From: a virus | Taxonomy: Duplodnaviria; Heunggongvirae; Uroviricota; Caudoviricetes | Length of the DNA: 64,000 nt | Virus record (IMG/VR): IMGVR_UViG_3300010365_001539 | Coordinates: 76 to 64,075 of that record | Direction: 5' to 3' (one strand) | Part shown: positions 1 to 64,000 of the stretch, one piece after another | Layout: each line of letters starts with the position of its first letter | How positions within the stretch are numbered: the stretch's first letter is position 1 | The notes under the pieces: model-generated | What the model saw: only the letters and a program-made list of their open reading frames with translations | What the model was told of the DNA's origin: nothing | Database searches by the model: none | Program-made: the position numbers and the translations under genes

Positions 1-892
1 AGATGGTGTAGAACTTTATTTCAACCATGAAGTAAAAAAACTTAAAAATAAAGAAGGTAAATGGGTAATTAAAGTTAAAGACTTATCTACTGATGAAAAA
101 AGAAAAATAACTACTGACTTTGTATTTATTGGTGCAGGTGGTGGCTCACTTCCTTTATTAGAAAAATCGGGTATTCCAGAAATTGAAGGTTATGGTGGAT
201 TTCCAGTTAGTGGTCAATGGTTAAGATGTACCAACAGAGAAATTATTGAACAACACCAAGCCAAAGTATATGGTAAAGCTGGAGTTGGTGCACCACCAAT
301 GTCAGTTCCTCATGTTGATAGTAGAATGATTAATGGTAAAAAAGAATTATTGTTTGGACCTTATGCAGGATTTTCAACTAAATTCTTAAAAAATGGATCT
401 TATTGGGATTTATTTACTTCTATTAGATTCAATAACATCATTCCAATGATTGGTGTTGGCTTAAAAAACATTCCACTAACAAAGTATCTAATTGAACAAG
501 TTAGACAGTCTGGAAGTGATAGAATGAATGCTTTAAGAGAATATGTACCTGGTGCAAGATCAAAAGACTGGGTTTTAGAAACTGCAGGACAAAGAGTACA
601 AGTTATTAAAAAAGATGCTGATGGACATGGTGTATTAGAGTTTGGGACAGAAGTAATTACATCCGCAGATGGTTCAATTGCTGGTTTGTTAGGAGCTTCT
701 CCTGGTGCATCAACTGCAACATCTATTATGTTAGACTTACTCAAAAGATGTTTTCCTGAACAATTAGCAACAGAAGAATGGCAAACTAAGTTAAAAGAAA
801 TTATTCCTTCTTATGGTGAGAAATTAAATGATAATTCATATCTTTGTACACATACAAGAGTAACAACAAGTGAAATCTTAAAAATAAAATAA
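1..892 (+). CDS. mqo: malate:quinone oxidoreductase, C-terminal ~297 aa (5' end lies upstream of the window)
   Basis: Frame 2 is open from base 2 and continues into the listed ORF 299..892. The translation (GGGSLPLLEKSGIPEIEGYGGFPVSGQWLRCT...GVGAPPMSVPHVDSRMINGKKELLFGPYAGFSTKFLK...ASPGASTA) matches the conserved C-terminal half of Mqo by recall. Confidence 0.85.
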   Translation, partial: DGVELYFNHEVKKLKNKEGKWVIKVKDLSTDEKRKITTDFVFIGAGGGSLPLLEKSGIPEIEGYGGFPVSGQWLRCTNREIIEQHQAKVYGKAGVGAPPMSVPHVDSRMINGKKELLFGPYAGFSTKFLKNGSYWDLFTSIRFNNIIPMIGVGLKNIPLTKYLIEQVRQSGSDRMNALREYVPGARSKDWVLETAGQRVQVIKKDADGHGVLEFGTEVITSADGSIAGLLGASPGASTATSIMLDLLKRCFPEQLATEEWQTKLKEIIPSYGEKLNDNSYLCTHTRVTTSEILKIK

Positions 893-1293
893 TGACTCCA
901 AACAAGTTAAGAGAAGAATATATATTATGTGCAGCCATTTGGTATAAAGATGGGAAAGTTTATAAAGAACAACCTAAAAATATATCAACAGGAATTGTTG
1001 TAAGTGGTAGAAGACATAATAATTGTTTTATGACATTACAACAATTAAAATCCGACTTCAATCCTAATACTGTTAAGAAAGAAGAAGTAGATTTTGGTTT
1101 CTTAACTTCTTTTGATAGATATGTTGATAGAGAAGAAGGGTTTATAATTGCCAAAGAACAAAAACAAATTTGGCATAATTTAATACAACATGATATAAAT
1201 ATAAACTTTGGTGATGAAGTACATGTTCCATATGAGAAAAAGCTTTTAACAAGTGAAGATTTATACTATGATTATGACACAGATAATAAATAA
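892..1293 (+). CDS. hypothetical protein
   Basis: 133-aa ORF. Its start overlaps the mqo stop (TAATG). No recognisable motif. Confidence 0.5.
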   Translation: MTPNKLREEYILCAAIWYKDGKVYKEQPKNISTGIVVSGRRHNNCFMTLQQLKSDFNPNTVKKEEVDFGFLTSFDRYVDREEGFIIAKEQKQIWHNLIQHDININFGDEVHVPYEKKLLTSEDLYYDYDTDNK

Positions 1294-1309
1294 AAAATAA
1301 AAATAAATA

Positions 1310-1588
1310 ATGGCAACACAGACAACAACAAAATCTGGAGGAGTTAGCTTTGCAGGACTTCTTTTCTTACTTTTCTTAGGATTAAAACTAACTAATCAAA
1401 TTGATTGGTCTTGGTGGTGGGTAACTGCACCTTTATGGGGACCAATTGCTTTAGTATTAGGATTTGCATTAACTGTAATATTCATTGCAATTATAATTGC
1501 AGGAGTAGCTTTACTTTTTGGTAAAAAAGTTAATCTTAAAGAGGGATTTAAAAAAGGATTCAACAATAGTATTAAAAATCATAAATAA
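1310..1588 (+). CDS. small integral membrane protein (two hydrophobic segments, W-rich)
   Basis: 92-aa ORF with long hydrophobic stretches (LLFLLFLGL..., LWGPIALVLGFALTVIFIAIIIAGVALLF). Confidence 0.5.
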   Translation: MATQTTTKSGGVSFAGLLFLLFLGLKLTNQIDWSWWWVTAPLWGPIALVLGFALTVIFIAIIIAGVALLFGKKVNLKEGFKKGFNNSIKNHK

Positions 1589-2106
1589 TGACCACCAATT
1601 TGGACTTACTAAAAACAATTTATAATGCAACTATCAGTTTACCTATAAAAAACAGAATTAATCCTGAGAATAAAACATCTGTAACTATTGGTCACTATTA
1701 TAGTAGCAATGAACCTTATTGTAAACTTAATGAGAAGGTTACATACTTTAATTATAGATTAAATAAGACTGGTGATATGAAGTTTAGATATGAAATAGAT
1801 CTTTATAAAACAGAACCATCTAAATTATTTGGATTTGTAATTAACGAGGGTAGATATATTCTAAGAGTACAAATTAGTGAACCTACTAATTATTCCACAA
1901 ACTTTAAAAATGAGTATTTCTTTGATAGTGATGTTATTAAAACACCATTAGTTAAAGATATATTTAATTTTCTAATGAATAGAAATATAGAACTAACTAA
2001 TTTAGAACTATCTGAAAAGTTTGAATTATATGTTAATGATTTAAGTAAATCAGTTGACAAAAGTGTAACAAGAGAAGAAACACTAAATAAAATATTAGAC
2101 AAATAA
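1588..2106 (+). CDS. hypothetical protein
   Basis: 172-aa ORF with an ATAATG junction to the upstream gene. Confidence 0.5.
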   Translation: MTTNLDLLKTIYNATISLPIKNRINPENKTSVTIGHYYSSNEPYCKLNEKVTYFNYRLNKTGDMKFRYEIDLYKTEPSKLFGFVINEGRYILRVQISEPTNYSTNFKNEYFFDSDVIKTPLVKDIFNFLMNRNIELTNLELSEKFELYVNDLSKSVDKSVTREETLNKILDK

Positions 2107-2318
2107 TGAGCAAAAGTGTTTGCTATATAAAAAGAGATAATGATAGATTATCAATCAATGCAATCTACAAAGGTGAAGATGTTTGGGATTTAATTGAACA
2201 AAAAATAAATGAACTCTCTGGGAAAGATATACTTTTAAATATATCATTTCCAGAGGGAACTCAAATTGATTTAGATGGCTACACAAATCACATTAGAGGG
2301 TATCTTACAGAAGTTTGA
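2106..2318 (+). CDS. hypothetical protein
   Basis: 70-aa ORF with an ATAATG overlap to the upstream stop. Confidence 0.4.
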   Translation: MSKSVCYIKRDNDRLSINAIYKGEDVWDLIEQKINELSGKDILLNISFPEGTQIDLDGYTNHIRGYLTEV

Positions 2319-2450
2319 TTATAAAAATAATGGTAGGATATATAGTGAAAAAATTTACAGAGAAGAAGTTAGAAAGTTAGAAATAGAAATCAAGATGAAA
2401 AATAGAAAAAGAAAAATAGAAAATATTCTTTCTAATCTAAAATAAGTTTG

Positions 2451-2458
2451 TATATTTG
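2451..2458 (+). promoter_or_regulatory. Bacteroidetes-type -7 promoter element TATATTTG (TAnnTTTG)
   Basis: Exact TAnnTTTG match 16 nt upstream of the ATG at 2475. A TTTG lies just upstream. Confidence 0.45.
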
Positions 2459-2474
2459 CTTAAAATTATACTAA

Positions 2475-2969
2475 ATGAGACCAGAAAATAAATGGAAACA
2501 TACTTCACAATCTGATGAAGAACTAAAAAAAGTAGCTAAAGACCTTTACAACAATGAAATCTTTAGTAACTTACACTTGAATGAATATGACTCTCTTGAA
2601 AGTCACTTCATGTGTATGTTATTCATGGCTCCTAAAGAACCTCAAGTACCTCAACCAAAATCTGGTGAAAACCAATCTATCATAGACACAAGAGACAACA
2701 AAATCTATGATTTAATCCAACTACAAAAAGACCAAGAACAATATGAAAAAGATATGGTTGATTATCCTTTTGAATTAGAGGACTATCAAGCTTGGCTTAA
2801 AGACCTTGGTTTCATCTATGAATATTACACAGCAGGTCAATCACCAATGGCAATAAATGGTAAACCAGTATTCTTTTCTATGAGATTAATGTGTAAAGAA
2901 GATACAAATAAAATGTTGGAGTTCTATCACCAATACAAAGAAATCAGAGAAACTGCAGACAACTTTTAA
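2475..2969 (+). CDS. hypothetical protein
   Basis: 164-aa ORF downstream of the promoter-like motif. Confidence 0.5.
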   Translation: MRPENKWKHTSQSDEELKKVAKDLYNNEIFSNLHLNEYDSLESHFMCMLFMAPKEPQVPQPKSGENQSIIDTRDNKIYDLIQLQKDQEQYEKDMVDYPFELEDYQAWLKDLGFIYEYYTAGQSPMAINGKPVFFSMRLMCKEDTNKMLEFYHQYKEIRETADNF

Positions 2970-2988
2970 TAATCAAAAACAAATACAT

Positions 2989-5046
2989 ATGAAAAATTTT
3001 CTTACATTACTTACAATTTTCTTAACATCAATTACATTTGGACAAGTTGACACTACTAAAGTAAACACTTTAGATGAAGTTACTGTTACAGCATCAAGAT
3101 TCAAATTAGAATCTGCTTCAGCAAAAACTATTAAAATGGATTCTGTTAAAACTTATCATGCACAAGAAACTCCTTATTTCTTCTCAACAACTCCATCAGT
3201 AGTTGCTCAGAGTGATAATGGTACTCCTTTTGGATATTCTTATTTTACTCTAAGAGGTATGGGTCAAAATCGTATCAACTATACATTAAATGGTGTTCCA
3301 TTAAATGATGGTGAAGATTTAGCAGTTTATACTTCTAATTATACTGACTTACTTAATAGTTTACGTTCTGTTCAAATCACCAGAGGTGCAGGTGTATCTG
3401 CAAATGGTTCAAGTTCTTATATTGGTTTAGTTAATATGGATTTAACAAGTCCATTTGATACTAAATCTGGTGAGTTTACATCTATGTTAGGTAGTTTTAA
3501 CTCAAGAAAGACATCTGTAAAAGTAAATACTGGTGTTAGTAAAAAAGGATTTGGTGCAACTTTTAGAGCATCAGAAACTTATACAGATGGATTTAGAGAC
3601 TTTTCATCTGGTAAAAGTCAATCTTTCTCAACATCTTTAGGATATAGAACAGAATATACATCAATTAGATTTAATGTTGTTTTTGGTAAAACTAAAAATG
3701 GTCAAGCATGGTTACCTGTCCCAGAAGGACTACCTGTTACAACAAATATCTTAGCAACTGCTTTTGGAATTAAACCACAATATGATGATTTTACAAGTGG
3801 TATCTATCAGTTACAAGTTGCTGGTAAATTCTCTGAACAAACTATATTCAATTTGAGTACTTACTTTACTCATGTTGATGGCAATTATGATATGCCTGCT
3901 TTTAGTGAAAACTATCCAGATAATACAAATAACTTAAAACTTAACTCAGCAAATTGGGGTGCATACTATAATGTTAAACACACAAGTAATGGTTTTACAA
4001 TTGAGCCAGGATTTACACTTAATTCATATTCAAGAAAACACACAGGAACAACAGATGGTGTATTTCAATATGATAATTTGGGAGAGAAATTTGATGCAAC
4101 TGCATTCACAAAAGCATCTTATAAATTAGGATTAGATTGGACAATTGAAGGTGACTACCAATTTAGAAGTACTTCTTTTACATATAAAAATGAATCTGAA
4201 AATTTTGGTGCTAAACTATATGAATATAACTTTCATAATTATTCCTTTGGATTGTCATACAGAGGTAATGATGTATTTAAACCTTATATAAGTTTTGGAA
4301 AATCTTCAAGAGAACCAAGTAGAACAAACTTACTATTTAAACTAGATAATACACCAAATAATTATGTAACTGATGGAACAACAATATCAACTGATAATAT
4401 ATCAAACCAGTCACAAATATCAAACACAAAATATGAAACTGTTAGAGATTTAGAAGTAGGTACTAAAATCAATTCTAAGTATATAAATGGATCTTTTAAT
4501 ACATACTATATGTATTTTAATAATGAAATTGTATCTATTGGTCAATTAAACTCAATGGGTATAGCATTAGGAACTAATGCTGATAAAAGTTATAGAGTAG
4601 GATTTGAAGGTGATTTAACATTAAAATTGAAAAAAATAGAAGTAGGAACAACATTTAATTTTTCCAAAAATAAAGTTTGGTTAGATGATGTAAAATCAGA
4701 ACCAGTATTGACACCTAACTTCATATCTAACTTATTTATAGACTATAATATTGGTAAGCTAAGCATTGGAACAAATTATAAATATGTTACACAATCATTT
4801 TTAGATAATAGTAATACATTCATCTGTCCAGAATATCACTTGGTAGATGCACATATTGGTTATAAATTCAAATCTGGTATATTGTTAAACCTATTTGTAA
4901 ATAATTTATTGAATAAAAATTGGACAACTGGTGGTAGTGTAGGATATCCTACAAATCCTGATGGTAGTAGTGCAGGAGATCCTTATAGACAATTTTACTA
5001 CACTGCAGGAACTAATACTTACTTAACACTAAACTATAAGTTCTAA
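2989..5046 (+). CDS. TonB-dependent receptor-like outer-membrane beta-barrel protein
   Basis: Signal peptide is followed by a TonB-box-like DEVTVTASR. Plug-domain-like motifs are present (FTLRGMGQNRINYTLNGVPLND, ITRGAGVSANGSSSYIGLVNM). The protein is long, beta-rich and aromatic-rich, and ends in a terminal Phe (…LNYKF), as TonB-dependent receptors do. Confidence 0.7.
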   Translation: MKNFLTLLTIFLTSITFGQVDTTKVNTLDEVTVTASRFKLESASAKTIKMDSVKTYHAQETPYFFSTTPSVVAQSDNGTPFGYSYFTLRGMGQNRINYTLNGVPLNDGEDLAVYTSNYTDLLNSLRSVQITRGAGVSANGSSSYIGLVNMDLTSPFDTKSGEFTSMLGSFNSRKTSVKVNTGVSKKGFGATFRASETYTDGFRDFSSGKSQSFSTSLGYRTEYTSIRFNVVFGKTKNGQAWLPVPEGLPVTTNILATAFGIKPQYDDFTSGIYQLQVAGKFSEQTIFNLSTYFTHVDGNYDMPAFSENYPDNTNNLKLNSANWGAYYNVKHTSNGFTIEPGFTLNSYSRKHTGTTDGVFQYDNLGEKFDATAFTKASYKLGLDWTIEGDYQFRSTSFTYKNESENFGAKLYEYNFHNYSFGLSYRGNDVFKPYISFGKSSREPSRTNLLFKLDNTPNNYVTDGTTISTDNISNQSQISNTKYETVRDLEVGTKINSKYINGSFNTYYMYFNNEIVSIGQLNSMGIALGTNADKSYRVGFEGDLTLKLKKIEVGTTFNFSKNKVWLDDVKSEPVLTPNFISNLFIDYNIGKLSIGTNYKYVTQSFLDNSNTFICPEYHLVDAHIGYKFKSGILLNLFVNNLLNKNWTTGGSVGYPTNPDGSSAGDPYRQFYYTAGTNTYLTLNYKF

Positions 5047-5441
5047 TGGACAAGAATAAGATTGTTAATAGTTTTGATATATTTGATAAATATGGTGATA
5101 TTGAAAAATTTCACCATTTATTAGAAAGTAAATTTGAAAAATATGAAAATACAATCACAGTAAATATGGGCTCATTCAAATACCCAAACTATGTTAAGAA
5201 AAAAGTTCCAGGTATTGCAGATAACTCAATCTATCTAATTGCAGAAGATGATTATTTTAGATTAATCTATGACAAAGGAATTGCAATGTTTGACTTAACA
5301 ATTAGAAAAGGACTATTAGTGAGTGAGTCAATAAAATTATCATCATCACTAACTAAAAATAAAGAAGATTTAACAAGAGTAATTGAATTATTAATTCACA
5401 AATTAAATGAACCAAGTAGAAATAATAGCAGTAGTCTTTAG
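5046..5441 (+). CDS. hypothetical protein
   Basis: 131-aa ORF with an ATG overlapping the upstream stop (TAATG). Confidence 0.45.
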   Translation: MDKNKIVNSFDIFDKYGDIEKFHHLLESKFEKYENTITVNMGSFKYPNYVKKKVPGIADNSIYLIAEDDYFRLIYDKGIAMFDLTIRKGLLVSESIKLSSSLTKNKEDLTRVIELLIHKLNEPSRNNSSSL

Positions 5442-5955
5442 TTTATTATCTGTAATCCTTGCAGTTAAAAACAACTTTCTTACATGGCCAGTAGGTATTG
5501 TAGGTGTCATATTCTATGGGATTTTGTTTTATCAAACAAAAACTTGGGGAAATATGTTCCTACAATTTCTCTTTATAGCTCAATCATTATATGGTTGGTA
5601 TAATTGGAAGAAAGATAAAGTAATTCTACCTATTGAGAAATTAGATAAACATGATGTAAATCTATTTGCAATAACAACTGGTTTACTATGTTTCTTTATA
5701 TCATTTGTACTTCTAATGACTGGTGATAAACAACCTTATCTTGATGGTATAACAACAGGATTAAGTATAGTTGGAACTTTATTATTAGCATTCAAAAAAA
5801 TAGATAATTGGTATTATTGGATAGCAGCAGATGTACTTTACATTTATTTATTTTATTCTCAGGGACTTTATTGGTCAACTGGAATATATTTTGTATTTTT
5901 GTTACTTGCAATATCAGGATTAAAAACATGGAATATGTCCTTAAAGAAGAGGTAA
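5407..5955 (+). CDS. pnuC: nicotinamide riboside transporter PnuC
   Basis: Multi-pass membrane protein with PnuC-like motifs (LYGWYNWKK, NWYYWIAADVLYIYLF) and the right size (182 aa). Confidence 0.8.
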   Translation: MNQVEIIAVVFSLLSVILAVKNNFLTWPVGIVGVIFYGILFYQTKTWGNMFLQFLFIAQSLYGWYNWKKDKVILPIEKLDKHDVNLFAITTGLLCFFISFVLLMTGDKQPYLDGITTGLSIVGTLLLAFKKIDNWYYWIAADVLYIYLFYSQGLYWSTGIYFVFLLLAISGLKTWNMSLKKR

Positions 5956-5990
5956 TAATTGTAATATATACATAAAAAGAAATTATTAAA

Positions 5991-6836
5991 ATGTATATAA
6001 AAGAAAGTGAAATTGTTAAAATTACAATATCTGATATAAGTAAAACAAAGTGGGAGAAAAAAATAGGTAAAAAAATTGAAGGAAATGAGATTGAAGTACA
6101 CTGGACTCTTCTAAAAGGATCAACATTTAGAACCATATCTATAAATTTAATATGTGATGATTGTAATATAATTCATAAAAGACGTATAAGAGATTTAGAT
6201 GTAGAAAGTAATATACATTATTGTAATAAATGTTTTAATAAAGGTAAAAGAAATGGTAACTTTGGCAAACCTTGTTCAGAAAAATCTAAAGAGGGTACAA
6301 AAAAATTTATGGAGTTAAATGGTAATCCATTTACCTGGGAAAGTAGTAAAATAAAAATAAGAGAGGCAAAACCTTGGGAAAAAGCACATAGTGCAAATAC
6401 TGGAAGTAAAAGAAGTGAAGAGGTTAAAACTAAAATGAGTGAGTCTGCAATTCTTGCTTTTAAAGAAGGTCGTAGAAGTCCTGGTAGTGGTTGGGCAAGA
6501 ATACATACAAAAGAATATAAAGGATTGGACTATCAAAGTAAATATGAACTAAAGTTTATACAATATTTGGAATCTAAAGGTAAATTAGATATTATTGAAA
6601 AAGGACCAACAATTCCTTACTTTGATATGAATGGTAAAGAACATATGTATTTCAGTGATTTTAAAATAAAAAACACAAATATAATATTTGAAATAAAATC
6701 TTGGTATTATTGGGAAAAAAACAAAGAAATAAATATCATAAAAAAAGAAACCGCTTCAAAAATATATGATTTTTATTTAATAATGGACAACAACTTTTCA
6801 GACATTGATAAACTAATTGAAAATGAAAAAATATAA
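5991..6836 (+). CDS. homing-endonuclease-like protein with an N-terminal Cys cluster, three NUMOD3-like repeats and a possible C-terminal PD-(D/E)xK-like region
   Basis: Three repeats resemble the NUMOD3 DNA-binding motif: NGNFGKPCSEKSKEGTKKF, NGNPFTWESSKIKIREA and HSANTGSKRSEEVKTKMSES. A Cys cluster CDDCN...YCNKC is present. The C-terminal segment ...YFSDFKIKNTNIIFEIKSWYYW could be a D...EIK nuclease motif. The gene sits between pnuC and nadR. Confidence 0.5.
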   Translation: MYIKESEIVKITISDISKTKWEKKIGKKIEGNEIEVHWTLLKGSTFRTISINLICDDCNIIHKRRIRDLDVESNIHYCNKCFNKGKRNGNFGKPCSEKSKEGTKKFMELNGNPFTWESSKIKIREAKPWEKAHSANTGSKRSEEVKTKMSESAILAFKEGRRSPGSGWARIHTKEYKGLDYQSKYELKFIQYLESKGKLDIIEKGPTIPYFDMNGKEHMYFSDFKIKNTNIIFEIKSWYYWEKNKEINIIKKETASKIYDFYLIMDNNFSDIDKLIENEKI

Positions 6837-7833
6837 AAATTCACTTGCCTTAATGAAGGCATACCCACCTCACTTAGGTCACTTATACCTAATTGATACT
6901 GCTATAGAAAATAGTGAGCATACTCATGTAGTTATCTCACATAATAAATCTCAGACAATACCTGGTGAAATCAGATTTAATTGTTTAAAAGAAATCTATA
7001 AAGATAATCCTAATGTAACTGTATATAACTTTGATGATACAGGACTTCCTCAATATGATTATGAATGTAAAACTCTTGATGAATTCTACTCTTATTGGGT
7101 TCCAGAAATCTATAAATTAGTTGATGGATTAGATGCAGTATTTACATCTGAAAGTTATGGTGATGATTTTGCTAAATATCTTGGTGTAGAACACTTTTTA
7201 GTTGATAAGGAAAGAACTACATACCCTGTATCAGGAACTGCCATTAGAACCAATACTTTTGATAAATGGGACTATATACCTCAACAAATAAAACCATACT
7301 TTGTGAAAAGAATTGCCATAATGGGTCCAGAATCTGTTGGTAAATCTACAATGACCAGAGAACTGGCAAATTGGTATCAAACTAATTTTGTTGATGAATA
7401 TGGTAGAACAGTTTATGAAGCTAATGGTAATAAAGTAACTCATGAAGATTTTATAACAATTTCAGTTGGTAGACAATCATTAGAAGATTGGAATCTTAAA
7501 AAATCAAATAAATTATTATTCTGTGATACAGAGGATATAACAACATATCTTTTCTTAAAGATGTATTGTGATGATTGGACTAAAGAAGAAGACCAGTGGT
7601 TCTTAAAAACACTCTCAGAGAAGAAACCATATGATTTGTATATCTTATTGAAACCAGATTTTGAAGGAGTACAAGATGGTACAAGAAGTTTTCTTGAAAT
7701 AAGACAAGAACATTATGAAACTATTAGAGAAGAATTAGTATTAAGAGGTTGTAATTTCATAGAAGTTGGTGGAGATTGGAAAGAAAGATTTGAAGAGTGT
7801 AAAAGAAATATAGAATTAAATTTTAATATATAA
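6817..7833 (+). CDS. nadR: bifunctional NMN adenylyltransferase / ribosylnicotinamide kinase (NadR-like, without the HTH domain)
   Basis: The N-terminal nucleotidyltransferase motif YPPHLGHLYL is the (H/T)xGH motif. A Walker-A GPESVGKST lies in the C-terminal kinase half. Overall NadR architecture, immediately downstream of pnuC. Confidence 0.85.
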   Translation: MKMKKYKNSLALMKAYPPHLGHLYLIDTAIENSEHTHVVISHNKSQTIPGEIRFNCLKEIYKDNPNVTVYNFDDTGLPQYDYECKTLDEFYSYWVPEIYKLVDGLDAVFTSESYGDDFAKYLGVEHFLVDKERTTYPVSGTAIRTNTFDKWDYIPQQIKPYFVKRIAIMGPESVGKSTMTRELANWYQTNFVDEYGRTVYEANGNKVTHEDFITISVGRQSLEDWNLKKSNKLLFCDTEDITTYLFLKMYCDDWTKEEDQWFLKTLSEKKPYDLYILLKPDFEGVQDGTRSFLEIRQEHYETIREELVLRGCNFIEVGGDWKERFEECKRNIELNFNI

Positions 7834-7836
7834 TTT

Positions 7837-8151
7837 ATGGAAAAGTTCACAGATAGAATAAATGAATCAGTTAGTAAGAAAGTATTTATAGAACCTGTTG
7901 CAAGTGCATCAGACTTTCTTGAATTTATTGATGAAAATGATTTTGACTTTGATGGTAATGAATTCTTTGATGGTATGGATATGTGGGAAGAAGGTACATT
8001 ATCAAGTAGATATTCTAAAGATTGGTGTCAAAAAGTAATTGATGGTAATACAGGAGAATATTGGGAAAGAAAAAAAGAATATTATCCAGCAATTCTTAAA
8101 TTGTTAGTAGATTACAATTTAGATACAATAAGATTTGCTTGTGATTGGTAA
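7837..8151 (+). CDS. hypothetical acidic protein
   Basis: 104-aa ORF, D/E-rich. Confidence 0.45.
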   Translation: MEKFTDRINESVSKKVFIEPVASASDFLEFIDENDFDFDGNEFFDGMDMWEEGTLSSRYSKDWCQKVIDGNTGEYWERKKEYYPAILKLLVDYNLDTIRFACDW

Positions 8152-8167
8152 AAAATAATTATAATAA

Positions 8168-8545
8168 ATGAAACACTTAAAAAAGTTTAATGAAATGAAT
8201 AATATAGATATGAATATATCTGGTCTTAAATGTGATAATTGTGATTACTCAGATCCATCAGTTAAATTAGAAGACTATGAAAAAAGTATTGGTAAACCTT
8301 GTCCTAAATGTGGTGAAAGTTTATTAACTCAAGAAGATTATGATGGTGTAATGCAAATTGTTCAAGCAGTTGAAATGTTAAATGGATTCTCAGAAGCAGA
8401 TATAGATGCAATTGCAGGTAATCTTTCAGAAGATGAAATTGATGGTGCATTAGATATGATGAACTTATTAAAAATGACCAAAACTGGTGAAACAGAAGAT
8501 GGTAGAGAAAAATGGGATATGGGTGGATTACCTAACAGAATATAA
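8168..8545 (+). CDS. leader-family protein (N-terminal MKHLKKFNE) with a zinc-ribbon-like Cys cluster
   Basis: N-terminal MKHLKKFNEMNN. Cys cluster CDNCDYSD...CPKCGES. Acidic C-terminus. Confidence 0.5.
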   Translation: MKHLKKFNEMNNIDMNISGLKCDNCDYSDPSVKLEDYEKSIGKPCPKCGESLLTQEDYDGVMQIVQAVEMLNGFSEADIDAIAGNLSEDEIDGALDMMNLLKMTKTGETEDGREKWDMGGLPNRI

Positions 8546-8547
8546 TT

Positions 8548-8994
8548 ATGATTAAAAATTATAACCAATTTATAAATGAAGAATTTAGTAATGATACCAT
8601 TATTGAAGTCCTAATAATTTTAGAGGATATACAAAAACAACTTAAAAAAGGTATTTGTCCAATGAAAATTATAAGTGAGAATCCAATTATATTTGAGTAT
8701 CATTCTGGTGCAATATATACAGATCAAATAGGTATAAACTTTAAACCACATCACCATTATGAAAAGGTATCTATAGACAATGAAAATAATCAAATAGTTA
8801 TTAAATGGTTAGATGTTATTGATACTATGTGGCCACACTATACACCAAATGAATTAAGATTTAATAGTGTAGATGAAATTGAAAAATTCCTTAAAAATAG
8901 ATATTTAGATAATAAATGGGAATTAAGAAAACTTAAAAAAGGTAGATATTTAACAGATGATGGTGTAGATGATATACCTTGGAATCTTAGATAA
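8548..8994 (+). CDS. hypothetical protein
   Basis: 148-aa ORF with an ATAATTATG junction. Confidence 0.5.
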   Translation: MIKNYNQFINEEFSNDTIIEVLIILEDIQKQLKKGICPMKIISENPIIFEYHSGAIYTDQIGINFKPHHHYEKVSIDNENNQIVIKWLDVIDTMWPHYTPNELRFNSVDEIEKFLKNRYLDNKWELRKLKKGRYLTDDGVDDIPWNLR

Positions 8995-9000
8995 ATAAAA

Positions 9001-9025
9001 AAGACTCAAATTGAGTCTTTTTCTA
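9001..9025. terminator. bidirectional rho-independent terminator
   Basis: Hairpin AAGACTCAA-ATT-TGAGTCTT is flanked by an A-run upstream and a T-run downstream. It lies between convergent genes 8548..8994 (+) and 9027..9506 (-). Confidence 0.7.
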
Positions 9026-9026
9026 T

Positions 9027-9506
9027 TTAGAAGTTTATTTTCAAACCTAAGTTTTTATTATATGGATCCTTAGAAGCAAATACTGAAATGTTTTTAGTTA
9101 AGTTCAAATTGGCTTGGAATATATTACCAAATGCATTTACATTTGTTATGAATGAACCTTTAGTAGTATATAAAAATTTATCAAAGAAATTCTTATCTAT
9201 ATTATTAACATCACAGAAATTTTCAAAATCCTCTTTTCTAACATCAGCACCTGCAGATGTTAAGAAGTCATAAACTAAATGTGCTTTTTCATCAACTATA
9301 GTATTTAAGTCTTTACTTTGTAATTCAGTTTTATCAAATACAATATTCTTTGCTTTTTTGTGTAGAACTTCTTCTACTTTTTCAGGAGTTACATTCTGTG
9401 AATTTATATAACCCATAGTTACCAATAAAGGTACTAAGAACATATTTTTAAGACCTTCATTTATATGATCTTCATTTACCTCATTAAATTTTTTTAAATA
9501 TTTCAT
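9027..9506 (-). CDS. leader-family protein (N-terminal MKYLKKFNE)
   Basis: 159-aa - strand ORF starting MKYLKKFNEVNE. Flanked by a terminator on one side and a promoter-like region on the other. Confidence 0.55.
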   Translation of the reverse strand: MKYLKKFNEVNEDHINEGLKNMFLVPLLVTMGYINSQNVTPEKVEEVLHKKAKNIVFDKTELQSKDLNTIVDEKAHLVYDFLTSAGADVRKEDFENFCDVNNIDKNFFDKFLYTTKGSFITNVNAFGNIFQANLNLTKNISVFASKDPYNKNLGLKINF

Positions 9507-9535
9507 AACTTATATATTAATTTAAAAAATTATAT

Positions 9536-9543
9536 TATCTTTG
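9536..9543 (+). promoter_or_regulatory. Bacteroidetes-type -7 element TATCTTTG
   Basis: TAnnTTTG match 5 nt upstream of the ATG at 9548. Very AT-rich upstream region. Confidence 0.35.
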
Positions 9544-9547
9544 TAAA

Positions 9548-9886
9548 ATGAAAAAAACACTATTACTATTACTACTTACATTTTATTCCTTTTCTCAAGA
9601 AGGAAAAAAAGAACCATTTGATTCAATCACAAATTGTGAATCAAGATACCTTTATTTTCCCAATTTACAAACATATTATGATTCAAAAACAGAAAAGTAT
9701 CTATATAAAGTTAATGGTGAAATTATAGAATCTGATGAAAGACCAAAAATTGGTTATTCAGTATATAATGGTTATCATGTACAAATAACTGACTATGATG
9801 GTGATGATATTTTTAATTGTTTAGAAATTCACAAGAAATTATATCCATATGTATCATCAAAATCAAGAAAAAGAAATGAGATATGA
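9548..9886 (+). CDS. secreted protein (signal peptide)
   Basis: N-terminal MKKTLLLLLLTFYSFSQE signal-peptide-like sequence. Confidence 0.5.
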   Translation: MKKTLLLLLLTFYSFSQEGKKEPFDSITNCESRYLYFPNLQTYYDSKTEKYLYKVNGEIIESDERPKIGYSVYNGYHVQITDYDGDDIFNCLEIHKKLYPYVSSKSRKRNEI

Positions 9887-10437
9887 TAAATATATTATCT
9901 ATTATAGTACCAATGGTAATAGGTGGGTTAATACTTATGTACATTATATTAGAGACTGTATCTATTTTTGAATTTGGTAGACAAAATGGTAAAGAAATTA
10001 CAAAATTCAAAAACAATATGAACTTTAAACAAAGTTTTATTAATTTTTATAAAGTAATTAAACTTATTAATATTAAAAATTTTGATGATTCATTTGAAAT
10101 TCATACAAGAATGAATGGTGGTTATATACTAAATTCTATTTCATATTATATGAAAATAATTGATGTAGATAATGTACTTTTAATAACTAAGAGTTCATAT
10201 CAGATTGGTTATACTTTATCAACATATAAAAAAATTGATAATGATTTTAAAGAGTATAAAATTAATATTACTGATTCACCAGCACTTCTTTATTGGTATA
10301 GATACTATAAATTAGATAAATTGATAAAGAAAAGCAAATGTAGATTGGTAGAACCTGATGATATAAACAAAATAATAAATGGACACTATACTGTTTATAA
10401 CAGAGATACAAAACTAAAAGAATTACTAAATGACTGA
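9883..10437 (+). CDS. hypothetical protein with an N-terminal TM helix
   Basis: 184-aa ORF with an ATGA overlap to the upstream gene. Confidence 0.45.
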   Translation: MINILSIIVPMVIGGLILMYIILETVSIFEFGRQNGKEITKFKNNMNFKQSFINFYKVIKLINIKNFDDSFEIHTRMNGGYILNSISYYMKIIDVDNVLLITKSSYQIGYTLSTYKKIDNDFKEYKINITDSPALLYWYRYYKLDKLIKKSKCRLVEPDDINKIINGHYTVYNRDTKLKELLND

Positions 10438-10897
10438 TAAAGAAAAAAATTTATATAGAGCAGCAGGTCTTACTTTTAATGTAGGTAAGAATGAGATTGT
10501 TGTTATTCCACCTAAAAAATATTTTGATATTGAAAATCCTGGTAAAAGTATTGACACTTCAAAAATGATTGAAGAGTTGGAATACCTTATTGGTTTTGTT
10601 GAAAAAATTTCTATTAAATTAAGTAATAAAGAATTTACAAGTAGAGCACCTGAGAAAGTTGTTGAAATGGAATATAAAAAGATAAATGATTCTATGAGTA
10701 AAATAAGAATAATTACAGAAACTTTAGACTTTATTTACAATATTTCATCTGACTTAGATAAGAAAAAATTACTTAAAAAGTCTGTTATTGATAATACAAA
10801 GTTTAATGACAAACAAAAAGAATTTCTTATAAATGAGATTGAAGAAGCTGATGAATACTTTATTAATATACTTGAAGAAAAGATAATAAATGATTAG
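10430..10897 (+). CDS. hypothetical protein with a segment resembling the ValRS C-terminal coiled-coil (…LSNKEFTSRAPEKVVEMEYKKI…)
   Basis: Motif L-S-N-x-x-F-x-x-(K/R)-A-P-E-x-V-V-E-x-E resembles the tRNA-synthetase (Val/Leu) C-terminal coiled-coil domain. Confidence 0.4.
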   Translation: MTDKEKNLYRAAGLTFNVGKNEIVVIPPKKYFDIENPGKSIDTSKMIEELEYLIGFVEKISIKLSNKEFTSRAPEKVVEMEYKKINDSMSKIRIITETLDFIYNISSDLDKKKLLKKSVIDNTKFNDKQKEFLINEIEEADEYFINILEEKIIND

Positions 10898-11339
10898 TAG
10901 AAATTATACATACACAGTTGATGAAATAATAGAATTTATTGAAATATATTTTGAAGTAAATCACTATAAGAGAAGAGGTGATGGTCTTATCACCTCTGAA
11001 TTTTCAATAACCAATACTGATATTGATATGGTATTACAATACTTTGATAAAGATATGAAAGTATTTGATATTTCAATGTACACATTTGCAGGTGGTTGGG
11101 AGACTAAAAGAAAATGTATGAAAATACAAATGGATGTTTGTGAAAAAGAAAACAAATATGATTATTGGTTACAAACTCCTGATATACCTTACATTGATAT
11201 GTATTCATTGAAAAAAGTAGGTGCTTTACCAGAGATTGCTAAGGAAGAAATCTTTGGTAAGATAAATGAATTCTTTAAACTAACTTGTAAAAAAGAACAA
11301 TTAAGAGATATAAAATTATTAGAATTGGGTATTAAGTAG
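10890..11339 (+). CDS. hypothetical protein
   Basis: 149-aa ORF. Confidence 0.45.
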   Translation: MISRNYTYTVDEIIEFIEIYFEVNHYKRRGDGLITSEFSITNTDIDMVLQYFDKDMKVFDISMYTFAGGWETKRKCMKIQMDVCEKENKYDYWLQTPDIPYIDMYSLKKVGALPEIAKEEIFGKINEFFKLTCKKEQLRDIKLLELGIK

Positions 11340-13866
11340 TGAATGTTACAGCACCACCAGGTCTTCTCCAGTCAGGTTCAGAGTAAACTCCAACAGTTGA
11401 CCAATAATTCAATCCTCTTGTATCATTAGATGTTGTTGTTTTAAAATCATCAATATTTATCCATCCTGCTGTTCCATCACAATCAACATAAAACTCTAAT
11501 ACACTATCGTGATTTATCACAGGTGTTGTATAAGTTAATATTTGCCAAGTACCATTTGCTGCATTTGTGGCACTAACTGCCATTGTCTCTGCTAAATTTC
11601 CCGCTAAAGGGTTAAATGCATACATCAATCTTGGTTGATTTCCATTATATGCAGCACCGTCACCAACAACTGATTTTCTAATAGCAATAGTAACATTACA
11701 GGTTTGCCCTGAACTAACAGCTATTCGAAAAGGATTTGAAAATGTTTTATTTGTTGTAACCTCAGGTTTTATTCTTATAGTTGGAAGACCATTATAAGTG
11801 ATTACATTATCATTCTGAATAAAACCATTACTTTGAAATTGTCGATATTCATTATTTACTCCACCATGTTTTAATGATGTTACTCCATTAAATCCATTCA
11901 CAGAAGTAAATGCAGCCGTAGAAGCATAAGATGCAGTTATTCCAAAAAATAAACAATTTGTTAATGTAGTTCCAACTTGACCACCTCTTATACATGAAGT
12001 TGAAAAAAGGCTATCTACACCATTAGGATTTTTCCCAAATGTACAATCTGAAAAATGTGTGTAATCATTAAACATTGCTGAATATCCAATAGCAGTTAGA
12101 AGTCCTGTTTTACCTGCCCAAAAGAAGCAATTATTAAACCAAAGTTTTCTAAAAGTACCACCAGAAGAAGAAGCAATTACATTTAAATTTGTTACATTTC
12201 CGTAAAAATAGCAATTTTCAAATTTTTCAAATACTGATCTATCTATGCTTGTAGTTGAGTTACCTGTTATCAATCTAATAGCAATTGAATTATTAAAAAA
12301 TATGTAATTACTCACCGAATATCCAGTAGAATTGGAAGTAAGATAAAGCGCACCATTTCCACCATTTGCATAAAATTTATTACCAGAAGTTCCTGTTAAG
12401 GGATTACTTTGTGAGCCAGCATTACTACAGGATGATATAACATTATTACTACCAATGCTTCCTCCAAAATGTGTAGCAAAACCGGCAAAACCAATTATCA
12501 AATTATTATCATTAATTGTTCCGGAAATTTCAGAGTAACTAAAGAAAATGTTATTAGATAAAGTGTATGTAGTAGTAAATAAACTAGCAAATAATGTACT
12601 TGTACCTGGATTGTTAATTTGCCAAAACGTGCATTGTTGTACATTAAACGTTCCAGTATAAGTTGATGTTCCACTGGCATGAGAATTTGCACCTAATTCA
12701 AAAAATTCTACATCAAAAAATGTAGTTATCCCTTGTAATCCTTGACGGAAACGAGTTTTGAATGTTGCATTTACACTACGTATTTTTATGTTTCGAGTAA
12801 GATTTACTAAGTCCGCTTGCATAAAGATTGCAGCATTACCATCATGAGCAAATGTTGTTGCAGGAATAGTCAATGTAGTTCCAGATGCATTTGAGCTTAA
12901 AACTCTTCGATCAATTTGAGTAGTTGTTCTTGTTGTGCTTGGAATAATGATAGTATCGTTTTGTCTCCATCCAGTAGCAACATTACTTGTTATGGTTGTT
13001 GCACCAACAGCAATATCTGCTGCTAAAAGAGCTCTGTGTAATATAGTAGTTGCATGCTTTGTTTCTAATGTACCATAATTTAAAATTCCAAATTGTAAAG
13101 CTGAGGCACAATTTATTTCTAGAACTGCAGTAGATGTTGCAGGTATTGGATTAGCAAAAGTCCCAATTGTAAATGTAGCTCCTCTACCAATTATTAAATC
13201 ACCATTTAATCTCAATCCATAATTTGTTGATGGTGCTATTCCATAATTAAAGGTTCCATTACTACCCACATAACAATTTCCATATTGTGTTGCAAGAGAA
13301 GTACTATTCATAGTAACTGTTACAATAGTATTAACTCCTGCTGCAGTATATTCACCAGAAGTTATCACTGTATCGGTTGCTACAGGTGCTTGTGTAGTTG
13401 TAGTAACAAGAGCTCGACTCCAGTTATTTGTAACAGCACTTCGATAAACAGTTACTGTACTATTTACTGAAGAAAATGCTCTAACTGAATATTGATTTCC
13501 TGCAATTAGTGTAACACTGCTATCAAATTTAAAATATGTCCAACCAATAAAACCTCCATTTAAAGTACCACCAGTATTGGGTAAATCTGAAATATTTACT
13601 ACAACATCCTTTACAACAGCACCTACTGTATTATTCCATAGCCTTACAGTCATAGTTCCAGAAGGAACTGCTATTCTTGATCCTAATTGTAATGCAACAC
13701 CTGCTACAGTTATAGCACCAGGAGTAAGTGCTACAGAAGCATTGGTTTGGGTTGTAGTCAGAGCTTGTTCACTAGTTCTATTATCTAAATAAGAAGTAGC
13801 TTCAACTAGCCCCCAAGTAGAAGCATCTAAGAAATTACCAGATTGTATTGATTGTAGTATTGCCAT
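11332..13866 (-). CDS. large virion fibre/adhesin-like structural protein (T/S/N/G-rich, probable beta-helix)
   Basis: 844-aa - strand ORF. Composition biased to T, S, N, G and A. Many short beta-strand-like repeats (e.g. FFNNSIAIRLITGNST). Adjacent to and co-oriented with the collagen-like fibre gene. Confidence 0.55.
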   Translation of the reverse strand: MAILQSIQSGNFLDASTWGLVEATSYLDNRTSEQALTTTQTNASVALTPGAITVAGVALQLGSRIAVPSGTMTVRLWNNTVGAVVKDVVVNISDLPNTGGTLNGGFIGWTYFKFDSSVTLIAGNQYSVRAFSSVNSTVTVYRSAVTNNWSRALVTTTTQAPVATDTVITSGEYTAAGVNTIVTVTMNSTSLATQYGNCYVGSNGTFNYGIAPSTNYGLRLNGDLIIGRGATFTIGTFANPIPATSTAVLEINCASALQFGILNYGTLETKHATTILHRALLAADIAVGATTITSNVATGWRQNDTIIIPSTTRTTTQIDRRVLSSNASGTTLTIPATTFAHDGNAAIFMQADLVNLTRNIKIRSVNATFKTRFRQGLQGITTFFDVEFFELGANSHASGTSTYTGTFNVQQCTFWQINNPGTSTLFASLFTTTYTLSNNIFFSYSEISGTINDNNLIIGFAGFATHFGGSIGSNNVISSCSNAGSQSNPLTGTSGNKFYANGGNGALYLTSNSTGYSVSNYIFFNNSIAIRLITGNSTTSIDRSVFEKFENCYFYGNVTNLNVIASSSGGTFRKLWFNNCFFWAGKTGLLTAIGYSAMFNDYTHFSDCTFGKNPNGVDSLFSTSCIRGGQVGTTLTNCLFFGITASYASTAAFTSVNGFNGVTSLKHGGVNNEYRQFQSNGFIQNDNVITYNGLPTIRIKPEVTTNKTFSNPFRIAVSSGQTCNVTIAIRKSVVGDGAAYNGNQPRLMYAFNPLAGNLAETMAVSATNAANGTWQILTYTTPVINHDSVLEFYVDCDGTAGWINIDDFKTTTSNDTRGLNYWSTVGVYSEPDWRRPGGAVTFTT

Positions 13867-13874
13867 TATCCAGA

Positions 13875-16076
13875 TTAATTTTGTGTACCTTGTATTACCA
13901 AAGTTGCTTTTGTTATTGTTGAAACTGAGTCAACATTAAAACGTATTATATCACCAGAATTGATAGTTGTTGTCCAACCTGTTAAAGTTGAACTTTGATT
14001 TTTTATAACTGATGATAATGTTGGTTTAGCAGAACCTGTTATAGTATCTGATTGTGTTGCAGGATAATTAGCATAAGTATCTTTCCAAACATCTATTACA
14101 ATTGAGCCAACCTGGTCTGCAATCAAAGTCCAAGAACTTATAGTCATTGAATAAGGAATAACAATGTCTCCTTGAACACCTGTTGTTATAATCGAACCAG
14201 CACCATCAATAGTAATACCAAAACTTCTTTCTATCTGAGGTGTAGAACCAGTTGCACCAGCAGGACCTGTTGGACCAGTTGGACCAGTTGGACCAATTAA
14301 ACCATCTGCACCTGTAGCACCTTGTGGTCCAGCAGATAATGATGTATCAACTAATTGATTACCATTTACTCTACCAATTACATCTTGAGTTGTTAATTCA
14401 TCTGGTAAATCACCTAAAAAGAACCAACCATCTTGGTCTCTATCAACAACACTTATTTGAGTATTCTTTACAGTTGTATTTGCTTGGTAGAAATAACTTG
14501 AACCACCATCATAGTTATCTGTTCCTCCTTGTGATGCATTATTATCATATAACATATTATAGTTATACGAATTAGTTATAGTACAAGAACCAATAGCAGA
14601 ACCATTATCTAATTTATATTTTGTTAATGTTGATTTTGTTATACTTAATGTAGAAAATTCTGAGTTATTATCTAAATCAAAATAAGATAGCTCACAACTT
14701 TCATAAAAGTCTGTTTTGTTTATAAGTGATGTGTTATTTAGTGTTACATACTTAAACATTAAATCACCATAAGCAACTATATCATTTATTTTAGAACCAT
14801 TATCTAATGTTATATTAGTCATAATAGTTTTACTATTAACACTAATCCTATACATATAAGACTGGTTATTTAATATAACATTATCTTGAGATATACCATC
14901 AAAGTTTATATTGTTGTTATATGAATTTGTAATTCTTTGATTTCCAATTCCCTCAAATCTTTGCTTATCTAAGTTATATGTAAATCCTTTACCCCATTGA
15001 AAAGCTTTTATAGGACAATAATCACCAGTTTCATTTTGTATCTTCTTTAATTCATCATAGTTAAATGAAACCTCGTTTATATTCTTCTCGTTTCTATAAA
15101 CAATTTTATTATTATCTATATCATATTTTATTTTATCATAAGATATATTATAATTTTCATTATCATATAGTATTAATTCCCACTCTTCATTTAACTCATA
15201 GTCACTATTTGCAGAACCTACATTTCCATTTTTGTTTTTCCAAACATAACCACCCCATATAACTCTATCATCTATATTATATGAACCAGTAAATTGCCAT
15301 ATACCAAAATCTCTATATTTAGGTGTATAGAATATACCTGTACCAAATGTATCTAATTTATTATTTTCTAATGCTAATAAGTATATAGTTGAACCCTTAC
15401 CTTCATTACCATAACCATATAATAATCTATCTACATCAACAATTTTATATGTAACACCTCTTATTAATCTTCTATCAGCAATTAGTGTTAATATATTACC
15501 TAAGTTTGTATATATAATGTTTATTTCATCCGGTATTACAACTTCACCACCTAAACTATCAACTAAAGTTAAAGTATTATCACTTGGAGTAAAATAACCA
15601 CTTACAATAGGATTACCAGGTCCCGTAGGTCCTGTAACACCTTGAATACCTTGAATACCTTGAGGTCCAGTTGAACCTGTTGTTCCTCTTGGTCCAGTTG
15701 CTCCAACTGGTCCTTGGATACCCTGAGGTCCTGTTGCACCAGTAACACCTTGACTTCCAGTTGGACCTGTAACACCTTGACTTCCAGTTGAACCTGTAAC
15801 ACCTTGACTTCCAGTTGAACCTGTAACACCTTGACTTCCAGTTGGACCTGTAACACCTTGACTTCCAGTTGGACCTGTAGCACCTTGACTTCCAGTTGGT
15901 CCTGTAGCACCTTGACTTCCAGTTGGTCCTGTAACACCTTGACTACCAGTTGGTCCTGTTGACACACCACCTAAGTCTAATAAATTACCAAATCCATCAT
16001 AATATAAACCACCTACAACTTGAACTAATCTACCATATGTATTTGAGACAGTAAGCCCCGTTAAATTATTACTCAT
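13875..16076 (-). CDS. collagen-like repeat-containing fibre protein
   Basis: About 40 G-X-Y triplets near the N-terminus ([19 protein letters not shown]...). A second G-X-Y run lies near the C-terminus ([28 protein letters not shown]). 733 aa. Confidence 0.75.
15640..15965. repeat. tandem array of ~27-bp repeats (CCTTGACTTCCAGTTGGACCTGTAACA and variants) encoding the collagen-like G-X-Y region
   Basis: Visible periodic near-identical 27-mers between about 15650 and 15960. The antisense ORF 15602..15970 ([12 protein letters not shown] repeats) is an artefact of this array. Confidence 0.8.
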
Positions 16077-16126
16077 ATACTTATATATAATTACAAAGGC
16101 CCTGTAATTTTAAAAATATATAGTTA

Positions 16127-16471
16127 ATGCAGGAAAAAAAATATCTTAAATGGGAAGAGGTTGATAGTATTTGGGATGATACAAACTACCTATGGGAAGA
16201 TGTTGCCATATTTATTGAAATAAATGACTTAGTTAATAGAGGTGGTGGAGATTATGCTGCTTATGTAAAAGGAAATCCATGGGAACAACTTAGAAAAGAT
16301 TTAGGTGAAGAAAAAACCAAAAGAGTTATAAAACTTTATTGTAAACACAAAGGTGTTGAGTATGAAGAATCTAAAGGAATTAATGAAAGTATTAAAGTAA
16401 CTGCTTCTGAATTTGAGATATTTGTTAAAAACTCAATAAGAGAAAGTATAAGTATAAAAGTTAATTTTTAA
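16127..16471 (+). CDS. hypothetical protein
   Basis: 114-aa ORF. Confidence 0.45.
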   Translation: MQEKKYLKWEEVDSIWDDTNYLWEDVAIFIEINDLVNRGGGDYAAYVKGNPWEQLRKDLGEEKTKRVIKLYCKHKGVEYEESKGINESIKVTASEFEIFVKNSIRESISIKVNF

Positions 16472-16506
16472 AATTAATATATAGAAATAATAAAAATAGT
16501 CAAATT

Positions 16507-17136
16507 ATGGAAAAAAGTGATGTATTTAGCTTTGAAGACTTTATGAGTAATGGTACAAAACCAGTTAAAGAGTCTAAAAAAGAAGAAGAAAAAGTTGATG
16601 ATAAAGTAACTGATGTTACTGAACCAGTTAAAGATAAAGAACTTTCAGAACCTAAAAAGAAAGAAGAAAAACCTGTTGAAACTGAAAAAGTAATGCCAGT
16701 TGAAGTTGAAGACTTTGTAATTGATGAAGATGATAACTCTGCATTTGTTGAAAGTACTGATAATGACAATTTCTACAAACTTTATAAAGATATAAATGAA
16801 GAGTTCTCTTGTGATATTGCAATTGAAGGTTCTTCACCAGAAGATACTTATGCAAGAATTATTGTTGAATCAGAAGAATGGTCTTTAGTATTTCCAGGTA
16901 CAATCAGAAATGGTAAATGTATTGTTCCTATTAAAAAATTAGGAATCTTAAAAGAAGGTGAAGTTGGTAATATTAAACTTGAAGTAGTTGCAGAAGGTAA
17001 CTTATTTATTCCGTGGGAAGATACATTCAAAGTTAAAGTTTCTAAGAAAGTAACAGTTAACTTAAATGAAACTAAAGCTGCTCAAAAAGCACCTGTAACA
17101 AGAAATGTTGGTGTTAAAGTAAATGTAAATAGATAA
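16507..17136 (+). CDS. hypothetical protein with a highly acidic, K/E-rich N-terminal half
   Basis: 209-aa ORF. N-terminal EEKVDDKVTDVTEPVKDKELSEPKKKEEKPVETEK low-complexity segment. Beta-rich C-terminal half. Confidence 0.5.
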   Translation: MEKSDVFSFEDFMSNGTKPVKESKKEEEKVDDKVTDVTEPVKDKELSEPKKKEEKPVETEKVMPVEVEDFVIDEDDNSAFVESTDNDNFYKLYKDINEEFSCDIAIEGSSPEDTYARIIVESEEWSLVFPGTIRNGKCIVPIKKLGILKEGEVGNIKLEVVAEGNLFIPWEDTFKVKVSKKVTVNLNETKAAQKAPVTRNVGVKVNVNR

Positions 17137-17137
17137 A

Positions 17138-17168
17138 AAAATCCACTGAAAAGTGGATTTTTATTTTA
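17138..17168. terminator. bidirectional rho-independent terminator
   Basis: Hairpin AAATCCACT-GAAA-AGTGGATTT followed by TTTATTTT. Lies between convergent 16507..17136 (+) and 17166..17999 (-). Confidence 0.7.
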
Positions 17169-17999
17169 GTATTGATCACCTCTACCAGGATTAGGTGGTT
17201 TTGGAAAGTCCATATAATCATCTGACTTTTTAGGGAAAGCATCATTTTCTTTTTGAAAAACTATTCTTTTTCTTGAAAAAGTATCTCCCAAATACCCAAT
17301 GTATATGTTATTATATTCTGAAAATTGATTCTGCATATCTTTTATTAACTCATCTAACCAATCTTGTTCTTTATCATTTATTCTATCCATCCAACCCATT
17401 GCTAGACATATAGACATATTATAATTACCATCTAATTCATCTAATACAATTTTTAAAGGAAAGAACCTACCTATAAACTCATCACTTATATCAATGAATA
17501 ATTGTTCTGCAACAGTTTTATACATTTTATCAAAGTCCATTACTTCTTTAGACTCTTTTATATCAGTATCAAGATTAATCTTGATATAGACATATCTGAT
17601 ATTTTTATCAGTTATATCACTTTCAATTAAATCATCCAATTCTATACCAGAAGGTTCTTCTGAGGCAGAACCTGGAAATTTAGTAACTGCAGTAGCAACC
17701 ACTACATCAAATCTTTCTTTTAATATCTCATAAAAAGGAATCACATCATCCTTTACTTCACTCCAATTATAATCTTTATTATTATGAATCCCTGCCCCAT
17801 AATATGCAGGTTTTAATATATTAATAATGGCCACACTATTACTATCACCTCTACTTACTTTTGTTACAAACCCCTCATCCTTTAAAAATGCTAAGTACTC
17901 ATCACAAAAATCACTCACTTTTCTAAATCCTGTAATTACACTCATCATATGAGATTTAAGTGGGGTAGTAAAACTTTCATATAATTTTAAATATTTCAT
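17166..17999 (-). CDS. leader-family protein (MKYLKLYESF), subfamily with an FCDEYLAFLKDEGF / WSEVKDDVIPF N-domain
   Basis: 277-aa - strand ORF. Shares an N-terminal ~120-aa domain with 34263..34691, 39724..40170 and 46976..47419. Confidence 0.55.
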   Translation of the reverse strand: MKYLKLYESFTTPLKSHMMSVITGFRKVSDFCDEYLAFLKDEGFVTKVSRGDSNSVAIINILKPAYYGAGIHNNKDYNWSEVKDDVIPFYEILKERFDVVVATAVTKFPGSASEEPSGIELDDLIESDITDKNIRYVYIKINLDTDIKESKEVMDFDKMYKTVAEQLFIDISDEFIGRFFPLKIVLDELDGNYNMSICLAMGWMDRINDKEQDWLDELIKDMQNQFSEYNNIYIGYLGDTFSRKRIVFQKENDAFPKKSDDYMDFPKPPNPGRGDQY

Positions 18000-18067
18000 T
18001 ACTTATATATTAATTTTGAAAATCTTTTTAGTAACTTTATTATATAAATAATAAAATATAAATAATT

Positions 18068-18298
18068 ATGGACAGACACAGTTTAATACAAGAGTTTCCT
18101 GAGCACCAGGACAAAATTCACCAATTGAAAATGGAAGACAATCACTTTAAAAAATTATTTGAAAAATACCACATTTTAGAACATGATATTCATAGAATAA
18201 AATCTGGTGCAGAAGTTACTTCTGATGAAGAATTGAACCACAAGAAAATTGAGTTCTTACAATGTAAAGATGAATTGTTTGGTATGATAAAAGGATAA
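18068..18298 (+). CDS. YdcH-like (DUF465) small protein
   Basis: MDRHSLIQEFPEHQDKIHQLKMEDNHFKKLFEKYHILEHDIHRIK fits the YdcH pattern (FPE...I..LK.ED.HF..LF..H.LDHEI.R.E). Confidence 0.55.
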   Translation: MDRHSLIQEFPEHQDKIHQLKMEDNHFKKLFEKYHILEHDIHRIKSGAEVTSDEELNHKKIEFLQCKDELFGMIKG

Positions 18299-18299
18299 T

Positions 18300-18503
18300 A
18301 TGAAAAGTCCACTAACTGGAAAAGAAATGATTCTAATGTCAGAACCTGACACACTTGAATATAAAGGTAAAGTTTATGATGTTATACATCATTTTTACTT
18401 ATGTATAGATACTAATGAAAGGTTCACCACAACTGAATTAGATGAATTAAACTTAAAAGAATTACAAGATGAAGTTAATATGCAAAAAAGTAGGTCCAAC
18501 TAA
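18300..18503 (+). CDS. hypothetical protein
   Basis: 67-aa ORF with an ATAATATG junction. Confidence 0.4.
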   Translation: MKSPLTGKEMILMSEPDTLEYKGKVYDVIHHFYLCIDTNERFTTTELDELNLKELQDEVNMQKSRSN

Positions 18504-18693
18504 AGATAGATTTAGATTAACCATAGGAAAAGAATATAATTCTATTGGACATTACAAAAATAGATATGATGATACTATAATACAAAGTTATAGAGTTGTT
18601 AATGATGATGGTCTTGAATGTCTATATGACTACACAATGTTTCATTCATTAGAAGAAATAAGAGATAGTAAATTAAAAAAATTAGGAATATGA
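18469..18693 (+). CDS. small protein of the C-terminal KLxxLGI-motif family
   Basis: Contains LTIGKEY. Ends EEIRDSKLKKLGI. Its stop overlaps the next ATG (ATATGA). Confidence 0.5.
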   Translation: MKLICKKVGPTKDRFRLTIGKEYNSIGHYKNRYDDTIIQSYRVVNDDGLECLYDYTMFHSLEEIRDSKLKKLGI

Positions 18694-18893
18694 AAGTATA
18701 TTGTCATGATAATAATTGGTTAGATAAAGAACCTAAACTAACAATTGGTAAGATGTATGAAGTGATTGAAGAAAGAGGACACAATTATTTTCTAATTGAA
18801 AATGATGAAGGTAAAAGAGAAATTTTCCCGAGATCTTGTTTTCAGTACATTGAACAAATGAGAGAAACAAAACTAAGAAAATTAGGAATATGA
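18690..18893 (+). CDS. small protein of the C-terminal KLxxLGI-motif family
   Basis: Starts MKVYC. Contains LTIGKMYEV. Ends MRETKLRKLGI. ATGA overlap on both sides. Confidence 0.5.
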   Translation: MKVYCHDNNWLDKEPKLTIGKMYEVIEERGHNYFLIENDEGKREIFPRSCFQYIEQMRETKLRKLGI

Positions 18894-19360
18894 TAGTTAT
18901 AAAACCAGATAGTTTAGAACAAGAATGTAATATGACATCTGTATTTCTTGCAGGTTCAATTGAAATGGGATTAGCAGAAGATTGGCAAACAAAAACTTCT
19001 GAGTTGTTTAAAGACACTGATGTTACTTTCTTTAACCCAAGAAGAGATGGTTGGGATTCAAGTTGGACTCAAGAAAGAATTAATAAAGAGTTTTCACATC
19101 AAGTGAATTGGGAAATGGATAGTTTAGAAGAGTGTGATATAATCTTTATGAATATATTACCTGGTACAAAAAGTCCAATCACTTTATTAGAACTTGGATT
19201 ACATGCCAACTCTAAAAAGATTATAGTTTGTTGTCCAGATGGATTTTGGAGAAAAGGAAATGTAGAAATTGTTTGTAGTAGATTTAAAATACCTCTTTAT
19301 AACAATTTTGAAGAAGCAGTTGAAAAATTAAAAGATATGATAAAAAATTCCTCTAAGTGA
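18890..19360 (+). CDS. nucleoside 2-deoxyribosyltransferase-like protein
   Basis: N-terminal VFLAGSI. The pattern ...NPRRDGW ... PGTKSPITLLELGLHANSKKIIV is typical of the nucleoside 2-deoxyribosyltransferase (NDT/Rcl) fold. Confidence 0.6.
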   Translation: MIVIKPDSLEQECNMTSVFLAGSIEMGLAEDWQTKTSELFKDTDVTFFNPRRDGWDSSWTQERINKEFSHQVNWEMDSLEECDIIFMNILPGTKSPITLLELGLHANSKKIIVCCPDGFWRKGNVEIVCSRFKIPLYNNFEEAVEKLKDMIKNSSK

Positions 19361-19374
19361 GGAATTTTTTTTAT
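19346..19374 (+). terminator. rho-independent terminator overlapping the stop of 18890..19360
   Basis: Hairpin AATTCCTC-TAAGT-GAGGAATT followed by TTTTTTTT. Confidence 0.65.
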
Positions 19375-19396
19375 CTTTACAAAAAATAATATAATA

Positions 19397-19645
19397 ATGG
19401 AAACAAATAATGATAATGGTGACTTCATCTATTTCATAGCTTATCCAGGTGGTGATAGAACTAAAATAACTGTATGTTATGAGTCTATTGCTTGTGATTA
19501 TGAAATAAATGATTATGCATTAGCCTCAAGAGGAAGATGGTATGACTTCAAAGAAGCAAATGAATATTGTAAACAATTAGCAAAGGATAATAATTTAATC
19601 TTCATCAACTCTGATGATGGTGATGGTAATGACTATTTAGACTAA
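19397..19645 (+). CDS. hypothetical acidic protein
   Basis: 82-aa ORF with a D/G-rich C-terminus. Confidence 0.45.
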   Translation: METNNDNGDFIYFIAYPGGDRTKITVCYESIACDYEINDYALASRGRWYDFKEANEYCKQLAKDNNLIFINSDDGDGNDYLD

Positions 19646-20163
19646 TGAAAGATAAATATGAAAATTTTACAAGTGAACAACTTACTAAAGCATTTGAGAA
19701 GTTGGGAATTGTAAAGATGATTGATAGAATAGAATCTGGTGAGGATCCTAATATTAGATTCTCAAGGTTTGATACTTGTTACATAAGTGAGATTCAATAT
19801 GTTGATAGATTATCTGAAATTACAAGAAGATATACAAGATTATCTGACACATTTGAAAGAGCATATCAAGTATTAAAAGATTGGTATGAAATTGATAATC
19901 AATTTTATAGAAGAGAAAAAGATTTTCTAACTTGTGATTATGGATTTGTATGTAGATATGATTTACCAAAGATTACTATTGATATAAATAAGTTTCATAC
20001 TCATTTATATCATATAAGAGTTGCATATCAACATTATGATAGTACTTGGTATGATACAAAAGATTTAGAAAAAGATTTAAACAAAATTTTAGAAAAATTA
20101 CTTGATGAATCAACAGATAAAATTTTAAAAAGAGAACTTAAATTAAGAAAAATACTATGTTAA
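19645..20163 (+). CDS. hypothetical protein
   Basis: 172-aa ORF with an ATGA overlap upstream. Confidence 0.45.
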   Translation: MKDKYENFTSEQLTKAFEKLGIVKMIDRIESGEDPNIRFSRFDTCYISEIQYVDRLSEITRRYTRLSDTFERAYQVLKDWYEIDNQFYRREKDFLTCDYGFVCRYDLPKITIDINKFHTHLYHIRVAYQHYDSTWYDTKDLEKDLNKILEKLLDESTDKILKRELKLRKILC

Positions 20164-20576
20164 TGTATTATAAAGATTGTGTATTTCCAATTAAGTGGAA
20201 AACACTTATGGAAAAAGGAATGTGGTATTCAATGGAACCAAGTCAAATAACTGCAACAATACCTAAAGAAGATTATAAAAAGATTAGAATGTCTTTACTT
20301 AATTCAATTAGACATAGAACTCAGGAAAATTTTATAATTAATAGACCTGGTAAATGGGAAGATGAACATGAATCTGGTAAAGTTTATTTTAAAAACTATC
20401 TTGGTGGATTATATGGGTACATAGATTGTGATATGATGATTAGAAGAGCAACAAAACTTAGTGAAAACTCAAAAGAAGTTAAGATAGTTATAGAGTTTGA
20501 TTGTAACTATGAACAAATTGAAGACAAATCAATAATAAGAGATTTACTATTAAAAAATTTATTACATGAAAATTAA
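20157..20576 (+). CDS. hypothetical protein
   Basis: 139-aa ORF. Confidence 0.45.
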   Translation: MLMYYKDCVFPIKWKTLMEKGMWYSMEPSQITATIPKEDYKKIRMSLLNSIRHRTQENFIINRPGKWEDEHESGKVYFKNYLGGLYGYIDCDMMIRRATKLSENSKEVKIVIEFDCNYEQIEDKSIIRDLLLKNLLHEN

Positions 20577-20919
20577 TAAAATTATATTAAGAATACTACA
20601 CTTCTTTGGTGTGGCAAAAACTCAAGCACATATAGATGATGTTAAAATCTATATACCAAGTGATTATGGTCATAATGGATATAATTTTGAATTTACAACT
20701 CAAATAGTTGATGATATTAAGGAACAAGCATATAGAGAATTAGAAAAGAATACTAAGTTAAAGAAGTGGTGTACCAGAACCAAACAGATATGGGTTGTTT
20801 TACCAGGTGGTCTAATGAAGGTATTTAATTATATTGATGGTACTTTATACTGGCCAGGATTAGAAGATGTTGCAGCACAAAGAGCCAATAAATTAAGTAA
20901 GATATTAAATGAAGAATAA
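20566..20919 (+). CDS. hypothetical protein
   Basis: 117-aa ORF. Confidence 0.45.
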   Translation: MKINKIILRILHFFGVAKTQAHIDDVKIYIPSDYGHNGYNFEFTTQIVDDIKEQAYRELEKNTKLKKWCTRTKQIWVVLPGGLMKVFNYIDGTLYWPGLEDVAAQRANKLSKILNEE

Positions 20920-21076
20920 AGTAACAAAGAAACAGGTAGAAGATTATATTAAGTTCTTAGAGAAAGCTTTAGCAAGTAAAAACTTTAAGAATAATGACCC
21001 TGATAAGTATGAGAAATATAAACAGAAACTTGAAAAAGAAAAATTAAAACTAAAATTGGTTTTTAATAAAGATTAA
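20909..21076 (+). CDS. small hypothetical protein (55 aa, K/E-rich helical)
   Basis: ORF below the 60-aa track cutoff. It fills the gap between 20919 and 21077 with overlap-coupled start and stop. Confidence 0.3.
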   Translation: MKNKVTKKQVEDYIKFLEKALASKNFKNNDPDKYEKYKQKLEKEKLKLKLVFNKD

Positions 21077-21502
21077 ATGAAATTAAATGTAGATTTTATA
21101 GACAGAGAAGATTATATTTGGATATATCAAAATTGTGATATATTCAAAAAATATCTATATGATTACTTTGACTTTAAAGGTAAAGGTCTAACACACTGGG
21201 CAATTAGAGTAAGTGCAAATGGTCATTATATAAAAGTAACTCTACACAAAGCACCTAAATTAAATGAGGTAAGTTGGATGATACTTAATGGTAGTTTAGA
21301 TAGTAACACTGATATTGGTGCAAGAATAGGTGGAGGTATTGGAACAATAACAAACTCAATCAATGTTGCAGGTGCAAAAAATCAACCTATACAATCTAAA
21401 GAATTAGATGGAATAAAAGAAGAAACTCAAGGTACTTACTTTAAGGACATAATGAGAATAATTAAAAGAGATATTAAACTTAAAACAATATTAAATGAAT
21501 AA
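21077..21502 (+). CDS. hypothetical protein
   Basis: 141-aa ORF. Confidence 0.45.
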   Translation: MKLNVDFIDREDYIWIYQNCDIFKKYLYDYFDFKGKGLTHWAIRVSANGHYIKVTLHKAPKLNEVSWMILNGSLDSNTDIGARIGGGIGTITNSINVAGAKNQPIQSKELDGIKEETQGTYFKDIMRIIKRDIKLKTILNE

Positions 21503-21893
21503 AGAAGAATTAAAAACTGTGATTGGTTCACTAATGTCCGATCTTAGACTTTTCAATACTTTTACAACATTTTCTCCTAAATTAGGGAATTGGGCATATG
21601 ACTATTTAGAAAGAATGAAATTACTTATTGAACTATTAAATGAATTGAAATCATTAGAACCTGAACTTGAATCAGATTGTGACAACTTAATCAGTCATAC
21701 AGAAAGAGAGATTGAAGATCCATTTGATGGTAGAACTTTTAGAGGTGCTTTTCTTTATGCATATCAAAGTGAAGAAGGTTGTACCAGAGAAGTACATACA
21801 TATTTAGAGAGAATTTTAACACATCCAGAATATAATAACATTGAAGTAAATATTGCAACTCAAAGAGAAGAAAAACTAAACCAAATACTATGA
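21495..21893 (+). CDS. hypothetical protein
   Basis: 132-aa ORF ending REEKLNQIL (a weak variant of the C-terminal motif). Confidence 0.45.
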   Translation: MNKEELKTVIGSLMSDLRLFNTFTTFSPKLGNWAYDYLERMKLLIELLNELKSLEPELESDCDNLISHTEREIEDPFDGRTFRGAFLYAYQSEEGCTREVHTYLERILTHPEYNNIEVNIATQREEKLNQIL

Positions 21894-22252
21894 TACTTTA
21901 TCAATTAATACTATCACATTTAACGTTTGACTATGGTAAAGCTTTAACACCAGAAATGATTAAAGCTAAGTCAAAAGGTTATCCTTATATTCCAATTGCT
22001 AAACAAGCACTCTTACATGCAATTGGTATATGTTTAGTTTTAATATTTAACTCAATTAGTATTCAAAAAATAGTTGTGGTAAGTTCATTTGAGTTCTCAG
22101 CTCACTTCTTTATAGATGTGATGAAAGGTAGAATTGAAACTAAATGGCCTAAACTAAAGGATCCAACTAATCCTTATCACTGGCATTTATTTCAAATAGA
22201 CCAGTTTTTACATATTACTTGCAAATACTTAATCTATTTATTTGTTGTATAA
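21890..22252 (+). CDS. hypothetical membrane protein
   Basis: 120-aa ORF with hydrophobic segments. Confidence 0.45.
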   Translation: MILYQLILSHLTFDYGKALTPEMIKAKSKGYPYIPIAKQALLHAIGICLVLIFNSISIQKIVVVSSFEFSAHFFIDVMKGRIETKWPKLKDPTNPYHWHLFQIDQFLHITCKYLIYLFVV

Positions 22253-22284
22253 AAAAAGGTGAGAATTATTTCTCACCTTTTTTC
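22253..22284. terminator. bidirectional rho-independent terminator
   Basis: AAAAAGGTGAGAA-TTAT-TTCTCACCTTTTTT, between convergent 21890..22252 (+) and 22266..22904 (-). Confidence 0.7.
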
Positions 22285-22904
22285 ATAAAATACTTTTCTA
22301 TTCTTTTACTTAATCTCACATTTGGATCTTCATCAGTTCTTCCTAATAAACTATATGGTGTTAAAAAACCAATACTTAGAAAAATCCTTCTACTTGAAAA
22401 TGCATCTGTCCAATGTTTATATAAAGAAGCCTCAAAACAATACATATCAGTGGCTTTTACTTCAAAAACATCTTTGTCTATGTAAAAGTTATAATCTTCT
22501 GCTACAACGCTTATATTACACTTATAGTTTATATATCCTTCTTTAGATACATCATAATGTGCATTTATCTTTCCACCTTTATTCATATCAACAACTTGTA
22601 CAAATGAATTATCTGTTGGTAATCCCATTTCATCTGCAACTCTTTTAATAATTGATTTTAAAAAGTCAGGTAATTCTTCTTTATGAACTTCTGATGCAGA
22701 CTGAAATGTTGTAATATAGTTTGTTAGTGGTGTATCTGATATATCAAACATATGAGATTTACCTTTTAATTCTTTAGAAAATTCAGTAATATAATAATTA
22801 CTTTCTCTACTTTTAAAATCAATAGTATCAACCCATTCAGTTATTAATTTTACTTCTTCATTTGAAATAAAACTTCTTTTTATTTTATAATTTTTAGATT
22901 CCAT
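22266..22904 (-). CDS. 2OG-Fe(II) oxygenase superfamily-like protein (possible prolyl/lysyl hydroxylase type)
   Basis: Candidate HxD (GGKINAHYDVS), a distal His (LYKHW) and an RxS-like motif (RRIFLSIGF) in the right order and spacing for the double-stranded beta-helix fold. Confidence 0.45.
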   Translation of the reverse strand: MESKNYKIKRSFISNEEVKLITEWVDTIDFKSRESNYYITEFSKELKGKSHMFDISDTPLTNYITTFQSASEVHKEELPDFLKSIIKRVADEMGLPTDNSFVQVVDMNKGGKINAHYDVSKEGYINYKCNISVVAEDYNFYIDKDVFEVKATDMYCFEASLYKHWTDAFSSRRIFLSIGFLTPYSLLGRTDEDPNVRLSKRIEKYFMKKGEK

Positions 22905-23194
22905 TTTGATAAAAATTCTTTTGGTCCATTTTCTTCTATTATTGAATGTTCTTGAACAGATAACAACTTATCATAACCTGTTTGGTCAACATTAATAAAA
23001 CAAAACCAATGTGTTGCAGGTAATTCACCTGTCTCAGAAACCGGAATACTTAAATGTCCTTTAGGTAAAGTTTCTTTATATGCTTGTAAACCTGGATGTA
23101 ATACATTTTTATTTTGATTTGGAACTAATACACCTTTACTATTTTCTCTTGCTAACTCTACTTTAGAGTCTTCGCATAATATACATAACTTCAT
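22880..23194 (-). CDS. hypothetical protein (overlaps the start of 22266..22904 by 25 nt; the two may be one gene)
   Basis: 104-aa ORF with His-rich segments PKGHLSIP...ATHWF. Confidence 0.35.
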   Translation of the reverse strand: MKLCILCEDSKVELARENSKGVLVPNQNKNVLHPGLQAYKETLPKGHLSIPVSETGELPATHWFCFINVDQTGYDKLLSVQEHSIIEENGPKEFLSKWNLKIIK

Positions 23195-23204
23195 ATTTTC
23201 TTAT

Positions 23205-24476
23205 TTATTTTTTATCTATAATATTTGTGTATAAATATTCACCACCATAAACATCTAAAGGAACAGAATATAAATAATCTACTTCACCAGTTTCTACATT
23301 TAATTCTCCAATACATTGAAATTCATTATTTGTTTCTTTATCATTTGAAATTAAATTACAATATATTTTACCATCAACATTTATAGCACTAATTGTATAC
23401 CATACTTTTGACATAGTAATATCAGGAACATTGTTTATAACAATTTGATTCATATTTTCATAATCAAATAATCCAGTATTTACATCATATCTACTTACAG
23501 ATGATATTGGCAATCCATTTGCAGTAAAAACACCCCATGTTTCATCATTGTATCTAAATAAACTTGTTGGGAAAAGTCCATCATAATCAAGATTGTGAAC
23601 TGATAATAATGATGCAGTTCCATAATATGTATCTACCATATAAGTTTTAGGGAAAATATAATCATTATCAAATTTATCAAAAAATAAAAATCTATCTAAA
23701 CATACAAACTGACTTTCACCATAATAATACATAGATGTTGGTGTTGATGCACCTTTAAGACTATTAATAGTTATTGTAATATGTTGTGATGCAGAACCAC
23801 CAAATTGACTTGCATTTATACTAATTGTATCACCAATTTTATATAAATCACCTCTATTATTAGTAAAAACACTTGAAACTGTTCCACCACTAACAACAAT
23901 ATCAAAACTTGCTGCATAACCAGAACCTGTTGTACTTCCGGTTAATCCATTATATGTATTATCTGTACCTGCAATTTTAGTAAAACTCAAGTCATCAATT
24001 GCACCACCAATAATTCCTACTATATCAATATCTATATATGACATACTACCAGAATTATCCATCTTACCAAATAAAATTGGATTTGATGGATCATAAATAT
24101 CTTTACTTGCAAAATATTTTAATCCATCATCTGGATTATCTGCAAATACAGTAGGTCCATAAAAAATATCACTTGTTGCAAATGGTGTAACTTCATTATT
24201 TTTCAATAAATCAAATAAAACATAGTCATCTGGTGGTAAAGTTGGTACACTTTTAAGACCAAATATTAAAAAATCTGTTGATTGTTTTTTATTTCCAGAT
24301 CCTCCACCTGCACCAGCCCCAGCACCTGCTGCTGCAGAAGATGCAGCTGCAGCAGCATTATTAAAACTTGACTCCATCATCATATTTGACTGATGTATAA
24401 AGTATTGTCTTGCTTGCTCTTGAGCACTTAATCCTTGATTTTTTGGTAAATTCCTAAATTGATTCCAACTCCACAT
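23205..24476 (-). CDS. hypothetical large protein with an Ala/Gly low-complexity region, possibly structural
   Basis: 423-aa - strand ORF with AAAAASSAAAGAGAGAGGGSG. Beta-rich. Confidence 0.5.
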   Translation of the reverse strand: MWSWNQFRNLPKNQGLSAQEQARQYFIHQSNMMMESSFNNAAAAASSAAAGAGAGAGGGSGNKKQSTDFLIFGLKSVPTLPPDDYVLFDLLKNNEVTPFATSDIFYGPTVFADNPDDGLKYFASKDIYDPSNPILFGKMDNSGSMSYIDIDIVGIIGGAIDDLSFTKIAGTDNTYNGLTGSTTGSGYAASFDIVVSGGTVSSVFTNNRGDLYKIGDTISINASQFGGSASQHITITINSLKGASTPTSMYYYGESQFVCLDRFLFFDKFDNDYIFPKTYMVDTYYGTASLLSVHNLDYDGLFPTSLFRYNDETWGVFTANGLPISSVSRYDVNTGLFDYENMNQIVINNVPDITMSKVWYTISAINVDGKIYCNLISNDKETNNEFQCIGELNVETGEVDYLYSVPLDVYGGEYLYTNIIDKK

Positions 24477-24570
24477 ATTATTTAATTAGTTTTCAGTATA
24501 TATAAAATAATACCATTGTAAATTTGTATAATTGGTTTTTTATTTTTATTTTTGTCCAAAATATTATAAT

Positions 24571-25701
24571 ATGAATTCATTTACTTATAAAGATATAGAA
24601 TATAAATCAGGAGATGCAATAATTTTCAAAATTGATGGTGTTGTGGTCAGAGGTAAATTATATACCGAAAAACGTCCAAAAAGTGAAAATTGGGTAAATG
24701 CTCATGTATGTCACAATAATGAAAGATTTGATGGAGATTGTGCATCAGATAAGTTTGGATATGATTACTCTTGGTCATTCTCATTTGACCTTAATGATAC
24801 AGATCCATTTAGTGGTAGTGATGTTATTATTCTATGCCATGACATAGAATCTAATGAAAAAGAAAACTTCCAAGTATCTGATGAATTTGAAAACTTTCTA
24901 TCAACAAAAGAATTAGAATTGGTTTCTGTTTTACTTGAGAGAGAATGTGTATTTAAACAATATAACAAATTTGAAATTTCAGAGAAAACAGGTTATATTA
25001 AACTTACTGATACAGACAAAAATAGATTTGTAGATATTAAGTTTGGTAGATTCTTGACTACTTTATTCACTACAGTTAAAGGTCTTTATAAAGTTGAAAT
25101 TAATTATACAAACAGAGATATAGAAAATTTCTATAACTCATTTGTATCATTCCAAAGTGATAGCTGTATTGAGTTAGTTGAACTTAAAGGTGATGAAATA
25201 ATTGAAGCATATAAGTCCGAAAATTACTTATACCAAAAATCTTCATTAGGTGGTTCTTGTATGACTGATAATACTGACTATCTAAAATTATATACTTCAA
25301 ATCCTGATATTGTTAGTTTATTGGCAATTAAAACCTATGGTAAAATTGTTGGTAGATGTCTAATCTGGAATACTAATCAAGGTAGAATAATGGATAAAAG
25401 ATATACTTGTTTTGATTGGGTTAATTCAAAATTTGAAACAATTATAGAAGAAAGTGATTACATTTGTTGTTCTACTTTAGAAGATTATCCAAAATGTAAG
25501 AAAATTGATATTAAATTAGAAAACTTTGAAGAGTTAAAAGATATTGAATATCCTTATCTTGATACATTCAAATATTTTAATACTGTTCAAGGATTTCTAA
25601 CCAATACTATTAATGAAGAAATGTATGCACCACATACTGAACAAGAGAAAAAAGAGTTTTTACAATTAACAAGATCCAATGGTAGATCAGATAGAATATA
25701 A
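24571..25701 (+). CDS. paralog-family A protein (conserved C-terminal GRxLxW / MDxRYT / YPYLDTFKYF domain)
   Basis: The ATG at 24571 is preferred: it is in frame with the track ORF 24532..25701 and sits after a TAAATTTG promoter-like element. The C-terminal ~150 aa align by eye with 27920..29170 and 47410..48369. Confidence 0.55.
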   Translation: MNSFTYKDIEYKSGDAIIFKIDGVVVRGKLYTEKRPKSENWVNAHVCHNNERFDGDCASDKFGYDYSWSFSFDLNDTDPFSGSDVIILCHDIESNEKENFQVSDEFENFLSTKELELVSVLLERECVFKQYNKFEISEKTGYIKLTDTDKNRFVDIKFGRFLTTLFTTVKGLYKVEINYTNRDIENFYNSFVSFQSDSCIELVELKGDEIIEAYKSENYLYQKSSLGGSCMTDNTDYLKLYTSNPDIVSLLAIKTYGKIVGRCLIWNTNQGRIMDKRYTCFDWVNSKFETIIEESDYICCSTLEDYPKCKKIDIKLENFEELKDIEYPYLDTFKYFNTVQGFLTNTINEEMYAPHTEQEKKEFLQLTRSNGRSDRI

Positions 25702-25702
25702 A

Positions 25703-25724
25703 AAGGCCTTTGGCCTTTTTTATT
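25703..25724. terminator. bidirectional rho-independent terminator
   Basis: AAAGGCC-TTT-GGCCTTTTTT, between convergent 24571..25701 (+) and 25720..26052 (-). Confidence 0.7.
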
Positions 25725-26052
25725 TTAATTTTATTTCTGGAAGTTCAACTTGATGAAATACTACATTCATTTCATTTATAAAAGTATCAATCCTACTTCC
25801 CAAATCCTCTAATTCTTTTACAATTAATCTATTAAGAGCTAATTTATTTATCTCATTCTTATATTCTTCAAAACATGACACAAAATATTTATTAACATCA
25901 TCAAAGTCTTCTATTAAAATAAGTTTAAGTTTAAAATCTCTATCATTCATCAATTCTTTATACTCTAACTCTAACATATTTAAGTGTTCTATTAAATATA
26001 GAAAATACTCTAATTCTTTTTTCTCATTTATTACTTGTTTATAAAAATCCAT
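25720..26052 (-). CDS. hypothetical helical protein
   Basis: 110-aa - strand ORF. Confidence 0.45.
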   Translation of the reverse strand: MDFYKQVINEKKELEYFLYLIEHLNMLELEYKELMNDRDFKLKLILIEDFDDVNKYFVSCFEEYKNEINKLALNRLIVKELEDLGSRIDTFINEMNVVFHQVELPEIKLK

Positions 26053-26084
26053 AAAATATTTTTGTTTATTATATTATTAATTTA

Positions 26085-26092
26085 TATCTTTG
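26085..26092 (+). promoter_or_regulatory. Bacteroidetes-type -7 element TATCTTTG
   Basis: TAnnTTTG 17 nt upstream of the ATG at 26109. Confidence 0.4.
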
Positions 26093-26108
26093 TCTAAATT
26101 AATTTTAT

Positions 26109-26396
26109 ATGAAGAATATTAAGTACATAGATGGTCAAACTAACTTCTCTTTTGATAATAGATTAGAATATGATGGGTTAGAATTACCAATTCTACCAAT
26201 TGGTGCAACAGTATCTACAAGATATACACAAGATGTAATTGTGGGTATTGAATATTTAGGTTGTGGTTTCAGATACAAAATACAAACTGTAAAAGTAAAA
26301 CCAGGACCTGAATTTCTTACTAAGGATTTATTTGTTGGTAAGATTACAGAAACTTATGCACACCAATTAACTACAATTGATAAAATCTCTGTATAA
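26109..26396 (+). CDS. hypothetical protein
   Basis: 95-aa ORF. Confidence 0.45.
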   Translation: MKNIKYIDGQTNFSFDNRLEYDGLELPILPIGATVSTRYTQDVIVGIEYLGCGFRYKIQTVKVKPGPEFLTKDLFVGKITETYAHQLTTIDKISV

Positions 26397-26776
26397 TGGA
26401 TGAAATACAACATGACCTTATTGTAGAATATATCAAAAATGGTGGTGAAATGTGGGTACTTGAAGCCATAAATACTTACAGGGATGGTGGTACTAAATCA
26501 TTGGAGACTAATATGAAAAAACCTAATAGCACAGGTTTTATACAATATTACATCCACAAAAATAATTGGACAATACATTATAGTTATCCAACTTATATTG
26601 GTAATGATGAAGAAAGTATTATTACTAACAAACCAACCATTGCATATATAATGGATAGACTTAATAGATATAAAGAGAATATAGAACATAAGTTAAAATC
26701 AACTAATTCAATTATAGAAAACCTTTCAATTGAGGGAATTAGAGACAGAAAAATTAATGAAATTTTAGATAAATGA
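26396..26776 (+). CDS. hypothetical protein with a C-terminal RDRKINEILDK motif variant
   Basis: 126-aa ORF with an ATAATG junction. Confidence 0.45.
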   Translation: MDEIQHDLIVEYIKNGGEMWVLEAINTYRDGGTKSLETNMKKPNSTGFIQYYIHKNNWTIHYSYPTYIGNDEESIITNKPTIAYIMDRLNRYKENIEHKLKSTNSIIENLSIEGIRDRKINEILDK

Positions 26777-27243
26777 AAGAAGAATTGATAAATAAAATAT
26801 TAGATTCCTTATATGAAGGAACTAAAGCAGGTGCAGTAATATGGTCACTAAGAAAAACTATTTTCAATAGTGAAACTAGTCATAATATGAATACATTGTC
26901 AACTGATGGTGAAACTGAATTTCAGGTTGAAATACATTTAGATGATAGTTTAAAATTAAAATCAGGAACCAGTCTTATTATACGTAATAAGAAAATATTA
27001 GATGGTTATGCATCTACTTCTTCTTATAAAAATGATACTCTAAAAGAATTGGAAAAACTCATCTTTGAAAATTTTATTAAACCAACTCTTAAACCAAGAA
27101 GTAATGATGAATATGTACTTGAAGATATTCTAAATAGTATTGGATCCAAAGAATATATGAGAGATAAAAAATTAGAACAGATATTAGGTGAAGATAAAGA
27201 AGAAACAAAAACAGAAGAAAAGAAAAATTGGAGATTATGGTAA
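26773..27243 (+). CDS. hypothetical protein
   Basis: 156-aa ORF. Internal RDKKLEQILGE motif variant near the C-terminus. Confidence 0.45.
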   Translation: MKEELINKILDSLYEGTKAGAVIWSLRKTIFNSETSHNMNTLSTDGETEFQVEIHLDDSLKLKSGTSLIIRNKKILDGYASTSSYKNDTLKELEKLIFENFIKPTLKPRSNDEYVLEDILNSIGSKEYMRDKKLEQILGEDKEETKTEEKKNWRLW

Positions 27244-27533
27244 GAGTTTGTTATAGTACAGAGTTTGGTGATTATGAAAAAGTAATTTCTATTAATGAGA
27301 TTGCAGACTTCTCTAAAGATTATACAATAACTTCTGTTGAAGAGGTTGAACAAGAAAAAGAATATCAAGTAATCACAAGACAGATGGCAAAAGAAATGGC
27401 CAGAAGTAGAGATTGTCATTGTGTTTTAGGTAAAGATAGAGATAGTAACTTTGACCAAGTTATAGATAAAGTCTATGATTACTTTGAACAATATGAAAGA
27501 AATAAAAAACTAGAACAAATATTATCCAAATAA
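27228..27533 (+). CDS. hypothetical protein with a C-terminal ERNKKLEQILSK motif variant
   Basis: 101-aa ORF. Confidence 0.45.
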   Translation: MEIMVRVCYSTEFGDYEKVISINEIADFSKDYTITSVEEVEQEKEYQVITRQMAKEMARSRDCHCVLGKDRDSNFDQVIDKVYDYFEQYERNKKLEQILSK

Positions 27534-27569
27534 TTTTTTTATTAACCCAATTTATATTACATTTGTACT

Positions 27570-27665
27570 ATGAAAAAAATACTATTACTATTAACATTAT
27601 TTTTGAGTTTCACTTCACAATCTCAAAATTTTACCCCAAACTTAAATGACAAATTACTTTCATAA
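27570..27665 (+). pseudogene. truncated copy of a lipoprotein gene start (31 codons)
   Basis: TTTGTACTATGAAAAAAATACTATTA...TTAACATTA is near-identical to the promoter and first codons of 41453..41752. The reading frame stops after 31 codons. Confidence 0.35.
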
Positions 27666-27712
27666 ACTTAGTTTTATAATAATATATAAAGTTATAAAAA
27701 AAAATCTTAATT

Positions 27713-27901
27713 ATGTTTAATTGGTTAAAAAATATTTTTAAAAAAAAACTTATAAGAAAAAGAATTATATCTGATGATGAATATAATTCACTTAAAAAAG
27801 ATAAACAAGATAGAATAAATGAAATACTTGATAAGATTTCAGAAAAAGGATATTCATCTTTAACCAAAAAAGAAATTGACTTCTTAAATAAAAATAGTTA
27901 A
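27713..27901 (+). CDS. small hypothetical protein
   Basis: 62-aa K-rich ORF. Confidence 0.3.
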   Translation: MFNWLKNIFKKKLIRKRIISDDEYNSLKKDKQDRINEILDKISEKGYSSLTKKEIDFLNKNS

Positions 27902-27919
27902 TATTTTTATATATAGTCT

Positions 27920-29170
27920 ATGAAGATTAATAAATATGAACATTTTCTTTTAGAATCTGTAGTTAATGAACTTATATTAGAAGCAAATATAACATTTAAA
28001 AAAGATTTTATAGAAGTTTTAGATGATATGAAAACAGGATTCCCTGGACCTGTTGATAATATATGTGATGTTCTTTTAGATATGATAGGAACTGATTTAG
28101 ATATAAATCAAAATAATATTGGATTATCAACTGAAACAGACAAAATTACTTTTATACCAGAAGATAAAATTGATCAAGCAAATGTTAAAATAATTAAGAA
28201 TGTAGTTTCTTACTCACAAGATAATGATTTACATCCTGTACAAAAAGAAGCTAAACTTCCTACAGAAGGAATGATATTCATAGAAGTAGAAAATTTCTTA
28301 GAAAATGATATTATAAATAGTTGGAAAATAATCAAAACCATTAATATGGCAATAGTTCCAGATTCTAACTATAATGATTGTATATTATACTACTTACAAA
28401 ATACTGATGATCCTACTAAATTTACAACAATATTTCAATACAGTAATAAACCAAATGATATGCCTTATGAATATATTTTACCTGAAAATAAAATGGGTAA
28501 AATTAAAATAGGTAGATATGTAAATAGATTATTAGATTTAGAGTTCAAAGGTGACCAAAGAAAAGAATACACTGCATCAGATGTTGAACAATTCACCAAT
28601 AAATTTATTAGTACAGTTGAATATAAACTAAAAGCACTTGACCATTTCAGAATAATTTCAGGTGGTGAAATTAAACATTGGTATCTATTGGATAATTATG
28701 CAGGAAAAACAGGACAATTAGGACAATCTTGTATGAAATATTCACATTGTCAAGAATTTTTTGATATTTATCTTGATAATCCTGAGGTATGTAAATTATT
28801 AATCTTTACTGATCCAAAAGATAAATTACTAGGTAGAGCACTTCTTTGGAAATTAGAAAATGGTACTAATTATATGGATCGTATCTACACAACCAGAGAT
28901 TCTAATATAGATTTATTTATTAAGTGGGGTAAAGAAAATGGGTATACCAAATATTATGAAAGAACATCAAATAATAAACTTTCTGTAAAGGTTGAATCAA
29001 AAGATTATGCACAATATCCTTTTATGGACACTTTTAAATATTATAAACCAGAAGATGGAATTCTATCAAATAAAGAACTTGAAAAACCTTATTTAGAAAT
29101 ACAAGAACAAAATGGACAAGCTTTAAGAAGAATTGATGGTGAAACTTCAAGAAGACCAGAAGATATGTAA
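27920..29170 (+). CDS. paralog-family A protein
   Basis: C-terminal GRALLWKLENGTNYMDRIYT...YPFMDTFKYY shared with 24571..25701 and 47410..48369. Confidence 0.55.
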   Translation: MKINKYEHFLLESVVNELILEANITFKKDFIEVLDDMKTGFPGPVDNICDVLLDMIGTDLDINQNNIGLSTETDKITFIPEDKIDQANVKIIKNVVSYSQDNDLHPVQKEAKLPTEGMIFIEVENFLENDIINSWKIIKTINMAIVPDSNYNDCILYYLQNTDDPTKFTTIFQYSNKPNDMPYEYILPENKMGKIKIGRYVNRLLDLEFKGDQRKEYTASDVEQFTNKFISTVEYKLKALDHFRIISGGEIKHWYLLDNYAGKTGQLGQSCMKYSHCQEFFDIYLDNPEVCKLLIFTDPKDKLLGRALLWKLENGTNYMDRIYTTRDSNIDLFIKWGKENGYTKYYERTSNNKLSVKVESKDYAQYPFMDTFKYYKPEDGILSNKELEKPYLEIQEQNGQALRRIDGETSRRPEDM

Positions 29171-29221
29171 ACAATTATAATTTTCATTGTATAAATTAAA
29201 AATAATTTATATCTTTGTTAC

Positions 29222-29935
29222 ATGAAAAATTTAATTGAAGTCTTTGAAGATACTAAACAATATACTTTAGATAATAATCTAATTAATAGTAAAACCACTA
29301 AACACACATTCTTAGAAATTGAAACTGCACATGGACTACCAAAGTCTAATATTTCTGTTATAAACTCTGATACAGTATCTGCAGCACTTGATTTTACATT
29401 ACTTGGTAAAACTGCCTTACTTAATATGGCTTCTTATAAAAGACCTGGAGGTGGTGTTAGAAATGGCGCAAGAGCACAAGAAGAATGTTTATTCAGATGT
29501 TCTAATCTATCAGAAGTAATACCTACATCACACTACCTTTTAAAAGAAGATGAATGTCTTTATACAAGTGCAGGAGTTTTCTTTAAAGACTTCAACTATG
29601 ATTACATAACACCAACTGAAATAGATGTAATCACTATACCAGCCATTAACCTAAATGGATTTGAACTAACTAATATCAAACAATACATTAAGACTAATAA
29701 AGACAAAATTAGATTGATGTTATCATTAGCAATCAAAAATGAAGTAAAGAATATTATCTTAGGTGCTTGGGGTTGTGGAGTATTTAAAAACAATCCAGTT
29801 CAAATTGCTACTTTCTTTAAAGAAGTTTTAGATGAAGGTTACAATTCATACTTTGATAATGTTGTATTTGCAATTATCAATGACCACAATTCAGTAGATA
29901 ATAATTTAGAAATCTTTAAATCAATCTTACAATGA
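29222..29935 (+). CDS. macrodomain / bacterial PARG-like (TIGR02452-like) ADP-ribose-processing protein
   Basis: LNMASYKRPGGGVRNGARAQEECLFRCSNL and GAWGCGVFKNNP match the signature motifs of the TIGR02452 (DUF2263) macro/PARG-like family by recall. Confidence 0.65.
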   Translation: MKNLIEVFEDTKQYTLDNNLINSKTTKHTFLEIETAHGLPKSNISVINSDTVSAALDFTLLGKTALLNMASYKRPGGGVRNGARAQEECLFRCSNLSEVIPTSHYLLKEDECLYTSAGVFFKDFNYDYITPTEIDVITIPAINLNGFELTNIKQYIKTNKDKIRLMLSLAIKNEVKNIILGAWGCGVFKNNPVQIATFFKEVLDEGYNSYFDNVVFAIINDHNSVDNNLEIFKSILQ

Positions 29936-30327
29936 AACCAGGAGAAAGCTTAGTTATAATGGGATTCTTAGTAGTTATGTTACTAATATTATTTATATTA
30001 GGTTACTTTGCAAGAAGATGTTCCACAAAAGAAAAATTCATATTCTCTCAGAAAATTAAAAACATAAATTGGAGAAAAACTTTTAAGTATTGGTTTTTTA
30101 TTCAAGGGTTTATGTTACTTGGTAGTATGGGTAATAACAATATGTACTGGTATGAGATTGTTGGTCTACCACTTATTGTAATGTTATTAATATTTGTAAA
30201 TGGTCTTGGTGTAAATACTAATAAAGAATATGGTGAATTAGTAAGAACTAAAGACTTTGAAGATTGGGAGAAAGTAGAAGAAAGAGATAAGAAATTAAAA
30301 AAGATATTAAAAAAGAACATATTCTAA
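29932..30327 (+). CDS. membrane protein
   Basis: 131-aa ORF with three hydrophobic segments. Confidence 0.5.
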   Translation: MKPGESLVIMGFLVVMLLILFILGYFARRCSTKEKFIFSQKIKNINWRKTFKYWFFIQGFMLLGSMGNNNMYWYEIVGLPLIVMLLIFVNGLGVNTNKEYGELVRTKDFEDWEKVEERDKKLKKILKKNIF

Positions 30328-30361
30328 AAAAATTTATTAACTTTGTATAAAATATAAAACT

Positions 30362-30646
30362 ATGAAAACATATCAAGCATCAAAATTGGCATCTGGAGTA
30401 AGTAAAATTTTCCCTCACAAAATTACAATTACTGATAACTCTGTTACAATTACAGAACCAGGATTATTCAGTAATAAAGAAAAAACAATTCCTTTTTCTA
30501 AAATTGCTTCTGTAAATGTAGATTGTCCTATGTTAGGCTTCTCAACAATCAAAATTGAAACTACTGGTAATGATAGTTTAACTATTGTTGGTTTCACTAA
30601 AGATGAAGTAAATGAAATGAAACAAACAATCTTATCTAAAATCTAA
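30362..30646 (+). CDS. small beta-rich protein, possibly bacterial PH-domain-like
   Basis: 94-aa ORF preceded by a TAACTTTG promoter-like element. Confidence 0.4.
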   Translation: MKTYQASKLASGVSKIFPHKITITDNSVTITEPGLFSNKEKTIPFSKIASVNVDCPMLGFSTIKIETTGNDSLTIVGFTKDEVNEMKQTILSKI

Positions 30647-30897
30647 TGTACTTACTTAGTGATCATGGAACTCATGAAATAATGAGTGGTGCAGGTGATG
30701 AGCTTGGTGAAACAATTGAAGCTTGTATCAGATGGTGTGAGTCAAAAGATTGTCAAGTTATTTTACACTTTAATGGTATGAAAAGACATATCAATAAAGG
30801 AACATATGCTAAAGGTTTAACAGATAATTGGTTTGATCCAAAATATGTTTCTTTACAAGATACAAGAGAGAAAAAATTAAATGACTTAGGTATATGA
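30646..30897 (+). CDS. small protein of the C-terminal KLxxLGI-motif family
   Basis: Ends DTREKKLNDLGI. Confidence 0.5.
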   Translation: MYLLSDHGTHEIMSGAGDELGETIEACIRWCESKDCQVILHFNGMKRHINKGTYAKGLTDNWFDPKYVSLQDTREKKLNDLGI

Positions 30898-30964
30898 AAC
30901 AAAGATTAATAACTTGGTTATTAATCCATACAACATGTATTTGGTTAAGATGGATAAAAAATAA

Positions 30965-31065
30965 ACGGGAGTAGAACAGTGGTAGTTCAGCTTGCTAGGA
31001 AATATAATGTTGTAATGTTATATTTCTGACCAGGATGGTCGTAGGTTCGAGCCCTACCTCCCGTA
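30965..31065 (+). tRNA. atypical tRNA-like gene (101 nt) with a ~22-nt hairpin insertion in the anticodon-arm region; isotype unresolved
   Basis: Acceptor stem ACGGGAG/CTCCCGT is a perfect 7 bp. D-arm GAAC-AGTGGTA-GTTC. T-arm GTAGG-TTCGAGC-CCTAC is canonical. Between the D- and T-arms lie 51 nt, including the long hairpin GAAATATAA-N10-TTATATTTC, so there is no canonical 17-nt anticodon arm. Confidence 0.5.
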
Positions 31066-31078
31066 CAAAAATAAAAAT

Positions 31079-31240
31079 ATGAAAGTAAGAGATAAACAAA
31101 CTGGAAAAATTGAAACTGTTATAGATAAAACTATCAATAGTTTCTGTGTTACAAGAACCAAATTAACCGAAGATGGTATTAACTGTACTCAGTGGTTCAC
31201 ACAAGGTGACTTCTATAAAAAATTTGAAGAAGTTAAGTAA
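31079..31240 (+). CDS. small hypothetical protein (53 aa)
   Basis: Fills the gap with a TAATG overlap to 31240. Below the track cutoff. Confidence 0.35.
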   Translation: MKVRDKQTGKIETVIDKTINSFCVTRTKLTEDGINCTQWFTQGDFYKKFEEVK

Positions 31241-31533
31241 TGACTTACCTTGTAAAATATACTGATGATATAAGTAGACCAGGTCTTATTGATAGAACTG
31301 AAAGTTGGGAAATAATTGATAAAGTATGCAAAGGTAATTCATTACTTGATATAAATCCTTATTTAAGAAAAAAAGAATTACCAATACTTAGTGACCTAAC
31401 CACTTTCAGAATTAATGGTATCATATTAGTTTACTTCTATGATATATCAGAACAACTTTACATATTGGATTCAGAACACAAAGATTGTATTCAAATAGTA
31501 AGAGATTATAAATTAAAAAATATTTTAAAATAA
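31240..31533 (+). CDS. hypothetical protein (C-terminal RDYKLKNILK motif variant)
   Basis: 97-aa ORF. Confidence 0.45.
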   Translation: MTYLVKYTDDISRPGLIDRTESWEIIDKVCKGNSLLDINPYLRKKELPILSDLTTFRINGIILVYFYDISEQLYILDSEHKDCIQIVRDYKLKNILK

Positions 31534-31600
31534 CTTTGGTGGTTTATAAAAATCACCTATCTTTGTACTCAACAAAAAATAACAAATAAAAAAACAAATT

Positions 31601-32422
31601 ATGACAAAATTTTTAAGATTTTCTTTTTTAGCATTACTTATGCTTACATGTTTAACTTCTTGTTACCGAGTATCTCCTGATGCAGGACAAGAAAGTGTAT
31701 TAGTTTATAAACCAATGTTCTTTGGACATGGTGGTGTAGATGAATCTCCAGTATCAACAGGTTCTACCTGGGTATCAATGACAACTGACCACTTTGAGTT
31801 TGTATTAACTCCAATTACAATTACAGAAGATTTTGTAAATATGATTCCTTCTGATAATACTCCAGTTTCTTTTAGTGCTTACTTAAAAGTTCAAGTAAGA
31901 CAAGGTTCAACACCTACTTTATATTCAAAATTTGGTGAGAAATGGTATGAACATTCATTACAAGCAACATTTAGAACATTAGTAAGAGATAGAGCATCAC
32001 AATTTAAAATGTTAGAGTTAGCAAGTAAGAGAGAGATTTCTGCTAAGTTAGAGAAAGATATTTTTGCAGAGATTTCAGAATATGCAAAAAAATTAAACTT
32101 ACCTGTTGATGTATTACAAGTATCTATTGGTGCAATTACTCCACCACAAGAAGTATTAACAGAGACTAAAAATACTGCTGCACAAAACCAAAGTATCTTG
32201 ACACAAGCATCAAGAGCTAATGCTGAGGCTGCAAGAAAACAAGCAGAGATTAATAAAGCAGATGCAGATAAAGCTTATAGAACTGAAATGGGTATGACTA
32301 CTCCAGAGTATTTACAACTAAGACAATTAGAGATTGAAAAAGAAAAAGTTGAATTGATTAAAGATAATAAAAATATCTCAATCATCTTTGGAAATGCAAG
32401 TCCTGTGACTCCAATAAAATAA
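31601..32422 (+). CDS. SPFH/band-7 (prohibitin/stomatin-like) domain lipoprotein
   Basis: Lipobox LTSC after a signal peptide. SPFH-like core followed by an A/E/K-rich coiled-coil tail (AEAARKQAEINKADADKAYR). Confidence 0.55.
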   Translation: MTKFLRFSFLALLMLTCLTSCYRVSPDAGQESVLVYKPMFFGHGGVDESPVSTGSTWVSMTTDHFEFVLTPITITEDFVNMIPSDNTPVSFSAYLKVQVRQGSTPTLYSKFGEKWYEHSLQATFRTLVRDRASQFKMLELASKREISAKLEKDIFAEISEYAKKLNLPVDVLQVSIGAITPPQEVLTETKNTAAQNQSILTQASRANAEAARKQAEINKADADKAYRTEMGMTTPEYLQLRQLEIEKEKVELIKDNKNISIIFGNASPVTPIK

Positions 32423-32441
32423 TAAAATATAAAAAAGTTAA

Positions 32442-32474
32442 AAAAGGTGTAGAGAAATCTACACCTTTTTTTGT
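32442..32474 (+). terminator. rho-independent terminator
   Basis: AAAAGGTGTAGA-GAAA-TCTACACCTTTTTTTGTTTT. Confidence 0.7.
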
Positions 32475-32493
32475 TTTATAAAAAAACTATTCA

Positions 32494-32501
32494 TATATTT
32501 G
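32494..32501 (+). promoter_or_regulatory. Bacteroidetes-type -7 element TATATTTG
   Basis: TAnnTTTG 18 nt upstream of the ATG at 32520. Confidence 0.4.
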
Positions 32502-32519
32502 TAACTATAAAATATTACT

Positions 32520-32672
32520 ATGGGAAATAAAAATTTTAATTATGATAAATTAGCTAGAGAAAGAAATAAAACTTTGTTTCAAATAGCACTGGTTGCAGGT
32601 ATAGTTATACTTGCTGCAAATGACTTGGATGGTTGGGGTTGGTTAGTATTCATCTTATTATGTACTGTTTAA
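32520..32672 (+). CDS. small membrane protein (50 aa)
   Basis: Short ORF with a hydrophobic core, downstream of a promoter-like element. Confidence 0.3.
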   Translation: MGNKNFNYDKLARERNKTLFQIALVAGIVILAANDLDGWGWLVFILLCTV

Positions 32673-32673
32673 T

Positions 32674-32913
32674 ATGTTTAAAACAATAAAACTATTTAAT
32701 AAATTGTCTGATAGACAAGAACAACTATTTGATGAATGTGTTGCACACTCTCAATCTCTTTCCAGAGTAGTTTACACTGGTTTAAGTGAATACCGAGCAG
32801 TAAACAATGCAGTTAGAAAGGTTAGAAAAAAAGTACCAAGAATTTATTTTATACTATTGTTTTTAAATAACAATATATTTGTACCACTTATTAATGGAAT
32901 AGCACACATATGA
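32674..32913 (+). CDS. hypothetical protein
   Basis: 79-aa ORF. Confidence 0.4.
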   Translation: MFKTIKLFNKLSDRQEQLFDECVAHSQSLSRVVYTGLSEYRAVNNAVRKVRKKVPRIYFILLFLNNNIFVPLINGIAHI

Positions 32914-33395
32914 TAGACTTAATTAAAGAAGAAATAAAGAAAGATAATCCAGATTGGTTACTTATATCTAACTTATCACAGAAGATTTATCTGGAGTCAA
33001 ATAAAGCCAATTTATTAGGCATTAGAGAGAATATTATCAACTTAGTTAAAGTTGGTGCACATGGTGTTGGTGATGTAGTTGATTTATTAGAACCAATTTA
33101 CCCTGGTAAAGTTATTGGTGTTGGTGGTTATAGAGCAATGACAGTAAATGCTGGTGCCAAATTAGTAAGAGCAAGAGGTGAAAATGAAACTATGATTATA
33201 GTGACTGATCGTGATGCACTTATTAAACATCTTGGACCTCACCAATTTTTTAGATGTAATATAGCAAATCAATACAATAACAATAAAATAACTGTTAAAT
33301 GGACTAATGTTGATACTGGTGAGATTACAAGTTTTGAACCAAAAGAATTAAAATCAATGATTAGAGAACAAAAAATAAATGAAATTTTAAATTAA
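32910..33395 (+). CDS. hypothetical protein (C-terminal REQKINEILN motif variant)
   Basis: 161-aa ORF. Confidence 0.45.
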   Translation: MIDLIKEEIKKDNPDWLLISNLSQKIYLESNKANLLGIRENIINLVKVGAHGVGDVVDLLEPIYPGKVIGVGGYRAMTVNAGAKLVRARGENETMIIVTDRDALIKHLGPHQFFRCNIANQYNNNKITVKWTNVDTGEITSFEPKELKSMIREQKINEILN

Positions 33396-33400
33396 AATAT

Positions 33401-33757
33401 ATGATACAGTTAATAAGAGAGAAGTTCCCAATTTTTTTAGCAATAATAGCTGCTTGTTTATTACTATTTTTAGGTAAAGCATTTTATGATGATCAATTGG
33501 CAACTACAAAATATAAAGGTGTTGTTGTTGATAAAGGATATGAATTACCAACATCTGGTTATAAATCACATACTGATCCAAAGTATATAATTTATATGAA
33601 AGAAGACATTACTCAAAAAGTTATTAGAGTAGAAGTTAAAGTACCTGTTTACTTTTCATTAAACAAAGGTGATAGAACAGAATTTGAATTATCTAATCCA
33701 GCTATGTATAAATCAGGTAATACTGATAGTCCAAATGATAATTTATATGGTAAATAA
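33401..33757 (+). CDS. membrane-anchored hypothetical protein
   Basis: 118 aa with an N-terminal TM segment. Confidence 0.45.
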   Translation: MIQLIREKFPIFLAIIAACLLLFLGKAFYDDQLATTKYKGVVVDKGYELPTSGYKSHTDPKYIIYMKEDITQKVIRVEVKVPVYFSLNKGDRTEFELSNPAMYKSGNTDSPNDNLYGK

Positions 33758-33983
33758 TCTAAAAGAAATTATAGAAGAGTACTACCCTTCATCAGATGTA
33801 ATGTTTGCTGAACTATCCAACAATGAATTAAAAATAGTATTGGAAGATGGACAAGTAAGATGGTATGGTTTTGAAGGTGATACACTTTATTGCTATGAAC
33901 CAAAATCAATAACAGGTGATAGAAACATTCAAAAGTTTAAATCAATATTTAGAGAAGCTAAAATAAATCAAATAATAGAATGA
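33747..33983 (+). CDS. hypothetical protein (C-terminal REAKINQIIE motif variant)
   Basis: The ATG at 33747 overlaps the upstream stop (ATGGTAAATAA). It is in frame with the track ORF 33669..33983. Confidence 0.45.
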   Translation: MVNNLKEIIEEYYPSSDVMFAELSNNELKIVLEDGQVRWYGFEGDTLYCYEPKSITGDRNIQKFKSIFREAKINQIIE

Positions 33984-34270
33984 AATTTTTTTCAATAGAT
34001 ACTGCAATAGATAATGAATATAGATTTTATAATATTCAAGGAGGTAATGTATTTTTTATTTTAAAAGAAAAGTTTGGAAAATATCATACTTCACAATTAT
34101 TTGAATATGAACCAATAGTTGAAGAACTAAAAGAATGGTCTATAAAAGTTATTCAAAATAATCCTAAAATAGGATTAGAAGATTTATCATTTAATTATGA
34201 TAAAGTAATCAAGCCAATGTTTATTTTACATCAGAGAGATAGTAAATTAACTCAACTTGGTATTACCTAA
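33980..34270 (+). CDS. hypothetical protein (ends RDSKLTQLGIT)
   Basis: 96-aa ORF. Confidence 0.45.
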   Translation: MKFFSIDTAIDNEYRFYNIQGGNVFFILKEKFGKYHTSQLFEYEPIVEELKEWSIKVIQNNPKIGLEDLSFNYDKVIKPMFILHQRDSKLTQLGIT

Positions 34271-34691
34271 TATCAGAAATGCCTATCTTTCTATTTATCT
34301 GTAAACTAACACCAGTACAAGAAGCATACTCAGGAACTTTACCATCTATTACATCTTTTACAGAAAAAACTTTATTAAATTGATTAGGTGCAATTTGTGG
34401 TTCATAACTATCAAAACCAACATTACTATATGCAATTACATATCTTTCAGATAATATTTGTAAGAATGGAATAAAATCATCTTCTATTTCATTCCAGTAA
34501 AATCTTCTACCTCTACCTGGAAAATTTATATCATTATAATCTCTATCAAGTATAGTTATATGAGTATTAACATCATTACTATTAACATAACATTCAAACT
34601 TTCCATCTGTTAGATAAGCCAAATACTCTTTACAAAACTCTTCCAATTCATCACCAAGTTTTGATTCATTAAACTTTTTTAAATATTTCAT
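34263..34691 (-). CDS. leader-family protein (MKYLKKFNE), FC-E-LAYL-D-GF / W-EI-DDFIPF subfamily
   Basis: 142-aa - strand ORF. Contains the EEFCKEYLAYLTDGKF and WNEIEDDFIPFLQILSERY motifs. Confidence 0.55.
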   Translation of the reverse strand: MKYLKKFNESKLGDELEEFCKEYLAYLTDGKFECYVNSNDVNTHITILDRDYNDINFPGRGRRFYWNEIEDDFIPFLQILSERYVIAYSNVGFDSYEPQIAPNQFNKVFSVKDVIDGKVPEYASCTGVSLQINRKIGISDIR

Positions 34692-34733
34692 AAACTATAT
34701 ATAAAAAATTAAATATTAATCCTTATATTTGTA

Positions 34734-34741
34734 ATCAACTT
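34734..34741 (+). promoter_or_regulatory. Bacteroidetes-type -7 element TATATTTG
   Basis: 13 nt upstream of the ATG at 34755. Confidence 0.4.
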
Positions 34742-34754
34742 AAAATTAAATAAT

Positions 34755-35384
34755 ATGTTTTTAGCATTAACACCACCTGGAGAAGGAATGGACATTGGTA
34801 CTGCAATTTTCTTATCAGTATATTTTGTATGTATGGCAGCTGTACTTATTGCACTTCTTATGAGCTTTGTAATAGGTAATGAACATATATCAAATCAACT
34901 AGTAAATAGTTTCTTCTCAAATGCAATGGATATCACTTCATTCTTAAATGATGGTATTGTATTTAGTATTGGGAAAGAACTTCCTAATACTGAATGGAAA
35001 CAACAATGGATGAAATATTGTAGAATGATTATGCCACACTCTGGTTATAGAATAGAATATTCACATCCTTACAAATCAGATAAGTATAAAGAAATCACTG
35101 AATATGAAATCTATAAAGGTGATAAATTTATTGATGGTAACCAAACATGGGGATTAGAGAATGCAGAATCTCAAGCTTATATAAAAATATCACAGCTATC
35201 TACATTTGGTAATTTATATAAAAATGAAGTAGAAAAAGCAAAATGGGTTATAGACAAAATACCATCATTCAGAATAAATACTGATATTTATGATAGACAT
35301 TATAGAATAAATAGAGACCTTGAAAAAATTATAAACAATAAAACTCTTTTAAGAGAGTGGAAATTATCACTATTAGAAATATGA
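34755..35384 (+). CDS. hypothetical protein with an N-terminal TM segment
   Basis: 209-aa ORF. Confidence 0.45.
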   Translation: MFLALTPPGEGMDIGTAIFLSVYFVCMAAVLIALLMSFVIGNEHISNQLVNSFFSNAMDITSFLNDGIVFSIGKELPNTEWKQQWMKYCRMIMPHSGYRIEYSHPYKSDKYKEITEYEIYKGDKFIDGNQTWGLENAESQAYIKISQLSTFGNLYKNEVEKAKWVIDKIPSFRINTDIYDRHYRINRDLEKIINNKTLLREWKLSLLEI

Positions 35385-35803
35385 CATTTGAAGAATTAGA
35401 TAAATTAGTTTACACATCACTAAAAAATAGATGGGGTAAAAAAACAGAACGTAGAGACTATAGAAAACTTGAAAGAAAAAAACCTGAATTTTATAAAGGT
35501 AAAACAAGTACAAGTGGTTTGATGTTTCTTGTTGATGTTACTTATGATCTTTATGTTGATATAAATATCTTTGAAGACTATGTAACAATGAAGTTTAGAA
35601 AAGATGATGATAAACTTATGATGATAGATTCACGTAGAAGCCATGGTAGAAATGGATTTTGGAATTGTGATAAACTATTAGACTACTTTTTAAAACTAAT
35701 TGATGAATACTTATATCTTGATGAAAGATTTAAACTAATCAATTCGGGTAATATTCCAACAGACTTAGTAAGAGAAAATAAAATAGATTCAATATTATCA
35801 TGA
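35357..35803 (+). CDS. hypothetical protein (C-terminal RENKIDSILS motif variant)
   Basis: 148-aa ORF. Confidence 0.45.
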   Translation: MEIITIRNMTFEELDKLVYTSLKNRWGKKTERRDYRKLERKKPEFYKGKTSTSGLMFLVDVTYDLYVDINIFEDYVTMKFRKDDDKLMMIDSRRSHGRNGFWNCDKLLDYFLKLIDEYLYLDERFKLINSGNIPTDLVRENKIDSILS

Positions 35804-35973
35804 AGAAATCTCCAGGAATAAAAACAAAACTATACAAAGCATTTGTAATAGAAAATGATAAGGAAATAGAACTTCCAGGTTGGGTAATTGCAAAGAATAA
35901 AGAATTAGCAATTGAAGAATTTATAACTAAATATCCAGAGTATAAAGAATTTAAACTAAAACAAAGGCACTAA
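35800..35973 (+). CDS. small hypothetical protein (57 aa)
   Basis: ATGA overlap with the upstream gene. Its stop abuts the next ATG. Confidence 0.3.
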   Translation: MKKSPGIKTKLYKAFVIENDKEIELPGWVIAKNKELAIEEFITKYPEYKEFKLKQRH

Positions 35974-36245
35974 TGACAAAATCAACTAATCAAATAAATG
36001 TAAAAGATGGTCAGTACAAAGCTACTTGGTCAGGTTTTAATGTTGAAATAATTAGACCAATAACTTTTGATTGGAATGCACCTACTGATTTTAAAAATGG
36101 TGGACTTGCAGTAGATGTGAAAGTTAATAGAGGTATAAAAGGCACAACAAGAAAAAAGGTTGATGTAATTGATGGTTGGGTTTATATTGACTTATCAGTT
36201 GAGGATAAAAGAGAATTAAAATTAAAAAAAATATTAGATGAATAA
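35973..36245 (+). CDS. hypothetical protein (ends RELKLKKILDE)
   Basis: 90-aa ORF. Confidence 0.45.
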   Translation: MTKSTNQINVKDGQYKATWSGFNVEIIRPITFDWNAPTDFKNGGLAVDVKVNRGIKGTTRKKVDVIDGWVYIDLSVEDKRELKLKKILDE

Positions 36246-36453
36246 TTTAGAAAATGATAAAGACTTTCAAAAGAAGTTACAAAAAGGATATGAAAGAATG
36301 AGCATTGTAGTTTGTTTATGGTCAACCATACTAGTACCAATATTATTTATAGTTCCTGATGAAAGTAAATTCTTTGCAGTCTTAACCTGGATGGTTTGGA
36401 TAATTTTAGGAATTTTATTATCACCAAAAATAGTAGAAAAGATATGGCATTAA
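36238..36453 (+). CDS. small membrane protein
   Basis: 71-aa ORF with two hydrophobic segments. Confidence 0.4.
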   Translation: MNNLENDKDFQKKLQKGYERMSIVVCLWSTILVPILFIVPDESKFFAVLTWMVWIILGILLSPKIVEKIWH

Positions 36454-36674
36454 TAATTTATAGTGGTGCAATTGCAGCAGCACATAGAAAAAGTAAAAGA
36501 AGAAAGTCAACTAAAAAGTCAGAAGAAGTTAAATTGGATCCTGATGGTATGAAACCTTATACTCAAGAGTGGAAAGATAAACACCTTAAATGGGTTGAAG
36601 ATGGTTTATGTGGAAGTTGTGGTGCTCCATCTGGTGAAGAAAAGGGAATCTGTGATGAATGTAGATGGTCATAA
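36396..36674 (+). CDS. basic protein with a C-terminal Cys cluster (CGSCG...CDEC); the in-frame ATG at 36444 is an alternative start
   Basis: 92-aa ORF with KSKRRKSTKK and C-x2-C ... C-x2-C. Confidence 0.4.
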   Translation: MDNFRNFIITKNSRKDMALIIYSGAIAAAHRKSKRRKSTKKSEEVKLDPDGMKPYTQEWKDKHLKWVEDGLCGSCGAPSGEEKGICDECRWS

Positions 36675-36679
36675 ACTAA

Positions 36680-36910
36680 ATGAAAATCTCCCATATAATA
36701 TGTATGGGAGATTCAAGAACTAAATATTATGATGATTGGGATGATTACAGAGATTTCTGTGATTCATTGAAAATACAACCTAAAGATGATTTCTATACAC
36801 ATCAAAGAGAACTACTGAATGAATTAGGTTTTAAACACCTAAATGAATACTATGAAAATCTTAGAACTATTGAAGTAAGAGATAAGAAGATTAATCAAAT
36901 TCTGGATTAA
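36680..36910 (+). CDS. hypothetical protein (ends RDKKINQILD)
   Basis: 76-aa ORF. Confidence 0.45.
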   Translation: MKISHIICMGDSRTKYYDDWDDYRDFCDSLKIQPKDDFYTHQRELLNELGFKHLNEYYENLRTIEVRDKKINQILD

Positions 36911-37451
36911 TATCATCAAATGGTTCAACTAAATCAATATCTTCTTCCTCTATTAAGTGGTCAATTACTTGTCTTTGAATAGACTCCATTCTTTTTCTTG
37001 CTTTATTCAATGGGAAAAATTTAATATTATAAATTTCCTCTTCACCTAAAACTCTTTTCATAGTTTTATTTCTCAATACTAAACTATTAGGTTTTAAATA
37101 CTTTGCAAAATCCTCCCTTGTCTTATGATAAACAAAAACTTCTAACTCTTTAGTAATACCACTCTTTCTATAGTTTACTATAAATTTATAATCATAACGT
37201 CTGTCCAATTTAATACCAGCTTCTTCTTTAAGCTCTTTAAGTGCAGATGTTAAAGAGTTTCTACCTTCAATGTGTCCTTTAGGTAAAGACCATTTTACTC
37301 TTGAATGTTTGAACTTATCTGGTAATACTAATAGAATATTATCATCTACTAAAACTGCTACACCTGATAGTTTGTTTACTTTTTCCTGTTTGAATGCTTC
37401 AAATAATTTTAACCAAATCATAAAACTATATATTAAAGTTTGTTTATTCAA
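36891..37451 (-). CDS. Nudix hydrolase
   Basis: Nudix box GHIEGRNSLTSALKELKEEAGI (G-x5-E-x7-[RK]-E-x2-EE-x-G-I). Preceded by the beta-strand region VAVLVDDNILLVLP. Confidence 0.7.
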   Translation of the reverse strand: MNKQTLIYSFMIWLKLFEAFKQEKVNKLSGVAVLVDDNILLVLPDKFKHSRVKWSLPKGHIEGRNSLTSALKELKEEAGIKLDRRYDYKFIVNYRKSGITKELEVFVYHKTREDFAKYLKPNSLVLRNKTMKRVLGEEEIYNIKFFPLNKARKRMESIQRQVIDHLIEEEDIDLVEPFDDINPEFD

Positions 37452-37889
37452 AAATATTATTTATATTTGTATAAATTATTTTATATGGACATATTTGAAA
37501 TAGATAGAAAACTAAAAGAGAACTTAGACTTAATTGCTTTAAAAAACACTGAGATTAGTGAATTACAAATAAAACATAATCTATTACTACAACAAAAAAG
37601 GGTTGCTAAATTTGAACTTGTTGTAGAGAATGTTGAAATTGGACAAGTAATAGAATTACCTAATGCACTTACACCACTTAGATATGGTGATAAAATAAAA
37701 ATCATCAGAAAAAATGTAAAGTCTGTAACTGTAGAAATATTAGACAATCCACATAGTTGGAATAGAGATAAAAGAGTAGGTACAATAAAAAGAGTTCCTG
37801 CTTTAAACTTTGGTGAAACTATTTTCTATTGTAAAGAGATACAAACAATGATTGAAAGAAATGAAAAATTAAAAATGATATTAGGATAA
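37440..37889 (+). CDS. hypothetical protein (ends ERNEKLKMILG)
   Basis: 149-aa ORF preceded by TATATTTG. Confidence 0.45.
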   Translation: MFIQKYYLYLYKLFYMDIFEIDRKLKENLDLIALKNTEISELQIKHNLLLQQKRVAKFELVVENVEIGQVIELPNALTPLRYGDKIKIIRKNVKSVTVEILDNPHSWNRDKRVGTIKRVPALNFGETIFYCKEIQTMIERNEKLKMILG

Positions 37890-38104
37890 TGTTTAAGAAA
37901 GGACAACATGTACTTTGTATTGATGCAGGTGAAGATAATAAATACAGACTAACTGTTGGTAAATATTATCTAATTGAACATGACCACAATTCAAAAGTTT
38001 ATGTAAAAAATGATAGAGGTGTATCAGGTAATTATTGGGCTGGTAGATTTGATAATGTACAACAAATAAGAGAAGAGAAACTAAAACAATTAGGTATAGA
38101 ATAA
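37889..38104 (+). CDS. small protein of the C-terminal KLxxLGI-motif family
   Basis: Contains LTVGKYYLIEHD...NDRG. Ends QQIREEKLKQLGIE. Confidence 0.5.
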   Translation: MFKKGQHVLCIDAGEDNKYRLTVGKYYLIEHDHNSKVYVKNDRGVSGNYWAGRFDNVQQIREEKLKQLGIE

Positions 38105-38114
38105 TATAATCATT

Positions 38115-38384
38115 ATGTTAAGAAGTGTAATTAAATTAAAAGGTGAAGACCTATTTGTGTACTCAGGTACTTTACAAAACTATATACTATTTCCAACTCC
38201 AAATATATTTGAAGATGATGAAGTTGGTTATGTTCTACAAGACTTAGAAAACTATGTTACTGAAAGTACTAAACCTGGTTTCATTGAAGTAATTAGGTCA
38301 ACAATATCAGCTTCTAAGAAAAGAGAATATGCCAAAATTGAAGATCTTGAAATTAAACAAGTAACAATAAGCATTGAAGACTAA
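38115..38384 (+). CDS. hypothetical protein
   Basis: 89-aa ORF. Confidence 0.45.
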   Translation: MLRSVIKLKGEDLFVYSGTLQNYILFPTPNIFEDDEVGYVLQDLENYVTESTKPGFIEVIRSTISASKKREYAKIEDLEIKQVTISIED

Positions 38385-38716
38385 TCAATAGTTTCCTGAC
38401 ATCTTTTTAAGATTTCTTCCCTGTAAGGACTATCTTTTGCAATATCACTAAATGAACCATTTATCTTTATGATAATAATTGGATCTCTGTGAGGATATTC
38501 TAAATGTTGAACTAATATACTTTTACTATTTACTTTAAATCTAAATGTTGTTTCAGTAGTATCACCACTTGCTCTAAATGTTGGTTTAACTTCTACTTCT
38601 TTTTCCGCATCTTGAATTACATCATCATCAAATGCTTTAAGTATTTCATCACCTTCTGGCTCAGTCCATAAAGATTCTTTATCAAAGTAATCTTCAAATA
38701 TTTTTAAGTATTTCAT
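38381..38716 (-). CDS. leader-family protein (MKYLKIFEDY)
   Basis: 111-aa - strand ORF. Confidence 0.5.
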   Translation of the reverse strand: MKYLKIFEDYFDKESLWTEPEGDEILKAFDDDVIQDAEKEVEVKPTFRASGDTTETTFRFKVNSKSILVQHLEYPHRDPIIIIKINGSFSDIAKDSPYREEILKRCQETID

Positions 38717-38763
38717 TATCTATATATTATTTTTAATATATAATAAAAACTATATTTGAAAAT

Positions 38764-39027
38764 ATGAAATACTTAAAGAAATTTAATGAGTCTGAATCAA
38801 CAGAAATGAGTCGTGAGATAAAAAGACTTCAAGATGAAGCACTTACTAAAAGTTCAAATGTTGCTCTATCGGGTACTAAATGGATTGATGTTGTTAAAAA
38901 TTATTTAGATAAAGAAGGAATTGATGTAAAAGAAACAACAAGTACTAAACTATTAAGTATTATAAGAGAATTAGGTGTACCTGATAATGTAGTTTATACA
39001 ACTCTTGAAGAAGTAAGAAAATTATAA
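38764..39027 (+). CDS. leader-family protein (MKYLKKFNESES)
   Basis: 87-aa + strand ORF. Confidence 0.5.
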   Translation: MKYLKKFNESESTEMSREIKRLQDEALTKSSNVALSGTKWIDVVKNYLDKEGIDVKETTSTKLLSIIRELGVPDNVVYTTLEEVRKL

Positions 39028-39717
39028 AAATTTACTCATATCATTGAATAATCCTTCAATAAACATTCTTAATCCTTTCTCTTTATAAACAAAATAGTTT
39101 ATATAATCTTTTAGAACTTCCTCATTATTACATTGTAATTTAACATAATAAGATTCATTTTTCTTAGCACAAGAAACTGGATGTATTTCAAAGTATAATC
39201 TATCAACTTTAGTTAATTCCATTGAATTAAAATCACTAACCTCATGTAATGTATTAAATGGTGAAATAAGCTCAGGTGAATAGTTTTTATTTTCATAAAC
39301 AATATACTTATAATTAAATGTTTCTTCCACTGTATAAAATTCATCTTTAATATATTTAGAATACCAATCATCAATATGATTATTCTTATCAAAACCTATT
39401 TCTATACTTTCTAAGGTAGGTTGCCAGTAAACCTTGTACAAATTGTCATCATAGAACTTTAATTGCTCTAAAACCTCTGAAAATGTGTTAAATTGATAGT
39501 ATTCAAATGGTTGTTCACCTGGTTTACCAGTATCTTTCTTACCATCATATTTACTTACCATAAATTGGTCTCCATTATTATAAATAGTAAATGTTACTTT
39601 ATCTTCTGATAAAATGTGAAATCTTGTTATTCCATTATCAACTGGGATATAATCTAAGTCATTTAACTCAATATATTCAATTAATCTTTGTTTATTTTGT
39701 TCATTTATTACTTCCAT
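39022..39717 (-). CDS. hypothetical protein
   Basis: 231-aa - strand ORF, first gene of a - strand block. Confidence 0.5.
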   Translation of the reverse strand: MEVINEQNKQRLIEYIELNDLDYIPVDNGITRFHILSEDKVTFTIYNNGDQFMVSKYDGKKDTGKPGEQPFEYYQFNTFSEVLEQLKFYDDNLYKVYWQPTLESIEIGFDKNNHIDDWYSKYIKDEFYTVEETFNYKYIVYENKNYSPELISPFNTLHEVSDFNSMELTKVDRLYFEIHPVSCAKKNESYYVKLQCNNEEVLKDYINYFVYKEKGLRMFIEGLFNDMSKFL

Positions 39718-39723
39718 AATTAA

Positions 39724-40170
39724 TTACTTTCTTATTTTATAATCCTGTATATAAAATCTTATACTTACTAAATCTTTTAACAAGGTAGGTGTTAAATTAT
39801 CATTTATTAAATCATCAATCTGAACTTGATGAAATCCAAATGTGTTAAAAATGGCACCATTCATGAATAAATATTTCTCATTACACATCTCTATAAATGG
39901 AATAAAATCATCTTTAATTTCTTCCCAAGTAAATTTTTCTACTTTAATAGTATTATATTCATCAACTTCACCTTTCTTCTTTAGTATAGAAAATTCTGGT
40001 AAATAACCCTTTATGGGATTATATGACTTTCTACCAACTGATACCGAGAACCCATCATCAATTAAATAAGCTAAACTATCATTTGCAAAATTTCTAAGGT
40101 CATCTACTAACTTTATTAAATTAGGATCAGTCATTCCATTAAACTCTTCATTATATTTTAAGTATCTCAT
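39724..40170 (-). CDS. leader-family protein (MRYLKYNEEF), LAYLxDDGF / WEEIKDDFIPF subfamily
   Basis: 148-aa - strand ORF. Confidence 0.55.
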   Translation of the reverse strand: MRYLKYNEEFNGMTDPNLIKLVDDLRNFANDSLAYLIDDGFSVSVGRKSYNPIKGYLPEFSILKKKGEVDEYNTIKVEKFTWEEIKDDFIPFIEMCNEKYLFMNGAIFNTFGFHQVQIDDLINDNLTPTLLKDLVSIRFYIQDYKIRK

Positions 40171-40961
40171 TCTTTAAACCATTCTTTTGTATAATCTTCT
40201 TCTGCACTTTCCTGTTCTAACAATACAACTGGACCACTACACCATATTTGTTTATCATAACTAACATCAAAATTATCATCATAAGTAAGTAATTTAAAGC
40301 CTCTTTTCTCAGGATTAAATAGTTCATCTTTTATGAAGTTAAAACAATCTTCACCATTGTAATCTCCATCACCTAACTCTCTATACATTATATCAAGAAA
40401 CTTACAACCATCACAATTCTCAATTTCAGGTACACCTAATTCTTTTAATCTTGTTTCAATAGTACCACCATCTAATTGTTCCCAATTATCAGGATCTATA
40501 TGACATAATTCTAAAAAATCACTAGTGGCATAAATATATTGTCCAAACTCATAACCATATTTAGAAAAACTTTCCCATATTGTAGCAGATGGACAAACAC
40601 CAATTTTAATATTATCAAAAGGAACCATTTCATATAAAGTATTACCATAACTTGGTAATTCATCAGACAATCCAATTATTCCTTCACTATACTTAGGATA
40701 TTCTTTCCAGCAATCTAAATTATCCATTAATACTACATGTAATTGTATATTCTCAATAGAACCTCTATAAGTCCCTCTTGCATCAGTATAAACAAATGGA
40801 CCCATATCTTTTTGACTTCTAAATAGTGTAGAATGAGCATTACCATCAAGCCAAACTTTACAATTAACATTAATCATTTCTCTTACCTCAGATTTGGTAA
40901 GAGATTTAGAACCTCTACTATTAAGAGTTTCAAATACTTTATACCTATTTAGATGTTTCAT
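40167..40961 (-). CDS. leader-family protein (MKHLNRYKVFE), 264 aa
   Basis: - strand ORF with an ATGA overlap to the downstream gene. Confidence 0.5.
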   Translation of the reverse strand: MKHLNRYKVFETLNSRGSKSLTKSEVREMINVNCKVWLDGNAHSTLFRSQKDMGPFVYTDARGTYRGSIENIQLHVVLMDNLDCWKEYPKYSEGIIGLSDELPSYGNTLYEMVPFDNIKIGVCPSATIWESFSKYGYEFGQYIYATSDFLELCHIDPDNWEQLDGGTIETRLKELGVPEIENCDGCKFLDIMYRELGDGDYNGEDCFNFIKDELFNPEKRGFKLLTYDDNFDVSYDKQIWCSGPVVLLEQESAEEDYTKEWFKE

Positions 40962-41400
40962 CCTCCAATTTAATTTTAATTCTAAATATACTTATTTTTG
41001 GTACATCTTTATGAAATGTATGATTCTTATCTATTCTTCTTTGTATAAAATGACTATATTCCACTTCATTATAATTTATACCATCAATCATATAAGAAAA
41101 TTCAATGGGATATTCTTTTAAGTAATCTGTAACCATTTCCATATACTCATATATATCACTGAAATTATAACTCTTATTATATGATGTACCATCTCTTAGT
41201 TGACTTTTAGTTACTGTAATATCAATCTCATATCTACCAACATTATCTTTCATGTACAACCACTGTAACTTTTCTTTATTATCAGTAATCTCAACATCAA
41301 ATTCAATGTCTGTTAGTTCAACACACATATTTTTAATATCAGATTTTATTTTATCAACTATTGATGTTGTTAATCCTTCAAATGTTTTTAAGTATTTCAT
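40945..41400 (-). CDS. leader-family protein (MKYLKTFEGL)
   Basis: 151-aa - strand ORF. Confidence 0.5.
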   Translation of the reverse strand: MKYLKTFEGLTTSIVDKIKSDIKNMCVELTDIEFDVEITDNKEKLQWLYMKDNVGRYEIDITVTKSQLRDGTSYNKSYNFSDIYEYMEMVTDYLKEYPIEFSYMIDGINYNEVEYSHFIQRRIDKNHTFHKDVPKISIFRIKIKLEDETSK

Positions 41401-41452
41401 ATTTTTTATATATTAATTTGGTCAACTCGAATTACTACCTTATATTTGTACT

Positions 41453-41752
41453 ATGAAAAAAATACTATTAACATTAGCATTAGTAGCAACTCTTATTAGT
41501 TGTAAGCAACCTATCTTAAAAGATGGTACTGAACCAGAAGTTAAAGAAATACCTAAACCTAAAAAAGTAGTAGTTGTACAAAGAATCTCACTATCAGAAG
41601 GTAAATACCAAGAATTTATTGTAAGTGGTAAAGGATTTGAGTTTAGAACAAAAGAATTAACATTTGGTGTTAGAGATACTATTGTAATTCAAGGTGAATA
41701 TGTTTATCCAAAAATTGACTCTACTCAAACCATTAAAAAGAATTGGCTATGA
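41453..41752 (+). CDS. lipoprotein
   Basis: MKKILLTLALVATLISCKQP (lipobox LISC). Preceded by TATATTTG. Confidence 0.5.
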   Translation: MKKILLTLALVATLISCKQPILKDGTEPEVKEIPKPKKVVVVQRISLSEGKYQEFIVSGKGFEFRTKELTFGVRDTIVIQGEYVYPKIDSTQTIKKNWL

Positions 41753-41949
41753 AAATAAAAATATTTAAACAAAAAGTAAGACTTGAAACAATAATTGTAA
41801 TTTCAATGTTAGCTCTTATATTATTAGGTCTTACAAGTTGTAATGCAGAGAAAAGAATTTACAACTATAGTTACACTGATAGTTGGTACTATGAACAAAA
41901 TCAAAGATACCAAGTTTATCAAACTGCAAGAGGTAACAAATACAATTGA
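41743..41949 (+). CDS. small lipoprotein-like ORF; the downstream +1 frame carries an orphan C-terminal family motif
   Basis: Contains LLGLTSC. After its stop, the +1 frame reads ...TIEELREQKLKELGIYV*. Confidence 0.35.
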   Translation: MAMKIKIFKQKVRLETIIVISMLALILLGLTSCNAEKRIYNYSYTDSWYYEQNQRYQVYQTARGNKYN

Positions 41950-41987
41950 AGAGTTAAGAGAACAAAAATTAAAAGAACTAGGAATAT

Positions 41988-42224
41988 ATGTATAGTAGAT
42001 TAAAAAAAATACCTGAAAATAGTGATAGACTTGTACTCAATCAAGTATATGAGATTAAACCAATTGATGAAGAAATGTATAAATCAAACCACTTTATACT
42101 TGAGAATAAAGAAATCTGGTGGGAAGTATTTCAAGATGGAATATCAATGGGACTATATGATAGAAAATGTTTTGAAAAATTAAGTGAAGTAAGAAATCAG
42201 AAATTAAAACAATTAGGATTATGA
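41988..42224 (+). CDS. small protein of the C-terminal KLxxLGI-motif family
   Basis: Ends VRNQKLKQLGL with an ATGA overlap. Confidence 0.5.
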   Translation: MYSRLKKIPENSDRLVLNQVYEIKPIDEEMYKSNHFILENKEIWWEVFQDGISMGLYDRKCFEKLSEVRNQKLKQLGL

Positions 42225-42466
42225 TATACAAGAAAGGTGAGTTTGTAAAATGTAAAAGTATGAAAATTGAAACACTAAGAGGTTGGATTACTTATCCTGT
42301 TACTGTTGGTAAACTATATGAGATACAAAGAGATAGTTATGCATGTGATATTATAAATGATAGAGGAACTACAGTTACATTTGAATCAATAAAAGCAGAA
42401 GAACTATTTATGAATATGGCAGAAATCAGAGAAGAAAAATTAAATAAAATATTATATGAAGAGTAA
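42221..42466 (+). CDS. small protein of the C-terminal motif family
   Basis: Contains VTVGKLYEI...NDRG. Ends IREEKLNKILYEE. Confidence 0.5.
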   Translation: MIYKKGEFVKCKSMKIETLRGWITYPVTVGKLYEIQRDSYACDIINDRGTTVTFESIKAEELFMNMAEIREEKLNKILYEE

Positions 42467-42716
42467 CAATTTAGAATTAGTAAATGATGTAATAGATTTT
42501 ATTATATCAGATTCACCAGACTTTAGAGAAAGAGATTCAAAAGTTCTATTCTCAACAATTTTTAAAGAAGCAAGTGAAATAAACATTGGTGATTATAGAT
42601 TTGATGAAGATATGTATGAGTTAAGAATAAATAACAAATTAACTGTATTTGTAGTTAAGGACCATTTCCATAAGTGGAGTATTAGAAACAAAGCATTAAA
42701 TTTATTAGGAATTTAA
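42456..42716 (+). CDS. small protein of the C-terminal motif family
   Basis: Ends IRNKALNLLGI. Confidence 0.45.
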   Translation: MKSNNLELVNDVIDFIISDSPDFRERDSKVLFSTIFKEASEINIGDYRFDEDMYELRINNKLTVFVVKDHFHKWSIRNKALNLLGI

Positions 42717-42842
42717 TCTAACTTTTTTGGTAATTAAAATATAAGTTGTATATTTGCTCTGTGGTTAATATGATAGATAGAGGGTATCAGGTTAGATAAT
42801 ACTATGACAATTTATAGATATGAGGTTATGACCACAATTTTT

Positions 42843-42914
42843 GGCCCCATCGTCTATCGGTTAGGACGCCAGGTTTTCATCCTGGAAAGTCGGGTTCGAC
42901 TCCCGGTGGGGCTA
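42843..42914 (+). tRNA. tRNA-Glu (anticodon TTC)
   Basis: Cloverleaf: acceptor GGCCCCA/TGGGGCT, D-arm GTC-TATCGGTTAG-GAC, anticodon stem CCAGG/CCTGG with loop TTTTCAT, T-arm TCGGG-TTCGACT-CCCGG, discriminator A. TATATTTG lies about 75 nt upstream. Confidence 0.65.
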
Positions 42915-43024
42915 CTCCGTTTCTCACAACAGAAGAGTAAAACCACTTAATGATTAGTTGGTGAGGTAACAGCTCACAAAGGTTACTAAGTGCTGAGATA
43001 GGGGTTTCCACCTATTGTTACTCA

Positions 43025-43058
43025 AAAGAGTGTTAGATTTTTCTAACACTCTTTTTTT
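43025..43058 (+). terminator. rho-independent terminator
   Basis: AAAGAGTGTTAGA-TTTTT-CTAACACTCTTTTTTTAT. Confidence 0.7.
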
Positions 43059-43085
43059 ATATATAGATAAAATATAATTTCTATA

Positions 43086-43679
43086 ATGAAACACTTAAAC
43101 AAGTTTAAAACCTTTGAAGAAAAATATATCTTAGATGATATTCTATCTGTTAATGAAGGAGTAGGTTCTATAATTGATAAAGTTAAAGACTATGCAAGAA
43201 AAGGTTTATTAACTGCAACTTTAATAACTACACTATTGGCTTCTCCAAAAATATCTGCCCAAGATAAAGAAACAATAAAAGAAATAACTAAAACTGAAAC
43301 TGCAGCACCAACTTATGCAGAGAAGAGAGCTGCTGCACTTGTTAAGAGAGCTAATAATAGAAAACTAATGAGTGACCAATATATAAAATCTGCAATAATT
43401 GCAGGATATGGTGAAGCAATGACTGATGAAGATTTTGCAATTGCATTGGAAAAAGATGATAAGACTATTGAAGATGTTGATAAAGATATTTGTTATAGAG
43501 AAATTGGTGGTACTAAATTTAAAGTTAATCTTAAAAGATATAGAAAGTTTAGAGATAAACAAGGTAAACAAGAAGATGTACCACAAGAAGGTTTACAAGA
43601 TCCAAGTTTCACATCAACATCTTGTGGTATTTCAAAAGCACATGCCAAAGAAGATAAGAAAGAGTGGAGTAAAAAATAA
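43086..43679 (+). CDS. leader-family protein (MKHLNKFKTFEE) with an internal hydrophobic segment
   Basis: 197-aa ORF with LLTATLITTLLASPKISAQ after the leader. Confidence 0.5.
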   Translation: MKHLNKFKTFEEKYILDDILSVNEGVGSIIDKVKDYARKGLLTATLITTLLASPKISAQDKETIKEITKTETAAPTYAEKRAAALVKRANNRKLMSDQYIKSAIIAGYGEAMTDEDFAIALEKDDKTIEDVDKDICYREIGGTKFKVNLKRYRKFRDKQGKQEDVPQEGLQDPSFTSTSCGISKAHAKEDKKEWSKK

Positions 43680-43690
43680 TAAAAATAATA

Positions 43691-43721
43691 AGTGTTAAAC
43701 TAATCTTTAACACTTTTTTTA
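43691..43721 (+). terminator. rho-independent terminator
   Basis: AGTGTTAAA-CTAATC-TTTAACACTTTTTTT. Confidence 0.65.
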
Positions 43722-44014
43722 TGTATATTTGTATTATGAAAACTATATCAATAATTTTAATTGCAATTGTCATACTATTTGTATTGGGTATGATTAATCA
43801 CTATGCCATCAATTCTCATGAATCTGATATTAGAAAACATTTTACAGAACAAAATAAGGAAGTTAAAACTTGTGAATACCAATTTACTACAATAGGTTCA
43901 CCATTCTTTTATTGTAATAAAGGACAATATATCTTCAAAGTAGAACTTACTGATGGAGAAGTTTGGTGGGTAAGAACAGGTATGTTCTCAAATGATTATG
44001 AAAAAGATAAATAA
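43721..44014 (+). CDS. membrane-anchored hypothetical protein
   Basis: 97 aa with an N-terminal TM segment. Preceded by TATATTTG. Confidence 0.45.
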   Translation: MYICIMKTISIILIAIVILFVLGMINHYAINSHESDIRKHFTEQNKEVKTCEYQFTTIGSPFFYCNKGQYIFKVELTDGEVWWVRTGMFSNDYEKDK

Positions 44015-44448
44015 TGAAAGATAAACTAATACAACTAATTAAACAACTAGCAAATAAGAGGGAATTTGATAAGTTAAGATTTTCTCTTACTATTAATTTT
44101 GAGAAACTTATAAATGAACATAGATCAAAAGATATGTTCTATGATAATACAGAAAAAATAATTGATATAATCAACTCTAAAGAAGTTGTCAGTAGTTTTA
44201 ACTTTACTTTATATGAAAGTGATGAAAGTAAAACTGATGATTATAATGAAGAAAGATATGAACAATATTGGTTTGAAACCAAATTAATATTCCATGGTAA
44301 GAAAAAAATTAAAACCAATTTCAACTTCTTATCTAAAGGATTATCAATTAGTTTTTTGGAAAAAGAAAATAAAACTATTGAGGAACTAATTGAAATAAAT
44401 GAGTTCTATAAATCAACAAGTCAAAAATTACATAAGCTATTGAAGTAA
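44014..44448 (+). CDS. hypothetical protein
   Basis: 144-aa ORF. Confidence 0.45.
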   Translation: MKDKLIQLIKQLANKREFDKLRFSLTINFEKLINEHRSKDMFYDNTEKIIDIINSKEVVSSFNFTLYESDESKTDDYNEERYEQYWFETKLIFHGKKKIKTNFNFLSKGLSISFLEKENKTIEELIEINEFYKSTSQKLHKLLK

Positions 44449-44678
44449 TGAAGTTCTTATGTAAAATATTTGGGCATCACTGGGGACATGGTTATGAACA
44501 TAGAAAAGATATGAAATCAAACCCACCAGGTCTTCCATTACTTGAAGAAGTAAGATGTTGTTTTAGATGTAAAGTAAAAGAGTTTGCACACTGGGATAGT
44601 AAAACAGGTGAATATAATTTTTTCCCAACTATTGCAGAGCAAAGAGATATTAAACTAAGAAAGTTAGGAATAAAATAA
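44448..44678 (+). CDS. Cys/His-rich small protein of the C-terminal motif family
   Basis: CKIFGHHWGH...CCFRC. Ends QRDIKLRKLGIK. Confidence 0.45.
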   Translation: MKFLCKIFGHHWGHGYEHRKDMKSNPPGLPLLEEVRCCFRCKVKEFAHWDSKTGEYNFFPTIAEQRDIKLRKLGIK

Positions 44679-44860
44679 TGGAGAATGAGAATCTTATAGA
44701 GATAAAAATTAAATGTGAGACTTGTAAAGAACCTTTTGAAACTTTATTTGTAGTGAAAGATGGTCAACCTTATGACTACTGTTGCTCTATTAAATGTTAT
44801 AATGTGTATCATTCAATAGAGAATATAAGAGATAGAAAAATAAAAAGTATAATAAATTGA
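44678..44860 (+). CDS. Cys-rich small protein (C-x2-C ... CC-x3-C)
   Basis: 60 aa. Ends IRDRKIKSIIN. Confidence 0.4.
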   Translation: MENENLIEIKIKCETCKEPFETLFVVKDGQPYDYCCSIKCYNVYHSIENIRDRKIKSIIN

Positions 44861-45090
44861 AAACTGTTGATGGATATTTAGTTCCAGAAGAACATCTTGA
44901 AATAATTAGAAATACTTGTAAACTACAAAATGGTTTAGACTTTCATATAACTCTTATACAGAAGATGAAAACTGCATATGAAGTAGAAGGTACTTATAAT
45001 GGTATTGATCGATTATACACTGCTGAAATTGAATTTGATTATATTAAAACAGAAATTAGAAATAATAGAATAAATAAAATATTAGAATGA
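44857..45090 (+). CDS. hypothetical protein (ends IRNNRINKILE)
   Basis: 77-aa ORF. Confidence 0.45.
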   Translation: MKTVDGYLVPEEHLEIIRNTCKLQNGLDFHITLIQKMKTAYEVEGTYNGIDRLYTAEIEFDYIKTEIRNNRINKILE

Positions 45091-45509
45091 AAGTCATATT
45101 TACAGACATTGATGGTGTGTTAAATCCTCACTGGAAAACCAAGTGGAGTAAGTCTGCTATATCAATATACAATCAAATCTGTCAGGAATATGATTTAAAA
45201 CCTGTAATTAGTTCTACTTGGAGAATTAACCATACAAAAGAACAATTACAAAAGATATTTGATGAACAAGGTATTGAAGTGGAAATCTATGATTATACAC
45301 CACATCTTGACCAAAAAGACAGAGGATTAGAGATAAAAGAGTGGTTAAACAACAATAAAGTTGATAATTATGTTGTAATTGATGATATTGTACACAATAT
45401 TACACCTCATGTTGATAATGTAATTAAAGTTAGAAATTGGGTGGGTTTAACCACAGAAGAATATATTGAAATGAAAAAAATATTAGATAATGGCAATGAT
45501 GACAAATAG
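45087..45509 (+). CDS. HAD-superfamily phosphatase-like protein
   Basis: N-terminal motif I FTDIDGVLN (DxDG[TV]). A later hhhDD acidic motif (VVIDDIV). Confidence 0.55.
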   Translation: MKVIFTDIDGVLNPHWKTKWSKSAISIYNQICQEYDLKPVISSTWRINHTKEQLQKIFDEQGIEVEIYDYTPHLDQKDRGLEIKEWLNNNKVDNYVVIDDIVHNITPHVDNVIKVRNWVGLTTEEYIEMKKILDNGNDDK

Positions 45510-45783
45510 CTATAACCAAAGTTATAGAGGAGCTGGTAGAAGTAAAAGTACAACAACTACAAGTGTACAACCTGAAATGGAAATAGTACTTAATAAACAA
45601 GAAGTTATTTATACAGATCAAGATAATAGACATTTACTTGTTACTAGAATACAAACAAATAATAGAGCTTATTGGATGTATAATAATGAGATATTGGAAA
45701 CTGATGATGGTTTTGAAGAAATGTATAGAGTAGTAAATAGAGATTCTAAAATTGATACTATACTAAGTAATGAATTGGGATAA
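45490..45783 (+). CDS. hypothetical protein
   Basis: 97-aa ORF. C-terminal RDSKIDTILSNELG motif variant. Confidence 0.4.
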   Translation: MAMMTNSYNQSYRGAGRSKSTTTTSVQPEMEIVLNKQEVIYTDQDNRHLLVTRIQTNNRAYWMYNNEILETDDGFEEMYRVVNRDSKIDTILSNELG

Positions 45784-46102
45784 AGAGTTTTACTATGTAG
45801 AATGTCATACATCATTCACCTATTCTTATGGTAAAATAACAACTGATGTAAATGAATTTGATCCTATTTTCATTAAAGGATTAGTTTATAAAATGACAAT
45901 AGAACATACAAAAAGTCCTGGAATTAAAGATTATTTAGCAGGATGGGTAAAGTATGATACTTGTAATAACTATGGACCTGGTGGTAGATTTATGGTTGAA
46001 GGGGATAGTAATGGTTGGTTAAAAAATCACTATACAGAATTTTTTTTAACACCAACACAAACAGAAAGAGAACAAAAATTAAAAGAATTGTTATATGAGT
46101 AA
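45770..46102 (+). CDS. hypothetical protein (ends EREQKLKELLYE)
   Basis: 110-aa ORF. Confidence 0.45.
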   Translation: MNWDKEFYYVECHTSFTYSYGKITTDVNEFDPIFIKGLVYKMTIEHTKSPGIKDYLAGWVKYDTCNNYGPGGRFMVEGDSNGWLKNHYTEFFLTPTQTEREQKLKELLYE

Positions 46103-46182
46103 TACAGAATTAATAGTAAAGTCATTCTTTACAATAGTAGTATTAGTAGTAGCAATTTATCATATTAAAAAATATATAAAAA

Positions 46183-46539
46183 ATGAAAGATAAAATAGAA
46201 TTTGCAGAGTTTTTAGATATACAATCTAAATTAGAAATTAAAGTAGGTACAATTCAATCAGTAACTGATGTACCTAAATCAGACAAACTTATTAAATTAG
46301 AAATTGACTTTGGTGAAGACCAATTTAGAACTGTTGTAACAAATATTAAACCTTCATTAGGTGAAGATTATGTTGCTAATTTAACAGGCAAAACATTATT
46401 ATTTGTTACTAACTTAAAACCAGTTAAGATGATGGGTATTGAATCAACCGCAATGATTATGCCAGGATTCTATGATGATTGGGCAGGTAGACTATCACTA
46501 TCAACAATACATTCTAAACCAGGACTTTCAATACTATAA
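46183..46539 (+). CDS. tRNA-binding domain protein (Trbp111/CsaA/EMAP-like OB fold)
   Basis: FLDIQSKLEIKVGTIQSV...SDKLIKLEIDFGED...KTLLFVTNLKPVKMMGIESTAMIM matches the tRNA_bind (Myf) domain pattern found in Trbp111, CsaA and the MetRS C-terminus. Confidence 0.6.
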   Translation: MKDKIEFAEFLDIQSKLEIKVGTIQSVTDVPKSDKLIKLEIDFGEDQFRTVVTNIKPSLGEDYVANLTGKTLLFVTNLKPVKMMGIESTAMIMPGFYDDWAGRLSLSTIHSKPGLSIL

Positions 46540-46666
46540 TGAAAGTCCTTGTTTGGTTTTAAAAACTATTTGTAAAAGAGGAAACATTTGATAGCTTCTT
46601 AAAAGAATTAGTTAAGGAAAGAAGAGAAGCTAAGTATGTTAAGGGTACAAGAGATACTGGACCTCA

Positions 46667-46966
46667 TTAGTTAAATGGATCCCAATCTTTATCATCATCA
46701 AATGCATTATCTCTACTACTAGGTCTATTACTTCCAATTTCATCAAGTTCTGCTACTAAATCAGAATCATCTAATATTCTTTGTAAAAGAACTTTATCCC
46801 ACTTTGTTAACCCTGTTAAGTTATCATCATAGTCATTCAATATCTCTAAAGCATTTACTGTTTCTTCTGGATCATAGTTAGCTTCATTCTCATTATAGAA
46901 GTCTATTAGTCTGTCTTTTAGAGAACCTTCTTCTACATTCTCATTAAATCTTTTTAAGTATTTCAT
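46667..46966 (-). CDS. leader-family protein (MKYLKRFNEN), acidic
   Basis: 99-aa - strand ORF. Confidence 0.5.
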   Translation of the reverse strand: MKYLKRFNENVEEGSLKDRLIDFYNENEANYDPEETVNALEILNDYDDNLTGLTKWDKVLLQRILDDSDLVAELDEIGSNRPSSRDNAFDDDKDWDPFN

Positions 46967-46975
46967 ATCTATTTT

Positions 46976-47419
46976 TTATTTTTCTGAATTAAGAACATCT
47001 ATTTCTATAGTTCTTATTAAGTCTGCTCTAAAAGTTGGATAACCACAATTTTCCATTTTATCATTTAGTAATTCATCTATTGAAAAGTAATAATGATTAC
47101 CATCACTTTTCTTTTCTGGTCTAGCCCAAATTAAAACCTCTTCTGTTTCTCTATTATCAATATCATACTTCTCTCTTAATAATTCAAGAAATGGTGAGAA
47201 ATCATCTTTTATATCATTCCAAATAATATTTTTCCCTCTAAAAGTAAATCTTATCTTTGAATAATCACCATTATCAGAAATGTTAAAATAATAACCTTCA
47301 TCTAATAAATAAGCTAAGTTTTCTTCACAAAAATCTTCTAACTTACTTATAAAAAGTTCATGACTTGATGTATCAATTATTTTTGCTTCATTAAATCTTT
47401 TTAAGTATTTTAATTCCAT
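46976..47419 (-). CDS. leader-family protein (MELKYLKRFNEA), FCEENLAYLLDEGYYF / WNDIKDDFSPF subfamily
   Basis: 147-aa - strand ORF. Confidence 0.55.
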   Translation of the reverse strand: MELKYLKRFNEAKIIDTSSHELFISKLEDFCEENLAYLLDEGYYFNISDNGDYSKIRFTFRGKNIIWNDIKDDFSPFLELLREKYDIDNRETEEVLIWARPEKKSDGNHYYFSIDELLNDKMENCGYPTFRADLIRTIEIDVLNSEK

Positions 47420-48369
47420 TCAAAATCAGATTCTTTATATCCACCATCAGTATTACAAACTAAAATGTCTGCATCAATTTCTTCTTTATCATTACATAAC
47501 TGACCAGTATCTCTATTATAATAACAAAATGTATCTAAATAAGGATATTTATTGAAACCATAATTGTCCAACTGAACAATCAAATCTCCTTTTTTCATTT
47601 CACCATTTTTTTCAATTTGAAAGAAATAATGAAAATCACTTCTATACTTATAAGAACTTGTTTGTAATTCTTTACTCCAAGCATCTATACTACCTGCATA
47701 CATCTTAAATAAGGCAACATCACTATCTTTTGATGTATAGATACGATCCATAAATAAACCTTCATTAGTTTGCCATAAAAGAGCTCTACCAATAATCTTT
47801 TCAGATCCTGGTGCCTTTAATATAACCAATTGAACAACATTTGGATTCATAACATACATATCAAAAATTGCATGTGGTTTGTTATTCAAACAAGAATGTC
47901 CTAACTGACCTTCATCAAAATCTTCATAGTTATTTATATTATAATACTTTAATATTTCTTCACCTGATACAATTTCAAATCTGTCAAATGATCCTTTTGA
48001 ATCCATAACTGCCTTAAACTTATTTACAAATTCTTCAATTTGTCTTTCAGTAAATGATTCACCACTTAGCTTTACTAAACTTCTTACAATCTTACCAACT
48101 CTAATTTCATTTCTACTTTGTTTCCAAGGTTCACCTAAAGTCTTTGCCTTAGCATCAATCACAAATGATATTGAATCATTACCTTTACCTAAGTCTAAAT
48201 AATTCTTTTCAATATCTTTTTCAGTATTCTGTAATGATAAAATAACCTTTGATAAAGGACTATCAATCTTTGATACTACATTACAAAACCCATCAGAAAA
48301 CTCAACCTTACTCTCAATAATTATTGGTAGGTCTTTAGCATACTCATCATACTCTTTAATTAATCTCAT
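47410..48369 (-). CDS. paralog-family A protein
   Basis: GRALLWQTNEGLFMDRIYT...KYPYLDTFCYY shared with 24571..25701 and 27920..29170. Confidence 0.55.
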   Translation of the reverse strand: MRLIKEYDEYAKDLPIIIESKVEFSDGFCNVVSKIDSPLSKVILSLQNTEKDIEKNYLDLGKGNDSISFVIDAKAKTLGEPWKQSRNEIRVGKIVRSLVKLSGESFTERQIEEFVNKFKAVMDSKGSFDRFEIVSGEEILKYYNINNYEDFDEGQLGHSCLNNKPHAIFDMYVMNPNVVQLVILKAPGSEKIIGRALLWQTNEGLFMDRIYTSKDSDVALFKMYAGSIDAWSKELQTSSYKYRSDFHYFFQIEKNGEMKKGDLIVQLDNYGFNKYPYLDTFCYYNRDTGQLCNDKEEIDADILVCNTDGGYKESDFEWN

Positions 48370-48419
48370 ACTTGTATATATTAAAAAAATTAATTATATT
48401 TGTAAATTAAAAATTAATT

Positions 48420-49145
48420 ATGAAAATATTTATATTATATGAGGGTAACTTACCCTATTCAGAAAATGCAATGTATGCTGCACTTGGTTTTACCAAAATG
48501 GGTTATGAAGTTATTCCAATCTATGACCTAAGAGAACTTGATGATAATAAAGAACCAGAAGATATTGTCTTTGCAGGAATTGGAAATGTACTTTACAGAT
48601 TAGAAACTCAACTTGGTCTTTCTAAACCAGAAGAGATTTGTTATCCAGAAGAACTAAACTATTTACTTGGTAGAAAAGTTGAAGTAGCTACCTATGCTGA
48701 TATTGTTAATGATCATTCAGAACCTTCATTTATAAAACCTTATGGTACAACTAAATACTTTAATGGTTGTGTAGTTGAACACTTTAGAGATTTACCAGCA
48801 GCTGATTTAACTACAAAGATTTACAAAAGTGAATTGGTTAACTTTGTAACTGAATACAGATGTTTTATTTTAAGAGGTAAAATTATGGGAGCTAAACATT
48901 ATAAAGGTGACTTCTCTGTTGGGTTTGATAGAAAAGTTTTAGAAGAAGCTGTTGAGAAATATACATCTGCACCAATTGCTTATTCACTTGACTTAGGTGT
49001 TGATGAACAAGGTAGAACATTATTAGTTGAGTGTAATGATAGTCACTCAATGGGACACTATGGACTTAATCCATCTTTCTATGCAAGAATGATTTCTGCA
49101 AGATGGGCTCAAATGACAAATACAAAAGATTATTTGGAAGTATAA
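48420..49145 (+). CDS. ATP-grasp fold protein
   Basis: Size and pattern (central ...TEYRCFILRGKIMGAKHYKGD..., C-terminal ...LLVECNDSHSMGHYGL) are consistent with an ATP-grasp enzyme. Preceded by TATATTTG. Confidence 0.45.
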   Translation: MKIFILYEGNLPYSENAMYAALGFTKMGYEVIPIYDLRELDDNKEPEDIVFAGIGNVLYRLETQLGLSKPEEICYPEELNYLLGRKVEVATYADIVNDHSEPSFIKPYGTTKYFNGCVVEHFRDLPAADLTTKIYKSELVNFVTEYRCFILRGKIMGAKHYKGDFSVGFDRKVLEEAVEKYTSAPIAYSLDLGVDEQGRTLLVECNDSHSMGHYGLNPSFYARMISARWAQMTNTKDYLEV

Positions 49146-49168
49146 ATAATCTTTTGTACTTTTGTACT

Positions 49169-49477
49169 ATGACAAGCACAGAGAGAAAAGTTATAAGTAT
49201 AATGGACAAATATTATTTCAGACCTAAAGCTGATGTGCCTTTAGATGAACTGAGAGAAATTAGACTTAATGAATTGTTAGGTAAAGGAAAACCTAAGAAA
49301 AGAAGAAAAGACACCTTTGTTTTTATTGGTGTAGTTCCCAACTCTGGTGAACATAAAGAAAGAAAAATGGTTTATGAATTCTATTATAAACAAAATAAAA
49401 CAGATAGTGAAATACAAGCAATCTGGCAACAAACTCAAAGAACAAAATCAACAAGATATAAAAACAGGATATACTAA
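49169..49477 (+). CDS. hypothetical basic protein
   Basis: The ATG at 49169 follows TACTTTTG and is in frame with the track ORF 49103..49477. Confidence 0.4.
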   Translation: MTSTERKVISIMDKYYFRPKADVPLDELREIRLNELLGKGKPKKRRKDTFVFIGVVPNSGEHKERKMVYEFYYKQNKTDSEIQAIWQQTQRTKSTRYKNRIY

Positions 49478-49478
49478 T

Positions 49479-49646
49479 ATGAAATTTGTAAGACTTGCAA
49501 CAAATGCACCATCAGATAAAAGAAAAGAAGTAGCAGACAAAATTAGTAAAGGTCAATTAAAACTATCACACTTTGCAGTTGATGGTGAATTAAGTTACCA
49601 CTACTATGAAGTTCTAAATGTAAGAGTACCAAGAACCAAGAAATAA
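49479..49646 (+). CDS. small hypothetical protein (55 aa)
   Basis: The ATG at 49479 is 1 nt after the upstream stop. It is in frame with the track ORF 49347..49646. Confidence 0.3.
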   Translation: MKFVRLATNAPSDKRKEVADKISKGQLKLSHFAVDGELSYHYYEVLNVRVPRTKK

Positions 49647-49729
49647 TTTGGTTGATTAATAAATTATTAGTCTAAAAATAATTAAGAGGGAATAATTATT
49701 TTATATATAATTAAAAATAAAATAATTAT

Positions 49730-50392
49730 ATGGACTTAAACAACATCCAAACTGAACAAGATCTTTTTTTACTTAAAGAGAAAGTTAAAGAGATTGAAAA
49801 GAAAATTAAAGAGAATAATAAACCTAAAACTATTACTATCTCTGGGAATGCACACAATACAATAAAAAGATTCTGTACTAGTCTTAATCTTAATATAGGT
49901 GATTGGTGTGAAAAAATACTTTTAAAAGAAATTGAAGATAATAATTGTATAATATTAACAGAAGATATAAAAAGTGATGAAGATAGAATTAAAGAAGATT
50001 CAGAAATTTTAAAAGATAAATACATAAAAGAAAAACAAAAAACAAAATATCTTATTAAAGCAAATAAATTAATACTTAGTAGTCAACTTAAATTTAATGG
50101 TTATTCAAGATTAGATGGTCAACCTATCTATGAATTTACTGGTGAGGATATGAATCACTTCAAAATGGTTAATGATTTTGATAGTCTTGGTGTTACTTTT
50201 GATAAAATAGATATGGATTTTGGTTTTATAAAAACTAATGCAAGTTTAGAAGATTATGTTATTCTTGATGGTAAATCAATTGAATATGAAGTTCCAAAGT
50301 ATCAAAGTTCTATACCAAATAATTTCTTTGAACAACCTGTTGTTAAACTATCAGGAAATGTTTTTATACCTGATTTCTCTAAAAATAATTAG
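49730..50392 (+). CDS. hypothetical protein
   Basis: 220-aa ORF. Confidence 0.45.
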   Translation: MDLNNIQTEQDLFLLKEKVKEIEKKIKENNKPKTITISGNAHNTIKRFCTSLNLNIGDWCEKILLKEIEDNNCIILTEDIKSDEDRIKEDSEILKDKYIKEKQKTKYLIKANKLILSSQLKFNGYSRLDGQPIYEFTGEDMNHFKMVNDFDSLGVTFDKIDMDFGFIKTNASLEDYVILDGKSIEYEVPKYQSSIPNNFFEQPVVKLSGNVFIPDFSKNN

Positions 50393-50448
50393 AAACTTTT
50401 TTATTTAGTATTTTTTTTATTATCTTTGTAGAACTTAAAAACATATAT

Positions 50449-50754
50449 ATGACACTTGATAATAAAATTATAGGTACTGCAGTAGATTATTTTGCAAATG
50501 TTAAAGATTGTGACTCAGATGATATTCCTGTTGACTGGGATGAAACTGGTGATCCAAACCTTATCTCTTTAAAAGAGTTTAACCTTGTTGGTGAAATAAT
50601 TGCATCACAAGTTTCTTTTTGGGCTCTTAGAAGAATGTATAACTCTTGTCAATCAAATTGTGATTACATGCAAACCATTATGAGAAATAAAATCAAAGAG
50701 TATGAAGATCAATTTGGTGAGTTCAAAAACTATAATTCTAAAAGTATATGGTAA
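50449..50754 (+). CDS. hypothetical protein
   Basis: 101-aa ORF preceded by TATCTTTG. Confidence 0.45.
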   Translation: MTLDNKIIGTAVDYFANVKDCDSDDIPVDWDETGDPNLISLKEFNLVGEIIASQVSFWALRRMYNSCQSNCDYMQTIMRNKIKEYEDQFGEFKNYNSKSIW

Positions 50755-50984
50755 TCAAAATAGGAGACACTGTACACATCTTAAATTTTACTCATAAAAG
50801 ATTACCTAGACTTAAAACAGGTGAAATATGTAGGGTTAAACAAATAACAAAAACCTACAAGTTTAATCCACCATCAACTACTATCAAATATCTACTTGAT
50901 AATGGTAAAGAATATGATGGTAAAGAACTAGAATTTGATAAAGAACTATCCAGAGATAACAGATTAAAAGACCTACTTAAATGA
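50748..50984 (+). CDS. small protein of the C-terminal motif family
   Basis: Ends SRDNRLKDLLK. Confidence 0.45.
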   Translation: MVIKIGDTVHILNFTHKRLPRLKTGEICRVKQITKTYKFNPPSTTIKYLLDNGKEYDGKELEFDKELSRDNRLKDLLK

Positions 50985-51478
50985 TAATTGCAAGTGAAGC
51001 CTTAATAGGTAAAAAATTCAAAGTTAAATGTATAAAAGAACATTTAAACCTCACATTGGGAAAAGAATATGATGTTTGTTATGTTGTAAGTGATGTAAAA
51101 TACTATCTTATTGAAAATGATAGAGGTATAAGATTATATAAACCTGCTTACTATTTTGAACCAATTGATATAAAAGAAGCAGAAAAAATAGAAGAAATTG
51201 TAATAAAAGACTTAGAATACTACAATAGTATCAAAAAAGTAGTATGTATTACTAAAGAATACAGAGGTTCTACCTATAATGGTGGTGCAATTGTAGGGGA
51301 AATATATGATGTAGTAGAATATCTTGCCAATGTTCATCCAAATGGTAGATTTAGAATAAAAGGTAAATTAGAAGGTATTGAATATTCTTCTGGTATACAA
51401 ACAATTGACATTTTCCCAAAAGAATTATTTATTACATTAGAACAACATAGACAAAACCAATTAGAAAAAATATTATGA
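50981..51478 (+). CDS. C-terminal motif family protein (165 aa)
   Basis: Contains KVKCIKEHLNLTLGKEYDV...ENDRG. Ends HRQNQLEKIL. Confidence 0.45.
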   Translation: MIIASEALIGKKFKVKCIKEHLNLTLGKEYDVCYVVSDVKYYLIENDRGIRLYKPAYYFEPIDIKEAEKIEEIVIKDLEYYNSIKKVVCITKEYRGSTYNGGAIVGEIYDVVEYLANVHPNGRFRIKGKLEGIEYSSGIQTIDIFPKELFITLEQHRQNQLEKIL

Positions 51479-51699
51479 TAAATGCTAAAGTAAAAGTTAT
51501 AAATGAAACAAGTGAATATGCTTTTGAAAAAGAACTTAATAACTTTTTAGAAACTATTGATTCTAGACAAATAGTTAAGACTGAATTCTCAACATGTTGT
51601 ACTAGTGCTGGTAGTGTTAAATTTTCTGTATTAATATACTATGTAGGTATTGATGATATTAGAGATGTAAAAATTGAAAACATATTAGAAATTAAATAG
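51475..51699 (+). CDS. Cse60-like small protein with an appended C-terminal DIRDVKIENILEIK motif
   Basis: MINAKVKVINE...LNNFLETID...IYYVGID resembles the Cse60 family pattern. First copy of a tandem duplicate. Confidence 0.45.
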   Translation: MINAKVKVINETSEYAFEKELNNFLETIDSRQIVKTEFSTCCTSAGSVKFSVLIYYVGIDDIRDVKIENILEIK

Positions 51700-51921
51700 A
51701 TGATAAATGCCAAAGTAAAAATATTAACAGCAGGTTATACTGGTGACTTAGAAAAAAATGTAAATGAATTCCTAGAAACAATTGATATTAGACAAGTAGT
51801 TAAAATGGATTTTACTGCAACTGGTGACCAAGATAATAAAAGAATCTATTGTAACATTATCTATGTAGGTATTGATGATATTAGAGATGCAAAAATTGAT
51901 AACATATTAGAAATTAAATAA
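51700..51921 (+). CDS. Cse60-like small protein, tandem paralog of 51475..51699
   Basis: MINAKVKILTAG...VNEFLETIDIRQVVK...IIYVGIDDIRDAKIDNILEIK. Confidence 0.45.
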   Translation: MINAKVKILTAGYTGDLEKNVNEFLETIDIRQVVKMDFTATGDQDNKRIYCNIIYVGIDDIRDAKIDNILEIK

Positions 51922-51923
51922 TT

Positions 51924-52142
51924 ATGAATGAATTAGTAAAAGTTGGTAGAACTATGAAATCTACCTTTGAACAAATTTCAGAACAAGGTTTCCTTAATCA
52001 GTTTCCAGATTCTGAATTTAGAAATGAATCCCACTTCTCTGGGATAGGTGATGTTTACATCAAAAGTGAATTAGTAGAGGATTTCAAACAATTGAAAGCA
52101 GACATGATTGAAGCAAATGGTAGCTTTCCAATTCTTGACTAA
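51924..52142 (+). CDS. hypothetical protein
   Basis: 72-aa ORF. Confidence 0.4.
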   Translation: MNELVKVGRTMKSTFEQISEQGFLNQFPDSEFRNESHFSGIGDVYIKSELVEDFKQLKADMIEANGSFPILD

Positions 52143-52432
52143 TGGAACTAAAAGAATTTTTAGAAACCTTCATCTGTAGAAACTCCATAATAAGATTATG
52201 GTATACTGCTAAAGGTGGTCATGAAATGGTTGTACCGGATGATAAAAAATCTGCTTGTATAGAATGGTCCATAATAAAAGGAGAAGGTGTTTATAAAAAA
52301 TACTTAAAACATAAGGTAATTGGTGTTACTGATATATTTAGTTCTGGTGCTTACCCAGAAGCAATTAATATTGTAATTGAAAAAATTGAACTTGATGATT
52401 GGAGACAACAACAGCTAAATAAATTAATATAA
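52142..52432 (+). CDS. hypothetical protein (ends WRQQQLNKLI)
   Basis: 96-aa ORF. Confidence 0.45.
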   Translation: MELKEFLETFICRNSIIRLWYTAKGGHEMVVPDDKKSACIEWSIIKGEGVYKKYLKHKVIGVTDIFSSGAYPEAINIVIEKIELDDWRQQQLNKLI

Positions 52433-52839
52433 TGAATAAAGAAATAATTATGATTGAAGAATTGAGAAAATATTTTGAATTTAGTGGAACCATATCAGGT
52501 ACACAATACATTCTTAGAAACCTTGTATCATCTATTGCAGCATTCACAGCAGGTGGTGTAATTGGATTAGGCTTAGTAATAAACAGTTTAGTAGTAATAC
52601 TCTTAGGAATGTTAATATTACTACCAGTATTATGGTTTGCAACTGCAAATATCTACAAAAGAATTAAAGCTTTCTTCCCTAACCAAGCTATTGCTCTTAC
52701 TACAGGATTAGCCTTGTTACAACTAATCTCACCTTTTGGTAAAGGTGAAACCTGGGGAGTCTTACTAAACTTAGTACTACTTATCATTGGAATATTACTT
52801 ATATTCTGTAACTCTAATACCAAAGAACACAATGGATAA
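52432..52839 (+). CDS. integral membrane protein (4 predicted TM segments)
   Basis: 135-aa ORF with long hydrophobic stretches. Confidence 0.5.
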   Translation: MNKEIIMIEELRKYFEFSGTISGTQYILRNLVSSIAAFTAGGVIGLGLVINSLVVILLGMLILLPVLWFATANIYKRIKAFFPNQAIALTTGLALLQLISPFGKGETWGVLLNLVLLIIGILLIFCNSNTKEHNG

Positions 52840-53149
52840 TAAACCACTAAAGTATGTTGTATGTGAACACTTAACATACTTTCCATCAAGAGAATCAAGT
52901 TGGTTAAAATCAGCACCTCTTACTATTGGTAAAGTCTATGAAATAGGTAAAACTATGATTGCAAAGGATTTTAGGGATGATGATGAATATCAAGTACTTG
53001 AACCTGATGAAAAAAGATTTAATGATTGTATTACTATCTCCAGTTCTATTAAAGAATACTATTATCCTAAAACCTTATTCAGAGAAGCCACACAAGAAGA
53101 AATAACTTCTTTTAAAAGAAATAGAAAACTAAATGATATAGGAATATAA
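52787..53149 (+). CDS. C-terminal motif family protein
   Basis: Contains LTIGKVYEIGK. Ends KRNRKLNDIGI. Confidence 0.45.
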   Translation: MEYYLYSVTLIPKNTMDNKPLKYVVCEHLTYFPSRESSWLKSAPLTIGKVYEIGKTMIAKDFRDDDEYQVLEPDEKRFNDCITISSSIKEYYYPKTLFREATQEEITSFKRNRKLNDIGI

Positions 53150-53433
53150 TGAGTGATTTTGTAATACCTGGTGAGAAACCTAAGTTTGAATCTCATACAG
53201 ATGAAGTTGTGTTCATTCCCAATAGTGCTTTAGAAAGTAATGATTCAACATTACAAGACTGGATGCTTATGGAAATTACACCTGAGAAATATTATGAGGC
53301 AACTATATCAGAGAAATCAGTATCTTTTTCAAATGATTTAAACCGTTGGAGAACATACAAAAGACAATTCTTTGAAACTAAACAAGAAAGAAGAGATAAA
53401 AAAATTGAAATACTTTTAAACATTGATAATTAA
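53149..53433 (+). CDS. hypothetical protein (C-terminal RRDKKIEILLNIDN motif variant)
   Basis: 94-aa ORF. Confidence 0.45.
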   Translation: MSDFVIPGEKPKFESHTDEVVFIPNSALESNDSTLQDWMLMEITPEKYYEATISEKSVSFSNDLNRWRTYKRQFFETKQERRDKKIEILLNIDN

Positions 53434-53450
53434 TTTTATCAATGTTTTTT
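53421..53450 (+). terminator. putative rho-independent terminator (AT-rich stem)
   Basis: CATTGATAA-TTAATT-TTATCAATG followed by TTTTTT. It overlaps the stop of 53149..53433. TATATTTG follows immediately. Confidence 0.4.
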
Positions 53451-53466
53451 GTATATTTGTAAAAAC

Positions 53467-53549
53467 TATTGGGTAATACATAATGGCAAAATGGTATGTC
53501 ATCCTGTAATAAGGTTGTATTGTTGGAGGTTCGAATCCTTCCCCAATAA
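53467..53549 (+). tRNA. tRNA-like gene (83 nt); anticodon arm not cleanly resolvable by eye
   Basis: Acceptor stem TATTGGG/CCCAATA is a perfect 7 bp. T-arm GGAGG-TTCGAAT-CCTTC is canonical. The internal 51 nt have a GG-containing D-loop-like segment. One candidate anticodon loop, ATGTCAT (GTC, Asp), has a weak stem. A promoter-like TATATTTG lies about 12 nt upstream. Confidence 0.35.
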
Positions 53550-53551
53550 CT

Positions 53552-53989
53552 ATGAATAAAATCTACCTTAAACTTAAAACAGATATATCAATACTAGTAG
53601 CAGATGGTTACTGGTCACTTCATTGTGGTGATATGATTGTATTACATAAAATTGGAACCAGAAGTGAAATTAAACGTAATGAATATAAGGCAAATGAATA
53701 TATTCATGAAGATTCTTATTTATTAACTGGATTTGAATATAAAACCATTAAAGATATTAGAACTATGGAATATCATACAGTTTGGAATGAATGCAATTCA
53801 GTTGATACTTTAATAACAATATCTACAGGTAAACCTTTATATCATAGTAGAACTTATAACTATTATGATATACTACAACTAACTAAATCAAATACACCAT
53901 TAGTTGACAAGTTTAGATATGATGATATATTTGAAGATGTATCAACCCCATATAACAGAGAAAATAAATTAGAAGAAATATTACAATGA
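53552..53989 (+). CDS. hypothetical protein (ends NRENKLEEILQ)
   Basis: 145-aa ORF. Confidence 0.45.
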   Translation: MNKIYLKLKTDISILVADGYWSLHCGDMIVLHKIGTRSEIKRNEYKANEYIHEDSYLLTGFEYKTIKDIRTMEYHTVWNECNSVDTLITISTGKPLYHSRTYNYYDILQLTKSNTPLVDKFRYDDIFEDVSTPYNRENKLEEILQ

Positions 53990-54405
53990 AAAACTTTCTA
54001 CCATATAAAGAATCAATTGCTATGAAAGAAATAGGTTTTGATGAACCTTGTTTAGGTGCTTGGAGTAATATTGACAACAAACCTGAATTTTCTTATAATA
54101 AGAAACCAACCAAGTACTCTAAAATGTTTACTAAGAAATCACCACATTGTGTTGCACCTTTATACCAAGAAGCATTTGACTGGTTCACTGAACAAGGTTT
54201 ATTCTCATATGTTGATAGAACCTATACAAATGGTAAATATGAATATGAATTTCATATTGAAGGTAATAGTGGTTTATTTGGATTTGAAACTAAAAAACTG
54301 GCAGAACAAGCATGTATACGTTCTTTAATATCTATATTGAGAATGGATAAAAATTATATGAAGAAATTAAATAGAGATAACAAATTAAATGAATTAGGAA
54401 TATGA
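53986..54405 (+). CDS. C-terminal motif family protein (ends NRDNKLNELGI)
   Basis: 139-aa ORF. Confidence 0.45.
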   Translation: MKNFLPYKESIAMKEIGFDEPCLGAWSNIDNKPEFSYNKKPTKYSKMFTKKSPHCVAPLYQEAFDWFTEQGLFSYVDRTYTNGKYEYEFHIEGNSGLFGFETKKLAEQACIRSLISILRMDKNYMKKLNRDNKLNELGI

Positions 54406-54590
54406 GTAAATGGATAAACCCACCACTTCACATTATCTGTGGTAAATGTGGTAATAAAAATGAATTAACCTTTAAAATTGATCCTAAAGGTAATGAAGAT
54501 GAAGATGGTAATGAATACCCAGCAGTATATATTAGTTGTGGTAATTGTGGAACACTTACTGGTTTAGATGAAGTTATAGATGAAAAATAA
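54402..54590 (+). CDS. zinc-ribbon small protein
   Basis: CGKCGNKN...CGNCGT (two C-x2-C pairs). Confidence 0.45.
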   Translation: MSKWINPPLHIICGKCGNKNELTFKIDPKGNEDEDGNEYPAVYISCGNCGTLTGLDEVIDEK

Positions 54591-54828
54591 AACAGTTAAA
54601 GAATGGTTGATAGAACATATAAGTGATAACCCAGACATAACTTGGGGTAGTTTATATAGAGATACCTGTTATAGCAAATATAGTAGGGAAATTGATATGT
54701 TAGGTTCTGTATTAAAAAAATTAGTTGATGATGAAGTAATATCTGAAACTAGGAAAGATAATAATAGTTACTACAATTTAGGAAAACAATTACAAAGAAA
54801 TAAGTTATTAAAAAAATTAGGAATATGA
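54580..54828 (+). CDS. C-terminal motif family protein (ends QRNKLLKKLGI)
   Basis: 82-aa ORF. Confidence 0.45.
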   Translation: MKNKTVKEWLIEHISDNPDITWGSLYRDTCYSKYSREIDMLGSVLKKLVDDEVISETRKDNNSYYNLGKQLQRNKLLKKLGI

Positions 54829-55037
54829 GTACTTACAAAATTAGAATATTAATGAATTCTGCCACATCAAACTGGTGGGCAGATGAAACAATCACAGGTG
54901 TAAAACTTGCCACTGCAAGTGGTAATAACTATCAATTCTATGATGATAAAAATAGATGGAAATACTATCCAGTTGCTTATACTATTGTAGAACAAATTGA
55001 TGATCCAACACCTGAAAAAATAACTTTGGATATATAA
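54825..55037 (+). CDS. hypothetical protein
   Basis: 70-aa ORF. Confidence 0.45.
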   Translation: MSTYKIRILMNSATSNWWADETITGVKLATASGNNYQFYDDKNRWKYYPVAYTIVEQIDDPTPEKITLDI

Positions 55038-55709
55038 CTATACTAAATCAAATAGAATGATTTCTGTTTCCTTTGTTGTAATAATATCAATTTTATTTTC
55101 TTCAATAAAACTTAACCCATCACCTTCTATTAGATTTAAGTTATTAATGGTCACCTCACCTGATATAACATATAGATAATATTTACGATTATTATCAATA
55201 TGAAATGTGTAATTCTCTGTAAATATACCTGATAGTAACCTGGCATCCTGCTTTATAGGTAACTTCTCAGTTATATCACAAAACTTATTTAGTTTATCTT
55301 CTCTTGTGAATTGATACCAATCATGTATAGGTTCAGTATCAAGTACATTAGGCTTAATCCATAATTGAAGATACCTATTAGGTTGATCAGATGCATTACC
55401 CTCAGTATGTTTGATACCACTACCAGTACTCATTCTTTGTACAGAACCCGCTGGTATATCTAAAACACTTCCATGACTATCTGTATGCCTACATACCCCT
55501 TCAATAACATAACCAAATATTTCCATATTCTTATGTTCATGTAAAGGAACATGACCACCAGGTTGTACCCTATCATCATTAATTGTTTGTAAATGCCCAA
55601 AGTTAATATACTTAGGATCATAGTATGATGGGAAACTAAATGTTCTATATGAACTAATCCAACTTGCTCTTGGGTTACCTCTTGTATGTGCAGGTCTATG
55701 TATTATCAT
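55038..55709 (-). CDS. pirin-family cupin protein
   Basis: HRPAHTRGN...FGHLQTINDDRVQPGGHVPLHEHKNMEIFGYVIEGVCRHTDSHG...GSVQRMSTGSGIKHTEGN...RYLQLWI matches the pirin N-terminal cupin with its His/Glu metal ligands. Confidence 0.7.
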   Translation of the reverse strand: MIIHRPAHTRGNPRASWISSYRTFSFPSYYDPKYINFGHLQTINDDRVQPGGHVPLHEHKNMEIFGYVIEGVCRHTDSHGSVLDIPAGSVQRMSTGSGIKHTEGNASDQPNRYLQLWIKPNVLDTEPIHDWYQFTREDKLNKFCDITEKLPIKQDARLLSGIFTENYTFHIDNNRKYYLYVISGEVTINNLNLIEGDGLSFIEENKIDIITTKETEIILFDLV

Positions 55710-55794
55710 ACTATAATTTTATTTTTATATATTAATAATTAGTTGGTATATAAAAATATTTTCTATATCTTTGTTGAAATAATAACAAACTAAT

Positions 55795-56016
55795 ATGACA
55801 AAATTACAAAAATTTGCATTAACTTTACTAATAACAGTTGGTATCTATTGCTTACTCACACTACCTTTCTTTATTGCATTTTTTACACTGGATATTAATA
55901 CAGGTCACTACTATGGATTAATATATCCTACCTGGTTTGTTTACACTTGTTCTTTAGTATCAGTAATATTTGGTAATCTGATTGCAAACTATTTATATAA
56001 TAAATCAAAAAAATAA
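55795..56016 (+). CDS. small membrane protein
   Basis: 73 aa with two TM segments. Preceded by TATCTTTG. Confidence 0.4.
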   Translation: MTKLQKFALTLLITVGIYCLLTLPFFIAFFTLDINTGHYYGLIYPTWFVYTCSLVSVIFGNLIANYLYNKSKK

Positions 56017-56059
56017 ATAGGTATTGGACAGAGACTTGAACTATTTTTATATATAGTAT

Positions 56060-56986
56060 ATGGAAATAAATAAAGAGTCTTTTATTGTTTATAAAATAAT
56101 AAATAATACAAATAATAAAATTTATATTGGAGTTCATAAGACTTTTAATATAAATGATAGTTATATGGGTTCTAGTGTTAAACTAAAACAAGATATAATT
56201 GAAATAGGTATACAAAAATTCACAAAAGAAATTCTATTTATATTTGATAACAAAGAAGAAATGTTATCAAAAGAATCAGAATTAGTAGATAAACCTTTTG
56301 TAGAAAGAGAAGATACATATAATATAATGTTGGGTGGAGGATTTCTCTGTGGTGAACTAACCAAGAATACAATAGTTGTTAGAGATTTTCAAGGAAATAA
56401 ATTTAGAGTAAATTCAGATGATGAAAGGTATATAAATGGAGAATTTACACCTATTACAAAAGGATATTTAACCGTAAAAGACTTTAACAATAAAACATAT
56501 TTTGTAGAAAAAAATGATGAAAGATATTTAAGTGGAGATTTGGTTCCATATTGGAAAGGAAATAAAAAATCAATAGAATCTATCGAAAAAATAAAAGGTG
56601 TTAATAATCCATTCTATGGTAAAAAACATTCTGATGAAGCCAAATTAAAAATATCCAATGCAAACAAACTAAATGTAGGTGAACTTAATGCATTCTTTGG
56701 TAAAAAACATTCTGATGAAACTAAAGAGATGCTAAGTATAATTGGTAAAGACTTATATAAAAGTGGAAAGAATAAAGGATTTCTTGGTAAAAAACATTCT
56801 GATGAAACCAAATTAAAACTATCACTCATAGACAGAAGTAAAGAGAAAAATTCACAATTTGGTACTTGTTGGATATATAATGAACAACTAAAGAAAAATA
56901 AAAAAATAAAAAAAGATGAACTTGAAATCTGGATAAAGAATGGCTGGATAAAAGGAATGAATAAAAAATTTTTTAATAAACTGTAA
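56060..56986 (+). mobile_element. free-standing GIY-YIG homing endonuclease with three NUMOD3 repeats
   Basis: N-terminal GIY...YIG (FIVYKIINNTNNKIYIGVHKT ... YMGS). Three repeats NPFYGKKHSDEAKLKIS, NAFFGKKHSDETKEMLS and KGFLGKKHSDETKLKLS. The NUMOD3 repeats also create nucleotide repeats at about 56590-56830. Confidence 0.8.
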
Positions 56987-57243
56987 TGAAAGTAATTGCC
57001 TTACAAACATTTCCTGATTACTTTATAACTAAAGGTAATATCTATGAAGTAGAAGAAACTCCCTGGATATATGAACCTATTGAGTTTAATAGATATAAAG
57101 ATATGATTATAAAATGTGATGATGGTAAAAGTAGAAAAATTCAAGGTCAAGATAATGTTTATGACCATAGAGAAGTAAAATACACTCACTTCAAAGATGT
57201 AAGAGAATTAAGAGAAGAAAAATTAAACCAATTAGGTATATGA
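56986..57243 (+). CDS. C-terminal motif family protein (ends LREEKLNQLGI)
   Basis: 85-aa ORF. Confidence 0.45.
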   Translation: MKVIALQTFPDYFITKGNIYEVEETPWIYEPIEFNRYKDMIIKCDDGKSRKIQGQDNVYDHREVKYTHFKDVRELREEKLNQLGI

Positions 57244-57545
57244 AACAAAAAAGAAGATGGTTCTTTGCATCTGCAACTGATGAAACTGACCTTACAGAAA
57301 TAAACTTTAAACAAGAATTACTTGAGAATGGTGAACCTGTTAAAGATGTTGTTGACTTCTATGATGGTAGACTTATACCTCAACCAACAGAAGGTGAAAC
57401 TTATCTCAAAAGAACCAATGAGAAAGTAAGAATGCTTGTTACTAAAGTAACTCCTACTAAAGTAGAATATATGGAACATCACTTTCCAGCAGGGAAAGAA
57501 CAACCAATAAAAGATTTTTTAACCAAATTCAAATTAGAACAATAA
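57240..57545 (+). CDS. hypothetical protein
   Basis: 101-aa ORF. Confidence 0.45.
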   Translation: MKQKRRWFFASATDETDLTEINFKQELLENGEPVKDVVDFYDGRLIPQPTEGETYLKRTNEKVRMLVTKVTPTKVEYMEHHFPAGKEQPIKDFLTKFKLEQ

Positions 57546-57757
57546 TGACTGACTTAAAATTTATCAAAACATTTGGACTTGTACTTATTGCTATAGGTCT
57601 TGTAATATCTGTATCAACTGCACTTTATATAACTGCAAATCCTGAGGTTATGTTAGGACCAACCAATTCATACTATGCAGGATTAATTGGTGGAACTGCT
57701 ATTGGTTTGGCCTTATCTGGTGCTCTTTTAAGACTTTATTCAGCAGCTAACTCATAA
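57545..57757 (+). CDS. small membrane protein
   Basis: 70 aa with two TM segments. Confidence 0.45.
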   Translation: MTDLKFIKTFGLVLIAIGLVISVSTALYITANPEVMLGPTNSYYAGLIGGTAIGLALSGALLRLYSAANS

Positions 57758-57767
57758 AATTAGAGCA

Positions 57768-58007
57768 ATGGCAAGAAAATTAGTAACCATAGATATAGAA
57801 ACATCACCATTAGGTCCTTTTTCACTTGAATCAATTGATATGGTGAACAAAAGATGTCCTTGTGGAAAAGGCAGATTCAGAGAAATGTACCTACATAATG
57901 ATTGGAATGGTACACTAAATTGTAAAGCTTGTGATAAAGAAACTAAAAGATATATAACCTTGGCAGATTATAGAGAACAACAAATCAATAAAATATTAGA
58001 TGAATAA
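57768..58007 (+). CDS. Cys-containing small protein (ends YREQQINKILDE)
   Basis: C-x-C-G...C-x2-C. 79 aa. Confidence 0.45.
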   Translation: MARKLVTIDIETSPLGPFSLESIDMVNKRCPCGKGRFREMYLHNDWNGTLNCKACDKETKRYITLADYREQQINKILDE

Positions 58008-58359
58008 AATAGAATTATACTTAGTTAAATCAAGCTCAGGTTCCTATGATGATTATAGAGAATCCAATGAACCTATTATTTATGCCACCTTAGAAGCAGC
58101 AGAGAAGAGAAAACAAGAAATAATTGATGCACATAAAGTAGAACCATTTCCACTTGATTGGTGTACTGAACAAGAGTTTGACGAACTTAGATATGATGAT
58201 GAAGTAAAGAGAAGTAAGATAACTAATGAACATATAGAAATTGTTGATCAATGGGAAATGGAAAATCATTATGCACAAGACTTTGGATCAGCTTGGGTAC
58301 AAACTATTGAATTAGATATGCAAAGCTGGAGAGAAAGGCAATTAAATGGACTTATCTAA
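58000..58359 (+). CDS. hypothetical protein (ends WRERQLNGLI)
   Basis: 119-aa ORF. Confidence 0.45.
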   Translation: MNKIELYLVKSSSGSYDDYRESNEPIIYATLEAAEKRKQEIIDAHKVEPFPLDWCTEQEFDELRYDDEVKRSKITNEHIEIVDQWEMENHYAQDFGSAWVQTIELDMQSWRERQLNGLI

Positions 58360-58784
58360 TGGAAGATGTTGCAAAGAAAATAGTTAGTAAGTGGAAAGAA
58401 ATTATTGAGTCCTACTCTATTAAAGTTGGTGATATAAGTTTATTTAGAATGAATAAATACTATACAGGTTATCCTGAAATAGAATACTGTTATAAAGTTA
58501 ACTTTGACTTTGGATTAAATCCATCAGATGGAATGACTTCTTGGGAAAAGAATAAAAGAGATAGACTTATGAAAGAACTTGAGTTAAACTTTATTGATAG
58601 ATTTCAACCTCAACTTGTTGATAAAACATTAGGTACAGATTATAATAGTGGTGAAACTAAATTCCATAATGATAAAGTAGATTACTTTACCAACCAAGGT
58701 CACAGAATAATTATACAATTCTATCCACAAGGATTTATAGATGAATTAAGAGAAGATAAACTAAACCAATTAGGAATAATATAA
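58359..58784 (+). CDS. C-terminal motif family protein (ends LREDKLNQLGII)
   Basis: 141-aa ORF. Confidence 0.45.
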   Translation: MEDVAKKIVSKWKEIIESYSIKVGDISLFRMNKYYTGYPEIEYCYKVNFDFGLNPSDGMTSWEKNKRDRLMKELELNFIDRFQPQLVDKTLGTDYNSGETKFHNDKVDYFTNQGHRIIIQFYPQGFIDELREDKLNQLGII

Positions 58785-58789
58785 TCAAT

Positions 58790-58987
58790 ATGAAAAATAA
58801 AATTAAATCAATTAAAGAAAAAGTACCACAAGTAACTACATTACCTGATGGTTATTACAATGGTGTATGGGGTGGTTACTCAATAGATGTAAAATATAAA
58901 ACCAAAACATATGAACTGGAAACAGAAGAAGGTGTTAGGTGCTATGGAAGCTACATTAGTAATGGAAGGCCATTTAGAATATGCTAA
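58790..58987 (+). CDS. small hypothetical protein; overlaps 58911..59099 in another frame
   Basis: 65-aa ORF. Confidence 0.3.
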   Translation: MKNKIKSIKEKVPQVTTLPDGYYNGVWGGYSIDVKYKTKTYELETEEGVRCYGSYISNGRPFRIC

Positions 58988-59099
58988 ACCATTTGAATAC
59001 CAAGAAACTAAAGGTCTTTTTGGTAATACAACTGAAACCTATGGTGAAGTTATTTTAAGAAATACAAAAGAGTTTTTAACAATTAAAGAAGTACTATAA
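58911..59099 (+). CDS. small hypothetical protein; possibly the 3' part of a frameshifted gene
   Basis: 62-aa ORF overlapping the upstream ORF by 77 nt. Confidence 0.3.
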   Translation: MNWKQKKVLGAMEATLVMEGHLEYAKPFEYQETKGLFGNTTETYGEVILRNTKEFLTIKEVL

Positions 59100-59470
59100 T
59101 GGAATATAACTATGAACAACATATTGACTCTATTGGTGAAATTGCTGATAGAATCAACCTTGATAAAATTACAATCCTTACCGGTAGAAATGCTGGTGGG
59201 AAAAGCTTAGTAAGAAAAGTACTAAGACAAAATATGAAAAAACTTAAATGTATTAAGAAGAATGAATGGCCTAATGGTAAAATAACCATAGGTAAACTTT
59301 ATGAGTTTGATTCTATAAGTGTTATACATGAATTAGAAGATGCTTATGTAGGTTCAACTTCATCTTACTATATTAAAGATGATAATGGTCAATATAAATA
59401 TTTCCTTAAAGAATGCTTCATAGATATAGTAGAAGATAGAGATAATAAATTAAATGAATTAGGTATATGA
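59099..59470 (+). CDS. C-terminal motif family protein
   Basis: Contains LKCIKKNEWPNGKITIGKLYEF...DDNG. Ends DRDNKLNELGI. Confidence 0.45.
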   Translation: MEYNYEQHIDSIGEIADRINLDKITILTGRNAGGKSLVRKVLRQNMKKLKCIKKNEWPNGKITIGKLYEFDSISVIHELEDAYVGSTSSYYIKDDNGQYKYFLKECFIDIVEDRDNKLNELGI

Positions 59471-59721
59471 AACCAGGTGATATAGTAGTATGTGTTAGTT
59501 TAGATAATAGTGAATATTCTAATAGAACTAAATTTGAAAGTAGAAATGAACTAACCATTGGTAAATCTTATACCATACAAGAATCTTGGCCAGGTAATAC
59601 CAATTGTGTAGTGATTAATGACAAGAATAGCTTAGGTGAATACTGGTCCTATAGATTCATTTCATTAGAGAAATGGAGAGAACAACAACTAAATCAGATA
59701 TTAGATGAAGAGACCTTTTAA
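59467..59721 (+). CDS. C-terminal motif family protein
   Basis: Contains ELTIGKSYTIQE...NDKN. Ends WREQQLNQILDEETF. Confidence 0.45.
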   Translation: MKPGDIVVCVSLDNSEYSNRTKFESRNELTIGKSYTIQESWPGNTNCVVINDKNSLGEYWSYRFISLEKWREQQLNQILDEETF

Positions 59722-59947
59722 CCTACCTTCCATAGCAGAACTGGCTATAGCACAGTCAACAGCTTATCATAATGATATGTTACTATATCAAAAACAATTA
59801 GAAGAACTTGAAGCCATAGCTAACCAATCAGTGTATGACCTATTCAAATGTGAAGAGCTAAGAAGAAAGATTAATGATTGTGTTGTTATGTTAGATAAAT
59901 ATAAACCAGAGATAAGAGAAGAAAAACTAAAACAACTTGGTATATGA
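59705..59947 (+). CDS. C-terminal motif family protein (ends IREEKLKQLGI)
   Basis: 80-aa ORF. Confidence 0.45.
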   Translation: MKRPFNLPSIAELAIAQSTAYHNDMLLYQKQLEELEAIANQSVYDLFKCEELRRKINDCVVMLDKYKPEIREEKLKQLGI

Positions 59948-60165
59948 AAGTAATGTGTATAAAAGAAATGACATCAACTGATACGGTATTCAATAGTATC
60001 AAGATAGGTGACTGGATTGAAGTAAATGAAAAGTCTATATACACCAAAACTAATGAAGATCCTAATAAGAATAACTATTACTACTTTATTAGAAATGGCG
60101 AATATGCTCTTCATAAAAGTAACTTCATTACTCTAAGAGAATATAACCTAAACAAACTGATATGA
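59944..60165 (+). CDS. C-terminal motif family protein (starts MKVMCIKE, ends REYNLNKLI)
   Basis: 73-aa ORF. Confidence 0.45.
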   Translation: MKVMCIKEMTSTDTVFNSIKIGDWIEVNEKSIYTKTNEDPNKNNYYYFIRNGEYALHKSNFITLREYNLNKLI

Positions 60166-60408
60166 AATTAGTTAAATGTGTTAATAAAGGTGCAGGTGAA
60201 TACTTAACCATTGGAAAACTTTATGAAGTCAGTAGAGTAGTCAATCAAACCAACTCAAAATGGTTGGCTGAGTTTGGTGAACAAATGTTTATAGAAGTTA
60301 TAAATGATAAAGGTGTTTCTCTTCTATTTTAATATGACTGGAGATAAACCTAACTTCATAGATATTGAAGAAGATAGAAATAATAAACTAAATCAATTAG
60401 GTATATGA
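60162..60408 (+). pseudogene. family member split by a +1 frame change: a 56-aa body (60162..60332) and a 24-aa orphan tail carrying the C-terminal motif (60334..60408)
   Basis: Body is MKLVKCVNKGAGEYLTIGKLYEV...SLLF*. Its frame stops at a TAA at 60330. The ATG at 60334 opens the +1 frame, which reads MTGDKPNFIDIEEDRNNKLNQLGI*. That tail ends in the family motif and has the usual ATGA overlap with the next gene. Confidence 0.45.
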
Positions 60409-60635
60409 AATGGGTTAAATGTGTAAATAAATTAGGTAATGGTTTTACCTATGATAAAATCTATGAAGTTAAAAACTACTTTGATTGGAATGGTCTAAAA
60501 TACATAGAACTAATAGATGATAATGGTAGATTAATTGTACAGGATATGTTTCCATCACATCCAAATGCTAGATTATGGTTTGAAGATGTAACATCAGATA
60601 TGAGAGATAATAAACTAAATGACTTAGGAATATGA
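60405..60635 (+). CDS. C-terminal motif family protein
   Basis: Starts MKWVKCVNK. Contains DDNGRLIV. Ends MRDNKLNDLGI. Confidence 0.5.
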   Translation: MKWVKCVNKLGNGFTYDKIYEVKNYFDWNGLKYIELIDDNGRLIVQDMFPSHPNARLWFEDVTSDMRDNKLNDLGI

Positions 60636-60922
60636 TGACACTAAGTAAAATAAATAACTCTGAATGGAAACTAAGTAGATACAATGAACAAGGTAAATCA
60701 CTTGCTTTCTTTATACTTAGGCAAAAAGATGATAAGTACTATATTGCTCCAGCAGAGACTTTTATACCAATAAAAAATCAAATAAAAGAGTGGCTAATAG
60801 AAGAAGCTATACCACAATTCTTCTCAAGAAAACTAGGATCACTCAAAACAGATATGGACTTTGATTATGGTATAATAACATCAATGTTTAGAGATAATAA
60901 ATTAAATGATTTGGGAATATGA
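60632..60922 (+). CDS. C-terminal motif family protein (ends FRDNKLNDLGI)
   Basis: 96-aa ORF. Confidence 0.45.
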   Translation: MMTLSKINNSEWKLSRYNEQGKSLAFFILRQKDDKYYIAPAETFIPIKNQIKEWLIEEAIPQFFSRKLGSLKTDMDFDYGIITSMFRDNKLNDLGI

Positions 60923-61191
60923 CCGAACAAGAAAAAGATGATTATATACTAATGATAAATCAAGTAGTTGATACTGGTAGAGAATTGCTTTGTATAGATG
61001 ATTCACAACAAGAAGAATATCTAACCAAAGGGAAAAGATATAAAGTTTATTCTCATATTGATAATCCTTCTATTAGAATCAAAACTAAAGATATAAATGG
61101 TAGAGAGGTATATAGTTCTTTCTCAGGATCAAGATTTCAAAGTATAGAAGATATTAGAGAAGAAAAACTAAAACAATTAGGAATACTGTAA
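60919..61191 (+). CDS. C-terminal motif family protein (ends IREEKLKQLGIL)
   Basis: 90-aa ORF. Confidence 0.45.
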   Translation: MTEQEKDDYILMINQVVDTGRELLCIDDSQQEEYLTKGKRYKVYSHIDNPSIRIKTKDINGREVYSSFSGSRFQSIEDIREEKLKQLGIL

Positions 61192-61200
61192 GTCAAGACT

Positions 61201-61431
61201 ATGTTAGTAAAATGTATTAAAAATTCATATATAGATAGAAACAACCTTGAGTATTATTATAATAATGAAACTTTTGGTAACCTAATCATTGGGAATACTT
61301 ACACTGTAGTCAAACAATATGATAATGGTGATACATATGTGATTAAAGAAATATCTAGATTTGTTCCTGCACACCTATTCATTAATTTAGAAGATTTAAG
61401 AGAACAAAAATTAAACCAATTGGGTATATGA
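61201..61431 (+). CDS. C-terminal motif family protein
   Basis: Starts MLVKCIKN. Contains IGNTYTVV...DNGDTYVI. Ends LREQKLNQLGI. Confidence 0.5.
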   Translation: MLVKCIKNSYIDRNNLEYYYNNETFGNLIIGNTYTVVKQYDNGDTYVIKEISRFVPAHLFINLEDLREQKLNQLGI

Positions 61432-61610
61432 AAGTGATGTGTATAAAAAAATGCCAATTCCAAACATTTACAATTGAACCTGGTGAATGGTTAGAAGTTT
61501 ACCAAGAATCATTTGACCATAGTAGAACAAATGGAAATTTTGGAACTTATACCTTTGAGAAAAATGGTAATGAACACTTATGTAAAAGAGATTACTTTAT
61601 CATACTTTAA
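61428..61610 (+). CDS. family member with an N-terminal MKVMCIKK but lacking the C-terminal motif in frame
   Basis: 60-aa ORF. Overlapped in the +1 frame by 61513..61791. Confidence 0.35.
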   Translation: MKVMCIKKCQFQTFTIEPGEWLEVYQESFDHSRTNGNFGTYTFEKNGNEHLCKRDYFIIL

Positions 61611-61791
61611 ACAAGGAGGAGATATTAAACTAATCAAAGAGTATATACATACAAGATCTGGTCCATTCTTAAATGGTCAATGGCACTATAACTCTGGTGG
61701 GACTCAACTTGAATGGAGAAAAATGGAGAATGCAGAAGAAATCAAACTGATTGAAGATGTGTTCTTAGAAACAAGAGCTAAACAACTATAA
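61513..61791 (+). CDS. overlapping ORF in the +1 frame; its 3' part may be the displaced C-terminus of 61428..61610
   Basis: 92-aa ORF. Its first ~32 codons lie inside the upstream ORF. Confidence 0.25.
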   Translation: MTIVEQMEILELIPLRKMVMNTYVKEITLSYFKQGGDIKLIKEYIHTRSGPFLNGQWHYNSGGTQLEWRKMENAEEIKLIEDVFLETRAKQL

Positions 61792-61802
61792 ATATATATA
61801 AT

Positions 61803-62150
61803 ATGACAAGTCTTAATAGATTAAAGAAGATTGTAGAGAATGGTTTATCTGAACAAGATGAATTAACCATACCACAAGTAAATGACTTCTTACAACAAGC
61901 TAAGAAAGCTTCTACCTTAGGTAAACAATTCACATCTATATTAAATATAGTTAATAGATATCCATCTGGGTCTGTACCAGCTGATATACACACACATCTT
62001 TTGAAATATGACCATATACTTGAATTAATCAGAATATTCAATAAAATAGTCTTAAATGAGATTCCTGGTGAGTCTGATGTAAATACTTTAACTGACCAAG
62101 AGAAATTACAAAAACAATATCAAATAGTAGTGGATCAATTCAATTGTTAA
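61803..62150 (+). CDS. hypothetical protein
   Basis: 115-aa ORF followed by the conserved intergenic repeat. Confidence 0.45.
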   Translation: MTSLNRLKKIVENGLSEQDELTIPQVNDFLQQAKKASTLGKQFTSILNIVNRYPSGSVPADIHTHLLKYDHILELIRIFNKIVLNEIPGESDVNTLTDQEKLQKQYQIVVDQFNC

Positions 62151-62200
62151 AATCTGTGCATTTTTTAACAATGATTTGGTAAATACATATATTTGATGTA
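62146..62200 (+). promoter_or_regulatory. conserved ~55-nt intergenic element (copy 1) containing a TATATTTG -7 motif
   Basis: GTTAAAATCTGTGCATTTTTTAACAATGATTTGGTAAATACATATATTTGATGTA is near-identical to 63419..63473. Confidence 0.5.
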
Positions 62201-62269
62201 CTGGAAGTTGTTTATATGAAATATAAACACTATCTTTGTTAAGATAAAAAAAACACACAAAACACACCT

Positions 62270-62446
62270 ATGGAAAGTAAATTAACACTTGCAAATATTC
62301 TTAGTGCTTATAAAGCATATAAACAAGATAGAGATAATATGGGTCCTTGGAGTTCAGGTAGATACCTTGGGTACCTTGAAGCTGGTCTACAAGTATATGG
62401 TTGTCAAGAAACTGTTAAGAATGAAGATCCAAAATCTAAGTTCTAG
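62270..62446 (+). CDS. small hypothetical protein (58 aa)
   Basis: The ATG at 62270 follows a TATCTTTG element and encodes MESKLTLANILSAYKAYKQDRDNMGPWSSGRYLGYLEAGLQVYGCQE.... This looks more protein-like than the overlapping track ORF 62289..62483. Confidence 0.3.
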   Translation: MESKLTLANILSAYKAYKQDRDNMGPWSSGRYLGYLEAGLQVYGCQETVKNEDPKSKF

Positions 62447-62578
62447 GTCAATCAGAAGTAAAAAGAGAAGTTATCAAAAATAAAAAATGGTGGAAAAAAG
62501 ATAAACCTGAAACTATGGAACAAGCCATCATCAGACAAGTAGAAAATATGTTCAACAAAAATAATATCAAATTCTAAT

Positions 62579-62902
62579 ATGAAAAAAATCCTAACACTAC
62601 TTATCCTATTAATAACCCTTACTTCTTGTGAAGATAAAGGTGTAACCAAACAATGGTTATCTGGTGATGAATCAACACTACCTCAAGAACTAAAAGGTCT
62701 TAAAGTCTATAGAGTATCTTGTGGTGAAGGTGAATATGTAAGAGTAGGTGTTTTAAACAACCAAGCTGTTTCTACAACCTATCAATCAGGTAAAGTACAA
62801 GAATCAATAATCCTTGTGAATAAAGCAACTGCAAGAACTATCAATGTAGAATCAATTATATCTGAAAATGATTCTATTGTAGTAATCAAAAAATATAAAT
62901 AA
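62579..62902 (+). CDS. lipoprotein
   Basis: MKKILTLLILLITLTSCEDKG (lipobox LTSC). Confidence 0.5.
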   Translation: MKKILTLLILLITLTSCEDKGVTKQWLSGDESTLPQELKGLKVYRVSCGEGEYVRVGVLNNQAVSTTYQSGKVQESIILVNKATARTINVESIISENDSIVVIKKYK

Positions 62903-62903
62903 T

Positions 62904-63185
62904 ATGAAAGTATCTCAATTCTTTTTAATCATTGGTCTAACCCTAATTGCTCTTGGTTTATGTCTAAGACTATTTGTAGCCAGTGTTGAAACAGCCACTA
63001 AAAAACAATTCAAAGAGAATTCTAAATCATTTGCCATTGATAGTGTTATTTATCACCAAGCTGGTAAAGATAATACTCTACAAGTAACTCCCTATTGGAT
63101 GTGTCACTTAAAAGGAACCAATGAATGGATCCATGTATATCAAAACAAAGAAGTAGGTGATAGCTTACATATGATAATTAAATAA
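62904..63185 (+). CDS. membrane-anchored hypothetical protein
   Basis: 93 aa with an N-terminal TM segment. Confidence 0.45.
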   Translation: MKVSQFFLIIGLTLIALGLCLRLFVASVETATKKQFKENSKSFAIDSVIYHQAGKDNTLQVTPYWMCHLKGTNEWIHVYQNKEVGDSLHMIIK

Positions 63186-63186
63186 T

Positions 63187-63423
63187 ATGTATGTTAAGAT
63201 AACTGCTTCAGATCAAGATTTAGAATCATTCTGTTATCTACCTCTAGTATCTGGTCAAGTATATCAAGCTAACCATGCAAAACAAGGTGATGTTGAATAT
63301 CATACCTTCTTTGATGTGATAGTTGATTGGAAAACAATAGTAAGAGGGGTTCATGAATCAAGATTACAAATACTGACTAAAGAAGAAGTAAGAGAATATA
63401 GAATCAACCAAATAATATGTTAA
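63187..63423 (+). CDS. hypothetical protein (ends REYRINQIIC)
   Basis: 78-aa ORF followed by the conserved intergenic repeat. Confidence 0.45.
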   Translation: MYVKITASDQDLESFCYLPLVSGQVYQANHAKQGDVEYHTFFDVIVDWKTIVRGVHESRLQILTKEEVREYRINQIIC

Positions 63424-63479
63424 AATCTGTTCATTTTTTAACAATGTCTTGGTATATACATATATTTGATGTATCTTTG
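63419..63479 (+). promoter_or_regulatory. conserved intergenic element (copy 2) with adjacent TATATTTG and TATCTTTG -7 motifs
   Basis: GTTAAAATCTGTTCATTTTTTAACAATGTCTTGGTATATACATATATTTGATGTATCTTTG. Four mismatches against copy 1 over ~55 nt. Confidence 0.5.
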
Positions 63480-63502
63480 TTAAACAAATAAAGAGATATA
63501 TT

Positions 63503-63799
63503 ATGATACTAATAGGAATCAAATCAATCACAACCAGTACAGGTGACTATTCATCTGTAACACACCAACAAACTGATGTCTTAGCTCAAGGAACTACAGA
63601 AGAACTTACAGAGTCTTATAACAAAGCAGTAACCAAAGGTAAAGTATCACAAAAGAAATACTCTGAATTAGCAGATACTTTAGAATGGTCTAATATCTCA
63701 GAGAAAGAATATGATAAGTTATCTACTCAGTATATCAGAGATATTGCTATACTCAAGTATGATAAAGTCTTAATCATTGAAGGAAAAGTCTTAAAATAA
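63503..63799 (+). CDS. hypothetical protein
   Basis: 98-aa ORF. Confidence 0.45.
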   Translation: MILIGIKSITTSTGDYSSVTHQQTDVLAQGTTEELTESYNKAVTKGKVSQKKYSELADTLEWSNISEKEYDKLSTQYIRDIAILKYDKVLIIEGKVLK

Positions 63800-63901
63800 C
63801 AAATAATAGCTTGTAACTGACCAGGTGTGAATTCAGTAATCCTCCCATCTACACATCGCAAGGAGGTAATCAATTACAAGCTTTTTTAAAAATATAAACT
63901 T

Positions 63902-64000
63902 ATGAACACAAACAATACATTAACAATTGGTGGTAGAACTTTAACCTTTGAAGTATACCTTTCAGATGAATCTTATGATAGAACTTACTTCTATGAAGGA
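63902..64000 (+). CDS. hypothetical protein, 5' part only (runs off the window)
   Basis: ATG at 63902 with an open frame to the window end (MNTNNTLTIGGRTLTFEVYLSDESYDRTYFYEG). Confidence 0.3.
   Translation, partial: MNTNNTLTIGGRTLTFEVYLSDESYDRTYFYEG

Follow-up and report, generated by a model that had tools for sequence, protein, structure and literature searches.

A conserved C-terminal tail on many unrelated small proteins of a huge-phage lineage

The window analysed here, a 64,000-nucleotide stretch of IMG/VR virus record IMGVR_UViG_3300010365_001539 (positions 76 to 64,075), raises the question of why dozens of its small genes end in nearly the same short peptide, and whether what they share is a protein family, a nucleotide element at the gene junctions, or a module of the peptide itself.

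Number, position and form of the tail

The tail comprises about 14 residues with the core …R-[DE]-x-K-L-x-x-L-G-I at the protein C-terminus. Six-frame translation of the whole window gave 59 matches to the pattern R-x-x-[KRQ]-[LI]-x-x-[LI]-[LGI], of which 52 were located no more than 6 codons from a + strand stop, 4 were internal on the + strand and 3 were in − frames. By crude gene calls, the pattern is borne by 49 of the 123 + strand genes versus 0 of 19 on the − strand, confirming the large array of genes with a common C-terminal motif described in the earlier note; on one strand of this fragment of a huge phage, tail genes account for about 40% of small genes. A related genome has 22 internal matches in 196,746 aa, a rate of about 1e-4 per residue, from which fewer than 0.1 terminal matches per 123 genes are expected; the terminal motif is real and far exceeds chance. 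Positions 18469-61431 hold 48 of the 52 terminal + matches (the remaining 4 end at 2445, 10437, 11339 and 63423), and at least six further window genes carry degenerate or extended versions, the borders of the set being somewhat arbitrary since it was defined by a regular expression.

Tail genes inside 18469-61431, with final residues before the stop:
18469..18693, +, SH3-like body, end …LEEIRDSKLKKLGI; orthologues P0001-P0015 retain the tail
18690..18893, +, SH3-like body, end …IEQMRETKLRKLGI
19645..20163, +, unrelated 172-aa body, end …KRELKLRKILC
20566..20919, +, tail gene, end …QRANKLSKILNEE
21077..21502, +, tail gene, end …KRDIKLKTILNE
21495..21893, +, helical body, end …QREEKLNQIL
26396..26776, +, tail gene, end …IRDRKINEILDK
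26773..27243, +, tail plus 17-18 aa extension, …RDKKLEQILGEDKEETKTEEKKNWRLW; extension kept in orthologue
27237..27533, +, tail gene, end …ERNKKLEQILSK, then 179-nt gap
29932..30327, +, hydrophobic membrane-like body (TM-like segments as read from the sequence), end …ERDKKLKKILKKNIF
30646..30897, +, tail gene, end …TREKKLNDLGI
31240..31533, +, tail gene, end …VRDYKLKNILK
32910..33395, +, tail gene, end …IREQKINEILN
33735..33983, +, tail gene, end …FREAKINQIIE
33980..34270, +, body paralogous to 60632-60922, end …QRDSKLTQLGIT, then convergent gene
35381..35803, +, tail gene, end …VRENKIDSILS
35973..36245, +, tail gene, end …KRELKLKKILDE
36680..36910, +, tail gene, end …VRDKKINQILD, then convergent gene
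37485..37889, +, tail gene, end …ERNEKLKMILG
37889..38104, +, SH3-like body (modelled), end …IREEKLKQLGIE
41843..41995, +, short tail-bearing ORF, end …LREQKLKELGIYV
41988..42224, +, SH3-like body, end …VRNQKLKQLGL
42221..42466, +, SH3-like body, end …IREEKLNKILYEE
42456..42716, +, degenerate tail, end …IRNKALNLLGI
44448..44678, +, Cys-rich, Zn-ribbon-like body (judged by its Cys pattern in the sequence), end …QRDIKLRKLGIK
44678..44860, +, body with CxxC, end …IRDRKIKSIIN
44857..45090, +, TTG start, end …IRNNRINKILE
45490..45783, +, tail gene, end …NRDSKIDTILSNELG
45770..46102, +, tail gene, end …EREQKLKELLYE
49103..49477, +, internal tail-like segment …LREIRLNELLG…, 65 aa upstream of the stop
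50748..50984, +, tail gene, end …SRDNRLKDLLK
50981..51478, +, two SH3-like repeats, tail at the end only, …HRQNQLEKIL
51475..51699, +, paralogue of 51700..51921, end …IRDVKIENILEIK
51700..51921, +, paralogue of 51475..51699, end …IRDAKIDNILEIK
52142..52432, +, tail gene, end …WRQQQLNKLI
52832..53149, +, SH3-like body, end …KRNRKLNDIGI
53149..53433, +, tail gene, end …RRDKKIEILLNIDN
53552..53989, +, tail gene, end …NRENKLEEILQ
53986..54405, +, tail gene, end …NRDNKLNELGI
54580..54828, +, degenerate tail, end …QRNKLLKKLGI
56986..57243, +, SH3-like body, end …LREEKLNQLGI
57768..58007, +, Cys-rich body, end …YREQQINKILDE
58000..58359, +, tail gene, end …WRERQLNGLI
58359..58784, +, 141-aa body, end …LREDKLNQLGII
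59099..59470, +, N-terminal extension and SH3-like domain, tail …DRDNKLNELGI
59467..59721, +, SH3-like body, end …WREQQLNQILDEETF
59705..59947, +, non-SH3 body, end …IREEKLKQLGI
59944..60165, +, degenerate tail, end …LREYNLNKLI
60162..60408, +, SH3-like gene with a frameshift: the body is ORF 60162-60332, and the tail …DRNNKLNQLGI, still intact, lies in a different frame and ends at 60408
60405..60635, +, SH3-like body, end …MRDNKLNDLGI
60632..60922, +, tail gene, end …FRDNKLNDLGI
60919..61191, +, SH3-like body, end …IREEKLKQLGIL
61201..61431, +, SH3-like body, end …LREQKLNQLGI

Tail genes outside 18469-61431:
1588..2106, +, degenerate tail, T replacing K4, end …TREETLNKILDK
2275..2445, +, short ORF, basic tail variant …NRKRKIENILSNLK; similar tails in IMG/VR loci
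9883..10437, +, hydrophobic N-terminus, end …NRDTKLKELLND
10890..11339, +, tail gene, end …LRDIKLLELGIK, then convergent gene
63187..63423, +, tail gene, end …VREYRINQIIC

Position −5 is an N-cap, often S/T/D/N, and positions −4 to +8 are predicted to form an amphipathic α-helix, [L/I/K]-x-x-h-R-[DE]-x-K-[LI]-x-x-[LI], which is closed by a Gly-Ile cap (…L-G-I-COOH) in one class of tails and runs on as …I-L-[DENK] with 0-5 additional residues in a second. The two endings reported earlier, …LGI and …IL[DEN], were thus both found, and they swap inside one orthologous family (homologues of 21495..21893 carry …LNQIL, …LNSIIKN or …LNDMGI). Among the 184 tail proteins of the window and related loci, 119 stop exactly at motif position 10, one residue past …LG. 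All conserved residues (−4, −1, R1, K4, L5 and L8) are spaced 3-4 apart along a single helix face; R is invariant and K is present in 85% of tails. In the same 184 proteins, an aromatic residue at −1 covaries with Gln at +4, one helical turn away (odds ratio 54, p = 1e-11), and this covariation was replicated in the complete genome LR745206.1 (odds ratio 20, p = 0.002).

Peptide conservation and the gene junctions

A motif at gene ends might be the by-product of a nucleotide element at the junction, such as a sequence that couples or initiates translation of the next gene, a site of RNA processing, a recombination linker, or an attC-like boundary between cassettes through which small genes are shuffled. 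Several features are in keeping with such an element. The ATGA stop/start overlap is commoner after tail genes (17 of 49) than after non-tail genes (7 of 73), and tail codon usage, otherwise close to the genome background, shows a mild over-use of A-ending codons (CTA, ATA, GGA) at several positions. In addition, junction RNA has less structure than RNA of random coding windows (mean MFE −2.1 versus −5.6 kcal/mol), which would favour initiation in a host lineage where Shine-Dalgarno sequences are little used, and the same-strand arrays of small ORFs superficially resemble cassette arrays.

However, the information in the tail is 3-periodic (0.62, 0.99 and 0.45 bits at codon positions 1, 2 and 3), with codon position 2 carrying most, and synonymous codons for Leu, Gly and Ile differ among tail copies and also among orthologues. 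Against a 640-kb relative, the counts of synonymous and nonsynonymous changes are 5 and 2 at the key tail residues, versus 2 and 16 at the remaining tail positions. Equal conservation in non-coding copies, named in the earlier note as the sign of a nucleotide element, was examined with a DNA weight-matrix scan, which gave no non-coding or out-of-frame copy. Exact nucleotide runs common to tail copies have a median length of only 8 nt, the junctions have no hairpin potential (none with z < −2), and the −1/+4 amino-acid covariation is inexplicable at the DNA level. The periodicity, synonymous changes and covariation support the earlier claim that conservation acts on the peptide and not on an RNA or RBS element.

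The further claim that the stop is almost always fused to the next ATG was overstated, since ATGA accounts for only the 17 of 49 junctions given above and overlap of any kind for 31. Moreover, 12 of the 49 window tails have a convergent gene or >15 nt of gap after them (a few of these gaps being gene-calling misses), and the same holds for 38 of 105 tails in LR745206.1, which lack a closely following gene. The junction element has therefore largely been refuted already, and we rate it the least probable of the explanations weighed here. The ATGA overlap is best read as a secondary feature and not as the reason for the motif; together with the excess of A-ending codons, it would be a nucleotide-level overlay aiding the start of the next gene.

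The enriched ATGA junctions and the fixed, very short distance to the stop would also suit a tail acting in cis, whose nascent peptide in the exit tunnel slows termination and so permits re-initiation at the overlapping ATG. This too is highly improbable, because many tails have no downstream gene for coupling, the tail tolerates variable extensions of 2-6 residues as well as a conserved one of 17 aa, and the one-face conservation and i/i+4 covariation suit a helix that is folded and exposed more than one in contact with the tunnel.

Bodies that carry the tail

The carriers had been taken for one big family of divergent paralogues, a view that did not hold: once tails were stripped, 41 of 49 window members had no detectable similarity to any other window gene, and the 184 tail proteins fell into 147 BLASTP clusters. 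The body claimed to be shared (MKVxCIK / LTIGKxYEV / NDxG), a small SH3-like β-barrel, is present in 13 of 51 window members and one frameshifted copy; the others are unrelated ORFans, some of them helical, Zn-ribbon-like or membrane proteins. Carriers measure roughly 40-240 aa and lie in dense small-gene arrays, and we infer that they are accessory, host-takeover-type genes. In some related loci they are interleaved with replication and nucleotide-metabolism genes. A second tag, N-terminal and located in other transcription units, does not co-occur with the tail. In a single comparison with a relative about 87% identical at the nucleotide level, dN/dS was 0.30 for tail genes versus 0.26 for neighbours, marking the tail ORFs as real genes and lending no support to the proposed rapidly diversifying battery.

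The SH3-like domain is also found tail-less, as 3-18 tandem repeats in large proteins, and two-domain SH3-like proteins carry the tail on the last domain only, indicating that the tail is a module on unrelated bodies. The SH3-like protein 37889..38104 was modelled as 5 strands and a helix at 57-67, the helix following the last strand directly with no linker (pLDDT ~87), and a terminal helix was likewise predicted for the helical body of 21495..21893, so that the C-terminal helix proposed earlier was borne out by prediction on both bodies. In the SH3-like subfamily, the modelled helix could belong to the fold itself.

These models, with the 3-4 spacing on one face, would fit a helix that serves structure or oligomerisation by itself, without any shared partner: it would stabilise small domains, or make them dimerise or multimerise by tail-tail contacts, and would have spread as a generic C-terminal cap; small phage proteins often require oligomerisation for stability. 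Nevertheless, this is unlikely: an invariant R and a K kept in most tails across differing predicted folds is not what body packing predicts, R and K at the centre of the face are atypical of a homomeric coiled-coil core, the helix is just ~3.5 turns long, and the SH3-like domain folds without a tail in repeat proteins.

Distribution and possible role

The tail is carried by 35 IMG/VR loci, in at least 30 IMG/VR contigs, these loci having been found by a DNA pattern that presupposes LGI and ATGA, although their other tails were not so selected. It is also present in published huge phages of 634 kb and 642 kb, and LR745206.1 has 106 tails among 951 genes. A single scan of 185,579 bacterial species genomes did not find it, and no genuine terminal copy was present in the sequence scanned from four control phages: LR756501.1 (200 kb of 735 kb), Cellulophaga phages phi38:1 and phi19:1, and Flavobacterium phage FL-1 (50 kb for each of these three). 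The tail is best explained as a lineage-wide trait. In keeping with the earlier note, which had placed the family in no described phage protein family, it had no match in Pfam, PHROGs, PDB sequences or full-text paper searches, and seems so far undescribed.

We tentatively favour, at somewhat less than an even chance, a portable C-terminal docking helix for a common partner, carried by many unrelated proteins. From the earlier suggestion of a docking, oligomerisation or targeting tag, docking is thus retained as the best reading and oligomerisation ranks lower. The conserved face would dock into a single shared receptor, a hub protein of the phage or of the host, and dozens to ~100 fold-unrelated small accessory proteins per genome would be brought to one partner or site, with localisation, packaging, turnover or assembly as candidate outcomes. 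Note that the AF2 models are of monomers and as such unable to show docking. Since R and K are central on the conserved face, it may instead bind nucleic acid or membrane.

A C-terminal degron or adaptor tag, through which a host or phage protease would clear the accessory class at a set time of infection, is slightly more doubtful than a structural element. The ssrA tag and the MuA C-terminus are established C-terminal degrons; the strictly C-terminal location and hydrophobic final residues of the LGI class agree with such a role, and restriction to small accessory ORFans and exclusivity with the N-terminal tag would suit class-specific handling. On the other hand, no protease or adaptor candidate has been identified, known degrons are simpler than such a tail, a helix of 14 residues in which the Arg is invariant, and the …IL[DENK] class, with its polar last residues and 0-5 variable additions, indicates that recognition of the tail is not end-specific. 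For the favoured docking helix as well, the existence of this extended class means that a free carboxylate is not essential, which weakens the likeness of the tail to PDZ-type and degron-type recognition.

Occurrence and anatomy of the C-terminal tail

The six-frame translation of the window was searched with the pattern R-x-x-[KRQ]-[LI]-x-x-[LI]-[LGI], which describes the tail of ~14 residues, predicted to be helical, on small genes. There were 59 matches, 52 of which were on the + strand at most 6 residues from a stop codon; those away from gene ends comprised 4 internal matches on the + strand and 3 in − strand frames. In a crude gene call (142 genes, 94% of the window), the tail stood at the end of 49 of the 123 + strand genes and of none of the 19 − strand genes. 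As the earlier note had proposed, the tails were gathered between 18469 and 61431 (48 of the 52), and the other four ended genes at 2445, 10437, 11339 and 63423. Several window genes also had degenerate tails, for example …TREETLNKILDK, …IRNKALNLLGI, …QRNKLLKKLGI and …LREYNLNKLI. Inside proteins the pattern occurred at ~1e-4 per residue, as counted in a related genome (22 matches in 196,746 aa), and terminal matches by chance are therefore expected to number well below 1. In control phages, 1-18 internal chance matches were found per 50-kb segment, and no genuine terminal tail was present in 200 kb of the 735-kb huge phage LR756501.1 or in 50-kb stretches of three further phages (Cellulophaga phi38:1 and phi19:1 and Flavobacterium FL-1). 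The phages phi19:1 and FL-1, which gave weak DNA hits, were rejected as tail-bearing relatives. The tail is a real feature of these genes.

Window genes with a tail that is non-terminal or out of frame with the body
26773-27243: non-terminal tail followed by a 17-aa acidic/basic extension, which is kept in the 640-kb relative
49103-49477: good non-terminal tail followed by 65 more K/R-rich residues, which may reflect a gene fusion
60162-60408: frameshifted SH3-like gene; the body ORF ends at 60332, and another frame holds the intact tail …EEDRNNKLNQLGI*, which runs to 60408

The frameshifted gene has the usual ATGA junction with the next gene; it may be a pseudogene of recent origin, or the break may reflect programmed frameshifting or an error in sequencing.

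Composition of the tail, counted over 184 tail proteins
Position −5: S, T, D or N in 40%, N-cap
Position −4: K, L or I
Position −1: hydrophobic in 57%
Position 1: R, invariant by construction because the search pattern demands it
Position 2: D or E in 80%
Position 4: K in 85%
Position 5: L or I
Position 6: N or K
Position 8: L or I
Position 9: G (56%) or L
Position 10: I, then stop

Gly and Pro were depleted at positions −10 to −1. As reasoned from the position counts, positions −4, −1, 1, 4, 5 and 8 lie within an arc of ~140° on a helical wheel, and L-x-x-L-G-I has the form of a standard Gly C-cap plus hydrophobic staple. The same helical-wheel reasoning led us to reject a coiled-coil oligomerisation helix, the segment having only ~13 residues and a central stripe of (L/K)−4, R1, K4 and L8. 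We also set aside a likeness between …K-L-x-x-L-G-I and the opening helix and turn of a helix-turn-helix (…L-G-[IV]-S…), because the chain ends 0-2 residues past Gly-Ile and leaves no second helix; no family of this type was found in Pfam scans of 10 + 56 + 10 tail proteins. In the LGI class the hydrophobic end is at a fixed position, the chain ending exactly at position 10 in 119 of the 184 proteins, and the IL[DENK] class has polar ends with extensions of 0-6 residues. A role as a C-terminal degron is quite unlikely, given that the ends of the IL[DENK] class are polar and variable.

Unrelated bodies and conservation at the peptide level

The carriers had been described as one large paralogous family, a view that did not survive removal of the tails: in an all-against-all BLASTP comparison (1e-3), 41 of the 49 window members had no similar gene, and the 184 tail proteins from all sources fell into 147 clusters, 127 of them singletons. 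The shared body (MKVxCIK, LTIGKxYEV and NDxG) is real, but it belongs to a minority rather than to the carriers at large. An iterated HMM of this SH3-like body alone recovered 28 of the 184 proteins overall; in the window it recovered 13 of 51 members and, in addition, one frameshifted copy. The body is predicted to be a compact five-stranded β-barrel, in line with the small β-barrel suggested earlier, and ten members gave no match to Pfam SH3 or KOW families above cut-off (best hSH3, E = 0.087, 13.8 bits against a 25.7-bit cut-off). Other carriers look different. The family of 21495-21893 is predicted to be helical, with reasonable confidence for residues 1-62 and low confidence for the tail helix in the structure model. 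Endings switch within this family (…REEKLNQIL, …REEKLNSIIKN and …RDQKLNDMGI), and the LGI and IL[DEN] variants are thus one element. As read from the sequence, carriers 9883-10437 and 29932-30327 have hydrophobic N-terminal segments, and 44448-44678, 44678-44860 and 57768-58007 have Cys-rich, Zn-ribbon-like bodies. The gene at 21495-21893 also has a 12-residue insertion (…LFNTFTTFSPKL…) missing in the homologues inspected.

A profile of the SH3-like body plus tail matched 4,146 clusters among 1.84 billion representative proteins. All 40 inspected single-domain matches of 63-85 aa ended in the tail, and in both inspected two-domain proteins the tail was on the last copy only. Inspected large proteins with 4 and 7 tandem SH3-like copies had no tail, and multi-repeat matches, up to 18 copies, aligned to the body part of the profile only. 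Since the repeats occur without the tail and the tail is confined to the last copy, body and tail are separable modules. It is unlikely that the tail is an integral helix that stabilises or oligomerises its protein, because R and K occupy the centre of the conserved face and the SH3-like domain exists without the tail. The SH3-like body was also seen as the tandem-repeat unit of large metagenomic proteins (protein matches P0045-P0051 and similar), reaching 18 copies in a protein of 1,941 aa, and this repeat domain seems to have no Pfam model.

Against the 640-kb relative, eight tail genes had a dN/dS ratio of 0.30 and ten neighbours one of 0.26, indicating that tail carriers are real genes under purifying selection. 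The idea of a rapidly diversifying battery was not borne out, as no diversifying selection appeared in these eight genes compared with one relative.

The earlier note could place the family in no described phage family, and Pfam, PHROGs, PDB sequences and the literature searched likewise gave no match to the tail. None of 76 tail proteins (10 + 56 + 10) had a Pfam domain above the curated cut-off, apart from which there was one sub-threshold HD match in a doubtful member. PHROGs gave weak families of unknown function for the SH3-like body and nothing for other bodies, and a tails-only profile against PDB sequences gave just a chance match to VAMP2 (E = 1). At near identity, none of 50,697 phage records matched the DNA of the window, and a distant search against phage records returned the homing-endonuclease gene only. 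Cultured phages yielded no tblastn match to a 71-aa member or to a 20-aa tail, and a 44-aa tail profile retrieved from a large protein database only orthologues of the profile's first sequence. Tail peptide strings and descriptive phrases turned up nothing of relevance among 8 million papers. Terminal targeting or docking peptides on diverse cargo are already known; for this motif, at this scale and in this lineage, we found no description in Pfam, PHROGs, PDB sequences or the searchable literature.

Five lines of evidence bear on the level of conservation. First, in a weight matrix of the 52 window tails (thirty nucleotides each), information averaged 0.62 bits at the first codon position, 0.99 at the second and 0.45 at the third, a signature of coding constraint. 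Second, codon choice varied across copies, as had been noticed (Leu TTA/CTA/CTT/TTG, Gly GGA/GGT, Ile ATA/ATT/ATC), and tail codon usage was close to the genome background; the sole deviation was a moderate excess of A-ending codons (CTA, ATA and GGA), and AGA was used at 100% of tail Arg positions against 90% genome-wide. Third, scanning both strands with the matrix added just four sites that scored above the 10th percentile of true instances, each in frame within coding sequence, so that the equal conservation in non-coding copies by which a nucleotide element was to be recognised is lacking: the scan gave no non-coding or out-of-frame copy. Fourth, eight orthologous tails were compared with the syntenic stretch of a 640,004-bp metagenomic scaffold (~87% nucleotide identity). 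The six key tail residues showed 5 synonymous versus 2 nonsynonymous changes, and the other eight positions 2 versus 16. Fifth, residues covaried in a set of 184 non-identical tail proteins (window plus related loci): where position −1 was aromatic, position +4 tended to be Gln rather than Lys (odds ratio 54, Fisher p = 1.2e-11). This i to i+4 coupling spans one helical turn and recurred in an independent complete genome (odds ratio 20, p = 0.002); such amino-acid covariation is not predicted by a DNA element. Together these lines support the claim that conservation acts on the peptide and not on an RNA or ribosome-binding element, and they largely refute the tail as a by-product of a nucleotide element, which we regard as extremely improbable.

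The RNA at the junctions pointed the same way. In 60-nt windows its mean MFE was −2.1 kcal/mol versus −5.6 for random coding windows (mean z +0.46), and no z-score below −2 was found, which argues against attC sites, terminators and PeSLs. Integron cassettes were rejected because the conserved element is inside the ORF and junctions fold more weakly than random coding windows; PeSL-type mobile regulatory cassettes were rejected on the 3-periodic, peptide-level conservation and the absence of non-coding copies and hairpins. The statement that the stop codon is almost always fused to the next start was too strong, as ATGA followed 17 of the 49 window tails and any overlap 31 of 49. The ATGA overlap was nevertheless more frequent than after the remaining + strand genes (7 of 73). 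In part the overlap arises from the final Ile codon, ATA, standing before TGA. In 12 of the 49 cases the tail was followed by a convergent gene (11339, 34270, 36910) or a gap of >15 nt, and some gaps hold uncalled small genes. In the complete genome LR745206.1, 38 of 105 tails had no closely following gene. That the tail acts as a nascent peptide affecting termination and re-initiation is very improbable, with so many tails lacking a downstream gene. In our reading, the third-position A bias and the unstructured RNA did not give rise to the motif; they are an overlay that makes it easier to start translation of the next gene.

Genomic setting and a second, N-terminal tag

Distribution was scanned with a DNA pattern for the LGI+ATGA form of the tail. 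It had no match in one genome per species from 185,579 bacterial and archaeal species; in IMG/VR it matched 35 times, often on contigs of 130-483 kb. Each IMG/VR tail locus held extra tails outside the pattern's selection (17 in 13 kb at one locus, L002), and the tail genes were interleaved with genes for UvsX/RecA-like protein, topoisomerase II, dCMP deaminase, NusG-like protein and metallophosphatase and, as read from sequence, with NUDIX-like genes. Tails were also present in the published huge phages LR745206.1 (634,780 bp) and LR756502.1 (642,428 bp). Across the whole of LR745206.1 the tail was on 106 of 951 crude genes (11%), on both strands, including 23% of genes of 80-120 aa and 1% of those of at least 400 aa. 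Bacteroidetes hosts were predicted for the genomes above 634 kb in the huge-phage study of Al-Shayeb et al. 2020 (PMC7162821), which does not mention the motif.

Compared with the 640-kb scaffold (L038; ENA ERZ28593091, scaffold_2), the window had block insertions and replacements at 22245-24545, 25682-26405 and 27639-27643. It had extra − strand genes at 22266-24476, and at 27640 it lacked a 3.9-kb block of the scaffold holding TPM-phosphatase and LemA genes. The region is mosaic and hyperplastic. Tails were rejected as recombination sites because the mosaic breakpoints between window and relative are not at tails.

Other genes and features of the window
11332-13866, − strand: large gene
13875-16076, − strand: large gene
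24571-25701, 27920-29170 and 47410-48369: three paralogues of 320-416 aa with no Pfam domain
29222-29935: microbial-type poly(ADP-ribose) glycohydrolase domain (Pfam E = 1e-19)
31601-32422: SPFH/Band 7 protein (Pfam E = 3e-15)
42843-42915: tRNA-Glu (anticodon TTC), in a gap of the small-gene array
48420-49145: R2K-clade ATP-grasp enzyme (Pfam E = 3e-38)
56060-56986: GIY-YIG-type homing endonuclease with repeated …FYGKKHSDE… modules

ATP-grasp enzymes of the R2K clade are thought to modify protein carboxylates. The window enzyme is a candidate for modifying the tail, a lead at the level of coincidence; as a co-occurring partner of the tail it was rejected, no relatives being found in IMG/VR. 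Within 56000-62000, DNA similarity (67-75%) to cultured phages (T4-like coliphages and Vibrio phages) and to LR756502.1 was confined to the 5' part of the homing-endonuclease gene. Homologues of the three paralogues (~29-33% identity) occur in Cellulophaga phages phi38:1, phi40:1 and Calle and at 7-15 places in each 634-735-kb huge phage. The two large − strand genes look like fibre or structural proteins; one of them carries long collagen-like repeats (G-x-T-G-S-Q-G-[VA]-T) close to each end. Judged by its translation, 2989-5046 resembles a TonB-dependent-receptor-like protein of the outer membrane, with a signal peptide; by the same reading, 5407-5955 resembles a PnuC-like transporter and 6823-7833 a NadR-like enzyme. 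These putative genes may be auxiliary.

A second tag, N-terminal and of the form M-K-[YH]-L-[KN]-x-[FY]-(N/E)-E (typically M-K-Y-L-K-x-F-N-E), was found on 11 window genes, 8 of them on the − strand.

Window genes with the N-terminal tag
8168-8545, + strand
9027-9506, − strand
17166-17999, − strand
34263-34691, − strand
38381-38716, − strand
38764-39027, + strand
40167-40961, − strand
40945-41400, − strand
43086-43679, + strand
46667-46966, − strand
46976-47419, − strand

The bodies of these genes were mostly dissimilar, and the tag had no PHROG match. It occurred 12 times in the IMG/VR tail loci, in 9 of 35 (among them L002, L007, L009, L015, L017, L021, L025 and L032), and on 41 genes of LR745206.1; it was missing, like the tail, from the 200 kb sampled of the 735-kb phage. 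No gene carried both tags in the two sequences checked, the window and LR745206.1. In LR745206.1, same-strand runs holding an N-tag gene were poor in tails (7 of 154 genes versus 99 of 797), and only 1 of the 41 N-tag genes adjoined a same-strand tail gene. Two mutually exclusive tags in different transcription units suggest a two-address code. On this reading, which is tentative and rather unlikely, the ~630-640-kb Bacteroidetes-associated huge phages and their relatives would have a proteome-wide code routing two classes of unrelated small proteins to two destinations, e.g., one class to the virion and the other to a host or phage hub or compartment. The C-terminal tag is on ~11% of genes and the N-terminal tag on ~4%; if true, the code would be a phage analogue of signal or encapsulation peptides on ~150 proteins per genome.

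Possible function and known systems

The simplest explanation, and quite possibly the correct one, is that the tail is a portable docking peptide read by one receptor. This reading rests on a terminal helix with one conserved face, independence of fold, purifying selection on the face residues only, and the presence of ~100 copies per genome on small accessory ORFans throughout the lineage. Docking could bring carriers to a host or phage hub, or it could serve packaging, assembly or timed proteolysis. Huge phages hold hundreds of small genes without recognisable function, and a single tag is on about a tenth of the genes (~40% of + strand genes in the window), so that identifying its binder could assign ~100 'dark' proteins of each genome to one shared pathway. 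The tail is also a clean marker of a megaphage lineage, being present in the 634-, 640- and 642-kb genomes and not in the sampled 735-kb genome, and this contrast between tail-bearing and tail-free genomes can be used to seek the receptor by comparative genomics. Cargo delivery could be a further use if the tail, which is short, portable and seemingly not tied to one fold, serves for docking or targeting.

Several known systems invite comparison. SH3-like and KOW small β-barrels cover the fold of only a quarter of tail-bearing genes and say nothing on the tail. PeSL cassettes are non-coding promoter and hairpin elements at gene boundaries in hyperplastic regions of T4-type phages. The tail is likewise a short conserved sequence repeated at the boundaries of many small accessory genes in large phages, whereas it lies within coding sequence, is conserved as a peptide and has no hairpin. 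RiPP leader peptides such as those of prochlorosins are encoded by dozens of precursor genes per genome, with a conserved recognition peptide, diverse remainders and one reader protein. The tail may be likened to these in its dozens of genes and its conserved peptide with highly diverse remainders, but it stands at the C-terminus, its variable partners are folded domains of 40-240 aa in place of short core peptides, and no modifying enzyme is linked to tails. The capsid targeting sequence of phage T4 is an N-terminal tag of ~10 residues on several small internal proteins, removed by the prohead protease. As a terminal tag common to several small phage proteins and, by analogy, with one destination, the tail would resemble it; in contrast, the tail is C-terminal and has no evident cleavage site. 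The N-terminal MKYLKxFNE tag of this lineage is closer to the T4 sequence than the tail is, but loosely. Encapsulin cargo-loading and microcompartment encapsulation peptides are short terminal peptides, often amphipathic helices, on unrelated cargo, read by one receptor surface. The tail differs in its consensus R-[DE]-x-K-L-x-x-L-G-I and in its carriers, which are ~100 ORFans per genome rather than a few enzymes, and it may be analogous to these peptides in that one terminal peptide is placed on unrelated proteins (147 BLASTP clusters of bodies).

Follow-up and report, generated by a model that had tools for sequence, protein, structure and literature searches.

The phage gene analyzed here encodes a 237-aa protein that is apparently a catalytically competent, stand-alone PARG of the bacterial (microbial) type, and we regard the chances as about even that, during infection by a huge phage, this enzyme strips ADP-ribose (ADPr) from RNA or other nucleic acid ends or from PAR-like chains. 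The observations behind this reading are the family membership of the protein, its fold, an intact and conserved active site, a virus-specific clade and the recurrent adjacency of its relatives in other phages to RNA-repair genes; the activity, the substrate and the biological role are what we infer. Throughout, the window denotes the whole stretch of DNA that was analyzed (64,000 nucleotides), from a phage whose host is probably a member of the Bacteroidota.

Family assignment, fold and active site

The reading frame opens with an ATG, given in the ORF list and read directly in the DNA. This start is supported by the homologues, which begin with the same methionine (alignment A1), and the TGA stop shares nucleotides with the start codon of the following ORF (ATG at position 29932). 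The protein matched TIGR02452 at 128.6 bits (E = 3.1e-37; cut-off, 50) and PF10021 at 71.4 bits (E = 1.4e-19; cut-off, 23.5). Searches against PDB sequences returned PARGs as the sole matches, with D. radiodurans PARG (DrPARG) at 2e-23 and T. curvata PARG (TcPARG) at 3.5e-17 in phmmer, and with DrPARG as the best sequence match (E = 8e-41) in a profile search. The first-pass annotation had placed the protein in the DUF2263/TIGR02452 macro-PARG family on the strength of two motifs; both are present exactly (NMASYKRPGGGVRNGARAQEECLFRCS, residues 68 to 94, and GAWGCGVFKNNP, residues 181 to 192), the membership is borne out, and, as judged from these searches, the family assignment is far beyond chance.

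Neighboring families gave a different picture. The canonical eukaryotic-type PARG model PF05028 reached 16.7 bits against a threshold of 26.3, over residues 166 to 192 only, a sub-threshold match that arises from the diphosphate-loop stretch; the protein is related to canonical PARG but is not a member of that family. PF01661 (Macro; MacroD-type/Appr-1''-p processing) gave no match at E ≤ 1. The PHROGs search returned no family, PHROGs being without coverage of the phage PARG clade, and the only match among the PADLOC models was to PDC-S20 (E = 0.0025; 15.3 bits; 80 residues), which does not identify the protein as a defense component.

TABLE 1. Coordinates of the PARG gene, its functional residues and a possible promoter element in the window
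Feature	Position	Strand	Basis
Bacterial-type (microbial) PARG CDS, TIGR02452/PF10021/DUF2263, 237 aa	29222..29935	+	ORF list, HMM scores, PDB sequence matches, AF2 model and Foldseek
PARG signature GGG-x7-QEE (G76 G77 G78 VRNGARA Q86 E87 E88)	29447..29485	+	Read from sequence; aligned to DrPARG GGGFLGGAQAQEE
Diphosphate-binding loop G181-A-W-G-C-G-V-F188	29762..29785	+	Read from sequence; F188 is the equivalent of TcPARG F227
Asn228, ribose-cap position, corresponding to DrPARG Thr267/TcPARG Arg268	29903..29905	+	Profile alignment anchored at H222=H262 and F232=F271
TATCTTTG, match to the Bacteroidota -7 element TAnnTTTG, possible own promoter	29210..29217	+	Consensus match only

Both a macrodomain fold and the catalytic Glu/Gly residues, on which the first-pass annotation had made its claim depend, were found. 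The AlphaFold (AF2) model of the protein (pLDDT, 84.8; pTM, 0.87) shows a macrodomain core preceded by a helix at residues 4 to 17, that is, an N-terminal helical extension, with lower confidence in the catalytic-loop regions (pLDDT of about 62 to 63). The top PDB matches in Foldseek were the bacterial-type PARGs 3sih (T. curvata; TMq, 0.83; E = 3.9e-16) and 5zdb (D. radiodurans; TM, 0.77), followed by canonical PARGs (TMq of 0.56 to 0.64 against human or mouse PARG) and then by generic macrodomains (0.45 to 0.5); MacroD2 and YmdB, with a TMq of 0.45 to 0.50, do not place the protein among MacroD-type enzymes.

The bacterial-type family is defined by the signature GGG-X6-8-QEE, with two consecutive Glu residues of which the second is catalytic (PMC8120803 Table 2), and in the phage protein X equals 7. 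E88 aligns with the Glu assigned as catalytic in bacterial-type PARGs (PMC6445106, PMC8120803), namely, E112 of DrPARG and E115 of TcPARG, and the diphosphate-binding loop aligns to GAWGCGVF of DrPARG, including its conserved aromatic residue. G76 to G78, Q86, E87 and E88 are invariant in alignments A1 and A4, as are G181, A182, G184, C185 and G186, while position 188 is F or Y (A4). The invariance of catalytic and ligand-binding residues holds over 18 to 28 sequences, from 95% down to 32% identity, and the active site is, on this comparative evidence, under selection.

At the ribose cap, TcPARG carries a C-terminal Arg268 that is ion paired with Asp261, lies over the adenosine 2'-OH and determines exo-only action (PMC6445106). 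In the sequence alignment, this column holds Asn228, not Arg, and the Asn is invariant in A4, which sets the phage protein apart from the TcPARG-type obligate exo-glycohydrolase subtype. The enzyme would therefore resemble DrPARG at the ribose cap and, with Asn228 in place of the Arg268 cap, can probably cut within chains as well as at their ends.

Viral relatives and gene neighborhoods

The phage setting assumed in the first-pass annotation agrees with the distribution of relatives, which are encoded by at least 296 IMG/VR viral contigs, mostly of 100 to 675 kb, and have no counterpart above 46% identity in cellular genomes; by sequence comparison, the PARG clade is virus specific. The window protein is part of a freshwater clade that has members at 82 to 95% identity, and a megablast search with 20 kb around its gene gave no DNA match in a reference phage collection. 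Other phage homologues are A0A8D9C9L8 ('Gp114 [uncultured marine phage]'; 51% identity; TM, 0.90), LR756502.1 (48%), Lak phages (33 to 36%) and Bacillus phage G gp114 (32%). Members of the same 90% clusters already carry the JGI label 'TIGR02452 family', and UniProt holds giant-virus 'Microbial-type PARG catalytic domain-containing proteins'; for phages and giant viruses alike, microbial-type PARG annotations already exist, the homologue calls being at the level of automatic annotation.

Gene context was compared over 38 dereplicated viral lineages (283 neighbor ORFs), by gene rank ±1 or ±2 from the PARG homologue. The PARG gene directly adjoins an RNA-repair or ADPr-processing gene in 8 of the 38 lineages, the partners at rank ±1 being RNA ligase (L012), RlaP (L016), Metallophos and NUDIX (L019), HAD_SAK_2 (L071), NUDIX (L010), Thg1 (L045), HD (L027) and R2K ATP-grasp (L013). 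Once the discovery members were set aside, direct adjacency was seen for 3 of 12 family members (0.67 expected; p = 0.026) and a position no more than 2 genes away for 5 of 12 (1.33 expected; p = 0.007). These statistics are modest; the families were partly chosen for adjacency, and phage auxiliary genes cluster anyway. Control families were not adjacent (DHFR, 0/6; P-loop kinase, 0/3). No recognizable partner was present within ±2 genes in 30 of the 38 lineages, no ART, PARP, Tpt1 or DarT recurred among the matches listed for the 283 neighbor ORFs, and NADAR was among the near neighbors in one lineage. The flanks in the window and in a close relative, L001 (82% identity), share almost nothing, and therefore there is no conserved operon; nor was a strongly conserved partner seen among 80 bacterial loci, in 50 of which the PARG ORF was recovered by crude ORF calling. 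The adjacency to RNA-repair genes in phages parallels the ligase-PARG-HD/Pnkp operon of D. radiodurans (PMC11833690), and it favors de-ADP-ribosylation of RNA or nucleic acid ends.

In the window itself, the PARG gene stands alone, its immediate neighbors (a 416-aa multicopy paralogue, a small membrane protein, a bPH_2 protein and an SPFH protein) not being RNA-repair genes. Elsewhere, the window carries a NARP3-like PnuC and NadR pair together with NUDIX, HAD_SAK_2, tRNA_bind and R2K genes, and therefore the phage invests in NAD+/ADPr and RNA-repair conflict. No ART, PARP, Tpt1/KptA or DarT family was detected among the window ORFs of at least 90 aa, although divergent phage ARTs may escape Pfam. 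The 416-aa ORF upstream, which was considered as a writer partner, has no Pfam, PADLOC or PDB match; it was rejected, since it belongs to a multicopy family (7 to 15 places per genome in 635- to 735-kb uncultured phages by tblastn) and in LR756502.1 is separated from the PARG homologue by about 40 kb.

Proposed activity and competing explanations

If the protein behaves as its family does, ADP-ribose would bind in the macrodomain cleft via the GAWGCGVF diphosphate loop, and Glu88 of the GGG-x7-QEE loop would promote the attack of water on C1'' of the distal ribose, yielding free ADP-ribose. The linkages cut would be (i) ribose(1'')-O-ribose(2') bonds, as in poly-ADP-ribose and RhsP2-type 2'-OH ADPr-RNA, and (ii) ADPr on 5' or 3' terminal phosphates of RNA or DNA, and N-glycosidic base adducts and Glu/Ser mono-ADPr would be left intact. 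Among characterized enzymes, SCO0909 and DRB0099 act on PAR, RhsP2 2'-OH RNA-ADPr and 5'/3'-phosphate ADPr, with mutation of the catalytic Glu abolishing all of these activities (PMC11833690), and DrPARG does not remove Glu/Ser mono-ADPr (PMC6445106). During infection, the enzyme would remove ADPr placed by host ADP-ribosyltransferases (toxins or defense effectors) on RNA or nucleic acid ends, or PAR-like chains, as part of the phage repertoire for RNA repair and NAD+/ADPr counterdefense, and the freed ADP-ribose could go to phage Nudix degradation or recycling. ADP-ribosylating toxins, one of the candidate targets in the first-pass annotation, are plausible in this role, specifically for ADPr on RNA 2'-OH groups or phosphate ends.

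Why bacteria keep bacterial-type PARGs is a standing question, since a PARP is known in only a minority of their carriers. The conserved active site, the hundreds of huge-phage contigs and the repeated RNA-repair adjacency support the proposal that such enzymes protect nucleic acids from ADP-ribosylating toxins, a proposal that would thereby be extended to phage-host conflict. More specifically, although we hold this to be rather unlikely, the virus-specific clade could be a dedicated counterdefense against immunity based on ribose(1'')-O-ribose(2') linkages, either (i) repairing phage or host RNA that bears ADPr, added by a defense ADP-ribosyltransferase, at 2'-OH groups or terminal phosphates, together with RNA ligase, RlaP, Thg1 and phosphoesterase healing and sealing or (ii) linearizing 1''-2' glycocyclic ADPR. 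Either activity, if true, would give a phage PARG its first assigned biological function and would imply an undescribed RNA-ADP-ribosylating or PAR-making defense in Bacteroidota-type hosts; that phage macrodomains act against ADPr chemistry is, as a general idea, already published. At 237 aa, the protein is a compact candidate to be tried against ADPr-RNA, ADPr-DNA ends and cADPR isomers and in ART-defense screens.

Degradation of soluble NAD+-derived immune signals or toxic metabolites, for example Thoeris-type 1''-2' glycocyclic ADPR, would silence signaling-based defense and is, in our estimate, unlikely as the function of the enzyme. The chemistry would suit it, as the intramolecular ribose(1'')-O-ribose(2') bond of 1''-2' glycocyclic ADPR should be the same linkage that PARGs cut, and the PnuC/NadR pair and NUDIX gene of the window point to a phage exposed to NAD+-directed immunity. 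NUDIX genes are directly adjacent in two lineages (L010 and L019), and NADAR is nearby in one. On the other hand, ADPr adopts an extended pose in PARG, its leaving group belonging to another unit, and a strained cyclic monomer may not fit; we found no report in the literature of cADPR-isomer cleavage by any PARG-type enzyme, and signal degradation leaves the RNA ligase, RlaP, Thg1 and HAD_SAK_2 neighbors unexplained. NADase-derived signaling products, which the first-pass annotation had also named, are an existing prediction for phage macrodomains in general, and Macro domains occur in about 56% of jumbo phages (Iyer et al. 2022, PMC9503650).

It is quite improbable that the enzyme is the eraser half of a phage circuit, removing or tuning (poly-)ADP-ribosylation that ART or PARP-like enzymes of the phage itself had placed on host or phage proteins. 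ARTs are common in jumbo phages and PARP-like enzymes occur in a few (PMC7824862), some bacteria encode PARGs alongside PARPs, often together with MacroD (PMC8120803), and in Bacillus phage G the PARG-type gp114 lies 3.4 kb from the Appr-1-p/MacroD-type gp122. A writer is what the surveyed loci fail to supply: neither the ORFs of the 64-kb window nor, as a recurrent neighbor, the matches listed for the 38 lineages include an ART or PARP family, and the multicopy upstream ORF is not a dedicated partner.

Reversal of DarT-type ADP-ribosylation of phage DNA, put forward in the first-pass annotation, is very unlikely, since the PARG-type enzymes characterized so far hydrolyze ADPr in ribose-ribose or phosphate linkage and leave N-glycosidic base adducts alone. 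DarT makes adducts of this N-glycosidic type (at thymidine N3 or guanosine N2), and ADPr on thymidine or guanosine is reversed by DarG/TARG1-type macrodomains or NADAR. The idea draws on the fact that this is a phage-borne macrodomain ADPr hydrolase and that DarTG is a known anti-phage system (PMC11833690), but macrodomain hydrolases, the bacterial-type PARG SCO0909 included, are inactive on guanosine-ADPr (PMC11833690), and in a fly hydrolase set that included Parg only TARG1-type enzymes were active on T-ADPr (PMC12879935). Phage anti-DarT factors described so far are DarG-like macrodomains or NADAR (PMC11481870, PMC11825919, PMC13309987). DarG/TARG1-type enzymes and their phage mimics (AdfB-like, chimallivirus DarG2-like) share with the window protein the macrodomain superfamily and, as phage-encoded counterdefense ADPr erasers, a general purpose; they differ in macrodomain class and catalytic apparatus and target thymidine-linked DNA ADPr, and no DarG/TARG1 structure appeared in the top 50 Foldseek PDB matches, nor any such family in the top sequence matches, PF01661 included. 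Equally remote is the possibility that the protein reads ADP-ribose without catalysis or that its gene is a decaying passenger that contributes nothing to infection, for which the differing neighbors at 82% identity might speak, but against which stand the invariant catalytic and ligand-binding residues, the retention of the gene in at least 296 viral contigs and an intact ORF of conserved start and length.

Relation to known systems and local features of the window

The substrate model with the best experimental support for a PARG that protects RNA on its own, as a de-ADP-ribosylase, is SCO0909 of Streptomyces coelicolor (PMC11833690), which belongs to the same DUF2263 family as the phage protein; it is, however, cellular, and the evidence for its role in immunity to an exogenous toxin comes from heterologous protection rather than from phage infection. 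DrPARG (DRB0099; PDB 5ZDA to 5ZDG) has in common with the phage protein the GGG-x7-QEE signature, the GAWGCGVF(R/K)N(D/N)P loop and a small uncharged ribose-cap residue, and its gene lies between those for an RNA/DNA ligase and HD-Pnkp, as several phage homologues adjoin RNA ligase, RlaP, HD or Metallophos. The two differ in that identity is only about 26% by structural alignment, the 237 aa of the phage protein compare with a crystallized chain of 251 to 255 residues, an insertion of ~12 residues after the catalytic helix is missing from the phage protein, and the phage gene is viral and outside any repair operon in the window. TcPARG (PDB 3SIG and 3SIH), the founding bacterial-type PARG structure and the top Foldseek match, shares the macrodomain core and N-terminal helix, its E114, E115 and F227 being equivalent to E87, E88 and F188, whereas it is longer (277 aa, with a longer N-terminal extension) and has the Arg268 cap where the sequence alignment places an invariant Asn in the phage clade. 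The viral PARGs in databases (phage G gp114, A0A8D9C9L8, Lak megaphage, LR756502.1 and giant viruses) have family and fold in common with the window protein, which is distinguished by its freshwater clade, one that is without a DNA-level counterpart in the reference phage collection.

At the left edge of the window, a 'Mqo fragment' was considered as a bacterial/prophage junction and rejected, since its frame runs off the window and phage-style small ORFs follow directly. The possible promoter element of the PARG gene (Table 1) ends 4 nt before the ATG, and 16 of 98 gene starts have its consensus in the preceding 60 nt, compared with 6.5 ± 2.5 at random positions.

Family, fold, and active site of the phage PARG

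The PARG open reading frame (ORF) was found by ORF listing and direct reading of the DNA exactly as the first-pass annotation had described it, its translation containing both quoted peptides, NMASYKRPGGGVRNGARAQEECLFRCS (residues 68 to 94) and GAWGCGVFKNNP (residues 181 to 192); the start Met of its ATG is common to homologues in the alignment, and the ATG of the next ORF (29932) overlaps its stop codon. Membership of the macro-PARG/TIGR02452 family was confirmed by hmmscan, in which TIGR02452 scored 128.6 bits (cut-off, 50) and PF10021, the microbial-type PARG catalytic domain, 71.4 bits (cut-off, 23.5), the canonical PARG model PF05028 giving only a sub-threshold match confined to the diphosphate loop. 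The only real matches among PDB sequences were the PARGs of Deinococcus radiodurans (DrPARG; 2e-23) and Thermomonospora curvata (TcPARG; 3.5e-17), which improved to 8e-41 and 5e-36, respectively, with a profile of phage homologues. An AlphaFold2 model (28-sequence alignment; mean pLDDT, 84.8; pTM, 0.87), of lower confidence at residues 71 to 90 (catalytic loop), 144 to 148, and 181 to 190 (diphosphate loop), ranked closest in the PDB by Foldseek to TcPARG (3sih; E 3.9e-16; TMq, 0.83), followed by DrPARG entries (TMq, about 0.77), canonical PARGs (0.56 to 0.64), and generic macrodomains (MacroD2, YmdB, and macroH2A; 0.45 to 0.5).

The family signature, GGG-X6-8-QEE with a conserved aromatic residue (PMC8120803), is represented by G76GG-VRNGARA-Q86E87E88 and G181AWGCGVF188, and E88 aligns with the catalytic Glu of DrPARG (E112, the second Glu of QEE according to the mutagenic primer; PMC6445106) and TcPARG (E115). 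The signature residues are invariant across homologue alignments from 95% down to 32% identity, which points to purifying selection on a working enzyme. Both checks proposed in the first-pass annotation, on the macrodomain fold and on the catalytic Glu/Gly residues, thus had a positive outcome, and the protein is very probably a bacterial-type PARG. The ribose-cap column, occupied in TcPARG by Arg268, the determinant of exo-only action, was placed via profile alignment anchored on H222=H262 and F232=F271. Since this column holds Asn228, invariant in 18/18 aligned sequences, the phage clade appears to be without the Arg cap and to resemble DrPARG, which has Thr267 at this position and shows endo activity (PMC6445106).

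Viral microbial-type PARGs have been annotated before: members of the clusters to which this protein belongs carry the JGI label 'TIGR02452 family', and BFVD holds 'Gp114 [uncultured marine phage]', which is 51% identical with a TM of 0.90, along with numerous giant-virus entries named 'Microbial-type PARG catalytic domain-containing proteins' and a 'TIGR02452 family protein' from Siphoviridae. The concept of phage macrodomains countering ADP-ribose (ADPr) chemistry is also in print (PMC7824862, PMC9503650). Our analysis adds a highly conserved, apparently virus-specific PARG clade of huge phages, the predicted absence of the Arg ribose cap from it, and a recurrent yet modest linkage to RNA-repair genes.

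Distribution of the clade and probable host of the phage

The phage context claimed in the first-pass annotation stands on several lines of evidence: ORFs are short, densely packed, and mostly co-directional; 20 PHROG families were matched in a scan of 77 ORFs; and the reference phages with a homologue by tblastn are huge phages only, namely, LR756502.1 (642 kb; 48% identity), Lak megaphages (33 to 36%), and Bacillus phage G (gp114; 32%). The G+C content is 26 to 33% throughout. Homologues of 82 to 95% identity come from freshwater metagenomes, on contigs no longer than 101 kb, and those of about 60% from contigs of 527 to 643 kb; all are embedded in phage-like runs of very small genes that include T4_Y16D, HNH, RNA ligase, and DHFR. 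A degenerate-pattern scan of IMG/VR found 296 viral contigs encoding a PARG relative; among the 80 matches listed, 49 contigs are at least 200 kb and 68 at least 100 kb long. In two IMG/VR contigs (L086 and L087) with a PARG relative by tblastn, the standard code yielded no intact ORF, which may reflect a frameshift or stop-codon reassignment, the latter being reported for some huge gut phages. The best cellular match among 185,579 species-representative genomes (46% identity) lies on contig JAVTWD010000016.1 (L089; 375,071 bp), assigned to a 'Bacteroidota bacterium' MAG; its layout of short co-directional ORFs is phage-like, and it probably represents a huge phage wrongly placed in a bacterial bin. 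Since all clearly bacterial homologues are at most 38% identical, homologues sharing at least 50% identity appear to form a virus-specific clade.

TAnnTTTG is the -7 promoter box of Bacteroidota. It occurs within 60 nt upstream of 16 of 98 gene starts, against 6.5 +/- 2.5 at random positions (maximum of 15 in 1000 trials), an enrichment that supports a Bacteroidota-like host transcription apparatus, and a Bacteroidota-type host can reasonably be inferred. The TonB-dependent receptor is compatible with such a Gram-negative host; it sits inside an otherwise phage-like region, and a phage-encoded outer-membrane transporter is odd. It is also unusual that Mqo, a central-metabolism and respiratory gene, adjoins phage-style ORFs; its frame is open from base 2, which rules out a gene fragment and indicates an intact gene cut by the left edge of the window.

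Features of the window
Feature	Position	Strand	Details
Malate:quinone oxidoreductase (Mqo)	2-892	+	PF06039, E 1.4e-91, profile positions 294-489
TonB-dependent receptor	2989-5046	+	685 aa; Plug plus beta-barrel, E 3e-21 and 2.5e-9
PnuC-like nicotinamide-riboside/NMN transporter	5407-5955	+	PF04973, E 2e-45; phrog_1880
ORF between PnuC-like and NadR-like genes	5991-6836		weak DUF7487 match
NadR-like bifunctional enzyme	6817-7833	+	cytidylyltransferase-like NMNAT N-terminus plus AAA_28 kinase, E 2.5e-27
Collagen triple-helix repeat protein	13875-16076	-	733 aa; E 1.4e-20; possibly fibre or structural protein
Nucleoside 2-deoxyribosyltransferase-like protein	18890-19360	+	
416-aa ORF	27920-29170	+	directly upstream of PARG; multicopy paralogue
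TAnnTTTG copy	29210-29217		consensus match just before PARG ATG
PARG	29222-29935	+	237 aa
Small membrane protein	29932-30327		flanks PARG
Tag-bearing ORFs (examples)	30646-30897, 53986-54405, 58359-58784, 59099-59470, 60632-60922, 60919-61191		
NUDIX hydrolase	36891-37451	-	
tRNA-Glu(UUC)	42843-42915		the one tRNA found
HAD_SAK_2	45087-45509	+	'Swiss Army Knife' RNA-repair HAD domain
tRNA-binding domain protein	46183-46539	+	
R2K-clade ATP-grasp ligase	48420-49145	+	
GIY-YIG plus 3x NUMOD3 homing endonuclease	56060-56986	+	resembles T4 SegE

Gene neighbourhood

The 416-aa ORF had no match in Pfam, PADLOC, or PDB sequences; by tblastn, its family occupies 7 to 15 places per genome in the 635- to 735-kb uncultured phages LR756501-LR756504 and LR745206 and is single copy in Cellulophaga phages phi38:1, phi40:1, and Calle. 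Neither this ORF nor the membrane, bPH_2, and SPFH/Band-7 proteins also flanking PARG in the window show an obvious connection with ADPr chemistry. The flanks are entirely different among close relatives, so the PARG gene behaves as a stand-alone cassette.

We dereplicated 87 PARG loci into 38 lineages (PARG identity of 80% or more) and examined their neighbours by BLAST clustering, local HMMs from seed sequences, and Pfam scans. Genes adjacent to PARG (rank +/-1) encode HNH-RNA ligase (L012), RlaP (L016), HAD_SAK_2 (L071), NUDIX (L010), Thg1 (L045), HD phosphohydrolase (L027; 7 loci), R2K ATP-grasp (L013), and, in L019, Metallophos upstream and NUDIX downstream; two more lineages have HAD_SAK_2 and R2K at rank +/-2. 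This theme of RNA end-healing, sealing, and repair together with ADPr catabolism mirrors the ligase-PARG-HD/Pnkp operon of Deinococcus and agrees with the published idea that NAD+-dependent RNA repair is a task of some phage macrodomains (PMC7824862). Because the partner families were picked after adjacency had been seen, a fair statistic leaves out the discovery members; with these excluded, 3 of 12 family members are adjacent to PARG (0.67 expected; p=0.026) and 5 of 12 lie at most two genes away (1.33 expected; p=0.007), against 0/6 adjacent for DHFR and 0/3 for P-loop kinase as control families. A recognisable partner is absent near PARG in 30 of the 38 lineages, and the signal is real, yet modest.

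Within the window, the PnuC-like and NadR-like genes match the two components of NARP3, a recently described phage NAD+-restoring pathway (PMC13464706). The NUDIX, HAD_SAK_2, tRNA-binding, R2K, and deoxyribosyltransferase-like proteins and tRNA-Glu are further members of this NAD+/ADPr and RNA-repair repertoire. In Bacillus phage G (L169, JN638751.1), gp114, of PARG type (66154-66984), and gp122, annotated as 'Appr-1-p processing domain' (MacroD-type macrodomain; 70350-70829), lie 3.4 kb apart, the same pairing of PARG and MacroD hydrolases as noted in PARP-containing bacteria (PMC8120803).

Candidate substrates and a C-terminal tag family

Bacterial-type PARGs cut the ribose-ribose O-glycosidic bond of PAR. 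SCO0909 of Streptomyces coelicolor and DRB0099 (DrPARG) remove the ADPr installed by RhsP2 on RNA 2'-OH, a linkage chemically equal to that of PAR, as well as ADPr on 5'/3' terminal phosphates of RNA and DNA, and shield cells from RhsP2 toxicity (PMC11833690); Glu- or Ser-linked mono-ADPr is not removable by DrPARG (PMC6445106). We propose that the phage enzyme would strip ADPr joined by a ribose-ribose or a phosphate linkage and would work beside the RNA-repair and NAD+/ADPr counter-defence genes of the phage. Its likeliest physiological targets would be RNA or nucleic-acid ends that host ARTs have ADP-ribosylated during infection, or PAR-like chains made by these ARTs. Taken whole, from activity through linkages to the role in infection, this proposal has in our estimation an even chance of being correct.

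Several alternatives can be considered. One is that the enzyme degrades soluble signals derived from ADPr, for example 1''-2' gcADPR, whose linkage is by our own reasoning of PAR type; such a function has been predicted generically for phage macrodomains (PMC9503650) and agrees with a suggestion of the first-pass annotation, and we regard it as unlikely here. Slightly less likely again is an eraser for an ART or PARP of the phage itself; Pfam scans of window ORFs of at least 90 aa gave no match to an ART, PARP, KptA, or DarT family, and none recurred among PARG neighbours within the best 25 families per bulk scan. Reversal of DarT modification, also suggested earlier, is highly improbable: guanosine-linked ADPr is reversed by NADARs, not by macrodomain hydrolases (PMC11833690), and thymidine-linked ADPr, among the panels tested, by TARG1/DarG-type enzymes alone, Targ1 and Targ3 being the only active fly hydrolases in a set including Parg (PMC12879935), so that base-linked ADPr falls to NADAR or TARG1/DarG rather than PARG-type enzymes. 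To date, the anti-DarT factors on record for phages are DarG-like macrodomains or NADARs (PMC11481870, PMC11825919, PMC13309987). Taken together, these findings make DarT-modified DNA the least probable of the three targets first suggested. An inactive ADPr reader or a passenger gene, set against the invariant active site, is equally improbable.

A C-terminal tag, ...R(E/D)xK(L/I)(N/K)x(L/I)(GI or Lx), typically ...RE(E/D)KL(N/K)QLGI (e.g., REEKLNQLGI*), is carried by at least 24 of the 187 window ORFs of at least 60 aa (20566-61431), all small proteins, and is possibly of greater novelty than the PARG. In all ORF translations, the motif falls within the last 16 residues in 24 of 25 occurrences. 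Its codons vary synonymously (Leu, TTA/CTA/TTG/CTT; Gly, GGT/GGA), so it is conserved as protein and not as a DNA repeat; it may serve as a binding helix common to these proteins, direct their localisation or packaging, or act as a degron. In many tagged ORFs the final codons are ATA-TGA, so that the stop overlaps the following start codon as ATGA, and the tag recurs in the related huge-phage loci L005 (10/65 ORFs), L001 (8/74 ORFs), L004, L007, and L071.

Follow-up and report, generated by a model that had tools for sequence, protein, structure and literature searches.

Genomic setting of the locus

The gene described here lies at positions 30965–31065 of the window, as we call the whole 64,000-nt stretch of DNA that was analysed. 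The window has a GC content of 27.8% and is read with the standard genetic code, which already yields 87% coding and by which stop-codon recoding was ruled out. Its genes include those for a collagen-like tail fibre, a GIY-YIG/NUMOD3 homing endonuclease, a microbial PARG, an SPFH protein and a TonB-dependent receptor, together with NAD-salvage genes. PARG and SPFH homologues were found on IMG/VR viral contigs of up to 518 kb, and we conclude that the window is part of a very large tailed phage, the host of which is probably Gram-negative and perhaps of Bacteroidota type. On the many huge-phage contigs with PARG or SPFH homologues, the tRNA was not found in a syntenic position.

The gene stands on the same strand as its neighbours, 67 nt past the stop codon of an 83-aa ORF and about 13–14 nt ahead of the ATG of a 53-aa ORF. 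An inverted repeat upstream of it is conserved in the intergenic alignment, and the sequence after the repeat varies. The features of the window that bear on the gene are the following:

30907–30925, + strand: inverted repeat TTAATAAC-TTG-GTTATTAA, after the stop codon of the 83-aa ORF and ahead of the tRNA gene
30965–31065, + strand: whole tRNA-family gene, 101 nt, no CCA encoded (Rfam RF00005, ARAGORN -i, nine variants)
42843–42915: ordinary tRNA-Glu(UUC)
45087–45509: RNA-repair-type HAD phosphatase domain protein (Pfam)
46183–46539: tRNA-binding-domain protein (Pfam)
53467–53549: second odd tRNA-like gene, with UGUAAU(A) in its central loop

The genes for the HAD and tRNA-binding-domain proteins lie about 14–15 kb downstream of the gene, beyond the tRNA-Glu. 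Among the Pfam-matched ORFs of at least 85 aa in the 64-kb window we found no RNA ligase, polynucleotide kinase, RNase III or splicing endonuclease (EndA/Sen). ARAGORN in default mode missed two of the three tRNA-like genes in the window.

Interruption of the anticodon loop in a tRNA-family gene

The Rfam tRNA model RF00005 matched the locus end to end (model positions 1–71) with 42.5 bits, above the gathering threshold of 29 bits (E = 1.1e-5). The acceptor stem, D-arm and T-arm had been described in a reading of the letters alone (hereafter, the sequence-only reading), and both the sequence and the RF00005 match bear them out. The same alignment sets 35 nt of the gene against six anticodon-loop positions of the model, placing about 29 extra nt in the anticodon loop. 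The spacing from D-stem to T-stem is accordingly long, 52 nt vs. about 23 in a normal tRNA; the excess had been noted before, with a count of 51 nt. Default ARAGORN missed the gene, its sole call in the window being the tRNA-Glu(UUC). With intron search (-i), the program reads it as tRNA-Arg(UCU) with a 27-nt intron, and it predicts an intron in all nine variants described below. The sequence-only reading had proposed tmRNA and group I intron models alongside the tRNA model and ARAGORN's intron detection; the last two were positive, and the Rfam scan of the window at gathering thresholds returned two tRNA hits only, with no tmRNA, group I or YrlA hit. As neither ARAGORN nor Rfam called a tmRNA in the window, this identity was ruled out. 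The locus is a real tRNA-family gene with an interrupted anticodon loop.

On the + strand the gene reads ACGGGAG-TA-GAAC-AGTGGTA-GTTC-A-GCTTG-CTA-GGAAATATAATGT-TGTA-ATGTTATATTTCT, followed by GAC-CAGGA-TGGTC-GTAGG-TTCGAGC-CCTAC-CTCCCGT-A. As a 101-nt RNA it is predicted to fold with z = −4.0, more stably than 200 of 200 shuffled sequences. Its parts are:

30965–30971, + strand: acceptor stem 5′ strand ACGGGAG, pairing with CTCCCGT (31058–31064); discriminator A31065
30974–30988, + strand: D-arm GAAC/GTTC, loop AGTGGTA with G18 G19
30990–30994, + strand: anticodon stem 5′ strand GCTTG (weak), partner CAGGA at 31031–31035 in the RF00005 alignment
30995–30997, + strand: CUA, 5′ side of a 3x3 internal loop, equal to canonical positions 32–34 (C32, U33)
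30997–31025, + strand: candidate 29-nt intervening sequence under the CUG reading given below, from the excision scan; boundary ambiguous by 1–2 nt
30998–31027, + strand: inserted hairpin of 30 nt, predicted to fold with 13 pairs and a UGUA loop
31028–31030, + strand: GAC, 3′ side of the internal loop; positions 36–38 under the CUG reading
31036–31040, + strand: variable loop TGGTC, 5 nt (44–48), or the 3′ strand of GACCA-GGA-TGGTC (31028–31040)
31041–31057, + strand: T-arm GTAGG-TTCGAGC-CCTAC, with a canonical T-loop (T54, T55, C56, R57, A58)

The residues U8, A14 and A21 can also be read from the sequence. Pairing in the acceptor, D and T stems reaches 100% of cells across the nine variants. 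The acceptor stem keeps seven of seven pairs and the T-stem five of five; two changing positions in the former and one in the latter remain paired, as G-U. The D-stem is invariant, and the D-loop ranges from 7 to 9 nt in length.

The anticodon arm is another matter. A 5-bp stem with a 7-nt loop is absent from the gene as encoded, the two strands of the stem being separated by 36 nt. The pairs of GCTTG with CAGGA comprise a G.A mismatch, C-G, U.G, U-A and G-C; the first (27–43) never forms in any variant, and the third is lost in the variant L034. In the internal loop formed by CUA and GAC a U32′-A65′ pair is possible, and A33′.G64′ becomes A-U in L034; the GAC itself is GAU in L042 and UAG in L034. 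Because the anticodon loop holds a conserved hairpin of about 29 nt, the gene as encoded cannot decode.

The inserted hairpin and the fold around it

The hairpin at the centre of the gene is 30 nt long, where 22 nt had been reported in the sequence-only reading, and three of its 13 pairs are G-U. By itself it is not remarkable, since hairpins of the same size are common in this AT-rich DNA; the window holds 60 short-looped inverted repeats that measure 10 nt or more. It stands out from chance because it lies within a tRNA of high score and is conserved in nine distinct variants. The hairpin is unique in the window, where neither a second copy nor a complementary target was found, and the 20-mer of its tip gave two chance hits only elsewhere in IMG/VR, both without tRNA context. 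A repeated mobile element was ruled out by the single copy and by these contextless hits. We also ruled out a CsrA-type GGA hairpin, as AGGA becomes AAGA in eight variants and CAGGA becomes CAUGA in L034, and a resemblance to Cas12a repeats (UGUUGUA), the stem geometry of which is not alike.

Two folds compete for the residues around the hairpin. In the canonical fold, the weak GCUUG/CAGGA stem is followed by the 3x3 loop CUA/GAC and the 13-bp hairpin, and the variable loop has 5 nt. The second short hairpin pointed out earlier, GACCA-GGA-TGGTC, can indeed form; it competes with the canonical GCTTG/CAGGA stem. In a class II tRNA, it would serve as the variable arm, and the 13-bp hairpin would be an anticodon arm of excessive length that carries GUA at the tip, as in tRNA-Tyr. 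The nearest-neighbour model allows such a long variable arm, giving it 1.8–3.5 kcal/mol over the canonical fold in seven of the nine variants. Of the cells in the small hairpin 96% pair, and the tip of the long hairpin holds U-G-U-A-A, comparable to a Tyr anticodon loop. Yet this fold leaves 9 nt unpaired between the D-stem and the supposed anticodon arm, and the tip lacks a 7-nt loop closed by a pair (the closure would be G.G, and the predicted loop has 4 nt). The model favours the canonical fold in L034 and L042, L034 disrupts two of the five GACCA/TGGTC pairs, and positions 15 and 48 covary, which is the behaviour of an ordinary variable loop of 5 nt. From tRNA geometry, moreover, an arm eight pairs too long would be expected to miss the decoding centre. 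The unpaired stretch, the pairs broken in L034 and the 15–48 covariation weakly disfavour the variable-arm fold. We therefore favour the canonical fold, with a conformational alternative possible, and consider a class II tRNA highly improbable.

Conservation among nine variants

Exact-protein look-ups and one metagenome pattern scan recovered the locus in many assemblies of digester and wastewater DNA, among which the gene has nine distinct versions, all nine with the insert. Samples with this phage include JGI 3300009670, 3300025713 and 3300010351 and SRR5007348, from anaerobic digesters and wastewater. In every variant the gene is kept between the same two small ORFs; in L043 the downstream ORF is lost and in L041 the upstream ORF is truncated, and both keep the tRNA gene. 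Beside the more remote homologues of the downstream ORF no tRNA was found. Scans of IMG/VR for the two halves of the gene, with exact and with gapped patterns, had no matches, a gapped scan of JGI metagenomes returned two more copies, both insert-bearing (the gapped patterns allowed 5–35 nt in both collections), and BLAST against 50,697 phage records gave generic T-arm hits only, with no near match to the region. An insert-free allele was thus found neither among the nine variants nor in the gapped scans of IMG/VR and JGI.

Column variability was computed on the eight variants with comparable flanks, excluding L041 for its upstream deletion:

Upstream flank: 26 of 67 columns variable (39%)
tRNA body: 8 of 55 columns variable (p = 0.004 vs. 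flank)
Hairpin tip, positions 35–57: 1 of 23 columns variable (p = 0.0013 vs. flank)
Arm base, positions 26–34 and 58–71: 9 of 23 columns variable (p = 0.01 vs. hairpin tip)

The top of the hairpin (30999–31021, GAAATATAATGTTGTAATGTTAT) is invariant except for one wobble change. Every substitution in the acceptor and T stems preserves pairing, as G-U. The Levitt pair R15-Y48 is G15-C48 in the window and A15-U48 in the other eight variants, a covariation that represents a single event. Double compensatory changes in the helices were absent from the nine variants, because these are about 96% alike. Given the low variability of body and tip, the pairing-neutral changes and the 15–48 switch, we conclude that an RNA with a tRNA-like three-dimensional core is under selection.

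A pattern of its own is seen in L034, in which 6–7 private changes (positions 26, 31, 60, 64, 66 and 69) all fall at the arm base, leaving the body and the hairpin tip untouched. Clustering of seven changes in 23 of 101 positions would be expected by chance at about 3e-5. One of them, G64U, lengthens the long helix (A33-U64). Without L034, the contrast between tip and arm base is 1/23 vs. 4/23. Positions 35–46 are invariant though their partners 58–60 mutate to mismatches, which points to a constraint on sequence rather than on pairing.

Such a pattern is what might be seen if the RNA were never spliced. The decoy or processing element proposed in the sequence-only reading survives in this form, as a near-equal rival of the splicing discussed below, with a substantial, if less than even, chance of being right. 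The gene would then encode a tRNA-scaffolded hairpin that never decodes, whose acceptor, D and T domains provide stability and processing by RNase P and at the 3′ end, and in which an irregular helix of some 20 bp takes the place of the anticodon arm. The working part would be the conserved tip, GAAAUAUAAUGUUGUAAUGUUAU with its UGUAAU, which could bind or decoy a host or phage protein, e.g., an anticodon-loop-directed nuclease or a modification enzyme. Consistent with this are the low variability of the tip against both arm base (p = 0.01) and flank (p = 0.001), the constancy of positions 35–46 opposite mismatched partners, and the changes of L034, which alter the arm base only and extend the long helix. 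In addition, we know of no bacterial or phage pathway that removes a 29-nt insert that is neither of the bulge-helix-bulge (BHB) nor of the ribozyme type. The UGUAAU(A) motif also stands in the central loop of the tRNA-like gene at 53467–53549 and of an element on the contig L015; this recurrence was noticed after the fact, and the hexamer has a frequency of 9.5e-4 per nt. Against a scaffold, the contrast between tip and arm base comes mostly from one sequence, L034. Neither a partner protein nor a target was identified, no complementary target being present in the window, and the chance hits of the tip 20-mer elsewhere are without tRNA context. A pure scaffold would also have no need of residues like those flanking the hairpin, which resemble a canonical loop (C32, U33 ... 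A37).

A further possibility, which we consider unlikely, is a relic: a former tRNA gene disabled by a palindromic insertion and now serving as a processing signal only, or not functional at all. As a signal for RNase P and RNase Z (or RNase III), it might punctuate a polycistronic transcript before the next start codon, and its place in a same-strand gene row, 67 nt past a stop codon and 13 nt ahead of an ATG, suits such a role. RNase P and RNase Z require no more than the acceptor/T domain, and this is among the parts conserved here. The anticodon stem is imperfect and drifting in L034; hairpins, as stated, are common in the window. However, a relic leaves unexplained the near-invariant hairpin tip, as well as the conservation of the D-arm and the 15–48 covariation, neither of which punctuation needs. 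The hairpin is not a repeated element in the window, the gene outlives deletion of either neighbour, and neutral drift would not gather the seven changes of L034 at the arm base.

Excision of the insert and the anticodon

We scanned all contiguous excisions after which the anticodon arm measures 17 nt and the variable loop 4–5 nt. Removal of 29 nt gives a stem with four of five pairs and a loop with U33 and a purine at 37 in eight of the nine variants. The best junction removes 30997–31025 and leaves the loop CUCUGAC with anticodon CUG, identical in eight of nine variants; the variable sites 34, 43, 58 and 59 then all lie inside the insert. The candidate exon junction under this CUG reading (marked by a slash) would be GCUUGCU/CUGACCAGGA, i.e., GCUUGCU/CUGACCAGG. 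Alternative excisions are:

31001–31029, + strand: 29 nt, at the canonical 37/38 position
30997–31023, + strand: 27 nt, as predicted by ARAGORN

The former leaves CUAGGAC (anticodon AGG) in the window and CUAAGAC (AAG) in the other variants, and this difference makes the 37/38 junction implausible for a decoding tRNA. A third possible loop is CUAUGAC, with anticodon AUG, and the UCU solution of ARAGORN requires a shifted stem with a C.C mismatch. In L034, the scan found no acceptable solution, all those with at least four stem pairs being destroyed, and ARAGORN reads this variant as Lys(CUU). As a control, the published tRNA-Tyr of Lak phages gave a perfect stem (5/5) and the loop CUGUAAA, so the scan works, and by comparison the result for the present gene is less clean.

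The isotype is not assignable, since the spliced sequence used as a BLAST query matched Met, Arg, Asn and Gln tRNAs about equally. A GTDB scan with the D-stem strand and T-arm found GTAGTTCA at positions 7–14 of Arg, Asn, Gln, Trp and Met tRNAs; these are unrelated to the gene, and the scan is uninformative. Codon counts in the window are 19 CAG vs. 159 CAA for Gln, and AGA accounts for 162 of 186 Arg codons. Of the Gln codons of the window, only 11% would be served by a tRNA that reads CAG.

Our preferred reading, held tentatively and at somewhat below an even chance, is that of an interrupted tRNA from which proteins excise the hairpin, the best junction giving the anticodon CUG. Between the two halves of the earlier suggestion of an intron-containing or permuted tRNA, it is the former that the RF00005 match, ARAGORN -i and the 29-nt excision support best; a permuted tRNA was ruled out, the arms standing in normal order. 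In the mechanism we propose, the gene would be transcribed together with its + strand neighbours, its ends would be trimmed by RNase P and a 3′ nuclease, and CCA would then be added. The hairpin would be cut out by proteins, perhaps by a double-strand-specific or hairpin-specific endonuclease, and the halves joined by an RNA-repair-type ligase. The product would be a 72-nt tRNA with the stem GCUUG/CAGGA and the loop C-U-C-U-G-A-C, reading the rare CAG codon with the anticodon CUG; the alternative anticodon from ARAGORN for the spliced product is UCU.

In weighing the interrupted tRNA we counted in its favour, besides the matches and the excision just named, the selection on the tRNA fold, the retention of the gene next to lost or truncated neighbours, the Lak precedent, the RNA-repair-type HAD (45087–45509) and tRNA-binding-domain (46183–46539) genes of the window and the insertions of about 46–52 nt in anticodon loops of related huge-phage tRNAs. 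Counted against it were the lack of an insert-free allele, and hence of a demonstrated junction, the weak restored stem (one G.A mismatch and one G-U) with three possible anticodons, and the variant L034, which is without a solution or switched to CUU. Conservation in the gene is highest at the hairpin tip, where a dispensable intron would not usually show it, and no BHB motif, ribozyme, or ligase, kinase, RNase III or splicing endonuclease was found in the gene or among the window ORFs searched. The usefulness of a CAG tRNA for 11% of Gln codons and an isotype that is not assignable were counted on the same side.

Implications

It would be a broader claim, and a rather doubtful one, that huge phages use hairpin-interrupted tRNA genes in a protein-dependent way, either through splicing that is neither BHB- nor ribozyme-based or as tRNA-scaffolded decoy or ligand RNAs. 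If spliced, the gene would represent a new RNA-processing route in the bacterial world, namely hairpin-directed cleavage followed by joining with an RNA-repair ligase; to our knowledge, bacteria are thought to lack protein-based tRNA splicing. If unspliced, it would show a tRNA scaffold that carries a different RNA element in nature; in the broader claim, such RNAs would form a natural class acting as decoys or ligands in phage-host conflict. Either mechanism, if true, would be one not described for bacteria or their viruses. The locus offers a compact case, with a plain hairpin of 29 nt in a 101-nt gene and natural variants at hand. Default bacterial tRNA finders under-count such phage tRNA-like genes.

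Comparison with known systems

Engineered tRNA scaffolds, the cores of which are processed and stable in bacteria, and the bacterial and phage Y-RNA-like YrlA resemble the gene in having an acceptor/D/T core with the anticodon arm replaced or extended by a helix. The engineered scaffold is a laboratory design rather than a family found in nature. YrlA binds Ro and is a permuted molecule, the ends of which lie on the anticodon side, whereas the arms of the present gene are not permuted.

The protein-spliced tRNA introns of archaea and eukaryotes, typically of 14–60 nt, have a BHB motif and depend on the EndA/Sen endonuclease and on the RtcB or Trl1 ligase. The insert is similar to these in being short, in its place in the anticodon loop, in the pairing of anticodon nucleotides with the insert and in the lack of a ribozyme. 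It differs in structure, with a 3x3 internal loop and a continuous 13-bp helix in place of two 3-nt bulges 4 bp apart. In addition, the anticodon is not conserved here when the junction is set at the canonical 37/38 position, and the host is bacterial. With a stem, a 3x3 loop and an uninterrupted 13-bp helix instead of the motif, a BHB intron was ruled out.

Group I introns measure at least about 200 nt and have a conserved catalytic core (P3–P8). In bacteria they interrupt the anticodon loops of tRNA-Leu UAA, fMet, Arg and Ile and, in Patescibacteria, of Asn and Asp tRNAs (PMC13011429). The gene shares with these the broken anticodon loop and the bacterial-type setting; with an insert of about 29 nt and no match to an Rfam group I model, a group I intron was ruled out.

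The closest parallels come from phages. Our search of the literature on short introns and extended anticodon arms in phage tRNAs gave only the Lak phages and later jumbo-phage reports, among which there was no demonstration of how, or whether, the inserts of huge-phage tRNAs are removed. The Lak megaphages (~540 kb, 26% GC, Prevotella hosts) have tRNAs with introns described as 'enigmatic' and 'highly conserved' (Devoto et al. 2019, PMC6784885). These inserts, of 79–93 nt, adjoin the anticodon, some hold a nested tRNA-like sequence, and insert-free alleles exist; they came to light when pseudo-tRNAs of excessive size were run again in eukaryotic mode (PMC6784885). Crisci et al. 2021 (PMC8346664) take the Lak tRNA introns as established, and according to a 2026 survey the tRNAs of 262 jumbo phage genomes with alternative coding have intronic sequences (PMC13037316). 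We also found tRNA matches with anticodon-loop insertions of about 46–52 nt, without the canonical U33, on related huge-phage contigs (L018–L020, L015 and L023).

The differences from Lak are several. The insert here is a plain hairpin of 27–30 nt, in contrast to 79–93 nt with, in some cases, a nested tRNA-like T-arm; the stem is mismatched and the anticodon ambiguous, in contrast to a textbook loop on a perfect 5-bp stem; an insert-free allele, which Lak has, was not found here; and the window uses the standard code, whereas Lak phages use an alternative one. At the same time, both involve a very large phage of about 26–28% GC and an otherwise canonical tRNA gene with an insert in the anticodon loop. 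In both, the sequence of the insert is near-identical between samples, and standard bacterial tRNA finders miss the gene. By this analogy, we prefer to see the hairpin as an intervening sequence of the same general kind as the Lak introns, and the gene, with its short hairpin interruption, as what appears to be a short version of Lak-type inserts, distinguished by the length and plainness of the insert.

A second tRNA-like gene and an RNA-related gene cluster

Besides the tRNA gene at 30965-31065, whose anticodon loop carries a hairpin, the window holds a second non-canonical tRNA-like gene:

Window 53467-53549 (+), tRNA-like gene

Its 7-bp acceptor stem (TATTGGG/CCCAATA) is perfect and its T-arm, GGAGG-TTCGAAT-CCTTC, has the textbook form; the D/anticodon region is irregular and includes CC-UGUAAUAA-GG. 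Its score was 26.6 bits against the covariance model from this analysis and 15.5 bits against the Rfam tRNA model; neither default ARAGORN nor Rfam at threshold called the gene. An identical copy is present in two other assemblies. The gene is preceded by TATATTTG, which matches TAnnTTTG, the Bacteroidota -7 promoter consensus.

Downstream of the window tRNA-Glu, tRNA/RNA-related genes are clustered:

Window 45087-45509, 'Swiss-army-knife' RNA repair protein domain of the HAD phosphatase type (E 1e-23)
Window 46183-46539, stand-alone tRNA-binding domain protein (E 2e-17)
Window 48420-49145, R2K-clade ATP-grasp enzyme

Longer inserts and other RNA elements in related contigs

On related huge-phage contigs the tRNA model matched longer elements:

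L018 7307-7427, tRNA-model match
L019 7308-7428, tRNA-model match
L020 7289-7408, tRNA-model match
L015 2256-2373, tRNA-model match
L023 3596-3713, tRNA-model match

These are 118-121 nt long (31.7-46.9 bits), have anticodon-loop inserts of ~46-52 nt and lie a few hundred nt downstream of an SPFH gene. In the L020-type element position 33 is C, not U, and a search for excision solutions gave no clean one.

Further matches to RNA elements were found on L020, on the more distant relative L094 and on the related phage contig L001:

L020 11514-11918, GOLLD-like large RNA (93 bits, under the Rfam threshold of 150)
L020 9840-9908, HDV-like ribozyme match (37 bits vs. a threshold of 44)
L094 2723-2814, tRNA-like sequence of 92 nt (20.9 bits, model built in this analysis)
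L001 11321-11392, CTA-anticodon tRNA ('Pyl', amber-suppressor-like; ARAGORN call)

The GOLLD-like RNA adjoins a tRNA-Leu, and the HDV-like match directly follows a 197-nt stretch that ARAGORN reads as tRNA-Phe with a 109-nt intron. The L094 sequence has a long variable arm and the loop UUGUGAA. The CTA-anticodon call falls on L001 even though the genetic code of the window is the standard one.

Surroundings of the tRNA gene at 30965-31065

Just past the stop codon of the 83-aa ORF, and still upstream of the tRNA gene, lies an inverted repeat conserved among the variants of this tRNA gene:

Window 30907-30925, inverted repeat TTAATAAC-TTG-GTTATTAA

The repeat is present in all variants; the next 20 nt are variable. 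Gene content nearby is fluid (L043 363-546, L041 133-400): the downstream 53-aa ORF is absent from variant L043, and in L041 a truncated upstream ORF directly abuts the tRNA gene, an arrangement that may be an assembly artefact.

Genes of cell-like type were also found in the window:

Window 299-892, malate:quinone oxidoreductase, C-terminal part (E 1e-91)
Window 2989-5046, TonB-dependent receptor
Window 5407-5955, PnuC NMN transporter
Window 6823-7833, NadR-like adenylyltransferase/kinase
Window 29222-29935, microbial PARG
Window 36891-37421, NUDIX hydrolase

All six are metabolic genes of cell-like type in a phage setting. Together they look like an NAD/ADP-ribose toolkit; alternatively, the window's first kilobases may be host DNA.

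A hexamer shared by odd tRNA-like genes

At window 31001-31016, the hairpin of the tRNA gene contains a Shine-Dalgarno-like AGGA followed, after 6 nt, by a two-codon mini-ORF, ATG TTG TAA, and reads equally as a tandem repeat, TAATGTTG-TAATGTTA. The AGGA is AAGA in the other variants. These patterns are probably coincidental.

The central loops of 3 different odd tRNA-like genes share UGUAAU, a pattern spotted post hoc in a hexamer with a background frequency of 9.5e-4 per nt:

Window 31004-31021, UGUAAU site
Window 53503-53512, UGUAAU site
L015 ~2322-2332, UGUAAU site

The hexamer resembles the U33-G34-U35-A36-A37 core of the tRNA-Tyr anticodon loop.
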